A DNA stretch of 64,000 nt, taken from the NCBI GenBank assembly GCA_020891255.1, contig BQFW01000007.1, positions 2,790,001-2,854,000 on the forward strand, given 5' to 3'. Shown in pieces: positions 1 through 64,000 of the stretch. Numbering within the stretch: the stretch's first letter is position 1; each line of letters starts with the position of its first letter. The position numbers were made by a program, and so were the translations under genes. The stretch comes from Entomortierella parvispora E1425. Lineage: Eukaryota; Fungi; Mortierellomycota. The notes beneath the pieces were generated by a model. The model saw only the letters and a list, made by a program, of their open reading frames with translations, searched no databases and was not told the origin of the DNA.

Positions 1-1501
1 ATGAAGACAGGCCTAGTGAGATAGAAGCTCCAGACAACCATGATCCATTATGGCGGAAACACAAGCGATGTATCGTGAGAAATACCCATTGCAGTCAATT
101 GACGTATGATAATTCTTGATGCTTCGGCACTGGACTTTCATGACGCCCACGCCAACAGTGGAGGATTGGAGGATACTGTGAGCGCCAACCCCGAACTCCC
201 AAAGTGAGGTGATCATCGTACCTGCTGTGCTTCCCCGTTGTATCCTCGGCGGCCTATCGATATCAACGGTTGGGAAGGGTAGGTGAAGATCCCCTCGTGT
301 TTCCGTAGGATCGAGTGTGTGTCCGTAGTTACTACCCGGTGATCCTACGCTACAAATATCGGGGGCTGGTTGTTCATCCGACCTGTACCGTACATATTGT
401 TAGTCGATCCACTGAAATGACATGCGATTTGGGGCGACCACCCAGTCTGGAGTCGCAAAATCGTGTGACAGAAGGTCCATCGTGTTGTCCTTGGATCGTA
501 TGAAAGCTGCTGTGATCTTGGCTCCTGTCGCCAAAGAATGGTACTCCCAGAAGGGACTTGCCAGGTCCATTTGGAGGAGGATGAACGTGTGCCCCATATT
601 TCGTCTACGTAGGGCAGGGTGGTTGTCGATCCCAACCATCTTGCCCCTCCCTTTGGCCTTGATGTCCAGAGACTAGATCGTTCTCAAGGCTATTTGCAGT
701 TCCAGACAACTGACAGATCGGTGCTTTCCCTTTGTCGACAGCTGTCCTGATAAGGTGTTGGCCGTCGGAACAGTGTACCCAGCCCATGTCGCTCCCATCC
801 TTGAAAACGTACTATTGTAGAAGTGGAGGCCGCTAAGAGCAGTCCTTGAAGTGGCTACACCACACAGTCCACTTCTACTGATGGGGTCACACTAGGCTTT
901 CCTGAGAGCGAGAACGGTGTCCTTGAAGACAAGAAGGACCGGATCTGTAAGCGTGTCAGAGCGACCAAACAAGGAGGTTAGTTGTTGCTGGGGGACTGGG
1001 TTGGGAATCCACCAGTCTCTCGGCAAAGGTCTCGTACCTTGTCATTGACGAGTGACAGCATCATCTTGTGAGTGTTGGTGTCGAAGCTGAGGCACCCGAC
1101 GACCTGATTGGACTTTGACTCGGGTTATTAGAGTGGGAACAGGACATTAGTTCAGGCTCACAAGTCTCGCCCAAGGACGTGTTGGACAGTGGGCACAGGC
1201 CAGCAAGCTTGAAAGTCCGGTCCGAAATTGTCGTAATGTCAACAGGTGCCAGGCGAGGATCTGGGCCATCATCCTCATCCGATCCTTTAAAAGACGCGCT
1301 AACACACGGATTTGGGGACTTGGCAAAAGAACATTCCGTTGTGGCTAGAGCTCTGGAGCCAAGATGACCAAGGCACGAGAAGACACAAAAGTTGGAGGCC
1401 AGTGTAAAGAGAGTCGATCTGATCTCAGACTGGATTGGTGGCGTGCAGACGAGGAAACAGGAGACGGAGACTCAAGTTGTGCAGGAATGGAATGCATGAG
1501 A

Positions 1502-1589
1502 GGGACAAGGACGCATGTGAGGGGACAAGGACGCATGTGAGGGGACAAGGACGCATGTGAGGGACAAGGACGCATGTGAGGGACAAGGA
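1502..1589 (+). repeat. 19-20 bp minisatellite (G)GGGACAAGGACGCATGTGA, 4 full copies plus a partial; mirrored at ~5321-5408, variant at ~34465-34535
   Basis: Read directly from the sequence. Confidence 0.92.
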
Positions 1590-2605
1590 TGAGAAGAACA
1601 AGAATGCATGAGAAGGACAATGAACAATGAGGGGCGACATGCAAGTGCAGACAAGAGACAAAAGGGATGCCAACGATGGTCCTGGGGTGGAGTGGAGGCC
1701 GGGAGGGAGAAGGGGCCACACACACGAAAAAGGGGAAGCTCGCCTTGCAAAAAAACACAAAAACGTGTCTTGGGTGCTTACCGGCGTCCCGGCAGCTTTT
1801 GGCGTTGCGCCCGCTGATCACGCAGGCCTGGCTGATACAGCCTCCCCCATCCAACCGCAATCCCTACGGCCCAATAGGACACTCCATACCATTCTATGTC
1901 TCCTCTTATGTATTTATAGGCGTATTCTGCGGCCAAAAGACATTTGCGGTACCAGGGTGGAATTTGGTAAAATGATTTCAATCGAGGTGCAAAAACAGTC
2001 AAAAAGTCAAAAAAAAAGCATGGAGCTGGTGGCTTGGGGCAATGCTGCGAGCGCGTGCGCGTGTGTGTGGCGCGTGCGTGCGTTCGGGGAAATCGCAGGG
2101 TCGCATGGCCTGAGCATCGTTTGACCAATCATCCATTCACCAGAACAGGAACAGCTTCTCATTCGACCGACAGGACAATGTGTCATCGCTCAGACCAGAC
2201 ATGGCACCCGGGGCAGCTCTGACCACGTATCCATGCGACCGGAGCAAATGGCCAGCGAGTGAGCGAGCAACATTCATCCACCTGATGCCTTGGTTTTGAG
2301 AGGTCCCATTCTGCGACATTATGGCATGGAGTCGACTCAGTGAGGCCCACGGTCTCTTATCATATCATACTACAAGTTGATCAAGGCGAGTTTGCCCACT
2401 CGTAGCCAACATGTCCATGGTTGTTCATAAACAGGAATTGGAGGCAAGTCAGTACAGGGACCACTCTTCAGGACAAGGACCGCTCTTGGAGGTGCACTGT
2501 GATCTGACTCTGGATCCACGGAACCTCTCGCTAATTCAGAAATGAATTCAAAAAACACGCTGGCCATGCCAGAAACCAGCTCAACAGAAACTACCCACGA
2601 TCACA

Positions 2606-2794
2606 GTGCATGATCTGACCTGGAACGCCCCTGTCAAAAACAGGCTCTACCCGGCGGATTATGGTTCAATAGGTTCAATGGGCAGTGAACGTCGGTGGCG
2701 CATGGATCAGCCCGAGCACAAGGTGGACAAACGAGTTCAACATTGCCTCAAGGTCATGCTCCGTCAACGCAACACCTCGGATCTTATCCAGTAA
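2606..2794 (+). pseudogene. 3' end of unknown decayed gene 'B' (mirror copy 4114-4302 on minus strand)
   Basis: Frame WNAPVKNRLYPADYG...WRMDQPEHKVDKRVQHCLKVMLRQRNTSDLIQ* is conserved, with the same stop position, in the paralogue at 33331-33520 (-). The upstream part is broken by stops and frameshifts. Confidence 0.55.
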
Positions 2795-3231
2795 CGACTG
2801 CCCGATTCCTGATATTCGTCAATATCGTCTTTGCATTCATCGACGGGTGCATTTTCCATGATAATTTGCTTGGGTTTCTGCCATGTGGGACGTGTGTCCA
2901 ATCAGTCGTGAAATCTTGTCGTGGGAGAAAGAGCACGGATACCGTTGGACTTGACAGCCACACTGCTCGACCATTGAACAGGGCCGCTCCACCTCCTGTA
3001 ACATGCGGACAGCTGCAACAGAGCACTGGATGAAAAATTCATTCAACGCACTCTGCCCTCATTGGGGGCACTCGCTTGATACCACACTGTCTGAGTTTTT
3101 ACCCCTTTATTCCACCATATCTCCATAGCGGTTAACATCATTGCAAGAACGAGGACAGTAACAGCACCGTCGCCATTCAAGGCAGACGAGCTTGCCCTGC
3201 TCCATCAGATCAACAGCTTCCTCATCCCAGC

Positions 3232-3405
3232 ATGCCAGAAGAATCTCCATCACTAAGCGAACTACTCGTGCGACGAAAAATATAAAAAGAACAATGAAAA
3301 CGACAACGAGAGCGAGAGATGGCGGCGAGAGAAAAGGAGAGTGAGAACCGGCGGTTCGAGGAAATCCTCTGTGGACTGAGACAATGGCCTCATCAAGGAC
3401 AATAG
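3232..3405 (+). pseudogene. Degenerate copy of charged small-ORF family A
   Basis: MPEESPSLSELLVRRKI*KEQ*KRQREREMAAREKESENRRFEEILCGLRQWPHQGQ*; two in-frame stops at 3283 and 3295. Confidence 0.65.
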
Positions 3406-4108
3406 CAATGGACCATACTAAATAAAACCCTGTTTTTTTTCTCTTCCTTGTTTCCCTAGTGCTGTTCTGCTTCTTGAAAACTCGGCTTTAAGTGCAGATC
3501 CAGATCTCTTACAGATTCCCACGTCATTGGCCATTATCCCTTTCCCTTCTTCTTGCCTTGCTCGTGCACTGTTCCCGTTTCTTCCTTTTTATACTGCAAT
3601 GTCCGTCAACACCCTCTCAAAGCTGCCTTTTGTTCTAGCCGCTTAATTATACAAATCGGAGAAAGGACCTTCTTCCTTTTGACATCAACTGAAGAGATAG
3701 GTGGTAGCACAAGGAGACAGAATGAGGGCACTCAGAAAATCACCATTTTTTTAATTCGTCTGCTCTCTCCTTCCCTCTCTTCTCTTCTTTTGGCTTTGCA
3801 TCCCTGGCCACGAGATTTCCGAGTTAGCAATGCACGAGATGTGGGAAGAGGAGGACGATTCAAAGTTAGACTCTGAGCAAGTTATATCCATATCGTTGAA
3901 CTTGCTACTGTGAGTGCCGTCTGCCCTCTTTACATTTCCGTTCCACTATTTTCTCTCCTCGGATCTGCGTCAAGAGAGAACTGAGGTGGTCCACAGAATA
4001 AGCACGCTTTAATAAAGGCCAGGGGGCGACAGCCGGCCATTATAGACCCAATGAAATTGAAGTGTCGTTGGATGCAGAGTCGATACTGATGAAGGAAAGG
4101 AGCCAAGT

Positions 4109-6691
4109 AGTCGTTACTGGATAAGATCCGAGGTGTTGCGTTGACGGAGCATGACCTTGAGGCAATGTTGAACTCGTTTGTCCACCTTGTGCTCGGGCTG
4201 ATCCATGCGCCACCGACGTTCACTGCCCATTGAACCTATTGAACCATAATCCGCCGGGTAGAGCCTGTTTTTGACAGGGGCGTTCCAGGTCAGATCATGC
4301 ACTGTGATCGTGGGTAGTTTCTGTTGAGCTGGTTTCTGGCATGGCCAGCGTGTTTTTTGAATTCATTTCTGAATTAGCGAGAGGTTCCGTGGATCCAGAG
4401 TCAGATCACAGTGCACCTCCAAGAGCGGTCCTTGTCCTGAAGAGTGGTCCCTGTACTGACTTGCCTCCAATTCCTGTTTATGAACAACCATGGACATGTT
4501 GGCTACGAGTGGGCAAACTCGCCTTGATCAACTTGTAGTATGATATGATAAGAGACCGTGGGCCTCACTGAGTCGACTCCATGCCATAATGTCGCAGAAT
4601 GGGACCTCTCAAAACCAAGGCATCAGGTGGATGAATGTTGCTCGCTCACTCGCTGGCCATTTGCTCCGGTCGCATGGATGCATTGGTCAGAGCTGCCCCG
4701 GGTGCCATGTCTGGTCTGAGCGATGACACATTGTCCTGTCGGTCGAATGAGAAGCTGTTCCTGTTCTGGTGAATGGATGATTGGTCAAACGATGCTCAGG
4801 CCATGCGACCCTGCGATTTCCCCGAACGCACGCACGCGCCACACACACGCGCACGCGCTCGCAGCATTGCCCCAAGCCACCAGCTCCATGCTTTTTTTTT
4901 GACTTTTTGACTGTTTTTGCACCTCGATTGAAATCATTTTACCAAATTCCACCCTGGTACCGCAAATGTCTTTTGGCCGCAGAATACGCCTATAAATACA
5001 TAAGAGGAGACATAGAATGGTATGGAGTGTCCTATTGGGCCGTAGGGATTGCGGTTGGATGGGGGAGGCTGTATCAGCCAGGCCTGCGTGATCAGCGGGC
5101 GCAACGCCAAAAGCTGCCGGGACGCCGGTAAGCACCCAAGACACGTTTTTGTGTTTTTTTTGCAAGGCGAGCTTCCCCTTTTTCGTGTGTGTGGCCCCTT
5201 CTCCCTCCCGGCCTCCACTCCACCCCAGGACCATCGTTGGCATCCCTTTTGTCTCTTGTCTGCACTTGCATGTCGCCCCTCATTGTTCATTGTCCTTCTC
5301 ATGCATTCTTGTTCTTCTCATCCTTGTCCCTCACATGCGTCCTTGTCCCTCACATGCGTCCTTGTCCCCTCACATGCGTCCTTGTCCCCTCACATGCGTC
5401 CTTGTCCCTCTCATGCATTCCATTCCTGCACAACTTGAGTCTCCGTCTCCTGTTTCCTCGTCTGCACGCCACCAATCCAGTCTGAGATCAGATCGACTCT
5501 CTTTACACTGGCCTCCAACTTTTGTGTCTTCTCGTGCCTTGGTCATCTTGGCTCCAGAGCTCTAGCCACAACGGAATGTTCTTTTGCCAAGTCCCCAAAT
5601 CCGTGTGTTAGCGCGTCTTTTAAAGGATCGGATGAGGATGATGGCCCAGATCCTCGCCTGGCACCTGTTGACATTACGACAATTTCGGACCGGACTTTCA
5701 AGCTTGCTGGCCTGTGCCCACTGTCCAACACGTCCTTGGGCGAGACTTGTGAGCCTGAACTAATGTCCTGTTCCCACTCTAATAACCCGAGTCAAAGTCC
5801 AATCAGGTCGTCGGGTGCCTCAGCTTCGACACCAACACTCACAAGATGATGCTGTCACTCGTCAATGACAAGGTACGAGACCTTTGCCGAGAGACTGGTG
5901 GATTCCCAACCCAGTCCCCCAGCAACAACTAACCTCCTTGTTTGGTCGCTCTGACACGCTTACAGATCCGGTCCTTCTTGTCTTCAAGGACACCGTTCTC
6001 GCTCTCAGGAAAGCCTAGTGTGACCCCATCAGTAGAAGTGGACTGTGTGGTGTAGCCACTTCAAGGACTGCTCTTAGCGGCCTCCACTTCTACAATAGTA
6101 CGTTTTCAAGGATGGGAGCGACATGGGCTGGGTACACTGTTCCGACGGCCAACACCTTATCAGGACAGCTGTCGACAAAGGGAAAGCACCGATCTGTCAG
6201 TTGTCTGGAACTGCAAATAGCCTTGAGAACGATCTAGTCTCTGGACATCAAGGCCAAAGGGAGGGGCAAGATGGTTGGGATCGACAACCACCCTGCCCTA
6301 CGTAGACGAAATATGGGGCACACGTTCATCCTCCTCCAAATGGACCTGGCAAGTCCCTTCTGGGAGTACCATTCTTTGGCGACAGGAGCCAAGATCACAG
6401 CAGCTTTCATACGATCCAAGGACAACACGATGGACCTTCTGTCACACGATTTTGCGACTCCAGACTGGGTGGTCGCCCCAAATCGCATGTCATTTCAGTG
6501 GATCGACTAACAATATGTACGGTACAGGTCGGATGAACAACCAGCCCCCGATATTTGTAGCGTAGGATCACCGGGTAGTAACTACGGACACACACTCGAT
6601 CCTACGGAAACACGAGGGGATCTTCACCTACCCTTCCCAACCGTTGATATCGATAGGCCGCCGAAGATACAACGGGGAAGCACAGCAGGTA
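4109..6691. repeat. Right arm of the ~2.58 kb inverted repeat
   Basis: Reverse complement of 219-2799. Three differences seen: 245/6665 substitution, A7 vs T8 (1749/5154), and CGT vs GCAT (2226/4680). Confidence 0.97.
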
Positions 6692-7327
6692 TGTTGGTCG
6701 ACTCGGCATGAGAGTCCAAGTCTTGGAATTCAACTCTCCCACCGGATCGCCAACAATGCTGGTCAATTTCATTGAGTCTATCATGCCCAACTGCGGACGG
6801 AGGAGCAGAGGAGCAGAGACAACCAGAAAGACAGAGAGGGCAGACGAGCGGAGGGGCAGACGAGCACAGAAGACAGAGGGGCAGACAAGTAATAAACTGG
6901 CTTTATTAAGTAGAGTACGGAAATGATCCAGGGCGATGGATGCGCTCCGCCGGATGGGATGCTCGCGTTGAACGGCGCGGTCTTGTCTTTGCCACCACTC
7001 AGCGTCGGCCCCCCTGGTATCGCTCTTACTGCTGCCGACGCCTTCGCTTCTCTCTTTGTCTTCACTGTTGTTGCAGTGGCAGCGTCAAGAGCTATGTCTA
7101 CGCCAATAGAGAGGGTCACTTGCCACTGCCAGAATCAAGAGGCTCCCTTGGGGCTCTAATCAAGGCAGCCAACCCATCCTCTACGCTTGATTAGTCTACG
7201 TTTTCCAGAATCGCTTGACCGTGTCTTCCACAATCGACACAATCCACTTAAACATCCACGCCAAACTCCTGGACTCTTTGATAAGGAGTTCCTCTGCTGA
7301 CATTGTTGATTGTAGTAAGGCCAATTC

Positions 7328-7358
<31 letters not shown>

Positions 7359-7880
7359 TGGCGGCGATCTGAACACCCATCACGCAAAAACATCGATCCA
7401 CTCTGTCCAGAGACTCAGACTATGACCTAATGCCATTTCTCTTTTGATGCTCGTACCATGCCAGAGCTCTCCTTCCTCGCTCTGATTCATCTTTTGCCAT
7501 TCCATTCCATTCATATTCATAGAAGATGCAGTTTATATTGATGTCGAAAGGGAGGGGTCCTTTTCTTCAATTTATATGAGTAAAATGGCTACAACAAAAA
7601 ATAGCTTCGACGTGGGTATTGACGAATACGGGATGGCGTCCACACACGCGACCTTGGAAACCATCACAAGAGACAGATGATATGGTGATGGGAGAAAGGA
7701 AGAAAAGGAAACAGAGCCCCATGGCCAAATATCTACAAGAAGAAAGAGAAGGTGAAGAAACAATGACGCGGGAGCCTGCAACGGATCCTAAGCTTCGAAC
7801 AGCACTATCAACAAGAAACGGAACAGGAATAGGGAGATGTGGAAGGCGGTCGAGCAAACATTTTGTTGAAGTGGTTGTTG

Positions 7881-8072
7881 CTATTTCTTGGGCCACTGAC
7901 CCAACCCTCGCAGGATGGCCTCCTCGAGGCGCTGGTTCTCCTCGTCCTCCTCCCATTCTACCCTCCGTCGCTGTCGTCGTTGTTCTCGTTCTTGTTGTCG
8001 ACGCGATCTTCGCAGCTCCCACAACTCCCTCAGCTCTTGGGGGGTGAGGTCTTTGGGCTGTTGAGAAGACAT
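7881..8072 (-). CDS. Intact 63-aa Arg/Glu/Gln-rich small protein, family A (unknown function)
   Basis: ATG-started ORF MSSQQPKDLTPQELRELWELRRSRRQQEREQRRQRRRVEWEEDEENQRLEEAILRGLGQWPKK. The same frame and an MSS start recur in paralogues. Confidence 0.55.
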   Translation of the reverse strand: MSSQQPKDLTPQELRELWELRRSRRQQEREQRRQRRRVEWEEDEENQRLEEAILRGLGQWPKK

Positions 8073-8305
8073 TCCGTTGTTGATTTGAGAAGAACGGCGA
8101 AGGACAAGCTCGCCTTAAATGGCGTGGTGTCTTCTTGCTGTCATAGAAACAGCTGTTCTTGTTTTTGCCGCTATCGACTTGCAGGCTCTCCTCGTCCTCC
8201 TCCCTTTTGAGGGTGCTTTTGAAAAGGACGATGTGTACATGCGAACTGGAGATCTATTGTACAAGACCAAGGACCAGTACTGGTACTTTGCCGATCGTCC
8301 CTCTC

Positions 8306-8418
8306 TCACTGTCCTCGTGCTTCTCGTTCAGCTTGTCGTCGCAATCTTCGCTGCTCGCGCAGCTTCAGCAGTTCTTGGCGGATGAGCTCTAGATTCTTGG
8401 GGGTAGCTCTGACGACAT
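8306..8418 (-). pseudogene. Degenerate family-A small ORF
   Basis: MSSEL start, then a frameshifted ELIRQELLKLREQRRLRRQAEREARGQ*; preceded by the family motif at 8466-8516. Confidence 0.55.
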
Positions 8419-8998
8419 GGTACTGGATACCGGATATAGGGGTCGTCAAAAGCAAGGCGTAGGGAAAGCTCGCCCTTGAAGGGAACGATTTCGGTTCTGC
8501 CCTCGTTCTTGCAATGATGGTGGCTTCTGTGGAGACGTGGTAGCAAAAAAAAAAAAAAAAAAAGATATCAGGCAGTGTGGCGTCAAGGGCGCACGTTTAT
8601 CAGGCGGTGACCACCGAAGGGGGCATGATGTATATGAGTCAGCAAGCAAAATGGATACCAGGCAGTGCCACTGATGGGGACAGAGTGTCAATTGACGCAA
8701 TGAATAGATCCATCCAGCGCTCTGTTGCAGAGCTCTAGATGATGTTTCACTTTATTGTCCGACGGCGCCTTCCACTCCACTACCATATTGAACAGAGCCA
8801 CATAGTCTTTTTTGCTTGGCCAGGTTATACCCCAGCTGACACAATCTAATTGAACGTCCACGTTAATCCCAGACTCTTTTATAGGAAGGAGCCAGGTAGG
8901 CCTCACCCCTCATGACAATAAACAAGAGATGCAATGATGTTGAGAAGGAGCACTCTTTATACTGATACTGGAAGGTAAAACAAGATGGGTAAATGGTA

Positions 8999-11410
8999 TC
9001 ATGGAGAATGGGTCTGGCCAGCTGCCATGGCAGGCAACGAGGAGGAGGAAGAGCTCGTATGCATACGCCCTTCATGAACGTTGATTCCAGAGGCTAAGGT
9101 ATCACTACCCCCCGTGACAGCAGTTTTGGAGGCCTTTGGATCCTCTAGATTGCTATACTGGACAAGATCTGGATCCTCCTCATCCACCAAGATGTTATAA
9201 AGACCTGACTGGCTCCCGGAGGGGGACAACGCCATGCTATCCAACCTTGAAGGATGACTGCCCTGTTGTCTCGCATGGTGATGTCGATGACCGATCCGGG
9301 GCCCATGTCGCCTATGCGACCGATGCGTGCCAAATACACGATCCAGAACCCGGTCCAAGCATCGAAATTTGCCCGTGTAATAGAGCCATTGACAGAAGAT
9401 GGAAAGATCAAACATCAATGTTCCCGACGATCCTAGCACATATGGCACAGCCTCCCGGAGAAATTTCTGACGCGTTGTCGGATCTACGGCCTCGCGCGAG
9501 TTGAGGATCGAGAGAGTATACGAAAGATTACCCATGGCCGCCCAAAAAAACATAAGGATCGACAATCCCTGGACAGACTTGCGTTTGTACTGGGAAAGAA
9601 AAGAGGTGGTTCGGTGGCAAAGAGTCAGCACAGCAAACAACAAAACAACAAAACAACAAAGAGGCCAAAAAAAAAAAAAAATGGGGACACATACATTTTT
9701 CCAGAGCTGAGGCATCCGACTGGATAAATAAAAGACTGTGCAGACCCATGCAAAAATCCTTCCTAATTGCACAATATTCACATCTGTAGGCTCGTCCGTG
9801 ATCATCTCATCCTGCGAAAGATCTGCTCTTGCAAAAACACGGCCTTGGACAGGGAAGGACCCTGTCAATGATCCTGATCCAAAATGTGCCTCCAAGGTCG
9901 AGTCTGAAGGCCAGGTTTGACGCAGTGTGAAGAGCATTACCCCAAAGAGCACGATAGATGTGCTATCGAAGGACAAAAAGATAGAGAATCGGAAAATGGT
10001 GAGACGGATGTCGCGGCTATTTCCCGTACAACAGTATCTTTCACGAAATAAAGAGGTATACCTTCTCCTATGTGAAATATCAGAAGCGGTCGTCGCCCGT
10101 CTCGTCCTGGGCCTGTGCATCAATGGTGATAGGTTTTCAGCCTGCTCCAAATCACTGCCCAGTTCTGCGCCTCCATCCAGAACTAAATCATGATGCAAAG
10201 GAGGAATTGCCGTCGCTGTCGTCGAAGCAGCAGGCGCTGCCGTTACTGTTGCCGAAGTCACTCTTCTTGAATGGCGGGGTCGACCCGACAGTGAGGGTGC
10301 GGGATGAAGCGAATGGCGGCGGTGATCTGTTTCCGAAATCTCGGGCAAGTCCCCGACCATGATATCGGGCATGTCGTGCTGAACTAGTCGTTTATAACGG
10401 TCCCGACGGGAGTAGTATATCCACTGACCAAAAAGGATGATGTCTGCGATACAAAAGTAAATGGCGAGATACATCTATTGGGGGTAAGAGAAGGCGAACA
10501 GCGTGATCAATCAGTTGTTGAGAGCGACATAAGAGGCATTGTAGTTCCCCAGCTAGAAGGCAAGGAATCCTGATGGCATCCCTACCTGAAATGGGAGTTG
10601 GTGGGTCAAAATACATCCGATCAGATTGCTAATGTCGCCTGGAGGGGCAAGAAGCAAAAGGTTCAGACCAGAAAGGCAGGTTAGAACATCTGGTACTTTG
10701 AGAGGACATATTAGACCCTGCCAAGAAACCTCCTCCTACCCAGCAGCCAATTGATCAGAAATGGTAGTGAGAGGGACTCTATATCCATACGATACGGAAG
10801 AAGCAACAATTTACATTAGTATAATAAGGCCATGGGTCCCCAAGGGTGCATTGATCCTCCTCTGGAATCAAACCCACCTGCTGAGCCCAGCTTGAAATTT
10901 TCAATGATCTGGCTACAAGGCAAAAACAAAAAAAGGTCCTGTCAGCCATCGTGTGTGTAACGCACTCCCTTTCGTCACCTCTGTTCCTGTCCTCCTTACG
11001 GTATCTGAGCATTCAACCAGCAGAGAATTGATACATATCCTAGAGAATATTGGCCAAAGGAAGAAAGAGAGCGGGTCAGGATTCAACCTTGTTTGTTGCT
11101 GCAGCGAAACAAAAAAAAAAAGAAGTCCGCTCGAAGAAGAAAAAAGAGAACCTGGACCGATTCGTCAGTCAAGGAGAAAAGAATGAAGGGATGCCTTACC
11201 AAGGAGCAGACTCATGGCCTGCTGCTGTGTCGTTACACATTCATTAAACAGAGTCTAATGGGTTCAGAAAGAGAAAAGCACATTCATTTACGGTCAGCTG
11301 TCTTGACAAGGTAAAATGAGACCAAGAAAGAGGCGAACAAATGAGGTCCTTGTTCATGGGAGAAAAGCTACCTTGATCCAGCCAATGCATTCCGCAGGTG
11401 ACCCTTCCAT
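8999..11410 (-). CDS. PQ-loop vacuolar/lysosomal amino-acid transporter (Ypq1/PQLC2 family), multi-exon
   Basis: Spliced exons give MEGSPAECIGWIK|TLFNECVTTQQQAMSLLLG|YVSILCWLNAQIP|QIIENFKLGSA|ESLSLPFLINWLLG|DISNLIGCILTHQLPFQ|MYLAIYFC. A second loop follows: FYLSSRMPQLWKN|YKRKSVQGLSILMFFWAAMGNLSY. Confidence 0.93.
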
Positions 11411-12113
11411 GACATTCGCGAGTAGAGAGCTTTTGTTGCCTTATTTGTTTGTTCGAGCTGAAAGGAGACAAAGGAACAAAGAGAAAAGAGAGGCAAGAAA
11501 GAAAAAAAAGTCCGGGAGAAGAAGGGACTGGATATTTGCCAGCCAATGAAGGTGAGAGTGACTGAAATAGCGCTGCGTGCCTCGGAGTGCCAATACGAAC
11601 AGGACGGAGGATGAAGGTCGGAGGAAAAGAGTAGGAGTAGTGGAGAGAAAGAAGAGGAGGTCAGGTAAGTGAAGAGAAAGGGGCGGAGGGAAGAAGCAGA
11701 AGGGAAGACCCACTGCAAACAGGACAAAAGATCTGACGCGCGTGGTGTGCGCGTGCGTGGTTTGCGCATGGTCTGATGCGCCCTTGGTTGGTTGCTTGGG
11801 TTGCTTGGTTGGTTGCACACGGGTGTGTGTAGGGAGAACCTCCTTTCTCTTGCCCAAAAACGCGCCTCTGTCAAAAACTTCTTAGTCCCTGTCCCCATCT
11901 GCTGCTCCTGTTTGTCTAGTATTCTCAAGACTCTCCCTTCTCAATGATGTTGGATGGAGAACACAAACGACTGAGTTCCACCAAAGCTCACAATGGCGTT
12001 CTCTCTTAGTTCACTTCATTGGACTTTTTGTTCTTTTCTTTTTCTACTTCTCTCTCTCTCTCTCTCTCTCTCTTTTTTCTCACCTCCCCTGTCCTCACCT
12101 CCCCTTTTGAAGT

Positions 12114-12900
12114 ATGCAATCCACGATCCAGTGCATTGCTACCGCCTGCCAGAGCATCCAGAGGTCTGATCCTTACTTTTGGTTCGCGGCTGCCGCCACA
12201 GCCTTCAACCGTCTGTTTTGGAAGGTATTCGCACGCTTTGGTAAAGACGACAGTCATCTTTCCACTCTCTGCCTCTCTCTTTCTGTGCCAACAAGCTGTC
12301 TGTTAACTGTTAACTGACATGGTATTCCTCGTTAACAGTGTCTCCACTAGAGCGTCGCACCAAGAAGATCACGCAAATTGTCGGTGGTAATCCCTACCAT
12401 GGTTCTATGCCCTGACGACCATCTTTTGGCATTGTTGGGTTATACCGCGACTACATATAAAGGAGCCAGGCGAGCCAGGCTTCATCGTCATGTTCGATTG
12501 TGCCACTGTTTCCTTACCAACAAGCAGCAACAACATCCTCTCCAAACACCTCATAACTACAGGAACGCCATGGACTTCCAACCGCAGGCAGACTGCATGG
12601 GTGCACTGTTCATCCACGCAACGGCAGCGGTCTTCTCCACGTTGGAGAGCGTCTTTCTTTCGTCCTTTTGGGGATTGAGCGTAGTTGGCTCGTTCTTTGA
12701 CAAAAAAAAAGAGGCCGGTGTATGGATCAAGATGGTGATCCAATGCCTAAATAATAGGCCTCTTGTGGGAAGACCTTCGTCTGAACTTTTCGTCTTTTTT
12801 TTAGGCGATTACTTTGGGATCATTCCCGTTTAACGTGAGTGACCATCCTATGTATTCTGGCATCGTGATGATGGACTTGGGCGCCGCGACGACTTGGTGA
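12114..12900 (+). pseudogene. OPI3: Decayed phospholipid N-methyltransferase (OPI3/PEMT-like)
   Basis: SDPYFWFAAAATAFNRLFWKVFARF|ERRTKKITQIVGGNPYHG, GIVGLYRDYI, VFLSSFWGL and GDYFGII..PFNVSDHPMY resemble OPI3 blocks. In-frame TGA and TAA, frameshifts and an apparent deletion are present. Confidence 0.75.
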
Positions 12901-13696
12901 AGAGAAAACAATAGAAGGATGGATGAATCTGCAGGACAAGCCCTCGTTTTATGAGGATTTACAAATAATGACTGGAGGGAGCATAGACTGCAGGAGGGAG
13001 GGAACACAAGGGGTGCATCAATTGGGAACGTGCAAGAAACGCGTCAAGATTTGACCTGGAAGTCTCTTTTCCAGAGTGAGTCTTGCACTCAAAAGAGCCG
13101 CCGATGGCGTGATGGGAAGCGGACCATGGCGACCGGAAACAACAAAAGAATCTTGAGCACCAGGGGGAGCAGGAGCAGGAGGAGGAGAGAGGGGCTTTTT
13201 CTTGACTCATTCCCGTTGATTTTCTTTTTCTTTTCAGGTCAAGAGTCTGGCAGGAATCGAATTACACTACGCCTCGAAGAGTAAGGAAGGGGAGAGAAGC
13301 AGCGAGGGAAAGAAAGAGTGTCAACCTGTCAACCTGTCAAACTCTGTTGCAGCTGGCTTAGTAAACGTCGGACATCCGATTTACAATAGAAACACCCTAC
13401 AGGCCCTTCACAGCTACAAAGCTACAATCTATGCCCAGCAGATGCAGATTCGTGCAGCCTTGGAAGGCAAGGAGGGCCAAGACAGCAAGAGGGAGCAGTT
13501 GTTCATCGTCGTTCTCTCTCGTTCTCTTTCATATGCACCCTCTCAAATAAAGACAGATCCACAAAAGGACAAAAGAGAGTGCAAAGGGGTATGCCAAAGA
13601 ATTTATTCTATTATTGTTTCTGTCGAATGAGAGGATTTGAATGCGAATGTTGGAAAGGTGTTTGTTCTGGCCCAAGAAGGGGAAGGGAGAAAGGAT

Positions 13697-13900
13697 CTAG
13701 ATCTTGAATCCAAGGTCACGAAGACATTGCTGGTGGGCCTTGATCATGTCGAGACAGTTCTCCTCGCCGAGATTGAAGACGCATTGATCGCGGGCCTTCT
13801 TGGTCTCGGGGCAGGCGCAGCATGGCTTGAGAGGCTTGCCATCCTTGCCGATGGGGACTGTGGAGGCGGGAGTAGCGGAGACTTGAGTTTCGGATGCCAT
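13697..13900 (-). CDS. COX17: Mitochondrial copper chaperone COX17
   Basis: [19 protein letters not shown]...[17 protein letters not shown], with the CCxC and twin Cx9C pattern. Confidence 0.98.
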
Positions 13901-14826
13901 TGTGTTGTTTGCTGTGTGGAATGCTGTGAGGAGATAAACGAGGGAGATGAAAAAAGGAGGGAACAATGGAAATGGAAAGAGGAACGAGGCGGAGGACGGA
14001 GGATGTCTTCAGGGCGGAGCTCCGGATCGGACAGTCACGTGCCGACTGTAGTTTTAATTTGGTGGCAACAAGGATTCGCTACATGGATATCGTCTCTGGA
14101 GGATCCCCACCGCTGAGGAACAAGAGAAACCGGGGCAATCTTGTACAACTTCCCCTGCATGTCTCATCTACGCTCAGCTTTCGTTAATAGACTCGAGAGA
14201 AGCCTCAGGCACACAGTCCCAACTGACAGAGGATATACATAACAATATTGTTTATTATAAGCTGTGCTGGTCAGCCTAAACTCTTGGTGAACTGGATCCA
14301 TCTTCTTCCACCCTAGGGATCTCCGATCTCCAAAACACCTCCATCAATGGTTCCATCTTGTTACAGCAACCTCCACTGAGTGATACCGAGGTCGATTGCA
14401 TCCGTGATCTTTGTCTCCATGGCCACCAATCGATCCGTTGACCCCCATTTCAGGTGCACATTGACCTTGCCATCGTTCTCTTCCGTCACTCTCCACGCGA
14501 ACAGGGAGGACTAAGGAGTCAAATTTATAGATTGATCCAGTCAGCAACACTGGCTCGATCCATCAGAGAGTAAAGGTACGTTTGTTGCCCTTACCTTGTA
14601 CTAGGGATGTTGAGAGATAGATCGACACCAAATGAGGGTCAGGCCAAAAAGTGTTGGGAAATCAGATGAGTGAGGTGGAGCTAGATAGTCGGTAATAAGC
14701 TACTTTTCGAGTCTTATGGGGTCAGAAGCAGGGAGAAGTCAGAGACTGGAGGCAAGAATCGTTCATAGGTGTCTTTCATCGTATGGTCCATACCTCTGTC
14801 TTCCTGCCCGGAAGAGTCTTGTAGAG

Positions 14827-14829
<3 letters not shown>

Positions 14830-14904
<75 letters not shown>
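14830..14904. repeat. (GA)n microsatellite upstream of CDK1
   Basis: Read directly from the sequence. Confidence 0.97.
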
Positions 14905-14907
<3 letters not shown>

Positions 14908-15132
14908 TGGGTTTGTCCGGAAACAGCCTCTTCCAGGGTCTCTCTTGGTTCAATGCAAGGCGCTGCCCTTCGTGTGGATGCAAAAATGGCCCCTTAAACG
15001 CTCGACAGCACAATGCCCCTTGCCCTCCCTCCCTGAGAAGAGTCGTCGTTCTTCTCTCTTCCGTGTCTCCCTCCTTTCCTTCTTTCTCTTCACCTCTCAC
15101 TCTTTTCTTTCCTCATCCTTGTTCCCTCCCCA

Positions 15133-16630
15133 ATGTCCTCCTCGGACGCATACCAAAAGCAGGAAAAGATCGGCGAAGGCACTTATGGTGTCGTCTACAA
15201 AGCCACGTACGGGAACAAATACTTGTCTTCCTTCTTTCCACAGCGTTGCTTCTTCCTGGCCGCTTGTCGACTATCAAATGACAAGAGCGTATCGTTACTC
15301 ATCACTCTTCATTTCTTTTTATTGGCAGTGAAAAGGCTACCGGGAGAACGGTTGCTATGAAGAAGATTCGACTTGAGAACGAGGACGAAGGTAACCAGGA
15401 CCAGTAATGGATGTGTTTATCGTCGTCTTTCAACTGAAGCATTCCCTCCCCGTGGATCACAGGTGTCCCCAGTACTGCTATCCGCGAGATCTCTCTGCTA
15501 AAGGAGCTCAAGCATGATCATGTTGTCCAGTAAGCCTATTTATCAGTGGAGAATACTCTTTCGCTTTGGGGCTGTTTCCCGTGTTCCCATGGTCGATTTC
15601 AGGAGTTTTTTTTCTTTCTCTGACTCCTTTCTTTATTTTGTTTCCTGCCCCCTTGTAATAGGCTGCTCGATATCATCCACGACGATAATCGACTCTACCT
15701 TGTGTTTGAATTCTTGGACTTGGATCTGAAGAAGTACATGGATACGCTCCCAACCACTACCATCACTGGACTGCCGCTGGATCAGGTCAAGGTACAGAGA
15801 TCTGCACTTCTTTCAGGGGTCAATCCTTTTTTTTTTGTATACCCCGGGTGCAATACCTGTGGCTGTCTTTGGACCCTTTGAACTAATGCACTCTCACCTA
15901 TTTTCTCTGGAATGTGATGTATTGACGATGACCGTGCACGCTGCAACCACCTGCAGGAGTATCTGTATCAGTTGGTCAAGGGCGTCGAGTATTGTCATGG
16001 ACGCCGCATCCTTCACCGAGATCTCAAACCTCAGAATCTCTTGATTGACGAAACCAGGAATCTCAAACTGGCAGACTTTGGACTAGCGCGTGCATTCGGG
16101 ATCCCACTGCGAGTCTATACACATGAGGTTGTCACACTATGGTATCGAGCCCCTGAGATCTTGATGGGATCGCGCCATTACTCGACAGCGGTCGACATTT
16201 GGAGTATTGGCTGCATCTTTGCAGAGATGGTATTGAAGCGACCATTGTTCCCGGGCGACTCTGAAATTGACGAGTTGTATAGGATCTTTCGACTACGGGG
16301 CACCCCCACAGAGGAGAACTGGCCAGGAATCACGGATCTGAAGGATTGGAAACCTAATTTCCCGGTATGGCACCGACAACCCCTGGAGAAGACGGTACCA
16401 ACACTCTGTCCTGATGGCGTGGATCTGTTGAACCGAATGATTGAATACGACCCAGCTAGGAGAATTTCAGCCAAACAAGGTGAGATGGTGATCTGGTCTT
16501 GCTCCTTGAACCCCTATTGTGGTTTTGTTGATGCCGAATATATCAATGCTGAGAATCTCTCTCTCCTGTTGCAGCTGCGCTTCACCCTTACTTTAATAGC
16601 ATCCGACAGGCAGCACAGGCAAGGACATAG
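15133..16630 (+). CDS. CDK1: Cyclin-dependent kinase 1 (Cdc2/Cdc28), 6 exons
   Basis: [16 protein letters not shown]|[46 protein letters not shown] and GDSEID motifs; last exon AALHPYF...ART*. Confidence 0.97.
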
Positions 16631-16805
16631 GATATAGATTATTTATTGGATTGAGCAGACAACTGAGAAAGACAAGAGTCTATCTGTCTGTCTGCTTGCG
16701 ATTCTGCCGTGTCGGAACTGCCACTCAGTCCGTCCACGTCCATTCATCCGTCTCCCGCAAATAAAGTGCGCCACCAATAATACAGTAAGACATCGGTGTC
16801 CGTTT

Positions 16806-16833
16806 CACGTGATCAGTGACGTGTGTATAAATA
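16806..16833 (+). promoter_or_regulatory. Possible TOA1 promoter: CACGTG, TGACGT and TATAAATA
   Basis: Motifs cluster ~220-250 bp upstream of the TOA1 ATG; motif match only. Confidence 0.3.
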
Positions 16834-17055
16834 TTGCGGGATGCGCTGCAGAAAGCGAAAAAAACTGAACACCGCTTTTCTGTGTTCTCTCTTTCCGCAC
16901 CAATTCATCTCTTTCTTTCTTTCTTTCATTCATTCTCCTACATTGGTCCTTTGCCTTGCTTTGCTCCTTGTTCCTCTTGGCCTCTCTCTGTTCTCCCTTC
17001 TCAATCTTACTAAAGCTCCTCACGGTCACTCGAAACAACTGAAGCAAAAACAACC

Positions 17056-18377
17056 ATGGCCAATAGCACCGTGGTATGACCCCCTCCGCCAATCTTTCCT
17101 GTCTTCCCTTGACTTCCCTTGACTTCCCTTTGACTCTACTTTGCCTCCAATGCTAAAGCTAATGACCTTTTACCACAGACCGCTGTCTACAGGTTCGTCA
17201 TTGACGACGTGATTACCAATGTCCGTCGCGATTTTGAAGACATGGGCGTAGACGAGACCATCATGCATGAGCTTCAACGGGTAGGTGAAAACAAAAATAA
17301 ACGCACAGAAGACGATTCCAAGCCGTCGTCTCGTCCTTTCAACAGCACTTTCAACTTCTAATCTCTGATACATCGTTCCTTCTTCTTGTCGTATAGTCGT
17401 GGGAGGCAAAGATTGCCCAGTCCAGAGTTACTCCCTTCCAGGCTCCAGAGGCGACCGGCTCGGTTGAGACCTACCCTTTTGAGGAGCCTTCTACCTACGA
17501 GCAGGCGGCCCCTACAGGAGCATCTGCTCCTTCCCTCCCTTCCGTCGCGCTCCCTGGTCCCTCTGGTCCCGCGCGTGCTCGCCCTGCAGCTCAAGTGGCC
17601 GTTCCAGGCCTCCCGCAGTCCTATGTGCCTGCTCACGTCTCCCAGCCATACACTGCTCCTTTGCCTCCAGTGGTAAGCATCCAATGATGAAGGTCCTGAT
17701 CTGACGTTTTTTTCTTCAGATGTACTTACTTGAATGCACTGTATTAGAACTTCAACTATCGCAATGAGACGACTCCGGCCGCCAATCTCGCCAATGTGGC
17801 CTCAGCATCCTTGCCTGGAGACTCTGGCAACGCAGGACGACCTCCAGCACACGCGCCTCCTCGCAACAACAGCAACAACAGGAATATTGCATTGCCAGGA
17901 GGAGGCCGTAATGGGCAGACGGATCAAGACGACAACATCCCACAGACGGACGGAGCCACAGAAAGCTCATTAGAGTTTATGACGACGGCCGAGATGGATG
18001 CATATGTGGAGAAGCGATTCCGGGAAGCACAAGGAGACGAGGGGGAGGTGACTTTTACACTCACGCTCTCTGATCGGGCAGCACGCAAGGCCAGACGTGA
18101 GGGAGGAGCAGGACTGGAGATGCTTGGAATGACCATTGGTCAAGTGGATGGCGAAGACGATGATGAAGGAGGAGCGGGAGATGATGCGGATCTGGGGTCC
18201 GATCTGGACGACAGCGATGGAGAGATTGACGAAGAGTCTGACAATATTGTGTTGTGCCAATACGACAAGGTATCGAGGACAAAGAACAAGTGGAAGTGCG
18301 TGCTCAAGGATGGCATCATGCTGATCAATGGGCGCGACTATCTGTTCCACAAGGCCACGGGCGATTTCGAGTGGTGA
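17056..18377 (+). CDS. TOA1: Transcription factor IIA large (alpha/beta) subunit, multi-exon
   Basis: MANSTV|TAVYRFVIDDVITNVRRDFEDMGVDETIMHELQR|SWEAKI at the N-terminus. C-terminal NIVLCQYDKVSRTKNKWKCVLKDGIMLINGRDYLFHKATGDFEW. Confidence 0.97.
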
Positions 18378-18867
18378 AAGGGTCATCCATCATTTTTTGC
18401 AAGCTACGAGCTGTTACCAAATTGCGGAATGATTTGTAAGGAAGGAGAATGGAGTCCCATGGAGGTTTTTTTCTTCCCCCACCCCCATTGTATTATAAAA
18501 AGCAGCAAAAAAAAAAAAAAAAAAAAAATAGATGTATAAATGAAACGCGTGTCTTGGGAAAAGGAGCCAAAGTAGGGGCAGAAACACTTTGAGCCGATGC
18601 ACCACGCGAGCAGCAAGACGACTTTTCTGTCGGGCGGACATTTATGAAGGCAAAGAGGGCAAACAGGGGGACAGAGGATCGAACCGGGGAAGAAGGAGAG
18701 CTCCGCAGGTGAATGAATGCAAAGCACTTTACTGCACCACAGCGCAGCGCAACGCAACGCAACCCGAGAGGAGAAGAGTGAGATTACAATGGGAGGGTGA
18801 GTGAAGCGAGAGACGATGGGCACAGCAAAGGGTCTCGAGAGAGAAGCGAGAGTAGAGAGTAGAGAGT

Positions 18868-18915
18868 GAGGATGAGGATGAGGATGAGGATGAGGATGAG
18901 GATGAGGATGAGGAT
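18868..18915. repeat. (GAGGAT)8 microsatellite within an SSR-rich intergenic region; (TCA)11 at 19191-19223
   Basis: Read directly from the sequence. Confidence 0.95.
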
Positions 18916-18940
18916 GAAAGAGAAGAGAGAGAAGAAAGAG

Positions 18941-18973
<33 letters not shown>

Positions 18974-19190
18974 CAAGGATGAGAGCACTTTTTCATACAA
19001 TATCCATGTTCACCTTCATTCACCTTCATTCACCAGCAGCAGAGAGAAAGAAAGCGCACCACAACAAAGTGCTCTCAATGTCGTCGACCATCACCGCTCT
19101 CCGGTCCCACTCGCTGGTCTCCTTTTCCTCCTCATCACATCCCTCATCTCTTTAATTCTCTCATCATTCCCTCGTCATTCTCTCTCTCTG

Positions 19191-19223
<33 letters not shown>

Positions 19224-19767
19224 CCTTCACTCCCCCCCTCCTCCCCCTGTTTCCGTTCCGTTTGTCCTGTGTCTATCACCTGCAGCTGTTGCACCAAAGA
19301 TAGAAAATATACCCCCCTCCCCCCCCCTCTTTTCTTTTCTGGCGCAGGCAGCTTTGCTCTTTCTTCTTGAACACAACGACCGACATTCACCCTCTCTTTC
19401 TCTCTTTCTCTCTTTCTCCCTCCCTCCCTTCATCGTGTGATCAGTCTTCTTTCATCGTCATCGTCATTGTCTTTTCATTCTCTTTCTCTTATACCCCCTC
19501 CTCCCTCTCCCCCCTCTCCCCCGGGCAAGTTAGTTCGCGCGACCATTGCCCATCAGTGAGACCGACAAGGTTGCCTCACTCTCTTGATATACCCCCTCCT
19601 TCCCTTCTATCCTTCCTTCTCTTCTTCTACTCTGTCCCCTTTGCTTGCCCCTCTCTCTTTTCTCTTTCTCATTCTCTCATTCTCTCATATCATATTCTTC
19701 CATTCTCTCCTCCCCGCCGTCTTCTCCTTGGGCCCAACCCACCCAACCCCTACTCATAATCTAAACC

Positions 19768-21604
19768 ATGGGCAACTCCAAATCGCGTCCCAGCCATCAA
19801 GACGGATACCGATCCAAAGCTGTCTCCTCTCGGTCTAGCAAGCATTCAAAGTTCCTCAGCATCACTGGCCATCACTCGGCCAACGATCGGGTCAAGCCTG
19901 CGTCCCGGTCCAGCAAGTACTATCAACAAAATCAACAACCCCTACCCAACGACAGTGGTCATTACTCCGTCCACGGCTTCATGACCTCGGCCACCCCAGG
20001 CTCTCCCATCGACAACAGCACAGACACAGGGGGTGCCTTTGGATCAGGATCTAGGACGGGTGGGGCCGGTGGTGGTCATGGTGCAGCAGCAGCAGCAAGA
20101 GGAGGCGATGGAGGAGGAAGAGGTGGATCTGGAAAAGTAAACGGAGGAGGAGGAGGAGCAGGAGGAAACGGAGACGGGGCAGACGCAGCAGGAGGATCGA
20201 GATGGAGCTATCACCCTAACCTATCCAGCCCTGGTCGACTGGATCAACAGAAAAAGTCTTCGGATTCTAGCTTGCACTTTCAATACGGTGGATCTCGGCT
20301 CAAAGGAGGAGGGACCACAACCCCTTCTTCTTCCGGATTGCCTGTGAGCGCAGGAGCAGGAGGAGCAACAGGAGGAGCCGCCATTCATGCCAGTCGAGTG
20401 GCCGCTGGAGGAGGATCTAGGATGACGACCCATAACGCTATTCTGGGCCAGAGTCCCGATGACGAGGACAGTTGTGGATACCACAGTAACCATCCAAAAT
20501 CGAGCTCGATGGCACGCCAGGGCGGTCAAGGAGATGCATTGTCCAGACCAACCTCGGTATCTCCACACCCCAACAATTCACATTATCAACAACAGCAACA
20601 GGGACGATTCTCGACCCTCCATCCCAGTCACCCACAGGCACAGCCACAGCAGCACTCAGCTACACCCACGGTCCGTGCTTCTGTTTCCCCTTCGACGATA
20701 CCCTTTGCAGAGGATGAACATACCATCGGACACAGTGGGACAATGGCCGCCACTGGGGGCATGGTCACCTCCATGGCTGGTCTCCAGCTCGCCGGCGGTG
20801 ACTCCAAATCACAAAACAACAGCCAGCTACAGCACCACCAGGTCCTTCGACTTCAACAGCAGCAACAACAAGAGTACAATGATCATCAACAGAGACTGTC
20901 GTCTATGCACTCCTTCTTGAACAATGCGCCAACTAACAACAGTAACAGAGCGAGTTCTCATCCTCATCCGAACGGGGGGTATGGAGTAGCACCGACTGTC
21001 GCTGCAGCCACCCACGGTGGAGGATCGAGGACCAACTCCTTCCTGAACAACACGACCAGTAACAACAACAACACCTTCAACAGTCAAGGTTTCCATCCCA
21101 CCGACAACAGTCACCTTCCCTCTTATCCTTCACATCAGCAACAGGATCATCTGCCATCATCTCCATCTCCTTCCCCTCACCCTGGGCCGCATCCTCACCA
21201 TCCGTTGATCACAGGTCAGCAACCTCGATTGACAACCACGTTCCCTGCTGAAAAGGAGCGAGAAGCCACCCCCTCTCCTCTTCCTGCGGGTCAAAGCAGC
21301 AACAAGCAGGCAGAAATTTTGGCAGGGGCCGGACCCTTGATCGATATGGGATCATCGGGGGCTGCACGACACGGCCAACTTCCAGGAGCGCACCAGGTCT
21401 TTGCAAGGTTGGCCCGTCAGAACCCGACAAACCCCAAGGAGACCGAGAAGCGGGGACGGATCTTTGGATGGGTCGATCAAGTCACGGACGCTCTTACGTT
21501 TAACCCAGACCCAGACGCGCCTGGTTGGATCATCCCTGTCTTCCCTGATGATTTGGATCATCCAGAAACGTAAGCTGTGTTTTTTTTTTTTTTTTTTTTT
21601 TTTG

Positions 21605-21641
<37 letters not shown>

Positions 21642-21925
21642 TGGACCCTTGTCGCTTGGTCTTCTTGGAATGATACTCCTATGAATGGTGTTGGCTCATC
21701 CTGCAGACAAAATCAAGACAGACGACATTGACCTGTTTTTGTTATCTATTGTTTCTTAATATAGACCGTTTTACTTGGACCGAATCACTTATGAGCTCGA
21801 CCTGATGGCACCCGTTGGAAAACCATTCCGAAAGATGATTGATGTCAACTGCTCCTCAGGAGAATGGGCCCTGGTAAGAACCATTCCCCATCCTTGTTAT
21901 ATTTTGCTATTACTATTGTGAAAAC

Positions 21926-22018
<93 letters not shown>

Positions 22019-22709
22019 TAACCTCCTATGAAAATGGAAATAGGATATGGCACTCAAATACCCAAGAACGCTCGTCTATGCACTGGACCCCCTCTTGGAC
22101 ACCAAACACCTGCCGTTGCGTATCCCTGAAAACTGCAAGTTTCGTCGTCGAGATGTGAGGGATCAGGAGGGCGAGTTTGATCTCGTGCATCAGAAACTAG
22201 GCGCGTTCCGAACCCCGATCCAGGAGTGGACCCCTCATTTCGCAGAGCTCCGACGTCTCACGCGTCCCGGAGGCTGGATCCAGATTGCAGAGTCCAACGG
22301 GATGATTGTCCGAGGCGGAGTCGAGTCGCTGGTCGTGAACCGGTGGGTGGAAAAGGCCGCTTTGAGTTCGGGACTGAATCCGATGCAGCTGGTCGAGGCG
22401 CTGATGCCAACCATCTTGGGCGCTGGACTGATTAATGTGGAATGCTATGATTTCGGGATCCCGCTCGGAGATTGGGCAGGAGCACGAGGTCAGCATGCAA
22501 TGCGGACGTATCTGGAGATGGTCGAGAGTCTTCGGGAGGAAATCATTGAGATGAATCGGTTGGAGCGGTCCGTCTTTGAGGAGACAATCTTGAGGATGCA
22601 GGATGAGTGTCTGGAAGAAAATGCCGAGCTGGTCATCAAGGTCATCTGTGCTCAGAAACCACCCATCACCGACGACCTCTGGCGGACACCGAACGTCTCC
22701 ATGCGTTAA
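19768..22709 (+). CDS. Class I SAM-dependent methyltransferase-like protein (LaeA/Methyltransf_23-25-like) with a long low-complexity N-terminus, 3 exons
   Basis: Spliced RKMIDVNCSSGEWAL|DMALKYPRTLVYALD, then EGEFDLVHQK, LRRLTRPGGWIQIAESN and IPLGDWAG. N-terminal MGNSKS. Confidence 0.85.
21927..22015. repeat. (AC)n microsatellite in methyltransferase intron 2
   Basis: Read directly from the sequence. Confidence 0.97.
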
Positions 22710-23381
22710 ATGAGAACACAGCTGTCCCGTCCCTCCTCTGTATCACCTGCATCTCCCCCTCTTTTATTACTTGTATTCCTAGTTCTTTCACCCCTTGCTG
22801 CACCTCTATTTTCTGCACTTGAGCTCACTCACTCTTGCTATTGTTACCCTGTACTTTCCCCCCTTTTTTGTGCCCTCATCATATCGCAACACTTTGCTCT
22901 GCATTCAAAAAGTGGGACTAATACTTTAATCTTCCTCCTAATATTCATTATTCATTTCTCCCTGCGGAACAAAAAAAAACCACGCTTTTTCAAAATGAAA
23001 AATACCCCCCCCCCCCCAATGCCATGCCTGCCCCCCATGCCAACAACTTGTTTGTACCATAGAAACCTTCTCCGCTTTTTCCATCCCAACTCTTCATAAT
23101 AAAAAGCACGTGGTGACTCGACTCTCCTCATGATCGTCTGCGGAATATTGTGAAGTTTTATTTTAGTTTGGAGCTCAAGGTGAAAGAAAAAAAAATTAGC
23201 TACAGTATTAGAAAAGTTTTTGATTTGACTTGCTGATAATGGACAGGCAGTGTTACCGCCGCATCCGCTCCTCTTTTCTGCTAGGTGTTGGTACAAGGGA
23301 ATATGAAAGAAGAAAAGAGAGAGAGAAAAAAATGGTATCGAAAAGAGTGAAAGTGAAAAAAAGAAAAAAAAAAAAAAAAAA

Positions 23382-26300
23382 CTACGTGGCAAACATGGTC
23401 CTGTAGAACTCTGCCACGCTCTCTTGTGGTGCTGGCTGTGATGCATGTTGTTGTTGACTTCCTTGACCCTCATCCTCGTTCACACGATAAAGCGGCTGCT
23501 GTTGATGGTTATGAAGTACCTCCTGTATGTACCTGGCCCTGGCTACACTGGGCTCCGAGAAGTTCTCCATCATCAGTCTACAAGCGCGATCCGCCGAGAT
23601 GGCCGTGTTCCGGACCAAGCTGCCCAAAGAATGACGACTGACCAACATTCCGTCTGCCAGAGGTCCAATCATCAATGGGTTCGCCGCCAATCGCACGGAG
23701 CCCGCTGTCGCCGTCGTGATACCTTGAGGGACCACGATCCGAATCCAGAACAACCCGCCTGCAGAGTCGCCTCCGCCGCCCAAGGGGTGGATCAACAGGA
23801 ACACCATCAGACTCTGATCATTCGACAAGAGCAAAGGCAACAAGTTCAACATCCGCTCCCGATCCTCGACCCAAACCACTGCGACGCGATCCTGCAGCGT
23901 CACCGACCGGAATTGGTCCACCAGTTGATGATCCAACATGCGAGGGATTTCCGCTGACGAATATCCTTCTGATGATGGAGACGGCGCCGGGAAGGTGGAT
24001 CGCATGAGGTAAGGGACATGGAAGATGACTTCGTTCTTTCGATCCGCGAAGTAAGGTGTCGTGTGGCAAAGGGTCGAGTTGAGATGGCCTGTGTATCCAG
24101 AATGTGTCTCGAGTTGAATGGGCCAGCCGAGACAGTCGAGGAATCGAGAAAAGTCTTTGGGGAGTCCTTGTGGAGATCCATGAATGAGTTCATCATAACT
24201 AACATCGCCCGACTGTGCAAAGTAGACGCTGATCCCAATACAGTCACGTCTAGAGAGGTAGATTGAGAAAAGGCAATGAATGCATTAGGGATCAAAAGCC
24301 GGCCGGTATAGACGGCATGGAGACATAGACGGCATAGAGGCGCACAAGAGGCGAAATGATCCAAGAACTAGAACTTACTCTTTGAGATCATCCAGGAACT
24401 GTAGCTCTGCCAAGAGTCGATCTGACAAGTGCAAGGGCACGATTCGTGACCTGTTTTCAAGTGAAAGGTATCCCATCTGTGCCATCAAGATCCTAAACAC
24501 ACTAGACCTAGAGCATCAAAAGGAATCAAGAAACCCGTTAGTAAGCCATCTTGGTGCCTGATTTTTTTCTCCTCTCCAGGACAAAACTTACGTCGGTGTC
24601 TGCATCGCAATTTGCCGTCGCTGCTTCTGCAACTGAGGAGGCATTGGCTCGGGTATACTTTCTCCTTCATCAAATGCCTGCTTTGTTGTGATCAAGTCCT
24701 CGGGCTCCGCGACTTTACTGCCTCCAAAGCTGTCCTCATCACGCCCTGTGTTGGTCTCATCATCATCGTTCTCAGACGCTGGTGGTCGAACGTAGCGTCT
24801 AAGTCCAATTCGAGTTTCGTCCGCAGCTTCAACGAGCAGCACACGATGTTCCGGAACCCCTATAGTACTAACGCCACCAATGCCACTGCCACTGTAACTT
24901 TCGGAATCCTCGCCGTCTTCTTGTAGGTCTGCACTTTCCATGTCCGCTGTAGCCTTGGAAGAAGCCAAAGACCTCCGACTCTGAGAGGCTGAGATGCTAG
25001 CCATCCTGTACTGCTGTTGCTGCAGCTGATGTTGTTGCTCCAAGGAACTGACCCGAACCTTCCACGAATTTCGCCCACTTGCATCTCGCATGGTCACGAC
25101 CACAAACGGACCTCGCTCATCTACATATCCTCCCCCCGATGGAGTTCCGGAAAGAGCCGCTGGGGGTGATTCGCAACAACCCACAATGATCCTTCTATCC
25201 AGCAAGAAATATCGTACCGGTCCCGCAGTGTCACTGTCTGATCTTGACCGATGCGGCAACGGTGGTGGACCATTTCCTCCGAGAGAGTTGTAAAGCTGAC
25301 CATCGCCACCTCCCTCCATGGAAGTTGTTCTCTCCTTCCGAATCGCCTCGAGGTGCAATCGATTAATGCCCAGGTCGTTCCAAAGCGTTGACATTCGACT
25401 AGGTCCAATGTCATCCGTCCAAACCGGAAAGTTGCCCAGTTGATTTGAGAACAACGTCATGGCCTTCTCGGCCGCCTGTTGAATAAGACTCAGATCCTGT
25501 CTCAACGTCGCAAACGGGATTTTGACCTGATGACCTGACATGGATGAACTAGCCGAGCGGTTTTTACGGTTCTCTCTCTCCTTTTTGGATTCCTGTGTCA
25601 AAATCTTGATCGGCCCTGGGTATTTGTTATTCACCTGGAATAGCTTTGCAGCCGAACTAGATGGTTTTCCAAGAGAGAGTGGAGCCCCCACAGCTGAGAT
25701 CATGGCGTTCCCGGCAGCTCCGCCTCCCCATCGACGCTTTTCCTGTTGGGGCTTTGGAGGGACGATAGAGGCTTCGTATTCTTCCACTTTTTCAACAATG
25801 TTGATACCAGCCGAGATTGAGCTCAATACAGCAAGATGGCAATCCTGATCACCCACAATCCATTGCCCTGTCAGGATCCATTCCAGCATACACTCATACG
25901 CCCTTACCACCAAAGAATACGTCGTTGGGAGGAGGCTGTGATTAGCCAGCAGCGTGTCCACATATCGGCAAAGAGCCAGGACCAGTTCTCTTGCGCAACT
26001 CTAAGGAGTCAAGTGAAAGATATGAGACTTACTGCCCTTGTTCCGATCATGATTTGGTCCCAAAGTACTATCGGCCTACCTTGCTATCTCGTCGAACATA
26101 CTCGTACAAGCCAGTGCAGCCGACGAGAACATCGAATGCACAGAGAGCAACATCCACGGGGACCTGAACCGTCACAATCTATAGCAAGAATCTCCATTAG
26201 AAACTGATCGACTTCCAAATGTCCAACGATGAGTTCATTCAACTGCAGCTTGGAGTCTTTACCTTTTCCTGAATTGTCTTGACAACGACGCCCACTAATC

Positions 26301-28848
26301 CAGGACAAAAGGCTACATCCTCATATACGTAAATTTCAATCAGATGGAGCAGATATCGCAGGTTAAAGGACGAAGTCTCTGTCTCCAGACAGTTGAGCAG
26401 CATCTCCAGGATGTAGTATTTGAGCTAAAGGAAAAAGCAAGGCAATCGTTGATGAGTGACATCCTTTCTGTACAGAGATCCCGTTCTTGGTCATCTATCC
26501 ATACCGTTGTAAATCGCTTGGATGCAGGCACAGATCCATCTGTGGGTGTGTCAGCGGTATACAGGACGCGGATCTAATCAAAAATTGGATAAAAATAGGA
26601 TTGGTTTCCAGTCACCCTTTTTTTCTCTCCACAATATAATTTCTTACCAATTGAGCAAGAATCTCTTTGTCTTCACGCGTACTGCTGCCGCCGTTGCCGC
26701 CGCTTCCAGGTCCTCCTTTTGGACTCTCGACGCCCATATTGGCCAACTTGGACAAGCCTTCATTCCAGCCCTCCTTCAGTTCCACTTTCTCAAAATGATT
26801 GGGCAAGCAGATGATACATCCCGCAACCTTGAGGGCCGCCAAATGTAAGTCCTCTAGGATTTGTTTTTGTTTCTCCAGACTCAAGTATGCGCCCATAGTT
26901 GTCGTCACCCGAATCTGTCCACTCATCGCCATCCGAATTCCAATCACAAAGTCGGGGACCATCATCCGAACTCCTTCCAGCTCCGTTGTAAACAGTTCCG
27001 CAGATTGTGCCAAGATGGTCGGCAAACTCGTCTCACTCCTCAAACCGATCGACAATGCCTCATAAAATCGTTCTGTATAAATCCGAAGAAAAGGTCTTGT
27101 GGCCGGCTGAGGCTTACTAAAGATCCTGCACAACACTCCAAAGGCCGAGGCTTGGGCCTCGTGATAGCTGTCCGGTGGATGATGCGGGTTAAAAGTCTGC
27201 CAATGGGATGGCGTCGAGGAAGTGCCACTGCTGTCGTTGGAGGTGTCTGGGATGGGTAAGGACGAGACTTCAAACAACCATGCCCCAAACATGTGCAAGA
27301 TTGTATTGCCATCTGGTGAACTGGGTTTCTTTTCCGGTGCTGGGTTCTTTGATGATGAAGAAGGCGGCGAAGACGAGGCCTGGTTCGAAAGGGAGAGCGA
27401 GGACGACGAGAAAATATCCGTTGGGGTTGAAGGCAGAGGCGGGGATCCAGGTAGGGTCGATGACTGTGCAGATGACGCTCCCACCAACAAAAAAGTCTCT
27501 ACCATCCTTCCAATACCATTCACAGCCGCCAGACAGTTGGGCGGACTGAGCTGGGCAGGACTCTTGAGTAAATAAATCATCCTGTGCCAAGCATAGAGAG
27601 CAAAATCCGCCTGCAGATCCAGCCCAATATTGTAACCGCCCACTGCCAAGTTCACGACATCCGTGCCCTGTCCAGGTCCATAGAGTAATCGAACGACCCT
27701 CTGGCAGAGTCCAAGGACAGTGGCTGCCCATTGGTGAAGGACTGGTATCCGATGAGTCCATCCACTGAAACAGTGCTTGAGAATATCCCACATCTGGACT
27801 TCCCGGGTATTCGATCGAAGCCAAAGCTCAAATAGGACTCTGAGCAAATGTTCACAAAGGTCATCGCTCATCTTTTGCTGTTCCGGCATGAGCATCATGG
27901 TCGATGTGGAGCGCTGATGGGACGGTTGCTCTCGCAGTAAACTGTCCGTGATTCCTAGAATTACTTTGAGAAGCACTTGCCATGTCTGCGTCGAGAATGA
28001 GTTCCCGAGTTGCCGTCCCGCCATCGTAAGCACGGTCAAGACCTTTTTGCAGAGTTCAATATGACGTTGGATCAAGATACCGATGGGGACATGATGAGAC
28101 GCAGTACCGCCTGACGATCCTGTGAGCGTAGTGGTTTGATGGCGAAGATGGTGTGTTGCGAGATGTGGAGAGGAGGGCGTAGGCAAGGTCGTTCTGACTT
28201 GGAAGAGCAGCGAATAGTGGTGAAAGATGGTCTAGAAAGCAAAGGAGTCATGTCAGCATAACGAAAATGGCTCTTCTTTTTTTTAAAAAAAATCTCAATT
28301 GCTCACTTGGCTCAGTGGACAAAGCACGCAAACAACAAAAAACGCATATTCCATATTCTCCGTGATAAAAAAAGTCTGGAGAGGAGGTTTTTTCTTCCGC
28401 TGACCTGGTATAAGAGCTGCTCGTCCTCGGTCCCCACAGCTTGGTGAAAGGCCATGGGTCGCATCTGGGGCTCAAAGAGCCACTGTGAGTACAGCTGCGT
28501 GGTCTCTTGGGCAATCGACAGCTCCTCAAGCGGCAGTGCAAAGCCCTGGCCCAGGACCTCCATGGCCCAGCGCATGTGCGCCATGGACGAGAGCAGAGTC
28601 AGGTCTGAGGACACAAGCAAAGTCGAGGCCACCTCAGTAATTAGGGTCTTGCGGACCTGGAGCGGGAACCTAGCCAGGACATTGGAGACTGCGTATGTAA
28701 TCGGCATTGGTTCGTGAGAAGGTGAGAATGGCAGGCAGGCATTGAAACAAAGAACAAACACGGCAGTAAGGCAGCAAGTAGCATCTCTGTGTCTCTTACC
28801 TGGATCATGCTGGAGCAGGCCCAGCTGGGCAATCCAGTCCAGGAACAT
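23382..28848 (-). CDS. RALGAPB: Ral GTPase-activating protein beta subunit-like protein, multi-exon
   Basis: MRWAMEVLGQGFALP, LCEHLLRVLFELWL, GNTILHMFGAWLFE, AFGVLCRIF and C-terminal GPLADGMLVSRHSLGSLVRNT...EFYRTMF match RALGAPB blocks from recall, in the right order. Confidence 0.82.
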
Positions 28849-29313
28849 GGTCAGGCACGCTTGCCGTCGGGTCGATCGAGCACAGGGTCGCTGCTAGCGT
28901 TCGCTGCGTGTCTATCTCCAGAGATGGGTAGTGCAGGGAAGGAGAAACGAATTGGCGGCAGGCGCTGTACGGTTATGCACAGCGGAGAGAGTCAAGATGC
29001 ACGCGTAGTTGGATGAGAGAGGCGGAGGGAGAAGCAGGGTGGGAAGAGAGAGTGAGAGAGAGAAAGGAAACAGTTATGGTTGATGCAGGTAGAGAGAGGG
29101 AAAAAGGGCCAGCAAGGATCAGGATGAACAGGCAATGAATGGATGGTGGGAAGAGAAAGGTGTCCATGAGACCATGCGTCGACAACGTGTGGGATGAGCC
29201 TGTTTGTGAAGATTATGAGTTTAATTTTACACAGGATAACTAATCAGTTTAGTTTATAGACATTTTTTATTCTGGAAGTGCACTGTCGACTGTTCGCGTT
29301 GCTGTTGAACCAT

Positions 29314-31116
29314 CTATCTCCGCATGCGTGACAGGTCTTTGGGGCCAGGAACGTTGCCGGCGATCGTGTTGTTGACGTTCTGTTCCTCCAATGGGTCCAG
29401 AGTTGGATCGCGGGCGTGATACCCAAGGGACTCAGGATGCTCCAGCAGCAAGCTCTTCATCACCTCTGGATTTGCCGTCTGGTGGAACACGGACCGACCT
29501 GCAAGTCCGGCATCGAGTGCCGATCCAAACACCTTTTGAGCTTCTATGGAGCCTGTCGGCGCAGAAGCAGCAGCAGATCTAGCTGCGTCATGAGCCATGT
29601 GGTGGGCCATGTGGTGTTCGAGTCCCTCCAGGTAAATGTTTTGATCTCCTGCCTCTTCGGCTCCACCGAACGCGACTCGGGCGGCCGCCTCCTTTTCACC
29701 CGAAGAGTGACTAAACAAAGAGTCGCTCGTTGTTCCTGCAGGAGGCCGTTGCTGAATCTTGTCTATGACTACATCCTTGATCAGCCCCGCAACCTCAATA
29801 ACCGATCCTGCCAACCCTGCTTTTTCAGGTGAAATCTCATGAGACCAACGACGTCCACCCTTTCCTCCCTGAATCAGAGTGCCAGATGAACTTATGTGTG
29901 CGGAGGCTCCGGGATGCGAAATAGAGTTGTCCTCCTCATCACCTAGGCGAGTGGTTGATTCGGTAAGATCCGAGGACTCGTAAAGAATAGAGCTCTTAGC
30001 AAGTGCCCTCGTGGCGTCCTCGGATGCAGATCTAATATGTTCTCTGTGAGAAACATCGCCACTGAAAGGTGTCTTCAATCCAGTGGGGATCGCAGTTGGG
30101 AACATGGTTCCCCCGCTCCAGCGCTGCGCTCCTTCAGAACTGCCGCTGCTGCTGCTCTGCATGCTGCTGTTTCCAGATGCTCCAGAGACACCCTTCAAGG
30201 TCGAATGGTGAATATCGGCCATCCTGCCTTTGAATCCAGGCATGAGCTCAGGTAAGACCGAGGGCTTGTCATGCTCGAGTTCATGACCAGAAGACGTCAT
30301 CTCAGAACGGATGGCATCGTTGAAAGGCAGCTGGTTGGAACTCTTGTTGACAAGAGGTTCCCAAGTTGCGCTGGGAAGCGTGGCCGTGGTGCTCAATCCA
30401 ATCATATCGCCACCATCATCCTGAGTCTTTCCACCTTCCTTGAAAGCTCCAGAGGTAACAACAGGGGACTTGTTCGCTCCGCTATGAGGCTTTGATCCGC
30501 CATTGGCATCCGATCTGGCTTCGGAGGCAGGATGGGGGGGATTAGTCGCACCTGACCCAGCCTTGGAGAGAGGATGAGGAGCATCAGTCGATGTACTCTT
30601 TGGCTTTGAGCCCCCTCTTTCACCTGCAGTTGCTTTTTGCTGATCAGGCACTTTGAGCTTTGCATCTGAACCAGAGGAGGGTGTCGATGTAGTTTTAGAA
30701 GATGGGTGACCTGAAGATCCCTTTGCTAGGCTGTTTGCATGGTTGTTGCTGTTATCTCTTTTGTCTGATCCACTAGCGTTGCTTGAGGGTTTGTTGTTTT
30801 TGTTGCTTTCTTCCTTTCCACCAGGGACTTCATTCTTGCTGCGATCTGAAGTAGAAGAGCGGCGAGAAGACGACGAAGGGGCAGAAGGGGGGTTGACAGG
30901 AAGCTTCTTAGGGTCCAGAGGCACCCTCTCTTCCTGGTTCAGGATCTCGTCGACGACATCATCGTGGGCGATGTGGGCTGCTGCGTCGTCGTGAGAATGC
31001 GGGAAGGGCTCTTGATAATGAGCGAGTCGCGTCTGCTCGAGCGAGTCGATGACGGGGTGACCCTTGTCATCGGAGAGATGGGTGGGGTTGTTGAAGTTAT
31101 CCTTGGCGTTGCTCAT
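29314..31116 (-). CDS. Single-exon ~600-aa Ser/Gly-rich, probably disordered hypothetical protein
   Basis: Uninterrupted 617-codon ORF; likely start MSNAKD at 31116; no recognisable domain. Confidence 0.8.
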   Translation of the reverse strand: MSNAKDNFNNPTHLSDDKGHPVIDSLEQTRLAHYQEPFPHSHDDAAAHIAHDDVVDEILNQEERVPLDPKKLPVNPPSAPSSSSRRSSTSDRSKNEVPGGKEESNKNNKPSSNASGSDKRDNSNNHANSLAKGSSGHPSSKTTSTPSSGSDAKLKVPDQQKATAGERGGSKPKSTSTDAPHPLSKAGSGATNPPHPASEARSDANGGSKPHSGANKSPVVTSGAFKEGGKTQDDGGDMIGLSTTATLPSATWEPLVNKSSNQLPFNDAIRSEMTSSGHELEHDKPSVLPELMPGFKGRMADIHHSTLKGVSGASGNSSMQSSSSGSSEGAQRWSGGTMFPTAIPTGLKTPFSGDVSHREHIRSASEDATRALAKSSILYESSDLTESTTRLGDEEDNSISHPGASAHISSSGTLIQGGKGGRRWSHEISPEKAGLAGSVIEVAGLIKDVVIDKIQQRPPAGTTSDSLFSHSSGEKEAAARVAFGGAEEAGDQNIYLEGLEHHMAHHMAHDAARSAAASAPTGSIEAQKVFGSALDAGLAGRSVFHQTANPEVMKSLLLEHPESLGYHARDPTLDPLEEQNVNNTIAGNVPGPKDLSRMRR

Positions 31117-31288
31117 GGTGAGGGAAAAGCAAAGGGTGATTGAGAAAAAGTGAAGAACGAAGAACAAAAAAGAAAAAAAAAGGTCTCACTCGCACTTTCA
31201 TGATGATGATTGAAGGAACGTGACCTGTGATGTCTTTCCCAAATCGGACCCCCAATTCGCGTTCAAAAGAGTCCCCCCTCTGCACCCC

Positions 31289-31340
31289 GAGCCGTGGGTC
31301 ATTTCGCGAAGACAGAGCCGTGGGTCATTTCGCGAAGACA
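31289..31340 (+). repeat. Exact 26-bp tandem duplication GAGCCGTGGGTCATTTCGCGAAGACA x2
   Basis: Read directly from the sequence. Confidence 0.95.
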
Positions 31341-31543
31341 GACCCCGCTCGTTCTTATAGCGCGAGATTGACAACCGAACATGCGTCACTTGAGCCACAC
31401 CACTCAATATTCAACTCGCCACCATTTAACGTATCAGTTCAGTGTCATTGTGCCTGCCCATGCAAGAACGAGGGCAGAAGCAAAGTCGTCCCATTCAAGG
31501 GCGAGCTTGACTTACGCCTTCGTATCGACAACTATCCAGTACT

Positions 31544-31738
31544 ATGTCGTCAGAATAAACCCCCAATCATGAGCTCGTTCCTCAAGAACTGCTAGAGCTG
31601 CGCGAATTGAGACTGCGACGACAAACAGAACGAGAACAACGACGACAACAGCAAGAGGGGGAGGCAAGGGAGGATAAGGACGATAAGGACGAGAACCGGC
31701 GGCTCGAAGAGGCGATCCTCCGAGGGCTGGGCCAATGA
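31544..31738 (+). pseudogene. Family-A small ORF with a premature stop
   Basis: MSSE*TPNHELVPQELLELRELRLRRQTEREQRRQQQEGEAREDKDDKDENRRLEEAILRGLGQ*. Confidence 0.65.
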
Positions 31739-31871
31739 TGCCAGCAGCGAGAGCGACACCGGCCGGTCGATAGAGGCAAAGACAAGAATAGTAGCTGTTT
31801 CCATGACAGCAACACCCCTCGCCATTTAAGGCGAGCCTGCCCTACGCCTTCTTATCAACATCAATAATAGA

Positions 31872-32071
31872 ACGTCTTATCAACAGCCCCTGAAAGACCA
31901 AGCAGCCCCCGCCCCCAAGAGCTGCAGGTGCGCGACATGCAAAAATTGCGAAGACAACAAGAACGAAAACAACGACGACGGCGACGAAGGGAGGCATGGT
32001 AGGAGGAAAGAGAGAACCGACGCCTCGAGGAGGAGATCCTCCGGGAGTTGGGCGGGTGGCCCAAGCAGTAG
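31872..32071 (+). pseudogene. Family-A small ORF with ATG>ACG, a frameshift and an internal stop
   Basis: PQELQVRDMQKLRRQQERKQRRRRRREAW*EERENRRLEEEILRELGGWPKQ*. Confidence 0.62.
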
Positions 32072-33330
32072 CAACAACCACTTCAACAAAATGTTTGCTC
32101 GACCGCCTTCCATACCTTCCTATTGCTGTTCCGTTTCTTGTTGATAGTGCTGTTTGAAGCCTAGGATCCGTTGCAGGCTCCCGCGTCATTGTTTCTTCAC
32201 CTTCTCTTTCTTCTTGTAGATAATAGGCCATGGGGCTCTGTTTCCTTTTCCTCCTTTCTCCCATCACCATATCATCTGTCTCTTGTGATGGTTTCCAAGG
32301 TCGCGTGTGTGGACGCCATCCCGTGTTCATCAATACCCAGGTCAAAGCTACTTCCTCCCTTTCGACATCAACATAAACTGCATCTATTAAGAATATAAAT
32401 GGAGTGGCAAGAGATGAACCAGAGCGGGAAAGGAGAGCTCTGGCATGGTACGAGCATCAAAAGAGAAATGGCATTGGGTCATAGTCCGATTCTCTGGGCA
32501 GAGTGGATCGTTGTTTTTGCAAGATGGGTGGTAGCACAGTGAACGATGGTGCTCAGATCGCTGCCACCTTTTTTTTTTTTTTTTTTTTTTTGAATTCGCC
32601 CTACTAGAACCAACAATGTCAGTAGAGGAACTCCTTACCAAAGAGTCCAGGGAGTTGGCGTGGATGTTCAAGTGGATTGTCTCGATTGGGGGAAAACACG
32701 GTCAAGCGATTCTAGAAAACGCAATCGGCTAATCAAGCGTAGTCAAGGCCTAACTAGAATTGCGTAGAGGATGGGTTGGCTGCCTCGACTAGAGCCCCGA
32801 GGGAGCCTCTTGATTCTGGCAGTGGCAAGTGACCCTGTCTCTATTGGCATAGACATAGCTCTTGATGCTCCCACTGCAACAACACTGAAGACAAAGAGAG
32901 AAGCGAAGGCGTCGGTAGCAGCAAGAACGATACCGGGAGAGACGACGCTGAGTAGTGGCAAAGACAAGACCACGCCGTTCAACGCGAGCATTCCATCCGG
33001 CGGAGCACATCCATCGCCTCGGATCATTTCCGTACTCTACTTAAAGCCCGGTTTATTAATATAACTTGTCTGCCCTCTGTCTCCCCCCTCTGCCCGCCTG
33101 CCCTCTCTGTCCTTCTGCCTTCTCTTTGCTCCTCTGTTCCTCTGTTTTCTCTCTCTGCTGTAGATTTCTGATAACATTGTCCGAATCTTCGCATCCGAGC
33201 CAAGAAGAAACTGAGGTAGTCCACAGAATAGGGGCCAGGGGGCGACAGTTGGCCATGATAGACCCAATGAAATTGAAGCGTCGTTGGATGTAGAGTCGAT
33301 GCTGATGAAGGAAAGGAGCCAAGTAGTCGT

Positions 33331-35240
33331 TTACTGGATAAGATTCAAGGAGTTAAGTTCACGGAGCTTGACCTTGAGGCATTGTTGAACTCGTTTGTCC
33401 ACCTTGTCCTCAGGCTGATCCACGCGCCACCAACTTTCACTGCTCACTCAACCATAATCCGCCGGGTAGAGCTTTTCTTTGAGAGGGATGTTCCAGGGCA
33501 GACTGGGCACTCTGATCGCGTGTGGCTGCTGTTGAGTTCGATTTTCTGCACAACCGGCGTGTTTTTGAGGTCCCATGGATAGACAGAGATGTGGATCTAG
33601 GGTCAGATCGGAGTGCACCTCCAAGAGCGGCCGTTGTCCAGAGTTGTCTCCAATCCCTTTTTATGAACAACCAAGGTCATTTCATGGGTGTTAGCAAAAT
33701 TCGCCCTGTTCGACCTGGCAGTTGATAAGGAACTGAAGCAGAACAGGACCTCTCGGACCAACACACAGGTCGATGTATGTGGGCTCACTCACTCACTCGC
33801 TGGCCATTTGCCCGGTCGCATGGATGCAAAGGTCAGACCTGTTCCAGGTGCCATGTCTGGTCTGAGCAATGACCATTGTCCTGTTCGGCCGAATGAAAAG
33901 TTGTTCATGTTCTGGTGAATGGATGATTGGTCAAATCATGCTCAGACCATGCGACCCTGCGATTTCCCCCAACGCACGCACGCGCCACACACTCGCGCAC
34001 GCGCACGCAGCATTGCCCCAAGCCACCAGCTCCATGCTTTTTTTTGACTTTTTGACTGTTTTTGCACCTCGATTGAAATCATTTTACCAAATTCCACCCT
34101 GGTACCGCAAATGTCTTTTGGCCGCAGAATACGCCTATAAATACATAAGAGGAGACATAGAAAGGTAACAGATGGTGAAAAAGGACTCGGTGGGGGAGGC
34201 TGTATCAGCCAGGCCTGAGTGATCAGCGGGCGCAACATCGATGTCTACCGGGACGCTGGTAGTCTGCCTTTCTTTTGTTTTGCACGGCAAGGGTCCCTTT
34301 TTCGTGTTTGTGGCCCCTGCGGAGTGGAGTGGAGTGGAGTGGAGGCCGGGAGGGACCAGGCTCAAGGACCATCCATCGTTGGCATCCCTCCTGTCTCTTG
34401 TCTGCACTTGCATGACGTTCCTCATTGTTCATTGTCCTTCTCATGCATTCTTGCTCTTCTCATCCTTGTCCCTCTCATGCGTCCTTGTCCCTCTCATGCG
34501 TCCTTGTCCCTCACATGCATCCCTGTCCCTCTCATGCATTCCATTCTTGCACAACTTGAGTCTCCGTCAACTGTTGCCTTATCTGCACGCCACCAATCCG
34601 GCCCGCCCTGCCAAGAGCGACTCCCAAAACACGGACCTGCGACTTTCGCGCATTTTTGTGCCTCGATCGTCTTGATGCAAGTCCCCAAATCTACGTCTTG
34701 GCTCTTTTTTCAAAGAAGAGGACGAGAAGATGAAGGCCCGGATCATCGCCTGGCACCCGACAACAGCATGACTTCCTTCAGAACGGACTTCCAAGTGACT
34801 GGTCTGTGCCCATGTACATCGGGTCCTCGAGCGAAACTTGAGAGCCTGAAAACCAACACGGGTCATCGGGCGCGCTTCGTTATCAAAAGTCGGGCGCAGG
34901 ACTCTTCAAGGACCAGGTATGTGGCCTTTGCTCAGACAACAGCAGTACCTTTTGTCCCTCCGACGCGTTTACAAACTCAGTCTTTCTTGTCTTCAAGGAC
35001 AACGTCCTCACTTTCGGGAAAGTCTAGAGTGACCCAATCAAGAGGTGCAATCGATCTTTGCAGTGGTGGTACAACCGCATCAAGAACTCGGCAGTTTTCA
35101 TCTCTCCAACAGCCGGAGATGCTTCTTACCACATCATCTTTTCCCTTGCCATGCTTTCCAACCTCAAGACCGCCCCACTCGGTGATACTAGGCACCTGAC
35201 ATACATCATATCCCCATCAGATCAGTGCTTGATACCACAC
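33331..35240 (-). pseudogene. Decayed gene B paralogue
   Basis: Ends in LPWNIPLKEKLYPADYG*VSSESWWRVDQPEDKVDKRVQQCLKVKLRELNSLNLIQ*. Contains VTLDFPESEDVVLEDKKD, matching VTLGFPESENGVLEDKKD at ~885-940. Confidence 0.5.
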
Positions 35241-35477
35241 CACCTGATATACAATCTGCGTCCATCAGTGCCAACGGCTTGATATACATCCTGGCCCCAT
35301 CAGTTTCCTGACTTACTACACTGCCTGATATAAATACTCCCGTCTTTTTCTTTCTTTTTTGCTCTCTATTCCACCGCAGCCATAGCATCCACTACCATTA
35401 CAAGAATGAGCGTCGTCGTCGCCCTTCAAGGGAGAGCTTTACTGGCTTCATTCGATTCTTAGCCTCCTCATTTCAGC

Positions 35478-35672
35478 ATGCCAGATGAATATCCGTCGTT
35501 CAGCATGCCTGAAGATCCACCGTCGACCATGCCCAAGGACACAACGCAACCAGAAATTCCATCCATGAACTATACGCTCGAAGAAAGGAAGAGGAAAAAG
35601 AAAGAGCAGGAGGAGCTCAACAGCCGATTCGGGACCGAGATCTTCGAGGGTCAAGGTCAGAGACACCAGTAA
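35478..35672 (+). CDS. Intact 64-aa divergent family-A small protein
   Basis: MPDEYPSFSMPEDPPST...EERKRKKKEQEELNSRFGTEIFEGQGQRHQ; preceded by the family motif at 35396-35439. Confidence 0.45.
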   Translation: MPDEYPSFSMPEDPPSTMPKDTTQPEIPSMNYTLEERKRKKKEQEELNSRFGTEIFEGQGQRHQ

Positions 35673-35729
35673 AAGCATAGGAGCAGGGACTCCAATAGAT
35701 TCTTGTTGGCTCGGCCGTCATCCGTCTCC

Positions 35730-35841
35730 TCGCGAAGAACGAAAATCACGACGACAGCGAGGGAGGGAGGCAAGAGAAGGCGAACTCAACAAGCGGCTTG
35801 GGGCCTAGATCCTCGAGGGGCTGGGCCTATGGCACCAGCAG
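35730..35841 (+). pseudogene. Degenerate family-A small ORF remnant
   Basis: REERKSRRQR...ELNKRLGA*ILEGLGLWHQQ. Confidence 0.45.
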
Positions 35842-36593
35842 CCCTCCTCCCCACCCCTAATAAATTCTATACCATGCCACCTATTTCTGTCCTGCTTGTT
35901 GACAATGCATCTGAGAATCCGGGTCTCTTACAGGCTCCCACGTCATTGTTACAGAAACCACATATCCTGATCACCTTACTCGCATGTATCGTGCAGGCTC
36001 ACTTAGGTCTGCTGCGAGTCAAGGACATACGTACGGGCGGCAGTCTAGGGGGTCCATTTGATCAATTGATAGCCATACCTTACACATCTTTGAGCTGTGG
36101 GAGGCGGGCGTCGATGCACTGACAAGGGGGCCATCTTGCGCAAAAGGTCGAGCTGATGCAGCAGGGCGGTTGCAAGACTGGGGGAAGTCTGGGTGATGAG
36201 TTTTTTTTATTTATGTTATTTGCCGGATTCTTTGTTCCACCTCACCGGTTCGCGGCTCTTTTCTTTGCAGCAAGAATTTGATCCGCAATCAGAACCAGAC
36301 GGATAAAATGATGCAGAATGATGAGTTTTTATTTACTTTTCTTAGATGTGAGGTTTACCAACATTAGGCATGAAAAAAAGAAGAGATATTTGAAAGAGGA
36401 TGGAGAGGAGATGATGGTCCAACAGAGGAGAGGACGATGTGATGCCAGTGTTTGGTGGTGATCTGCTATGCACAAGCAATGGAACAAGAGAAAAAAGAAA
36501 AAGATATGATAAAGTGGTAACAAGCAGAAAGACGAGAGGGAAAAAAATAAACAAACAAACTATAGGAGAGTGAGTGCGCCACTGCTTTCTCGC

Positions 36594-38640
36594 TTAGATG
36601 AGGTCCATGACATCAAACAACATGCTAACACTCTCGCCATTGTGTATCCTGCGGATGGCCTCAGCAAAGATGGGGGCCACGTTGAAGACCTTCATCTTTG
36701 AGCAACCGGCCAAGTGCTCCTCCTGGGGAATACTGTTGCTGACAATGACCTGATCGATGCACGAGTTTTGGATGCGCTGGATGGCATCGCCAGACATGAT
36801 GGCGTGGGTGATGATGGCATAGATCTTTTGAGCGCCGTTCAACTGCAGGACCTTGGCAGCCTTGGTGATCGTAAATGAGGTATCGGCAATATCGTCCACC
36901 AGAATACAGACCTTGCCCTTGACATCTCCGACCAACATCATGTCGGACTTGTGAGGGGCCTGGATCTGACGACGCTCCTTGTGAATCAAAGCAAACTCCA
37001 TGCCCAGCTTGTCCGCAATCACGGTGGCACGTTTGGCACCACCAGCATCGGGCGAGACGACGACAGCGTCCTCCCAGTTGGGGATGCGTTCCCGAATGTA
37101 CTTGACCATCAAAGGCTGTCCGTATAAGTTGTCCACGGGAATGTCAAAGAAGCCCTGGAACTGGGGGTCGTGCAAGTCCATAGTAATAATATGGTCCGCA
37201 CCTGTTTGTTGTTTTGTGGTTGGTTGTTGTTGTCATTGTTTCCATGAGAAGTGATGTCGCACAAGCAGAACGGAGATGAAAAATGTGGGGAAAGAGAAAA
37301 AAAAATCAGTTAGACATCCATCGATAATCATCCAAAGGAAAAAAGATCTAAAAAAGAACAACGGTAACCATGGCCCATCCTTTTTTTACCAGCAGTGACG
37401 AGAAGGTTGGCGATGAGGGTTCCAGAGCGAGCAACCCAATGCTTGTATCCGGGCTTCTGGGGGTTGACCTGGTCAGTGGTGACACAGGTCTGGGAGGAAG
37501 GGCTTCCACTGCCAGAGTGAGTACCGCCTGCAGCGCCGTTGATGACGGGGATGTTGAGGTGGCTGGGCTGCGACGTTGCCTGGGGACGGATGCCGCGGGG
37601 TGCAATATGACGGGGTTTTGCGCCCTCGCCCTCCAGTCTCAAGGCGGACAAAGCAGGGATCACACCCGCCTGCTGTCCATTGGCGCCGGTGGAGGGAGAG
37701 AGCGTGGGCGAAGTCGCGGCAGACTCAATGTCCGAGTTGGATTCGTTGGTCGATTCAAACATCTTGTCGAAGGGGTTCTTACGGTCGATCCTATCCAAGC
37801 TAGGGGTCTGGAGAGGTGTTCCAGCGGGGGTGACGGGGAGCGAGAAGGGAGTGCTGGCGCCAGTGTAGCCGAAAAAGACGTTGGCGGGCACACGGGACAA
37901 GGGCATTCCGTTCTTCTTGTAAGGAGCATCAGGCTGACGGGCATAGGGGAAGCAGGGGATGACAGCCGTGATGCGACGCGCGCTGGCGGTCTTGCATGCA
38001 GCTGATCAGTATCGCAAGAATGATTGGATCGCCATTTGAACAATAGAGTCGACGAGGTATGGGCCATGCAGAGGAACAATAGGTTGAGACAAGGGTGGGA
38101 GGAGAGGGAAAGAATCGGACGGTTAATGGCTGTGCAAGAGATGGGTGGCGATGAATAAAGCAAAGCAAGTTCAAGCACGGAACGTACCGAGCATGATCAG
38201 CAACTCCATGAGGTTGTCGTTGACGGCACCGCAGCCGGACTGGATGATGAAGACATCCTTGTTACGGACACTGTCGCCAATCTCGACATTGGTTTCCTTG
38301 TTGGCGAACTTTGTCAGCTTGACCTGGCCGGGGGAGACGCCGAGACGGGCACAGATCTGATCGACCAAGGCGGGGTGCGAGCTGCCTAGAAGAGGAGAAA
38401 GAGAGAAAGACAGGAGGAGTCAGTCAGTTGTAGCAAGCTTATTTGTTTGTTTACTTTGCTTGCTCCGAGAGGGTGGTGTTGACCCATCCAGAGATCCCCG
38501 CCATCATCATATGAGAGAGCGAGGAAGTGAAGAAGAAAAAAACTAAAAAAAAAAATAAGGTCGGAGTGAACTGAGAGGAGAAAGAGAGATCGGATTCCTG
38601 TGTCATGTCATTTACCACTGAAGACGACAATGTTGCGCAT
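36594..38640 (-). CDS. PRS1: Ribose-phosphate pyrophosphokinase (PRPP synthetase), Prs1-type with a non-homologous insertion, multi-exon
   Basis: MRNIVVFSG|[65 protein letters not shown] and [10 protein letters not shown] long Ser/Pro-rich insert precedes SGTLIANLL. Confidence 0.95.
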
Positions 38641-39006
38641 GGTGGAGTTGTGTGGGTGGGTGGGTGTGCGTGTGTTGAAGGAGAGAGAGGAAGAAAGAGA
38701 AAGGCAACCAGACAGAGGACAAGACACGCGAGAGAGCGGAGGGCCAAGGCGGAGGGGTGGGGGTTGGAGGACAAAGAAGACAAGAGCAAGAGCAAGAGCA
38801 AGAAAAAGAGGAAACAAGGCCTTTCTCGGCCATGGGCAACACTGCCCACGGAGCGAGTCATAGTCACAGTCACGTGCATGTGACGTGTCCAATAAATACG
38901 GCGAAGGGGTGTCTCATTTGCGTCGTTTTTCGCTTCTTTCTCCTCTTCCTCCCCTTTGTATAAATATCGTTTCTGTCTTTTTTCTCCTCTCTCTCCTACT
39001 CCTACT

Positions 39007-39709
39007 ATGTCCAACTACTATGAGCACTACCGCAAGAGCAGGTATCGTCCTCTTCCCTCGCTTGAATGGAGACGAGTTTGGCCTGTTCTTTCAGTCTGTT
39101 CACCCTATCTGTCGTTCTTCTTTATTTCTAGCATCGGTCTGGCTTTGATCGACTCGTTGGACGAGCTCATCCAGTCCGGTCACATCAATCCACAGTTGGC
39201 CATGCGTGTCCTTGCCCAGGTACTTTCTCTTACTTTTTCCTTTGTTGGTCCTCCTGTCCGTGTCATGCAGGGTGTTCTTCACTTTGGTGGCACAATGCAC
39301 GGCCGTCAGTCTGAAAGACACAATTGTCTTTCCTTGTCTGGCATGCATGGACTGATTCCTGTGTTTCATTCTTTTTTGCCTTGTAGTATGACATGAGCAT
39401 TGCTGAGGCACTGAGCTCGCGTGTCAAAAACAGAGCAACCGTCAAGGTAAAGAAGCAAAGAGCAGCTGAATGATCAAAAACGGTGCAAGTCTTTTGCAGA
39501 AGTAGACGACGAGTGTGCCCTTCAATTGGTCATTGACAAATCGTGCAAAAAAACCGTTATCATAGGCGCACCTGGATACCTACCGATCGCTGGACGACGT
39601 ATGGACCTTTGTGCTGCTGAACCCTACGTTTCGATTCGACTCTGATGCGGTGACGACCGACAAGGTCAAGGTCGTTGCCTGTAAGGCCAGGGTGCCCGGC
39701 GAAGCCTAA
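39007..39709 (+). CDS. TOA2: Transcription factor IIA small (gamma) subunit, 4 exons
   Basis: MSNYYEHYRKS|SIGLALIDSLDELIQSGHINPQLAMRVLAQ|YDMSIAEALSSRVKNRATVK|AHLDTYRSLDDVWTF...DKVKVVAC. Confidence 0.96.
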
Positions 39710-40712
39710 AAAGAGAAAACAAAAAAAAGGATGTCCTCAAGGGGATGGTCCAGTGTGTGGGGACTCTTTTTGCTTTCCTCTTGTCTCTTTCTTTCTCTCG
39801 TCTCTCTATTGTATCATAAATTCTCCCTCAAATAAACTTGTACAAAAACGAAGCATGGGACAAGAAAGGTAATGATGAAGAGAGAGAGAGAGAGAGAGAG
39901 AGGATGGGAGTAAGGAAGGGGAGTGATGAATGAGAATGAGAAGGGAGGTGCGCGGCAGGATGAAGGGAGGAAACGGCTGCGGACAGAGACAGAAAGAGAG
40001 GCACCGCACCACTTGAGCATTGACCACCCCACACATCATTCTCACATGTGTGCACCCCTTAATATCTCTCGCGTTGCAGGTGCAAGCACCCACAATGCAT
40101 GCAATGCATGAAATGGTTCCATGGGCCTTTCCGTCCTTTTTCTCTCTTTGTTCTTTCCGTCCCCATTCTTTGCTGCATCCATCCCAGTGGCGCACGGAGG
40201 ACACTGCTTACTTTCTTAGCAAACGACTTCTCCCTTCCTCCGACCCCATTCACTTTACGCGTTGCTGTCCGCTGTGCTCTTTCACTCTCTCCTCTTCGTC
40301 TCGTTCTCGCTTCTTTCTGTCTCCCCAGAGCCCAGTACCAGGCGAGAGCATCCTCGACCTGGGACCCTGCCTCTGAACGGACGGTTGCTCCTTGACCCGC
40401 TGTGTTGACAGCAGAGAATCATCCGGCCTTTTCTCAGACTTCAGCTTATTTCCTCCAGTTGCTCGCCAGCGTGGTCGAGCCTGGACCTTTTATTGCCTCA
40501 TTCTTACCCGTATCGCCATCTGCACCAACAACGACACCAACGCCAGAAAGAGCCACAGTAACGACTAGATAGGTCTTCAGACATACCGTCATTGAGGACG
40601 ACAACAACAGCAGTATTAACAAAAACACACATCAGAAGACTCACCTTCGACGCTTTGTGCTTCTTTGAGACTCTCTTGGGAGTCCCATCCGTCATAAACA
40701 CCATATCATATC

Positions 40713-42844
40713 ATGTCGACTCCAAAAGTGCAGCGTCCATCTGCTACTCCGCTCTTTTCGTCTTCAAAAACCCGACGGGGCTCTCTCTCCACCCCTTGTC
40801 TTCCAACGGTCGGATCCACCACAACGCATCAGCTTGCAGGATCTAGCGCTGGGTCAAACTCGGTCGAGACTCTAAACCTCACCGACAAGCGTGCGGCTTC
40901 TGGATCAAGAGGGTCTTCTGCTATGTCTCTTCTCAGTCGAGCTGTGGGATTCAGATTAGGCAGTGCAGGAGATAAAGGCAAAGGTCGATCTCAGATGGAT
41001 ATGGGGTCTACGGGATTATTGGCAACGATGACACCATTAGGATTTGGATCAAACTCAGAGTGCGCCTCCTCGGAAGAGACCAGCAAGAGAGGCAGGGGCG
41101 TGGCTACGTTTCTGGCTAATGAGATCTTACTGCTCATCTTTCGACATATCATGGATCGCAAGAGCATATTGAACTGCAGTTTGGTCTCGTCTCACTGGCA
41201 TGGTCCCGCCCGTTCAGAGCTGGAGAGGCTTGTTCAGGACATGCCCTTTAATGGACAAGGTCTTGTGCATGCAATAAGGTATGGGCGATGCAACAACTCA
41301 TACACGAATGGCCCCCATTCTTTCCTATCTTTTTTTTTTTTTTTTTTTTTTTTGTTTGTTGGCAATCAAATCGTTCTTGTGCACAAACTAATTTCTAACC
41401 TAATCGCGATTTCTTTCTTCCTCCGTGGAAAAAACCACCCTCCTCACATAGAACGCGATTCGCAAGCGACTCGTTCCCGTTTCTTTCAATGGCGCTGTTC
41501 GACAAGCTGGTGTGCAACCTTTCGGAACTCTACTACCTTTCAAATCCAGAGACCAAGGCTGTTTTTGCGCCTGCGCACGCCCCCGACATGTTGTACCATC
41601 TCTTTTGGACTTTTTTGTTTATCGATCAAGAGTTTCGAAACACTAGGTCCCGCCCCAAAGTCACCTGTAATTACTTTGTCCATCTCCTACAAAACGAGGG
41701 TGGAGGATACCCGCGCGAGTACTTTGACAAGAAGGTTCTCAAGGTAAGAATCATTTACTTTTTTCAAGTTGCAAACAGAACGGCAGCAAAAAAAAAAAAA
41801 AAAAGTTTTCTCAATTTCTCAATTGCCCTTCCCTCTAAATAGAGCATCTACAACGATATCAAAGCCAGGCCGTTGTTGCCAGCTCCGCATCTCATTCGTG
41901 CATTTCAGGACGTTGACGGACCAATATCTCAGACGAACAATACGACAGCTGGCGATCCACCCGACGGGGGCTCATTAGCGAGGACGGGGAACGGGAATCG
42001 AGATGGACATCACCAACCGATACAACAGTCATCATCGTCTTCATCCACAGCATCACGGCCAGGCGTTCACAGTCGTCAGAGTTCTTTAATGGACATTGCT
42101 AGCTCTATCCGGTACGAGTCCTTTGGGCGTTTACGGCGGTGGTGGAGACACGTACGCGAAGATGCCGACCAGAATCAAATTGGCTGGGTCTCTCATTTGG
42201 AAACACCTTTCTCATCAACTTCGACAATACAGGCGCGACATCCACCCACAGCTACTGCTAGCACTTCATCGACAGGAGCGCTCCAAAATCAACTGCAACA
42301 ACAAGGAGCAACCGACTCTGCCGTGGCCATGGCTTCTTCTCCCTCTTCGTCCATCTCTTTCACCACCAGTGTGGCGCATCCATTGAGCACAGAGCTGACA
42401 ACCTCCTCTACAACTTCATCCTCTTCTTCATCAGCTTCAGTCGCCAATCCACCGCCGTTGTTACAGCACTCGGCGTCTTCAACTTTTCCTGCCGGGAGCA
42501 TCTCCTCAGCAACTTCGTCCTTGCTACGGTCCAGATCGGGAGCACAGTCAGATATGTCCTTTGGACCATCCTCCTCTAAGGCTCTACCTCTTCAGTCCCA
42601 TTCCTCACGGATATTACACACGCACCGGAGTCATATCAACAGCGGGCATGCTGAAGGCAGTGCACTGAGCGGGGGCATTTTGTCTCAAGGATTTACCCGT
42701 GTACCATGGGGCTGGCATCCACAAGGAGATGGCCTGGATGAGGTGGTCTTGTTCCCGAAACCCAAAAAAGCCAGTACTCTTGGAGCGGAGCATCAAATCC
42801 TGCAGTATTCGACCCTGATGCTCGAAATGGAGACGGATGAATGA
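40713..42844 (+). CDS. F-box plus degenerate Sec7-domain protein (FBXO8-like), 3 exons
   Basis: F-box LANEILLLIFRHIMDRKSILNCSLVSSHW. Spliced LVHAIR|TRFASDSFPFLSMALFDKLVCNLSELYYLSNP...DMLYHLFWTFLFIDQEFRN..SRPKVT...F...VLK|SIYNDIKARPL follows the Sec7 C-terminal pattern. Confidence 0.72.
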
Positions 42845-43040
42845 AGGCGCCCAAAAATACTACACTACATGCACGATCTCCAGAGACGCGCGCGCGAGTC
42901 GGGGTTTTGTCGGTCGTCATGTCTATTTCCGTCGTTTTTATTATATAGGGGGAGGGGATAAAATACAGCAACGAGGACCATATCTTCCATTGTTCCCATT
43001 CATGGGGCAAATCCTTATTTGTCGTTGGTTTGTTTGGGTA

Positions 43041-45320
43041 TCATTTGCCCATTAACTATATGAAAAAGAGAAAAGAAAAAAGAAAACAATACAAACGTCA
43101 AATTCTGCCTTATCATTGAATGCAGTCTAGTGAGAGCGAGGGTGGTTGTACTTACATTACTAAAGAAGAGCTTCGCGGCTTCTTCTTCTGTCATGGTTTT
43201 TTTTGCAGGACCTTGAGAATTGTGGGGTCTTTTTGAGGGGGGTAATGGATGCGGAGCCGTTTTCGGGTACATGCCCCCCTGGCTATTGTCATATTCATCA
43301 TCATCGTCTTCTTCCAGCCACCGAAAATCGCCATCGTTTTTGACATATTGTGGGGCCTCTCGATCATTGTCGGTCCTGGCGTGCTTTTTTGCACGTAAAG
43401 GCGGATCAAGGTTCCGAGGGGTATGAGTGGTGGCAGCTGGAGCAGAGACGGGCGTCTCCCGGAGTTGCTGCAGGGTTTTCGAAGGCGGTTGGACAGGTGA
43501 GGTCGGAGACCGGGAGGGGGCGTCCTGATGAGAAGTTGTTGAATGCCGGGTATGAACTGGATTGATCTATTATCAGAAAGGGGTTGAGGGTGTCCAGAGA
43601 CGGTCAGCATACGATAGATGGTATTCACAGAAGGGAATGAGAGCAGGCGGTCGGATATAGATAGGTTCTGTTCTAACCTCTTTGAAAAAATCAGCAATGG
43701 CTGCTCCTGGTGCCGAGGCCGTGGTCTGATTACTCGCAGAGGCCGATGTCGATGAGCGGGTGGGGGAATGCTGCGGTATGGTCGAGGATGAATTTGATCC
43801 TTGCCCAGACTGTTTGACCATGGTTGTGTATACGACAGGTCGCACTTTGTAGTTGTATCGTGCCTTTGTTGTTCGAGCTCCAGGTCCTGCATTCCCAAGA
43901 GGAATAATTTGATCCTGGTGACCGGCAAAAACCGAGTTGGGTGCTATGACGTGACGAGAGGACGTGGTCATAGGAGGCTGTATCCTGCTTACGGTCGTGG
44001 ATTGGACCGGTCGTCGGATATTGGTCGGCGTGTTTGTCGAATATGCCCTGCTTTTGGGCGGTGGGTATGGGTTGCTTTTGTACATTTGTGTACTAACAAA
44101 AGGAGGAATATCCAATAGAAAAAAAATAAGGAATGTCAGCGCTTTTCCAAAATGAACATGGCTCCGACTTCATGGATGAGATGGCACCTACATCTTTCGA
44201 GCTTCCTCTCTTGCCTTTTCAAAGAGAGTTTTCTTTTTTGGCGCGACGGACCCCCATCCAGATCCCGAGGCCGGTCGAATTGTTTTTTTAGGAAGTCGTA
44301 GGGTCGGATCGACAATCACACTGCGATCCTGTCGAATCTTGTCATGGCGTGAATAGGACTGTCGAAGTTTTGCCCGCTCTCTTTCGTACCGCTCAAGTTC
44401 TTCCTGTTCCTTGGCCTAATCAACAGGGCCATGAAAAACATTAGCCCACAGGGTACATTCAAGAGGAAAGCGATGGAACCTGCACGGGGGATGAAGTAAT
44501 TGCCTGATATTTCGCACGCCATTCGCCACTTTGATCATAGGTCGAGCTTTCTTCCCGAAAATCCTTGTACTTGTTGAGTGCATGGTGGTACCAAAGTTCT
44601 ATAAAGAAAAATATGGAGAAGATCTAGGTTGGTTGTTCTCTTCTGGAAATGATTTCATAAAGTGAAGTTCACCTTGCAGCACATATTTTCTACAGTTGCT
44701 CTACCATCTGTCATCTCGTCAAGGCCCTGCGAATGGTTAATGTCGTCCAAGAAATAAAAATAAAAACAGAAAAAAAAGAAAAAGTTAGTTTCCAGGCATA
44801 CAGGTATCTTCATTTTGCTTTCAGACCGTGGGGCGCAGGCTCACCTCCGTGTGTTCTTCAATGCGCATGAGTTGCTTCACTGGACACGGAACAAAGTCAT
44901 CATCAATATTAGTCCATTGAGTTTCTCCTATAAGCAATCCCGTGCTCCATGAGATATATATATAAGGTGTGTGCGTACCGCTGCATTTCTTGAGCACACT
45001 TTCTATTAGATAGTACGGCGTTGCTCCAAGGTCCTCAAGAACTATCCCGTTTGGAGTATCGATAAAAGTGGGTGAGTATCCAGTTGGATTTGTTTTGCCA
45101 ATTGTGGCAAACTGAAATCACAAGTGAAAAAAAACAACAACTTACGGTCTACATATCGATCCAAGGTCGAAATACAGATATCCCGAAGAGACGGCACACC
45201 CGATGGCTTTTCTGCAGGATGGCGTCCCACCAAGTCAACATCCACTGGACGTCCATCCTCGCCGACAAAGTCTGAGCCCCATTCTGATCCCAGACGGTGC
45301 CCTGTCCCGAAGAAGGCCAT
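43041..45320 (-). CDS. ELA1: Elongin A (RNA polymerase II elongation factor SIII subunit A), multi-exon
   Basis: BC-box VPSLRDICISTLDRYVD, then LEDLGATPYYLIESVLKKCS|VKQLMRIEE, ELWYHH, EWRAKY and KTLFEKAREE. Later exons splice in frame to LMGK*. The start codon is tentative. Confidence 0.85.
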
Positions 45321-45763
45321 GATCTGATATTCCGATGTTCGTTTCAAGTTCTTTTTCCTCTCGCCTTGCAGGTATGTCCAAAGCTCTGTCCTTTTGTTCC
45401 GTCTGCCTGATCGTCCAATAAAGAAAAAAGAGAGAGCGATTGTGCTCGCCGAGTATCAAAGTCCGGGGGGAAGGATGGGTTGGAGAGAGAAGAGAGGAGT
45501 GAAAGCGACAAAACGCATTTATACCTTTCTCGCTCCACGTGACCAGTGATAAGCCACCTTTGGATCCCCCTCTTTCTCGCCACTGACCCAATCAGCTCAT
45601 TACATTCATACAAGTCTCTTCACCTTCCTTCACCTTCAGGCCGTCTGCACCTTCGGCAATCAGGAACAGCACGCGAGAACAGAGCTTGGGCGTAAAGGAA
45701 TCAGAAGAGCAGGAGAAATAGCGCTTAAACACTGCGCAAAAAATATCACAGGACTTGCATTCA

Positions 45764-47213
45764 ATGTCGGACAACAGCTCATACTCGAGCCACGGCACCA
45801 TCGAAGACTCAAACATGGACAGCCCCCAGCTCTCAAGTGCAAGCATCAGTGCCAGTGCTAGCGGTGCCAGCACCCCTGCCCGTGCAGTCATCCCCGATGC
45901 AGAATCCAACTCTGCCGTTGGCTCATCATCTGCCACACCCATGGACCAGGACACGCCCATGCCCGCCGCCATGGCTTCCCCTGCCGTGTCCTCGGGTCTT
46001 TATAACAATAACAGCAACTCGGCCGTCTCTTCACCAGCACAGGAACAATCACAACAGCAAGGATCGCTCCATCACTCACAGCCGTCTCCTCTGGCCTCGA
46101 GTCCTATGACTGGCGTCGTCGCGTCCTCGTCCTCCCCCGCAGCTTCCCATACACAGATGCAGGATGTCACTGCTGGATCCTCGTTAAGCCTACCCCCCTC
46201 TTCAGATAACACCCCAGTGGCCTCGTCATCTTCAACACCCATCCACGTACCTTCCACATCCACATCTACCTCAGCATCAGCATCAGTACCAGCAGCGGCC
46301 TCATCTAGCTTCACCTCTTCTTACTCAGGGACCCCTCTAACCCAGAGTCAACGAGAACAGCAGCTTTTGCTTCTTCAAAAACAAGCACAGGCACAACAAG
46401 CACAGGCGCATCTTTTGCAACTTCAGCAAGCTCAGGCACATGCAGCGGCCGCAGCGGCTGCTGGTGGCTCTAGCTCGTTGTCATCGACCGCTCCAGGAAC
46501 ACCTTTGGCCGTTCATCATACCCAAGCCGTGGGCGTGGCACTGCAGTCGCGGAAGGAGGAGGAGCTCAACAGGAAGGATCGCACTTTGGCAGAGTTCTTG
46601 CCCATGATGGAGAACTATAACCCTATTGTAAGTCCATGGATGCTTTTCTTTGATTCCATTTTGTTTCGAGGTATCCGCAGAAAATATTTAGAATTCTATT
46701 TAACGACTTTTTTTCTTTCCTGTCTACAGATCCCAGACGCCGTGACGGACTATTATTTGAGCAGGACAGGATTCGACTGCGACGATGTCAGAATGTAAGA
46801 ATGCAGAATGAGACAAGGTCTTTTGTGTCGGAGGCACGGGTTAATCAATGGGGCATCGGAACTTTTTAACTTACCACAGTCCTTTGGAATTGATGTTTTA
46901 GTAAGAGACTGTTGGCTTTGGCGGCTCAAAAGTTTGTTTCTGATATTGCTACGGATGCCTTCCAGTATTGCAAAGTGCGGCAGCAGAGTCAAAAGCGTGG
47001 ACCACCCGGCAAGGTAACTTTATGTTTCTTGCTATTTGCCTTGCCGTTACGTACATCTCGTGCATCGAAACTAAACTTCTCTGTCATGATCCCTGATCCC
47101 TGATCCCTGATCCTATCCTTTAGGAAAAGAAGACTGTTTTGACCATGGAGGATCTCTCGGATGCACTTGGCGAATATGGAATTAATGTCAAGAAGCCCGA
47201 CTATTTCTTGTAG
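45764..47213 (+). CDS. TAF10: TFIID/SAGA subunit TAF10 with a long Ser/Gln/Ala-rich N-terminus, 4 exons
   Basis: LAEFLPMMENYNPI|IPDAVTDYYLSRTGFDCDDVRI|KRLLALAAQKFVSDIATDAFQY...|KTVLTMEDLSDALGEYGINVKKPDYFL. Confidence 0.97.
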
Positions 47214-47401
47214 GGATACTTTTTTGATTGTTGTTCAGTCGACCTATTAAAGAAAATGGAAACCACCCACAATAGTGCAGTCATGGAGAACGGCTTTTTT
47301 TTGTCAGGATGTATGAAGTGGTTTATTATCAGGATGATGTGCTATTATACAATTGAAAAAACAAAGGGACACAATGGAGGAAAACAGCTGAACACACTTC
47401 T

Positions 47402-48841
47402 TTACGCCTGGGTAGCGGTAGGCTCATAGGGTGGTGGTGGGATTGAGTTATCAGCTTCGTCTTCTGCACTGGGTGCTGGTGGGGCTACTGCCGAGGGCAT
47501 AGGCGTTGAATGAGGTGCTCTGGGAGCTGGAGGAGCCGAGGGAGGAGCCGAGGGAGGAGCCGAGGAGGACGAACCCGCAGCGTTCGGCGTCAAGGACATG
47601 CCGGACATGGCATACACCAAAAGGGGATCCTGAGCAATATCCTTCTTTTCATCGCCTGATCTAACGAAAACAGCGGGATTCACGGGCTGCTGTTGAGGCA
47701 TGGCGGGAGGTCGATAGAAAGGCTGCTGCATCTGAGGTGGGTATATGGGTTGTTGCGTCAATGGAGCGGGAGCCACAATCATTGTTTGTTGAGGTGGCTG
47801 CTGCTCTTGATAATATTGACTGCTGCCACTGGTTCCAGAAACTGCACGGACGACGCCTCCAACAACACCGCCCACGACACCGCCCACAATCCTGGGGCCA
47901 AGGGTAACCAAACGAACGGGGAGAGGAAGACCACGGTGATACTCGCGACGTACTTCCCGGTCTATCCTGCGCATGTCCCGACGCTCCTGTCGTTGTTGAT
48001 GCTTAAGATCCCGACGACTCATTGGCACAACGACAGAGGTGTTGGTGTTGTACACCAGTGATGGCGCACCGCCGTATTGCTGTTGCTGTTGTTGTTGTTG
48101 TTGTTGTTGGTATTGCTGCTGAGGAGGGTATGCGGCGTAAGGTGTTTGTTGCATGGGAGGAGGCGGCGTGTTGGGAGGAGCATATGTCCGCTGAGGAGTA
48201 GCCATGTACATGCTGGGAGGTGAGCTCGAACTTGAAGCACCCGAGGACACGGTCGAATTGGCCATCAAAGGCGAGCTCTTCAAGGTCCTGACGGCCTCCT
48301 TGGTCTGATGTTGGATCTCCCGTTTGATTCCTTCTGTTTGGTGCTTAACTTCACGCTGGAACTCCTTGGCCTGATGTTTGATCTCCTTTGCAAGGCGACT
48401 GGATTCCTTTTCGGCATTCTTGGCCTGCTTTTCAGCCTGCTTTTCGGCCTGCTTGGCCATCTTCTCGGCGATTTTGGCTTCCTTCTCTGCAGCCTTCTCT
48501 GCGGCCTTGGCTTGGGCCTTGAGGGCCTTTTCGGCGGCCTTGAGGTCGGATTTGGACGAGGAGGAGGAAATTGAAGAAGAGTACGAGGCTGTGGACTCGA
48601 GCGTGGAAGAGAAGGAGGGACCAAAAGCTGAAGGGCGAGTGGGCTCGATGGTTTTGCTGTTGGACTTTGAAGACGAAGAGTAGGAAGAGGCCATTGGAGC
48701 GGGTTCCCAAGCTGGTGGAGGAGGGAGGGGCGAGGAAGGGTTGAAGGGCAATTGTGGGAGAGGATGGTTGTTGGGCGACGAGTCTTCAGAGCTGTCGGCT
48801 GGGTACTTTTGTTTCTTGTCCATGTCTGAGAGCGAGGGCAT
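47402..48841 (-). CDS. Single-exon Pro/Gln/Ser-rich hypothetical protein with a Lys/Glu/Ala coiled coil and a C-terminal PPPPY
   Basis: 499-codon open frame; likely start MPSLSD at 48841. Confidence 0.8.
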   Translation of the reverse strand: MPSLSDMDKKQKYPADSSEDSSPNNHPLPQLPFNPSSPLPPPPAWEPAPMASSYSSSSKSNSKTIEPTRPSAFGPSFSSTLESTASYSSSISSSSSKSDLKAAEKALKAQAKAAEKAAEKEAKIAEKMAKQAEKQAEKQAKNAEKESSRLAKEIKHQAKEFQREVKHQTEGIKREIQHQTKEAVRTLKSSPLMANSTVSSGASSSSSPPSMYMATPQRTYAPPNTPPPPMQQTPYAAYPPQQQYQQQQQQQQQQQYGGAPSLVYNTNTSVVVPMSRRDLKHQQRQERRDMRRIDREVRREYHRGLPLPVRLVTLGPRIVGGVVGGVVGGVVRAVSGTSGSSQYYQEQQPPQQTMIVAPAPLTQQPIYPPQMQQPFYRPPAMPQQQPVNPAVFVRSGDEKKDIAQDPLLVYAMSGMSLTPNAAGSSSSAPPSAPPSAPPAPRAPHSTPMPSAVAPPAPSAEDEADNSIPPPPYEPTATQA

Positions 48842-50506
48842 GCTGTGCTGTGTTTTTGATTCAAAGGGAGGGAAGAGGAGTGGTGCGAGAATGAGAGACA
48901 ATGAAAGAAGAGGAGAGAGAGAAGAGGAGAGAGAAGAGAGAGAAGAGCTGCTTGAAGATGAAGATGAGAGTAGAGAAACAAAAAAAAAGACAGAGGGGGC
49001 TGAGGCTTGTATTTATTGGTCCGAGCATGATCTCCCCGGATGAATTCTTGCCGCCGAATGGGGAAGTACCAAGGCAAACACCTTTCTCTTCATCGCTGTT
49101 TTTCTTGGCAAAAAAGAAACGGCCAAGAAATCGAACTGTTTGATCGTTCTTTCTCTGGGCAAACACCACCCAACTGGTCTGCTGCGATGATGATATTTGC
49201 TGGGCATCCCAACTTTACTTCGGCCACAGAATGTCCTCCTGTCCCATCCTCTCTCTCTCTGTCCACACGCACCCAACAGCCCGCTCTCATATCATCCGTT
49301 CGACCAGGGCTGTTTCATTTTTTCGGGGTCATCTCAATGGCCCAAAAGCGCGCTTTTTGGACTTGGAGGACCTCCTCCTCGCCTCCCCTTCGTGTCGCTG
49401 TCAATCGCAGCGTGGCTGTGATCATTGGCCACGTTCTTTGCTCGTGCTGTGACGGTGCACTGCAAAGTCGACTCTTCAATTGACTCTTGGCTGAAGGGAT
49501 CCAACAAGCTAGCGCGAAACGTTTGGACGCTGTGAGACCTTCCTTCCTCCAATTGCAATGTCTGGCGCATTGATCAATTGACCCTGTTGGAGATCTTTGT
49601 GTCGAGTTTTTTTGAAGCGAGACGATCTCCAATTGAAATATGGCTGCCACCAACTTCAGCCTCCTACTCAACAAAGAAGGATCTACTCTGGTACTCTGAC
49701 CATGCCATATGCCTCCGTCATCGACCAGAGGTCCAGAGATAGCTAAAAACAAAGTGAACTGATAACTTTTTTTATTTGCAATGGAATGGGGGTTTGTATT
49801 TTTTACGGTGTAGATGATGTGCTACCGACTTAATCCTTACGGACAGAGACAGCAGGGACGAGCTTGGGGTTGAAGTTGCGCTCGCACTGGGACAAGGCAT
49901 AGCCGAGACCGAGACCAGTGGAGACAGAGATGGGCCAGGAGCGCTCTATAGGAAACACAGATCGGAAGTGTGAGTACAAGATCTAGTGGTTGTTTCTTTG
50001 CTGTCAAGGCAATGGCTGTGCCTTCCCGAGTCTTCGTTGTTTGCATTTAGAAGGAAGCAGCAATAATATAAATTTTAATCGAGGTCGAGAAAATAATCTC
50101 GATATCACCAGACTCACTCTTGAACAAAAGGGCAGAGGCGACGATGCCGACGCTGAGACCGATGCCAGACTTGACAATCACGTTGGACAGGCACTCATCC
50201 CACTAATAGACGCGTTGTGGTCATTGTTGAAAAGGCAAAGACAGGAGAGGAAAAGGAGGATCAGTTGTCGGATGCGTGGTCTTTGTATCATCCAAGAAAG
50301 ATCGAATCGGTCCAGAAGGGATGGGTGGATGGGGCGGGTACCTTGCGGCTGAGGATCTCCTCGCTGGGGAAGGATTTAGAAGAGGAAGAGACGGGGGCGG
50401 CAGACATGTGATGGGCAGTGGGGGAGTAGAGAAGGGAGGAGAATGAATGAATGAATTGGGATGAATTGAAATTGAATTGAATTGAATCCAGAGGCCCATC
50501 CGTCTC

Positions 50507-50542
<36 letters not shown>

Positions 50543-50744
50543 ACCCGGCTCTCGTCTACTGCAGAGTGAGTAGCGCACTAGCCCCATGCAATCAACTTTG
50601 CATCCAAGCCACCAGCGCTCTCTTGGCTTGGTCCAGATGGTCATCATCCCTTTCCTCTTCTTCCTCTTCATCCATCCCCATCCCTCACTCCGCCTCCCCC
50701 CCTACCTCTCCCCCTCCTCCTCCCCTCTCCTCTATACATTCATA

Positions 50745-51575
50745 ATGCACTTCTCTGCATCCCTGGCCGCCGCTGCCATCCTCCTGGTCTCGTCCGTCAA
50801 GGCCCAGGATGTCCCCATCGAGAACGTTAGCGCGCCTCCCCCTACTGCCGCCCACAATGTCAACATCACCTACGCTAACGACAACAATGTCATTGTTGCG
50901 ACCGAGTATGTTCCCTTCAACAAGTGTGTCGCCTCTGAGGCCGCCTTTGGTAGATACTCGTACCTCAACTTTGCTCCCAACAACGCCACTATCAACTTTT
51001 ACAAGGACTCCTCCTGCAAGGACTTTACCTTTGGTCTGGACGGATACTATGGTGGTTACCCTGGCCAGGCCCGCTCGTACATGTGGGTGGGCTGGAGCAC
51101 GGACTCGCTGGGAGAGTTCTTCCACAATGCCATTCAAGGCCAAGGCGATGCCGCCAACAACGCACCAGGAGATGTGCCCGGAACCAACCCCGGTAGCACT
51201 CCCCCAACCACCCCCAACACGGACAAACAGGAGCAGACTGCAGGAGACAGCACAAAGACGAACGACTCTTCATCTTCGTCATCCTCAACGTTCTTTGGTG
51301 GCGTTGTCGGAAGCTTGGTTGTGCTTTCGGTCGGAGGCGTGATCTTCTGGAAGACGGCGGGCAAGAAGATGGTCGAGGACAAGGGCAAGGGAGTTCTCCC
51401 CTACAACAGAGTCAACGGCCAGCGCGATGGAGACATCCTTTTGACGAGCAGCCGTGGCGGCAACAACTCGTTCGAGATTGGCGATGAGGATGACGAGGAG
51501 GATGACGAGGTCGACCACCCCCGTCAGCAGCGATCCGGACGCCAGGATCGTTACCACGATGACGACCAGGCCTAA
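50745..51575 (+). CDS. Hypothetical type I membrane protein (signal peptide, small ectodomain, Ser/Thr stalk, TM helix, acidic tail)
   Basis: MHFSASLAAAAILLVSSVKA signal-like start; TM FFGGVVGSLVVLSVGGVIFW followed by basic residues; strong codon bias. Confidence 0.85.
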   Translation: MHFSASLAAAAILLVSSVKAQDVPIENVSAPPPTAAHNVNITYANDNNVIVATEYVPFNKCVASEAAFGRYSYLNFAPNNATINFYKDSSCKDFTFGLDGYYGGYPGQARSYMWVGWSTDSLGEFFHNAIQGQGDAANNAPGDVPGTNPGSTPPTTPNTDKQEQTAGDSTKTNDSSSSSSSTFFGGVVGSLVVLSVGGVIFWKTAGKKMVEDKGKGVLPYNRVNGQRDGDILLTSSRGGNNSFEIGDEDDEEDDEVDHPRQQRSGRQDRYHDDDQA

Positions 51576-52633
51576 TGGACATATTTTTTTTGTGTCTCGT
51601 TGTTTCCTGATATTTTCGTCGTTTGGGACACGGTTTTTTTGCTATTTTTAGGCAAGGCGTGTTCAGTCACTGGCGCACCCTCTTTCCGTTTGCGGCTGTG
51701 TGCGCTGGGCGTCGTCTTTTTTTTTTCTTTCTTCTTTTTTCTTTGCTCTCTTTATTCTTTTTTTTTCTTTCTTCTCTGCCGCTCTCTTTGGTTCTTTTTC
51801 TTCTTGCTGGCACGAGGATACGACGCGCACCCTTTCGACAGATACGAAGGGAAAAAAAATCCAAGAAAAGAACAGAAACAGAGGACCTTGCCACTTTACG
51901 GACAATTGGGAATCACATACACATACATCACGAATACAGCCTACAGCCAGGATATCAACTACCCAGAACTACAATGGGAGACATGACCTTTTCTTCATCC
52001 CCCCCTTTTACGAGTAAATAAACAAAAACACTGTTCATTCATCATACATTTCATGCACGCTGCACAAGAATACAAGCGACAAGCATCCAACCTCCACAAA
52101 AGTAAAAAAAAAAAAAATACCAGCCACATTAGCGAGGGTAGAACCGCCTCCGCCATCAGCAACCACATGGTGGGGCATTCACAATATTCTTTTTTTTTTT
52201 TTTTTTTTTTCATATTGCTGGCGCCGACATGGCGACACCGACTGGGCGAGGCGGGGTGGAGAGGGTGGATGCTCTTCTTTATTTCGCCATCTCTCTCCTT
52301 CTTCTTCTCCCTCCTCCTCCTCCTCCTCCTCCTTCTTCTTCCATTCCTCTGCTACTCCCTTCCTTCCTTCCTTCACTCCTTTCATTCATTGCCGGCTGGT
52401 TCACTTTCTCTCTACCTCTTTTTCTCCGCCAAAACCTATTCTTATTCTCACTCTCATTCTCATTCCCTTTGGACCTTCAACGTCGCTACTGTCTGCTTGC
52501 CACTCGACTCTTGGTCCTCTTTCTCGCCCCTCTGCCCCCTGGTCCAAACGGACCTCCTCGGCCACAACGAACCAGTCCTTCTCCCTTGCTCTCCTTCGCC
52601 TTCTGCTTTCTCGGTCCCTTGCCATAATACCAA

Positions 52634-55600
52634 ATGGAGACTCTTGCCTCTGGACCAACGCACGAGGATCACTATCTCGACCAGCAGACGGAAGGCTCTG
52701 TCGAAGAACCCTTGCCTGAACCCTTCATCGTCGTCAGAGCTCTCTATGCCTTCCACTCTGAAGACCCAGCCTCGCTGTCCTTCCAGAAAGGCGAGTTGAT
52801 CCAAGTCCTCACCCAGCTCGAGTCAGGATGGTGGTACGGCTACTGTCCTGGCGCCCGGGGCTGGTTCCCATCCAACTATGTCCAGGTTCTTAATGAGGAC
52901 TCGGAGGACGATCATCATACCGTCGACACTAACGAGGAGGATGATGAAGAAGAGGAAGAACAGGACGAGGATGAACAAGAAGACGAAGACGACAACGAAG
53001 ACGACGACGACCAAGATGACGATGAACTGGCAAGTCTATCTTTGTTTTCTCTTCTTTTTTTTATTTTTTTTTTTATCGTTGTTCGCGTTACGGATCAATG
53101 CAATTCTTGGATCGCATGGATCTAACACTATTGTCACGGCATTCGGCATGGTTTGTGTGTGCTCGTTATTGTTGTTCTTGTCTATTGATGTTCCTTTAGT
53201 CAAACGACGATCTATGGCTGCCTCAAACGACACCCGATGGCCAAGTCTTTTACTTCAATACCCGGACAGGCGAATCCTCATGGACGCTACCCACCCCCTC
53301 AAACCGGTCAACGGCACATGTCGAGGAGACGTCGCTCGATCCAGCCATGAGTTCCACTTCAGACATCAACTCCAGTAAGTTCTTCCCACAGCCCCCGGTT
53401 TTCATGCTCCCCTATTGTCTCTTCGTTTTGAATTCTTGGGTACCTGCTTCCCTTCCTGCGAAGCAATTACTCAATGCAACACCAAAAGGGGGAAGGAGAG
53501 GAGGGACGCGGAGGCATAGTCAATGTTCGAGGATTGATTATTCGAGAAAGAGAGAGATAAATATGCTTTGCTTTGGCCACACCCTTGGGCCCTTGCACCA
53601 CACATGCACCCTCACTCTCCCGCATCCCCTCTTTGCTGGGTCGCCAAGGTGATGGGAGTTTGTGGACGTGGCGGGCAATGCGCGCGCTTTTTTTTTCTTT
53701 TTTTTGCGCATCTTTTTGTTTTGCTGTCTTTTCCTTTTGCTCTTTTTCTTTTTTTTCTTTGCATGGATTGAGACATGGGAAGTGATAGTCGGCCTTGCAT
53801 AGTGTCGTGCGTTTGCGTTGCATGTTGGATTTGGAGACGTTCATCCCTTCTTCACGTTGCTCACTCTTACTCTGACTCTCTCTCCTCGTTGACGTTCTTT
53901 TTTTCTTTTCGATTCTCCTATTGTTTGGCTTGCTTTGCGACCAAGAAATGAGCAGGTGCACAGAGGGCAATGGGCGAGGGGGCGAGTGTGTGCCTGTGAA
54001 TGTTTGTTGTTTGTTGTTTGCACCGGCTCTCTCAAATAGTCATGCTGTGCCAATTCCCAACGGGAAAGGAAGGCACGCAGACAGAGCATCCCGCCAATGC
54101 CCTGTCATGGATCTCTCCTCCTCTGTATCTCTCTTGTCTCGTTCGCTTTTTTTTTGTTTTTGTTGCCACGCTTGTTTGGACCGTTTCACTTGCAATTGTT
54201 TTATTCTCAGCCATGCACATGCGAGGTCGTACATGAAAAAGAAGGTCTTGTTTTGAAAGACTACAAACGGCAAGCAAGAGGCTCTCAAACACACCTTCAT
54301 TCTTCCACCAAACAAAGAGCGCATGGATTTAGACACAGACGGAAGGCAAAGAGTGGCTCTGAGGGTGGGGAGTCGACTCGGATGGGATAGAAGAGGGGAT
54401 TGCGGTATGCGCGCGCCCTGCTCACCCTGTTTCGCGGGCTTGTAGAAGCAGGTGGGGACATGGGCAAGACTTGTCCGAAAGGGAGAGTGTGAACGTGGGA
54501 GGGCTATCAGCATGAAACACGGTGCCACAGATGGGGCACAATCGGAACGAGGTGGCTTTTTTTACGCTCGAGATGACGACCCAACTGACCATCCATTCGT
54601 CCTTTTTGTTGTTTGTTTCAACCACAGATGCTGATGGCAACCCTAGCCAAAATGACACCACTCCAGCAGGAACAGCCAGGGCCGCAGGCGCAATCGCTGA
54701 TACAGACAGTCAAGGAACATCTACGCGACCAAGCTCCTGGCAGACATCTGCCCTTCCGGTAAGTTTGACAATCTTAGTTTATCATTTTTATTTTTCATTT
54801 TTCATTTTTTCATTGCCAACCCATCAGGAGGGACAACGACTGGACAGTTGAGGAGCATCATAGGGCGAGCAGACAGAGTGCTCAACAGGGTACACCGTCA
54901 ATTTCCATGAACCATTCGGGACCCGCACCAAGGAAGGACGGCGATCGCTCCTGCGCTTATTCTTGAGTGCTCTCAAAAGAAGGAAGAAAAAAATCATGAA
55001 CATTTTCGACAATACTTGTTCTTCCCGACGCCGAAAATCAAGGGAGCCCTGTGGTCTTTAGGAAAAACAGGAGGGCTAGATAGCCAGATCGTTTGCCAAG
55101 ACTGGGATATCCATATGTTTCTGAACTCCTCTAGTTCTCCCAGGATGCTTTCCGCGGAATCAGCCCATGGGTGTCCCTGTGTTGTGGACCAGAATTGCAA
55201 AAACAAAACAATATGCAAAACCAGATATTAACGGGAATCTTACCATCCATTCATTCTTCTAGTCTCAATACCCAGAGGGCGATGAAACCAATCTTCCGCC
55301 TCTCCCTCCTCTTTCCAACCCTTTTGACCCGGAGCCAACATGGGAGTCATTAGCGGATCATTCGACAGGCGCTTTGCAAAACTTGCTGCACTCTGCAGAG
55401 AAGGGATACAAAGCCTATTACCAGATCCAGGCAACACAAGTGGTCGAGGCCGTACGGGTCATGCTCTATGCATCCGGGACAGTGGACAAGGACTCGGCAC
55501 CTGTTCGTATGCACCGCGGACTCAAGTTGCATCATCGTCAGATTATGGCCGCCCTCTCAAAACTGGTGCTTTCCGCAAAGATGGCCTCGGGCGTCTGGCC

Positions 55601-58137
55601 AGCGGATGGAGCCGTGACAAAGATGCTGGCAGATGCCAATGATGTGGCCCAGGCTGTACACCAGTTCATCTTTACTGCACAGGGAGCAGGCGTAGCAGTG
55701 CACGATGTCGACGCAAAGCTGATTCTGGGAACCTCCAGCAAAGCTTCCTCAACACGCAAACCAAGTCTGGCCTTTTCATCCACCTCCATGACATCGAGTC
55801 AAGCCAGCGAGGAGAACATCCATACTATCCTCAACCAACTCGACTACTACTACCAAAGTTCAACCAAGGCCCTCGGTTTACTGTCGTCACAGCTCGAGAA
55901 GGCGATCGAAGGATCCCTCGTGTCAGTACCTCCACCAGTCTCATCTCGGCTATCCCTTGGCCCGTCTATTTTGAGCGCCTCCCAGTCTTCCCAACTGGTA
56001 GCCCAGTGTCAACAAACAATTACTCAAATGGGATCATTATTGAACTTGGTTGCGGACTTCTACAACCAAACCCTGCGTGAGTTCCCGACTATTCAAGACC
56101 AAGTTTATATCGAGGTCCGTGGCTCAAAACAGACTCTCTACAACAATGTGGCGGCACTGGTCATGGCGATTCAATTGACAACAGACCCCATGGTCCAGAC
56201 CTCGGTCTTGCAAATGGCACTGGAGGCAACGACAACCGCCGAGAAATCGGCCACCACCCTCGTCGGCTATACACAAACGCTGGCGACAGAAAGAGAAAAG
56301 GCTGAAAAGATGGGCAAACCCCGCGGTCACGAATCAACGGCGACACTGGTGGGCCATCCTGTTCCCTTTACGCCCATGCAAAGACAAACAGAGATTGACA
56401 GCTACTTCCAGGACCAACATGGGTCGGATCTGGAAGCAGGTGCCAACAGGAACGCTAGAAATAGATCAAACTCTCAGACATCTGCAGTGTCTTCGGTCTC
56501 CAACTTGTCAGTGCCCACGACGCCTGGAACAGAGTTTGCAGGACGCCAACAACCACAGCACTACTTCTCGCACGCGGGAGAACCTCTTCATTCTCCTTCG
56601 ACCGCATCGACTATGACGGCTACCTCTTTCCATAACCCGTCTTCCCCTCAACCCTCATCGCCTATTATGGGTAATGAGAACCATATTGCCGATTTCCGGG
56701 GTGAGAAGCTAAAAAAGATGCTGGGAGATGAGGCGCCTACGCTCAAGGGAAAGAACGCAGACCAGCCTTGGTTCTTGGGTCATGACTACTCACTGGCAGA
56801 TATCTCATTCAACATGGATGGCCTTGTCCGAGGAGGCACCTTACCAGCCCTGGTAGAGCGTCTGACTTTGCACGACGGTCTCGATGCCACCTTTGTCTCG
56901 ACGTTTCTCCTTACCTACCGCTCATTTGCAACCACCAGCGAATTCTTTGCAATTTTGTTCCGTCGGTTCACCATCACACCACCCCCAGGACTGGAGCCCG
57001 ATGAACTTCAGTTGTGGACGGAGCGAAAGCAGACACCGATCCGCCTTCGAGTGTTCAACATTATCAAGTCTTGGCTTGAGAACTACTACCAGGATGACGA
57101 CCCGGAGGATCGGGACATGTTGCAGAGGATCAAGGCCTTTTCAGAATCGCATGTCTTGCGTGAGACTATGGGCTTTGCGGCTGTGCAGCTTATCAAGTTG
57201 GTGGAGAAGCGAGAGACCTCGGATGGCTCGATACGTAAGATGGTGCTGAACCTGACCTCTCAGGTGCCCACACCTATTTTGCCTCGAAACCTCAAACGTA
57301 TCCGGTTTATGGATCTGGATCCTCAGGAGTTGGCACGGCAGTTGACGGTTATGGAAGCGACCTTGTACAACAGAATCAAGCCCACGGAACTGCTGGGCAC
57401 CGGCTGGATTGGTCAGGATCAACACAAGTCGGCCAATGTTCGAGCAACCATTATGGCCAACAACAGACAAGCGGCATGGTTCACAGAGTTGATTGTGTCG
57501 GAATCGGATGTGAAGAAGCGAGTGGCTGTCATCAAGCAGCTACTGTTACTTGCCGATGTAAGTTATGAGGAAAGGGTGGATGGCGTTGATCCTTTTATTA
57601 TTATTTTTCTGTTGTTACTTTGTCCATCTCTTCTCACGCTTCTATGCCTCTCCTGTAATTCATTAGCGATTGCGCCAACTCAACAACTTTAGTTCTTTGG
57701 CCGCCATCAATGCAGTCTTTGCTGGATCAGCGGTCCATCGTCTGCATAGAACGATGGAGGCATTGCCATCGAAGGTGCGAGTTGCCAAGGAAAATCTTGA
57801 AGAGTTCTGGAGCCCAACCAAGAGCTGGGCCAACTATCGATCTGAGCTTCACACAGCCAACCCACCCATGATCCCCTTCATGGGTCTGTATTTGACAGAC
57901 TTGACCATGATCAACGATGGCAACAAGGACACATTCACCAAGGGAGAAGTCACGCACATCAACTTTTTCAAGCGCGTTACTGCCGCAGAGACGATCCGTG
58001 AAGTGCAGCAATACCAGCACATTCCATATGGTCTGACGCCTGTACCGGAGATTCAGACGTACATTCGCAAGACTATGGAAAAGTCAAAGTCGCTGACGGA
58101 ACTTTACGACATGGGTCTAGCCATTGAGCCAAGGTAA
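52634..58137 (+). CDS. CDC25: Cdc25-family Ras guanine nucleotide exchange factor (SH3, WW, REM, RasGEF), multi-exon
   Basis: SH3 VRALYAF...LSFQKGELIQVL...SGWWYG...GWFPSNYV; WW WLPQTTPDGQVFYFNTRTGESSW; REM VRGGTLPALVERLT..FLLTYRSF; catalytic LDPQELARQLT, LNNFSSL and PMIPFMGLYLTDLT. Confidence 0.95.
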
Positions 58138-58306
58138 AGCAAGGTTACATTGTTTCGAGGATTGGAGGCATACACTTGAACGATAAGAGGGGATGGTCGA
58201 TTGGTCTTGTTGTATGGGTGGTGATATCTTTACTTTTGTTTCTTTCTTCTGCTTTCTTTGGAGTATGGGTGTCCTTTGAGGTGAACAAGGTGGACAGGTT
58301 TATTTT

Positions 58307-58337
<31 letters not shown>

Positions 58338-59430
58338 CACTTTGACGATTCTAACGCATGATGATGCTGTTTCCCTTGTTTTCACCCATCCTCTTCCATT
58401 CACCTTTCTATGTTCCCTGCTCCTTGTTTGCTTGCGTGGCGGTGGCATTCCCGGTTCGCGCGGTTTCGCTTACCAGAGAGACAGAGGATGAAAAGATGAC
58501 ACGCCTGCTGGCCAAGTCTGGATTCTTGTGAATTGGATGAAGAGACGGGAAACGAACAAGCAAACATCACTGACCTAAAACTCGAAACCCCCATTTGCTC
58601 TCTCGGACCGCTTTGGAAACCCGACAGAAACAGGACAACTGTATTTTTCCCTTCGCAAGCGGAGCCCAACATTCAAGGATCTGGAGACCTCGGCTCGTAG
58701 GTTATCATAGAGCCTCTCTCACGGCGCGTGTTCATCGACAAAACCCCCTCCCAAAAAAAAAAAAAAAAATCATACCTCCTCGCCATTAGATTTTATACCT
58801 TCACCGCCGCCACCAACACCATCATAGACAAGGCCAGCTCTTGTCTTTCTAATACCCACACAGCTTTCAACGTCCTACCTCATCCTTCCGTTGCCTTCCA
58901 TTTCGAGCTATCTCATCATCAGAAGAACCTACTCATAATAATAATCTCGCATGCATTTGCCAAAAAAAAAAAAAAAAGGATATTCAACTGTATTCCGCTG
59001 CTTTTGGGACTATTTCGCCTTAGCACATTCCAAGAAATGATGGCCTTGCTGATGCCCCTTTCGACGTCAGTTTGGACGGACCAGAAGCCTATGGTGGCGC
59101 AATTATGGGATGGTTTGCATTCCGGAGGGGTTGTAGGAAGAAAAAGGAGAGGATGTCACCGTCGTTCTGTCTTCAACAGCGTACGATCATCTCCATCATA
59201 TTCTGTCTCTGTTGTTCTCTGCCTCTTTACATTTCGTCCTCTCTCCCTTCAGATTTCACTCTCGCTTGTCCGTCTCTGCCGCCTCTTGTCTCTTGTCTCT
59301 GACACTTTGCCAGTTCTCCGCTCGTCTCGTTGCTATACTGAGCAACCCTGAAAGCACTAAAGTCAGAGCTCGCTCATCGATTCGTAAACAACGTTCAAAA
59401 CAATCCTCCAAACGACCAAGAAACCAAACC

Positions 59431-61275
59431 ATGATCTCAACCAACAACCTGTCGTTCTCGGCATTCAGGAACAACTATCTCGTGGTCTATCTGGCCGTAA
59501 TGAGTAAAGTACAAAAACAGCAGCAGTCATCCTACTTGTCGTGTGAAGGATGTCAGCCGAGAAAGAAAAGAAGGAAGCAAGGAGACAACCATTGACCAGT
59601 TTTTTTTTTTTTTTTTTGTGATTCACTCTGTATTCCCTTTATGCTTTTCAGTGAGTGACTGGATGCAAGGCCCATACTTGTACAAGCTGTATGAATCGTA
59701 CACGTTTTCCATGTACGACATTGCAGTCCTGTTCACTGTCGGGTTTGTGAGCAGCGCCGTCTTTGGAACTGTCATCGCCAACACGGCTGATGTCTGGTGA
59801 GTTTTTTTTTTTTTTTTTTGTCCTGGATGTGAAAAGAGTCTGTTTTTGCAAAGAACGTTTCAAGCTCAACTCTCTGCGTTCTTGCTATTGGTGTGGACGA
59901 TAGGGGCCGCAAGCGCATGTCGTTGTTGTTCTGTGTGACCTCGTCAACAGCGAGCTTGATCCGACTGTCCAACAACTACCATTACCTGATTGGAAGCCAC
60001 TTGTTGAGTGGACTGTCGACTGCGTTGTTGTGCTGTGTCTTTGAGGCCTGGTACATCTCTCAGCATAGGCGCAAGGGTAAAGCCCGTTTGTTGGACCGCC
60101 TTTTTGTTTATTGACAGAGAGAGAAAGACAAAAAGAGAGGCGACTGATTGTTTGTTTATTTGTCTGTTTTTTTTGTTTGTTCTGACTTAGGATTCGCACC
60201 CATTTTGATCGGCAACACTTTCAGCACAGCAGTCTTTTTGAATGGTCTCGTGGCCATCTTTGCGGGTGTGGTGGCGAACATGGCAGTGGAGATGTCGGGA
60301 TCGTTGGCTTCGCCGTTTGTAGTGAGTGCTATGATCCTGGTCTTTGCAGGATTCATGATCTCTCAGACTTGGGAAGAAAACTATGGGGAGAGCATGACGA
60401 ACACCAGCGGATCTGTCGTTAAAAGCATGGTTGAGGGACTTGTCGTCGTGAAGAATGGTAAGTTTGGCCCTTTTTTTTTTTTTTTTTTTTTTTTTTGGGA
60501 AATCTGGGTACAGGACCAAAACTTGACGTCCCTCCGCCGCTCTCTTTCTGTAGATTCGACCATCTTGACCATTGGACTGGCGCAAACTGTATTTGAGTGC
60601 TGCATGTACACATTCGTGCTGCTTTACACGCCTGCGCTCGAAAACTCGATCAAGAATGCAGCTCTCCTTTCTTCGGCAAAGTCGGCAGAATCTGGCCATC
60701 TCTTCCCGCTCGGCTACCTCTTCTCAGCCATGATGGCGGCCGCCATGTTTGGATCGCTCTTGTTCAAGTTCTTTTCTTCTTCCAAGGGCGCCACCAACGA
60801 CTCTTTTCTCGCGCTTGCCCTCCTGATCGCCAGCTCTTCTTTCTGTTTCATTGCCCTCAACAACGCCTCAAGCACCATGACCGTGCTCTCGTTCTTGTTG
60901 TTTGAGTTCACGACAGGAATTTATTTCCCGGCGATCGGCACCATGCGCGCACAGGCGATCCCGGAACAGAACCGGACGGGTGTGATGGCGTTCCTGAGAG
61001 TGCCCATGAACTTTTTGGTTTGTGCTATTCTGTTGAGGGTCGAGACCGTGCAAGTTGAGAGAATTTTCGAGGCCTGTGCGGTCTTGTGTTTCTTGGGTGG
61101 GATCGTTGTCCACAGCAAGAGGGCGCAATTGTCCTCGGCGGGCAGGGCGGCGGGAAGATCAGGAGATGGACCTGGCGGTCATGAGGAAGACTTGCTGCCG
61201 AGAAACAGAGAAGAGACCGTCAGTGACGAGGAAGGACAGATAGAAAACAAGATTGAAGACTCTGCCTCGGAGTGA
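59431..61275 (+). CDS. MFS transporter, MFSD5/MOT2 (molybdate-anion transporter) family, multi-exon
   Basis: FRNNYLVVYL, DWMQGPYLYKLYESY, LFTVGFVSSAVFGT..ADVW|GRKR, FEAWYISQH, FECCMYTFVLLYTP and RTGVMAFLRVPMN. Confidence 0.92.
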
Positions 61276-62205
61276 ACCCCAGCGTGCTGCTACCATGGTC
61301 GTCTTGATCTGCAAGATACTAAATAAAAAAAATTGTCTTGGCTCTTTTTCGTCCTGGGAAAGATTCTAAATTCCTCTTTTTCTCCCCTTTTGACGTGCAC
61401 GCATCCCTTGGGTCCGTAGGCGTGTCGCGTACGCGACGCGTAGAGCAAGGGGTCTGTTAGTCAGTACAGTAGTAGTCACCCGGATGTTGTTCCAGGGAAA
61501 GAGAGGCTCAAAGCATTGGCCTGTTCACCTGTTGAGCATGCCATATTCATCGCCGAATGTGGATACGACTTTGTGTTGCTCTTTGACACCATCACACGCG
61601 TGCCGATCAGCCGATGCGATAAGACAGTTGGGGCAATTGCTTTGCCAGCCCAATTGCGTGCCAACTGACCCCCCCCCCTCGAAAACTGTCAACTGCGAGG
61701 AGGAATTATATTCTATTGGGTCCAAGCTCATTGATTAGGTACTCGTGCGCCCATCTTGTGTTAAGAAAAAAACTTTGCCTTGGTCTTCAGATCATCAATT
61801 GCTCTCCTTGTAGTCCCTTTTGTTCACACGGGAAGAAAAAAGTCAGAGAGGCAAGGAGTTGCATTCGAGTCTAAAACACAATAAATGGAAATGGTTGGTC
61901 CTCAATTGACCATTTTTTTGCTTTGCCAGAAAAAACTAATGACAAGAACATCGCAATAAAACAAAGACGCCTTGCTTGCGTGACAAACACTTATGAGGTT
62001 TTTTTGGGGGGGGGGGGGGGAGATCCATCTTTATCTGCCAAAGAATTTTCGCATGTGCTCTTTCTACTCCATGCTTTTGGTCCTTCGGATACATGTCTTT
62101 CCTGGAGATTAGACGTGTATAAATAGCCGAAATGCTGACAAGCAGAACTTTTGAGCAGAATTGATCTTTCATCCTATATCTTTCTTCATTCTAACGACAA
62201 TATCC

Positions 62206-63920
62206 ATGGCTGGCCACGCCCCAGACACTCTTGGCTTGTATGCGAGACATCCTCGCCCCTTCGCTGGAGGTTCGGCGCCTGATAAGCCATTGATCTTCAG
62301 TAAGTGAATGCACCAGTTTTGCCCAATCGGAAGGATACGCTCCTGACAATTGAGAATTCTTATTAATGAACCTGTCCACGATTTAATGTCTGTAGCTTGC
62401 AAAAGAGTAAGTTGAACGACATCCTCATAACTACGACCCTCTACACTTAACTGTGTTGTGAACAATTCTGTACAGCCTTCACTTTGCCGCCGATTAATGT
62501 ATGTCGTTAACCACAATCATCTGGACCCCGGTAACAACAGAAAGACATTCCAGAAGAAGCCCAAGAGTTTCCTCTGGTTCTCAAAATGATTTCCAGGTCT
62601 TCTTTGACATCGCTCTTCGACATGCCAGAAGAGGATCGAATGACGCAGCCTCCCGAAACAGTTGAGGGTTTTGATGAACAGATGATGGCCATGGAGATTG
62701 AAAAGAGACCTGACTTCAAGCATTCCTTGAGTGAGGTCGCGGCCCTTCGTGCTCTGGACCACCCAAGAATTTTACGGTTTGTGGGCTGTTACTGGACGCA
62801 CGAGCATGGTGAGTTTTTTTTTTTTTTTTTTTTTTGTTGTTCTTGCTCCAAACTAAAATTGTATTCCACTCAATCGCACCTAGCAAACATTGTCATGGAG
62901 TTTGCTCGGGGAGGGGATCTTCAGAAGCGAATGAATGATAGACAGGAAATAGGCTATTTGCATTACTCAGAGGAAGAGCTGGTTCCGATCATTCGAATGG
63001 TTTGCAACACCCTCCATTTTGTCCATGATAGTGGTTGGGCGCATCGAGGTTTGGTTTTCGCGTGGAGTTTTTTTTTTTTTTTTTTTTTTTGGCACTTTCT
63101 TGCGAAAAGAATACTAACGAAACGTCGTCTGCATCATAAAAACCCGGCTCAATCGGATGTCCAAACTGTAGATCTCAAGGTAATGTTTGAGCCACGTTGT
63201 TTTCAGCGCCGACTTTTTGCCTTTCTGACCGTTGCCTGTGCCTGTGCATCCATCGGACAACCAGCCCTCCAAGATCATGTTTCGCACCCAACTTAATGAC
63301 GATGTGGTTATTGCAGGATTTGGATTTGCGATTTTTCAAGAAAATACTGATGGCGGGCGGTCTTTGTTCACAACCACCGACGTTGGTACGCCAGAGTTCA
63401 AGGTAGAGACAGAGTTCTACAGACCTCCCCCCCCCTGCAAATATCCAGATATTTCAATATTTCACCAGAAACATGACCTTCTGTCTTTTCTCTGCCCCAC
63501 TTTTAATCTGCAGGCACCAGAGCAGTTTAGAGACGAGGGCTACGGAATCTCGGTCGACATGTGGGCCCTTGGTGTGACATGCTTCTACCTGCTTACGGGC
63601 AGCTACCCATTCGGAGCAGGGGCCTTCGACTTCTCTTACGGGCCTTCGGTCATGGGTCAGTTGAAGTGGGATGCCTTTGGTTTTTCCGACAATGGTAATG
63701 TATATTATTCTTTTTGATGGCCAGTATTGCTTTCAACATAGATGATAAAAAATGAAGAAGACGATCTGGGGACTGACACAAGTGTTTTCCTCTTCAACTA
63801 GCCAAGGACTTCATTGGCAGGCTTTTGGTGTGGGACCCAGATTCTCGTATGACGTCCGCTGAGACTGAGCATCACCCATGGCTCGCAGATGTTGCAGATC
63901 CTGGAGCCAAAGAGTATTAG
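62206..63920 (+). CDS. CAMK-like pseudokinase, 9 exons including 11-, 23- and 8-nt micro-exons
   Basis: All GT-AG junctions join in frame. Kinase motifs: EVAALRALDHPRILRF, IVMEFARGGDL, HRDLKPSK, VIAGFG, GTPEFKAPE, DMWALGV, AKDFIGRLLVWDPDSR and HPWL. Confidence 0.85.
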
Positions 63921-64000
63921 CTTACTTTCCGAAGCTAAATCTCGTTTTTGAGATCGGGATACGAAGAGTATCTCTGTGCTCACAAGAGAAGGGGGGGAGG

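What the first reader, a model, noticed from the sequence alone, without database searches (positions are those of the whole stretch)
219..6691. 2.58 kb near-perfect inverted repeat around a 1.3 kb spacer
Seen: arms 219-2799 and 4109-6691 are reverse complements. Only three differences were noticed on spot checks (one substitution, one homopolymer indel, one CGT/GCAT swap), and no transposase or short TIR/TSD was found. At the 4680 site the right arm matches the distant paralogue (33.8 kb), so the left arm looks derived, which argues for a real duplication. Established: long inverted repeats give fold-back dsRNA that feeds fungal RNAi and can form unstable hairpins. Inference: a read-through transcript could act as a natural hairpin that silences gene family B in trans.
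Basis: partly seen in the sequence, partly recalled or inferred. Interest (0 to 1): 0.75.

Follow-up and report, generated by a model that had tools for sequence, protein, structure and literature searches.

The report
Mirror-image pair of small-RNA genes
The near-perfect 2.6-kb inverted repeat is real, but rather than an evident RNA-silencing hairpin it is a mirror-image pair of identical copies of an undescribed small-RNA gene, each driven by the same upstream promoter this fungus uses for U6 and signal-recognition-particle (SRP) RNA, and probably kept identical by copy-correction between the two arms.

Summary
Window 219-2799 and 4109-6691 are reverse complements at 99.8% identity, differing at three sites, around a 1,309-bp spacer.

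The arms carry no protein-coding signal. There are no long ORFs and no Pfam hits. Mismatches to paralogues show no codon periodicity, and 77-88% of indels are not multiples of three.

Each arm does hold an apparently intact small-RNA gene:
- A bipartite upstream element plus a TATA box sits at the same distances as in front of both U6 genes and the 7SL gene of this genome.
- It is followed by a 131-nt structured RNA that ends in a T-run.
- Rfam has no match. The family has six genes in the genome, three of them in this window.
- The two arm genes point outward and are same-sense, so they make no double-stranded RNA.

Weak in-register homology continues past both arm boundaries. The spacer is a decayed copy of the segment 'A' that lies outside the right arm. 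I therefore read this as an old inverted duplication whose arms are kept identical by gene conversion.

The hairpin-RNAi idea is neither supported nor excluded. The RNAi genes exist, but no promoter that would read through both arms was found.

The organism is Entomortierella parvispora.

The parts
219..2799 (.). Left arm, near-identical core of the inverted repeat
   Evidence: 99.8% reverse-complementary to 4109-6691
4109..6691 (.). Right arm, near-identical core
   Evidence: colinear with the paralogue unit together with the spacer end
195..218 (.). Diverged outer edge of the left arm (pairs with 6692-6715)
   Evidence: 14/24 in-register matches, P about 8e-4
2800..2844 (.). Diverged inner edge of the left arm (pairs with 4064-4108); remnant of segment s'
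   Evidence: 30/45 in-register matches, P about 1e-8
1759..1889 (-). Predicted 131-nt small-RNA gene, left copy, transcribed outward
   Evidence: Starts 22 bp beyond the TATA, as U6 does, and ends in T5-GTG-T7. The covariance model R1 built on the family hits it at E 6e-30. No Rfam family matches
1890..1984 (-). Upstream promoter of the left copy: TATA 1911-1918, 12-mer block 1944-1955, 20-mer block 1965-1984
   Evidence: The same blocks at the same spacing precede both U6 genes and the 7SL gene
5020..5150 (+). Predicted 131-nt small-RNA gene, right copy, identical sequence, transcribed outward
4925..5019 (+). Upstream promoter of the right copy: 20-mer 4925-4944, 12-mer 4954-4965, TATA 4991-4998
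2845..3141 (.). Spacer part with no relatives elsewhere in the genome
3142..3955 (.). Spacer part that is a decayed, shortened inverted copy of segment A
   Evidence: 69-77% matches to A (8461-8549, 7538-7624), to the paralogue at 31461-31737, and to the contig-5 (C5) and contig-2 (C2) units, all in colinear order
3956..4108 (.). Segment s, contiguous with the right arm as in the paralogue unit
   Evidence: One blastn alignment, 3956-5759 to 33186-34850, runs across the arm boundary
6745..6793 (.). Fragment of s in the opposite orientation, abutting segment A
   Evidence: 86% to paralogue 33246-33287
6797..8513 (.). Segment A, non-coding partner of B and duplicated with it
   Evidence: 80% to 33145-31461; no Pfam hits
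34165..34282 (+). Paralogous small-RNA gene 30 kb away; its promoter block at 34038-34162 is 100% identical to the arms

Best explanation
This is a palindromic pair of identical genes for an orphan small RNA, here called 'B RNA', most likely transcribed by RNA polymerase III.

Each arm holds a gene-external promoter. It has a TATA box at -29 to -22, an invariant 12-mer at -66 to -55 and an invariant 20-mer at -95 to -76. Downstream lies a 131-nt structured RNA ending in a T-run. The two genes point away from the spacer.

The palindrome arose from an old inverted duplication of a roughly 5-kb non-coding unit (A - s - upstream region - promoter - RNA - downstream region) into its own s segment. 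The co-duplicated A copy, now the spacer, has decayed. The 2.58-kb arm cores have been kept at 99.8% identity by arm-to-arm gene conversion. The last 25-45 bp of each arm lie too close to the end of homology to be converted and have drifted to about 60-67% identity.

What is shown: the repeat, the shared promoter architecture, the terminators, the six-member family, the non-coding mode of evolution, the edge homology and the decayed A copy. What is inferred: Pol III transcription, any function of the RNA, and gene conversion as the homogenising process.
For: The repeat and its three differences.

Promoter:
- The 20-mer occurs 13 times exactly in 38.9 Mb, against 0 for the control.
- Rfam places U6 and 7SL immediately beyond the TATA of such copies.
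- The genome has only two U6 genes, and both carry the promoter.
- SNAPC3 is present.
- In B copies that are otherwise about 74% identical, the promoter block is 88-100% conserved, and the substitutions fall outside the invariant blocks.

RNA:
- A T-run lies 112-175 nt downstream in all six copies.
- The conserved 3' domain is paired in 91% of cells. Five pairs show changes on both sides. Slid controls reach only 29-54%.
- The whole-genome covariance-model search finds exactly six genes.

Non-coding evolution.

Old age plus homogenisation:
- In-register edge homology.
- Spacer 3142-3955, s and the right arm are together colinear with the paralogue unit, while A and the spacer copy of A are only about 72-76% alike in fragments.
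- A fragment of s abuts A.
Against: - No RNA data were examined, so neither expression nor the polymerase is shown.
- Covariation rests on five sequences. Between 13 and 25 of 500 shuffles reach the observed values.
- The RNA's 5' part differs greatly between copies (13-85 nt), and the C2 copy lacks one hairpin, so some members may be decaying.
- Gene conversion between sequences that had already diverged by about 30% would be very inefficient. The model therefore needs continuous conversion since the duplication, which cannot be shown without a second species or population data.
- The 100% identity of the promoter block between the arms and the paralogue could partly reflect conversion rather than constraint.
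- The assembly is Nanopore-based with Pilon polishing (PMC8759367), so the homopolymer difference may be a sequencing error.
Confidence: 0.6

Rival explanations
1. A recent one-off event created the near-identity. Either a 2.6-kb piece of one arm was copied in inverted orientation by replication template switching or break repair, or a single long conversion tract overwrote an older diverged copy. There is no ongoing concerted evolution.
For: Only three differences in 2.58 kb. The left arm is truncated relative to the family at about 2845, whereas the right arm continues into s and the decayed A copy as the paralogues do. The region is rich in local duplications.
Against: A fresh insertion would have no in-register homology beyond its ends, yet 30/45 and 14/24 matches are seen. 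The leftover s fragment plus A on the far side of the right arm implies that an older unit already sat there. A single conversion across partners about 30% diverged is mechanistically unlikely (established knowledge of homeologous recombination).
Confidence: 0.2
2. This is a natural hairpin-RNA locus. A Pol II transcript reads through arm, spacer and arm and folds into a long double-stranded RNA. Dicer cuts it into small RNAs that act on the B family or on the shared promoter sequence.
For: The geometry fits. Argonaute/Piwi, RdRP and Dicer genes are present. The 125-bp promoter block is identical in the paralogue 30 kb away, so some 21-mers would match in trans.
Against: No promoter was found that would drive read-through. 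The only recognisable promoters point outward and are followed by strong T-run terminators. Only about 7% of arm 21-mers match the closest paralogue and almost none match the other copies. The targets would be non-coding. The roughly 10-kb surroundings contain no recognisable protein gene whose transcript could run in.
Confidence: 0.07
3. This is an assembly artefact: a fold-back chimera or a mis-joined repeat in the Nanopore assembly.
For: The assembly comes from Nanopore reads with short-read polishing (PMC8759367), and palindromic chimeric reads do exist. No reads could be inspected here.
Against: The arms differ at three sites. They flank a 1.3-kb spacer that has its own diverged relatives elsewhere. 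The structure lies about 160 kb inside a 2.95-Mb contig, with different unique flanks on each side. Reported coverage is 409x (PMC8759367). Fold-back chimeras normally have no spacer.
Confidence: 0.04
4. This is a foldback-type or long-terminal-inverted-repeat transposable element.
For: Long inverted arms with a short middle, and diverged relatives of the arm at about eight other places.
Against: There is no transposase or any other domain. No target-site duplication was seen. The other copies are different fragments without shared ends, and none is itself an inverted repeat. The arm boundaries do not coincide with the family boundaries, since homology with the paralogues runs through the inner boundary of the right arm.
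Confidence: 0.03

Closest known systems
Large palindromes of mammalian sex chromosomes kept over 99% identical by arm-to-arm gene conversion (PMC8600007, PMC8327919)
   Same: Two inverted arms above 99% identical, a unique spacer, a gene copy in each arm, and arm identity far higher than that of material duplicated with them.
   Different: The arms here are 2.6 kb rather than over 8-10 kb. The setting is an autosome-like fungal contig. The cargo is a small-RNA gene, not testis-expressed protein genes. Conversion is inferred from one genome only.
Gene-external (type 3) RNA polymerase III promoters of U6, 7SK, H1 and MRP genes, with PSE and TATA bound by SNAPc and TBP (review PMC5855946)
   Same: All conserved promoter elements lie upstream: a TATA near -30 and a conserved element further upstream. 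The same promoter serves U6. A T-run acts as terminator. A SNAPC3 homologue is present.
   Different: The upstream element is bipartite (a 12-mer and a 20-mer separated by exactly 9 variable bases) and reaches to -95. It also drives 7SL. Binding by SNAPc and use by Pol III are not shown. The yeast model fungi use internal A and B blocks instead.
Inverted-repeat hairpin loci that feed RNAi
   Same: Long inverted repeat with a loop-sized spacer, in a genome that has Dicer, Argonaute and RdRP.
   Different: No read-through promoter is evident. The only recognisable transcription units are short, outward-facing and same-sense.

Membership tests
Palindrome maintained by arm-to-arm gene conversion | Two inverted arms above 99% identical around a unique spacer | tested here: met
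   99.8% over 2,581/2,583 bp with a 1,309-bp spacer
Palindrome maintained by arm-to-arm gene conversion | Arms much more alike than their age predicts (orthologous palindrome in another species, or co-duplicated material that has diverged) | tested here: inconclusive
   Arm edges are 58-67% identical in register, and the co-duplicated A copy in the spacer has decayed to 69-77% fragments.
Type 3 (upstream-promoter) Pol III small-RNA gene | TATA box about 25-30 bp upstream of the start | tested here: met
   TATAAATA at -29 to -22 in the arms, the same as before U6
Type 3 (upstream-promoter) Pol III small-RNA gene | Conserved upstream element shared with the U6 gene | tested here: met
   The 12-mer and 20-mer blocks sit at fixed spacing in both U6 genes, the 7SL gene and all six B genes
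Type 3 (upstream-promoter) Pol III small-RNA gene | Run of T as terminator shortly after a short RNA | tested here: met
   T5-GTG-T7/8 at +127 in the arms; T-runs at 112-175 nt in all six copies
Type 3 (upstream-promoter) Pol III small-RNA gene | SNAPc present in the genome | tested here: met
   SNAPC3 (PF12251) at C9:1352678-1353775, 73 bits; other subunits were not searched
Type 3 (upstream-promoter) Pol III small-RNA gene | Transcript made by Pol III | not testable with these tools
   No RNA or ChIP data were available
Any described RNA family (Rfam 15) | Covariance-model match | tested here: not met
   No match at E<=1 in 1-9000. Only a chance-level hit at E 0.79 in 1720-1900
Hairpin-RNA / inverted-repeat siRNA locus | Transcript spanning both arms | not testable with these tools
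   No read-through promoter is recognisable. The arm promoters point outward
Hairpin-RNA / inverted-repeat siRNA locus | RNAi machinery present | tested here: met
   Piwi, RdRP and Dicer_dimer hits
Hairpin-RNA / inverted-repeat siRNA locus | Trans targets with siRNA-length identity | tested here: inconclusive
   185 shared 21-mers with the paralogue, 68 with C5, 56 with C10, and 0-13 elsewhere, centred on the promoter
Foldback / long-TIR transposon | Transposase, target-site duplication, and copies with shared termini | tested here: not met
   No domains. The other copies are unequal fragments

The most novel reading that the evidence does not exclude
B RNA is a lineage-specific, functional Pol III RNA built like a guide RNA, with a variable 5' segment and a conserved 3' scaffold ending in a hairpin and U-tail. 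The palindrome would then be a selected device that keeps two error-corrected copies of the commonest variant. Together with the other unassigned genes behind the same promoter, this would reveal a set of unknown Pol III RNAs in early-diverging fungi.
Probability: 0.12. Interest if true: 0.7.

Novelty: new member of a known kind. Interest (0 to 1): 0.45.

Why it matters
The result replaces a speculative silencing hairpin with something concrete and testable. The only sequence under visible constraint in the arms is a U6/7SL-type upstream promoter followed by an unknown structured small RNA.

This matters in three ways:
- It defines the gene-external small-RNA promoter of a mortierellalean fungus. 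That is directly useful for expressing guide RNAs in these oil-producing and plant-associated fungi.
- It flags at least three unassigned RNA genes or families behind that promoter.
- It gives a compact fungal example in which palindrome maintenance by gene conversion could be studied with public reads.

Tried and rejected
- Protein coding in the arms, spacer and A. Stop-to-stop ORFs are at most 172 aa and have no Pfam hits. Six-frame tblastn against the paralogues scores all frames alike. There is no codon periodicity, and most indels are not multiples of three. A codon-usage scan trained on nine long ORFs of the window was too weak to discriminate and was dropped.
- My first reading of the conserved core. 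I took it for a promoter plus leader exon, or a spliced-leader-like RNA, on the plus strand of the left arm. I abandoned this when Rfam placed U6 and 7SL on the other side of the TATA. A villin-headpiece-like motif (E 0.08) and a primer-binding-site reading were also rejected as coincidences.
- tRNA and Rfam scans of the arms found nothing.
- The metagenome scan with the 20-mer gave two hits that lack the rest of the promoter, which is what chance predicts.
- The 5' 29-mer of the arm RNA has no other match in the genome with up to 3 mismatches.
- B RNA shows no similarity to U6, 7SL or the other RNAs behind the same promoter.
- Papers on Pol III promoters in Mucoromycota or Mortierella: none found in the library.
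Full report
**1. Observation**

The repeat finder and blastn show that window 219-2799 is the reverse complement of 4109-6691. Identity is 99.806% over 2,583 columns, with 3 mismatches and 2 gap openings.

A global alignment puts every difference at three sites:
- 245/6665, a substitution.
- 1748/5161, one base in an A-run.
- 2224-2228/4680-4684, a compound change.

At the compound site the right arm agrees with the paralogue in this window and with the contig-5 (C5) copy, so the left arm carries the derived state. The spacer is 1,309 bp.

**2. Organism and assembly**

The neighbouring PQ-loop transporter matches an NCBI protein of Entomortierella parvispora. That protein lies on a contig of 2,950,983 bp, which is the length of the contig holding this window.

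The published assembly used Nanopore reads at 409x, SMARTdenovo, Nanopolish and Pilon (PMC8759367). A residual homopolymer error could explain the A7/A8 difference.

A fold-back artefact is unlikely for several reasons. The arms differ. The spacer is unique but has diverged relatives elsewhere. The structure lies about 160 kb inside the contig, between different flanks.

**3. The arms are not protein-coding**

- The longest stop-to-stop frame in the arms is 172 aa and of low complexity.
- Eighteen ORFs from the arms, spacer, segment A and the paralogue give no Pfam hit better than E 0.06.
- The arm has diverged relatives at 67-85% identity: in this window (33186-35040) and on contigs 5, 10, 13, 9 and 2 (C5, C10, C13, C9, C2).
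- Mismatches to those relatives are evenly spread over the three codon phases.
- 77-88% of indels are not multiples of three.
- Six-frame comparison scores all frames alike.

'Family B' therefore evolves as non-coding DNA.

**4. What is conserved**

Inside each arm, a 125-bp block (1892-2016; mirror 4893-5017) is 100% identical to the paralogue, although its flanks are only about 74% identical. The same block is 95%, 90% and 88% identical in the C5, C10 and C2 copies. A 79-bp core recurs at six further places with unrelated flanks.

A 20-mer within the block occurs 13 times exactly in the 38.9-Mb genome, against none for the reversed control.

I first read the block on the wrong strand. An Rfam scan of the unrelated copies corrected this. 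Both U6 snRNA genes of the genome, and the 7SL/SRP RNA gene, start 22-31 bp beyond the TATA of such a block, on the other strand.

Read that way, the block is a gene-external promoter:
- TATAAATA at -29 to -22.
- An invariant 12-mer at -66 to -55.
- Nine variable bases.
- An invariant 20-mer at -95 to -76.

A SNAPC3 homologue is present. This matches the type 3 Pol III layout described for animal U6 genes and differs from the internal A/B-block layout of yeast U6 (PMC5855946).

**5. The gene in the arms**

In both arms the promoter is followed by an identical 131-nt sequence: 1889 to 1759 on the minus strand, and 5020 to 5150 on the plus strand. It ends in T5-GTG-T7 on the left and T8 on the right, so the homopolymer difference lies in the terminator. 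The predicted folding energy is -55.5 kcal/mol.

The other four B copies also have a T-run, 112-175 nt downstream. All copies share a 3' domain: a closing stem around two hairpins, then a CCGG-GACG-CCGG hairpin and the U-run. The 5' part varies from 13 to 85 nt.

On the five distinct sequences:
- 91% of cells are paired.
- Five pairs change on both sides.
- Partner-slid controls pair only 29-54% of cells.
- 13-25 of 500 shuffles reach the observed values.

This is suggestive, not conclusive.

A covariance model of the 3' domain finds exactly six genes in the whole genome, three of them in this window. Rfam has no family for this RNA. It shows no similarity to the other RNAs behind the same promoter. 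Its 5' 29-mer has no other match in the genome.

**6. Consequence for the hairpin idea**

The two arm genes diverge. Each is transcribed from the spacer side toward the outer end, and each ends at a strong terminator. The two RNAs are identical, not complementary.

A hairpin RNA would need a separate transcript running at least 3.9 kb through arm, spacer and arm. I found nothing that would drive one, and the roughly 10 kb around the repeat has no recognisable protein gene.

Argonaute, RdRP and Dicer genes exist, so the pathway is available. However, only 185 of about 2,560 arm 21-mers occur in the closest paralogue, and far fewer occur elsewhere. They are centred on the promoter.

The idea remains possible but has no support in the sequence.

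**7. History of the locus**

The paralogue at 31461-35040 reads, in order: reverse-complemented A, a short segment s, the upstream region, the promoter, the RNA gene and the downstream region.

In the repeat locus, spacer 3142-3955, s (3956-4108) and the right arm are together colinear with that unit. The alignment runs straight across the inner boundary of the right arm. The spacer's copy of A is shortened and only 69-77% identical in fragments.

On the far side of the right arm lie a fragment of s in the opposite orientation (6745-6793) and a well-preserved A (6797-8513, 80% to the paralogue). The left arm ends in a 45-bp remnant of the first part of s.

The simplest reading is one old unit (left arm, s, A) that was split within s by an inverted full copy of itself, together with 297 bp of unknown origin.

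**8. Why the arms are still identical**

Material that was duplicated with the arms has diverged strongly:
- The spacer's copy of A is decayed.
- In register, the 45 bp beyond the inner boundary are 67% identical (30/45, P about 1e-8).
- The 24 bp beyond the outer boundary are 58% identical (14/24, P about 8e-4).

A fresh insertion would leave no such edges.

The pattern fits continuous arm-to-arm gene conversion that cannot reach the last few tens of bases of homology. This is the process described for mammalian sex-chromosome palindromes (PMC8600007, PMC8327919).

A single recent conversion or template-switch event is the main rival. It would have had to act across partners already about 30% diverged, which is unlikely.

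The test that would separate the two models is the orthologous locus in a related species.

**9. Verdict**

The repeat is real. It is best described as a small palindrome that carries two identical copies of an orphan small-RNA gene with a U6-type promoter.

It is a new member of known kinds: a palindrome under concerted evolution, and a type 3 small-RNA gene.

The more interesting product of the follow-up is the promoter itself and the set of unassigned RNA genes behind it.

Noticed in passing
G000 C11:1773081-1773159, C11:1813743-1813821, C11:1910106-1910184 (loci L051-L053): Three nearly identical genes behind the same U6/7SL-type promoter. Each is predicted to give a roughly 145-nt RNA ending in T9-T13. 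No Rfam match at E<=5.
   Followed up: partly
G000 C11:1402710-1402784 (L050) and C15:208803-208822 (L056): Two further single-copy genes behind the same promoter. One is predicted at about 200 nt and the other at over 235 nt. Neither was recognised by Rfam, even on short slices. They may be very divergent RNase P or MRP RNAs, or new RNAs.
   Followed up: partly
G000 C15:178987-179093 (-) and C15:189234-189340 (+); C12 (L054:1121-1418): The genome has only two U6 genes, 10 kb apart in opposite orientation, and a 7SL gene. All three are driven by the same bipartite upstream element plus TATA. The 7SL gene lies about 350 bp upstream of a DAHP-synthase-like ORF.
   Followed up: partly
window 6797-8513 and 31461-33145: Segment A travels with the B gene and is better conserved between the two copies than B is, reaching 94-97% over 7643-7842. 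It has no ORF with a Pfam hit and no codon periodicity. Fragments of A-like sequence also lie next to the C5 and C2 B genes. Its role is unknown.
   Followed up: partly
window 1494-1589 and 5321-5416: A 20-nt tandem repeat (4.9 copies, 96% matches) lies about 170 bp downstream of each arm's RNA gene.
   Followed up: no
window about -1700 to 8990 (C7:2788300-2798990): About 10.7 kb without any recognisable protein-coding gene. This is unusually long for this compact genome.
   Followed up: no
G000 C13:2327395-2327936 and C9:452318-452859: Two copies of the far-downstream part of the B unit give identical alignment statistics against the arm. This suggests a recent duplication between contigs 13 and 9.
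   Followed up: no

Follow-up and report, generated by a model that had tools for sequence, protein, structure and literature searches.

Nine related copies of a very small open reading frame (ORF), eight of them inside 37 kb of contig 7, probably represent a species-restricted, unannotated family of putative protein-coding genes in Entomortierella parvispora E1425. Within the window (the whole stretch of DNA that was analysed, 64,000 nucleotides of this contig), an earlier reading of the sequence alone had claimed at least seven copies with shared start, core and C-terminal motifs. All seven are present at the coordinates given below and are homologous, the shared motifs are real in alignments, and a profile search of the whole genome (38.9 Mb) detected nine copies and nothing else, the two additions being one copy 0.9 kb before the window (c8) and one on contig 5 (c9). 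In this search, homology among the copies is far above chance, with E values between 8e-28 and 8e-7 for all copies except the truncated c3, which has an E value of 0.06. The Asn, Arg and Ile of the C-terminal motif N-x-R-[LF]-x3-I-[LF] are invariant in the alignments, and synonymous swaps are found within the end motif (Leu TTG/CTG/CTC, Arg AGG/CGG/CGC, and Gly GGT/GGC).

Only c2 and c8 combine every motif with an intact frame. The c2 ORF (positions 7881..8072 of the window including the stop codon, minus strand; E=2e-32, a match to itself) encodes 63 amino acids of type A, namely MSS...PQEL...RR-rich...ENQRLEEAILRGLGQWPKK, and c8 (positions 2788936-2789136 of contig 7, minus strand, outside the window) encodes 67. 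Two intact copies, c2 and c6, had been claimed within the window, and c2 is indeed intact; however, c6 (35478..35672, plus strand; E=6e-17) is open over 64 amino acids yet rearranged. It corresponds to the N-terminal part of a gene of the c8 type; its start carries a tandem duplication of 27 bp, 13 codons of the basic core have been lost through a 39-nt deletion, and its end motif has decayed. The rest of that gene, namely its core and C-terminal part, is found in c7 (35728..35841, plus strand; E=4e-8), which is 5'-truncated and contains one TAG, and the ~130 bp between c6 and c7 are absent from c8. Together with c7, broken copies account for six of the nine. The copy c1 (3232..3405, plus strand; E=2e-16), located in the spacer of a 2.6-kb palindrome, has in-frame stops TAA and TGA. 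In c3 (8306..8418, minus strand; E=0.06), which is in tandem with c2, a 1-nt frameshift is located in the C5 run that follows codon 5. Foreign DNA has replaced the 3' half of this copy: a 92-bp patch (8207..8298) fills the place of the C-terminal half and is 98% identical to an exon from a contig 9 gene for an AMP-binding enzyme. The counterpart of c3, c4 (31544..31738, plus strand; E=4e-19), has a TAA stop as its fifth codon and a TGA where the motif has Trp. The counterpart of c2, the pseudogene c5 (31872..32071, plus strand; E=4e-12), has lost its start codon (ATG to ACG) and contains one TAG as well as an insertion of 11 nt. The contig 5 copy, c9, is frameshifted. Both the frameshift of c3, in a C5 homopolymer, and that of c9, in an A run, may be errors of the Nanopore-based assembly.

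A single block of 4.5-9.6 kb accounts for most of the copy number; its two occurrences, inverted relative to each other, flank a 23-kb segment. Block 1 (1..8513, minus strand) extends ~1.4 kb before the window, where it includes c8, and its order on the minus strand is c3, c2, sequence Y, repeat X reversed, the spacer with c1, X, and c8. Block 2 (31461..35908, plus strand), its inverted counterpart with 75-95% identity, has the order c4, c5, Y', X, c6, and c7. The segment between them (8514..31460), which contains a PQ-loop transporter, COX17, a kinase and others, is inverted relative to the gene order in the related Gryganskiella cystojenkinii. Considering that c2/c5, c3/c4 and c8/(c6+c7) are counterpart pairs in one inverted duplication, the copies belong to four old lineages. 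The description of the family as tandemly amplified applies only to c3-c2, c4-c5 and c6-c7 and is overstated, because most copies stem from inverted segmental duplication. Old local duplications probably produced the four lineages, and a 4.5-kb block with three units was then probably doubled, coming to lie inverted at both ends of the 23-kb inversion. After this step, exactly one member stayed intact in each of two gene types, namely c2 and c8, both in block 1; their block 2 counterparts, c5 and c6/c7, decayed, and both members of the c3/c4 pair, c1 and c9 are also broken. Family turnover is birth and death, and the analysis upholds the earlier suggestion of such a pattern for a family of small ORFs that evolved as protein-coding sequence.

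The differences among the copies indicate real protein coding, although expression is putative. Among codons with a single-base difference, the synonymous share in the ORF frame is 55-64% (37 of 67 changes in recent pairs, and 30 of 47 without the pseudogene pair c2-c5), compared with 15-27 of ~68 changes in other frames. The share is 22-28% in four of these and 40% in the wobble-sharing antisense frame, and the synonymous signal of antisense frames is weaker than that of the sense frame. The dN/dS ratios (NG86) among copies are 0.19-0.31 in the ORF frame (c2-c4, c4-c5, c8-c6, c1-c9, and c2-c8), not near 1, versus 0.6-1.9 in the two other sense frames. The observed amino-acid identity of 149, compared with 123 expected, was reached in 0 of 5000 simulations matched for number and type of substitutions, and new stops number 4 versus 8.9 expected in the substitution simulation. 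Such a substitution pattern indicates purifying rather than diversifying selection. Retention of the reading frame, as proposed by the sequence-only reading, holds in two respects: the lengths of indels between lineages are mostly divisible by three, and substitutions occur preferentially at synonymous sites. Still, six of the nine copies carry disabling lesions. In the oldest comparisons, purine-rich, low-complexity sequence can inflate apparent frame conservation. The third-position excess by itself is borderline in recent pairs (51/46/70, p=0.056), the c2-c5 pair has no such excess, and the weak codon bias of the genome makes codon usage uninformative.

An unlikely alternative reading of the same data is that the units are non-coding repeated DNA, such as a decayed mobile element piece or a regulatory or lncRNA unit, and that c2, c8 and c6 have an open frame only as a side effect of a purine-rich, trinucleotide-periodic composition. 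It agrees with the finding that nucleotide conservation of the ORF is no better than that of the 5' and 3' flanks, with the breakage of most copies, with the openness of other frames and the antisense strand across c2 and c5, and with the location of the units amid dispersed repeats (X on contigs 5, 10, 13, 2, and 9). However, the synonymous excess is present in one frame of the ORF and in no frame of the flanks (23-35% synonymous in every frame of either flank, where the coding signal is absent), stops are rarer than random substitution predicts, the concentration of eight of the nine copies in one 37-kb region is unlike a transposon, and Pfam searches detected no transposon protein domain in ORFs in and around the units. 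A transposable element was considered separately and rejected, as the copies are not dispersed and have no Pfam domain; their neighbor X is moderately dispersed.

One unit of the putative gene family spans ~0.7 kb and consists of a ~130-nt 5' flank, an ORF of 63-67 codons and a ~400-nt 3' flank. In c2, the conserved, non-coding 5' flank (8073..8200, minus strand) contains the motif GCAAGAACGAGG...CCATTCAAGGGCGAGCTT ~60-130 nt before the ATG. This flank is also found ahead of c1, c3, c4, c5, c6 and c9, and the likewise conserved, non-coding 3' flank (7480..7880, minus strand) is common, in patches, to the 3' flanks of c1, c5, c7 and c8. An AATAAA follows the stop codon in c1, c7, c8 and c9. Another reading, which we consider quite improbable, is that the ORF is an exon or upstream ORF of a longer spliced, unannotated transcript that also uses the conserved downstream 400 nt and has a larger product or function. 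The 300 nt past the stop are 95-100% identical between c2 and c5, compared with ~75% for the ORF, and acceptor-like TTGTTGTAG / TTACAG sites are conserved downstream. Nevertheless, the downstream region has no coding signal and has stops in all frames, donor-like GT near the ORF end is not conserved and is missing from c8, stop codons occupy equivalent positions in most copies, and the four AATAAA motifs come after the stop. In addition, the start codon is closely preceded by an in-frame stop in c2 (at 14 codons), c8 (at 7 codons) and c4, the frame of c1 being open for ~33 codons upstream, and neither the overlapping antisense ORFs of 142-167 amino acids nor other ORFs in X and Y contain a Pfam domain. 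The near upstream stops and the domain-free neighbouring ORFs speak against an exon or antisense shadow of a larger known gene.

The prediction that annotation pipelines would miss these putative genes proved correct, in that no identical or similar protein is present in any searched collection. A word-indexed search of c2 against 5.8 billion proteins found no identical or similar protein, and no homologue was found by the family profile among 1.84 billion representative proteins, in the ESM Atlas or Pfam, by a profile search of the PDB, or by degenerate-pattern scans of metagenome contigs, viral contigs and prokaryotic genomes. On the contigs with the PQ-loop gene from Gryganskiella and from a closer metagenomic relative (~80% nucleotide identity), we detected no similar ORF and no X or Y sequence. 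The E1425 annotation was made with RNA-seq-guided AUGUSTUS (PMC8759367), and strand-specific RNA-seq data exist (DRA013164). Because no such protein is found in the collections, the ORFs appear not to have been called by this annotation.

We infer that a protein product is made. AlphaFold2 predicted one helix in each intact protein, at residues 11-58 of c2 (pLDDT 87) and 13-62 of c8 (pLDDT 82), in line with the charged single alpha-helix proposed earlier for the core. Charged residues constitute ~48% of the protein; the net charge per 10 residues of c2 is 0, -2, +3, +4, -5, 0, and +2, and that of c8 is more mixed. The product would be one long charged helix that includes a short hydrophobic patch, a strongly basic block of Arg/Lys similar in appearance to nuclear-targeting or nucleic-acid-binding stretches, and an acidic block, and the conserved C-terminal N-x-R-[LF]-x3-I-[LF]-x-G-x-G-x-W may serve as a contact motif. 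From composition and the predicted helix, our best guess at its role, though not a likely one, is that of a small adaptor in the nucleus or nucleolus or of a protein associated with nucleic acids.

Resemblance of the C-terminal region to a ubiquitin-interacting motif (UIM) with Ser replaced by Gly had also been proposed. In c2 and c4, an acidic run is followed by L-E-E-A-I-L-R-G, comparable to the hydrophobic residue, two residues, Ala, three residues and Ser of the UIM, but with three residues lying between the acidic run and the Leu. The reading fails because the defining Ala and Ser are not conserved. Ala occurs only in c2 and c4; at its position c5, c6, c8 and c9 have Glu, c7 has a stop and c1 a gap, and the region is absent in c3. 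Ser occurs in no copy, its position being Gly or Glu in every copy. A scan with the Pfam UIM family (PF02809) up to E 10 gave no match for c2, c8, c6 or the c4 piece, in a procedure whose HMMER filters can drop very weak matches.

Within repeat X, a region at 4920..5165 (plus strand), with a mirror copy at ~1745-1990 (minus strand) and a further copy at ~34066-34290 (plus strand), contains an upstream promoter element and TATAAATA of the type preceding U6 and SRP RNA genes. A stretch of ~95 nt located 3' of these elements is near-identical in four copies (X1, X2, C5, and C10) and ends in a T-run, making it a candidate for an unknown Pol III RNA gene. The candidate transcript would be ~130-190 nt long and begin near position 5020 of the window. 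No Rfam family was matched in the c units or X, no tRNA was found, and a search of the literature on Mortierella Pol III promoters yielded nothing useful; derivation of the X RNA body from SRP RNA was dropped, as local alignment scores were no better than those of shuffles. In block 2 and on contig 5, X is immediately followed by a c unit, whereas in block 1 the c unit lies ~1.1 kb downstream of X. This arrangement, the candidate RNA gene inside X, the birth-and-death turnover and the rearranged, repeat-rich region could fit the conflict or effector system suggested earlier, which might bind ubiquitin and would move together with X as a selfish module of two parts. We regard such a system as very unlikely, considering that X occurs without c on contigs 10, 13 and 2, that c2-c5 are at least ~1 kb from X with Y between them, that the selection pattern is purifying rather than diversifying, that UIM features are lacking, and that the proteins have no signal-peptide-like N-terminus, toxin or defence domain, or homologue. 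Most speculative of all, and hardly to be expected, is an RNA-protein module in which the Arg-rich helix of the charged micro-protein would bind the candidate X RNA, the pair duplicating as a unit and helping to create the inverted repeats that flipped the 23 kb; if true, it would introduce a novel type of two-part element, either selfish or regulatory, from an early-diverging fungus.

Should c2 and c8 prove to be expressed, a micro-protein family that is species-restricted and missing from the annotation would be gained for an early-diverging fungus whose genes of this type are essentially uncharted. The locus offers a compact view of small-gene birth, copying and loss in segmental duplications at an inversion breakpoint, and illustrates that standard gene callers, even with RNA-seq hints, skipped ORFs in which purifying selection has left a measurable trace. 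Without expression of c2 and c8, it would be a cautionary case of a coding-like signal lingering in decaying gene relics.

Several known systems share features with these putative micro-proteins. ER/K single alpha-helices consist of alternating E4/K4 runs, whose acidic and basic residues form i to i+4 salt bridges along the helix, and act as spacers inside large proteins. Both intact proteins resemble them in a predicted uninterrupted helix of ~48 residues, and an isolated long helix without a hydrophobic core is what the structure prediction gives. However, c2 has a basic block followed by an acidic block, hydrophobic motifs flank the core, and the proteins stand alone with 63-67 amino acids. 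bZIP proteins are defined by a basic-region signature and a heptad leucine zipper. The likeness to nucleic-acid-binding or nuclear-targeting Arg-rich peptides and bZIP basic regions lies in an Arg/Lys helix of 15-20 residues (RRSRRQQEREQRRQRRR in c2 and KERRRKKKEQRKRKRER in c8) with a short leucine-rich segment after it, but there is no signature, no heptad zipper and no Pfam match, and the C-terminal hydrophobic residues are spaced 4, 1, 3 and 3 across only ~12 residues. Orphan small-ORF families differ in that the non-coding flanks of the c units are unusually conserved, the ORF no better, and in that expression is putative here. Nevertheless, the E. parvispora family resembles them in its very short ORF, in having no homologue outside the species, in being missed by annotation, and in local duplication followed by decay of most copies, with one per type left intact.

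Translating the seven copies of a charged micro-protein ORF of about 60-65 residues proposed in the sequence-only reading recovered each of them together with their common motifs, and whole-genome protein and family-profile searches raised the total to nine, with no other match. Seven of these copies (c1-c7) lie in the window (positions 2,790,001-2,854,000 of contig 7), c8 lies 0.9 kb before it, and c9 is located on contig 5. Eight of the nine are confined to a single 37-kb region, a distribution that speaks against a transposon. The genome is 38.9 Mb in 20 contigs of a Nanopore-based assembly, and the announcement of strain E1425 describes 19 nuclear contigs plus the mitochondrion, with genes annotated using AUGUSTUS and RNA-seq hints (PMC8759367).

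An intact ORF with all motifs is present in c2 and c8 (67 aa). The frame of c6 is open and lacks 13 core codons, with a decayed end motif; c6 and c7 together are the counterpart of the single gene c8, interrupted by approximately 130 bp that are absent from c8. Two nonsense codons are found in c1, and c4 has one at position 5 and a second at the Trp of the motif. In c5 the start is gone, 11 nt have been inserted, and one stop is present. Deletions of 2 nt and 26 nt are present in c9, and c3 carries a frameshift and has its 3' half substituted by a 92-bp patch; the frameshifts of c3 and c9 fall in homopolymer runs of the Nanopore-based assembly and may be sequencing errors. The c3 patch (8207-8298) matches an AMP-binding-enzyme gene exon on contig 9 (1727352-1727443) at 98% identity and resembles filler DNA left by the repair of a break.

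The tandem amplification that had been suggested was borne out only in part, because self-comparison revealed not a simple tandem array but a block of the order c-c-Y-X-c (X being a repeat and Y a segment of about 1 kb), which is present twice in inverted orientation. Block 1 begins some 1.4 kb ahead of the window and reaches 8513, and block 2 occupies 31461-35908, with c2/c5, c3/c4, and c8/(c6+c7) as counterparts. Block 1 has been further enlarged by a 2.6-kb X palindrome (arms 219-2844 and 4064-6691, 99.2% identical), whose 1.2-kb spacer contains c1. The palindrome is much younger than the block duplication, whose copies are 75-95% identical. Another X copy, directly followed by c9, is found on contig 5. 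The two inverted blocks flank a 23-kb segment (8514-31460, containing a PQ-loop transporter gene at 8999-10474, COX17, a kinase, and others) that is inverted relative to the gene order of Gryganskiella cystojenkinii, in which kinase, COX17, and PQ-loop are followed at once by PRPP synthetase across a 290-bp intergenic gap. Such an arrangement would be expected from recombination between inverted copies and equally from a staggered-break inversion. No c, X, or Y sequence was detected on the G. cystojenkinii contig or on the contigs of a closer metagenomic relative.

The duplicated unit exceeds the ORF: among the old lineages, approximately 130 nt upstream and 400 nt downstream are conserved equally to it, and between c2 and c5 the conservation of the downstream flank is well above that of the ORF. 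In particular, the 300 nt located 3' of c2 and c5 (7597-7896 versus 32354-32056) are 90-100% identical per 50-nt window and 86% at the edge, whereas identity between the blocks is 56-86% in the ORF beside them and in the sequence upstream, which points to either a gene-conversion tract or a constrained non-coding element. Since the flanks are conserved as well as the ORF or better, nucleotide conservation alone is uninformative on coding, and the pattern of change is what is informative. Caution is needed because the sequence is of low complexity and the oldest alignments are uncertain. In five comparisons, dN/dS in the ORF frame was 0.19-0.31, compared with 0.6-1.9 in the other sense frames; the c2-c5 value of 0.58 is that expected if c5 drifts freely. 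Among codons with a single base difference, 37 of 67 were synonymous in the ORF frame (30 of 47 without c2-c5), compared with 22-28% in four other frames of the ORF region, 40% in the wobble-sharing antisense frame, and 23-35% in the 5' and 3' flanks, whichever of the six frames was read. When the observed numbers of transitions and transversions were placed at random (n = 5000), the 149 identical residues observed (123 simulated) were reached in none of the simulations, and new stops were twice as numerous in the simulations as in the real copies; the third-position excess by itself was borderline (p = 0.056). These patterns of change lead us to conclude that the ORF frame has been under purifying selection through most of the family history. 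Of each of two types, a single copy was retained after the block doubling. The small-gene family with birth-and-death evolution that had been proposed is real and carries a frame-specific purifying signal.

The predicted c2 and c8 products are approximately 48% charged with a pI near 10, and each is predicted by AlphaFold2 to form one long helix. Their conserved layout combines a short hydrophobic patch with a strongly basic and an acidic block and with a C-terminal N-x-R-[LF]-x3-I-[LF]-x-G-x-G-x-W motif. No homologues were found in protein, Pfam, PDB, Atlas, metagenome, viral, and prokaryotic searches, no Rfam family or tRNA was detected, and ORFs overlapping or neighboring the c units contain no domains. 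In c2, c4, and c8, but not in c1, the start codon is closely preceded by in-frame stops. The previously noted resemblance to a ubiquitin-interacting motif does not hold, as this reading fails at both defining residues and in the profile match. Nothing indicates secretion, toxicity, or defence, and the suggested conflict or effector role is unsupported. The role favored from composition alone is that of a small nuclear or nucleolar adaptor associated with nucleic acids or proteins, a tentative and, on balance, improbable assignment.

X is moderately dispersed in the genome and contains a 79-bp upstream element with a TATA box (TATAAATA), which also directly precedes the U6 snRNA gene (contig 15), the SRP RNA gene (contig 12), and four unassigned loci on contig 11. 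In X, a hairpin-rich stretch of approximately 95 nt comes after this element. It ends in a T-run, is near-identical across four aligned copies (X1, X2, and the copies on contigs 5 and 10), and represents a candidate Pol III-transcribed RNA family of unrecognised type. The element and RNA stretch are located at 4920-5165 (+), with a mirror at ~1745-1990 (-), at ~34066-34290 (+), on contig 5 (L009, ~4475-4700), and on the minus strand of contig 10 (L010, ~5195-5570). The RNA stretch has no Rfam match, and derivation of its body from SRP RNA was rejected because the similarity tested was not significant. On contig 11, three near-identical loci (L022, L023, and L025, ~1.77-1.91 Mb) and a further one (L027, ~1.40 Mb) bear the same U6/SRP-type upstream promoter, and for the RNAs downstream of it no Rfam match was obtained at E up to 0.01. 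In block 2 and on contig 5, X is immediately followed by a c unit, and in block 1 a c unit comes ~1.1 kb after X. Considering that X is also found without c and that c2-c5 are set off from X by the ~1-kb Y, a functional link between c and X is a possibility of low probability only.

Overall, the interpretation given in the sequence-only reading is partly supported, and the c copies appear to represent a micro-protein family that is new and confined to its species but otherwise of a familiar kind.
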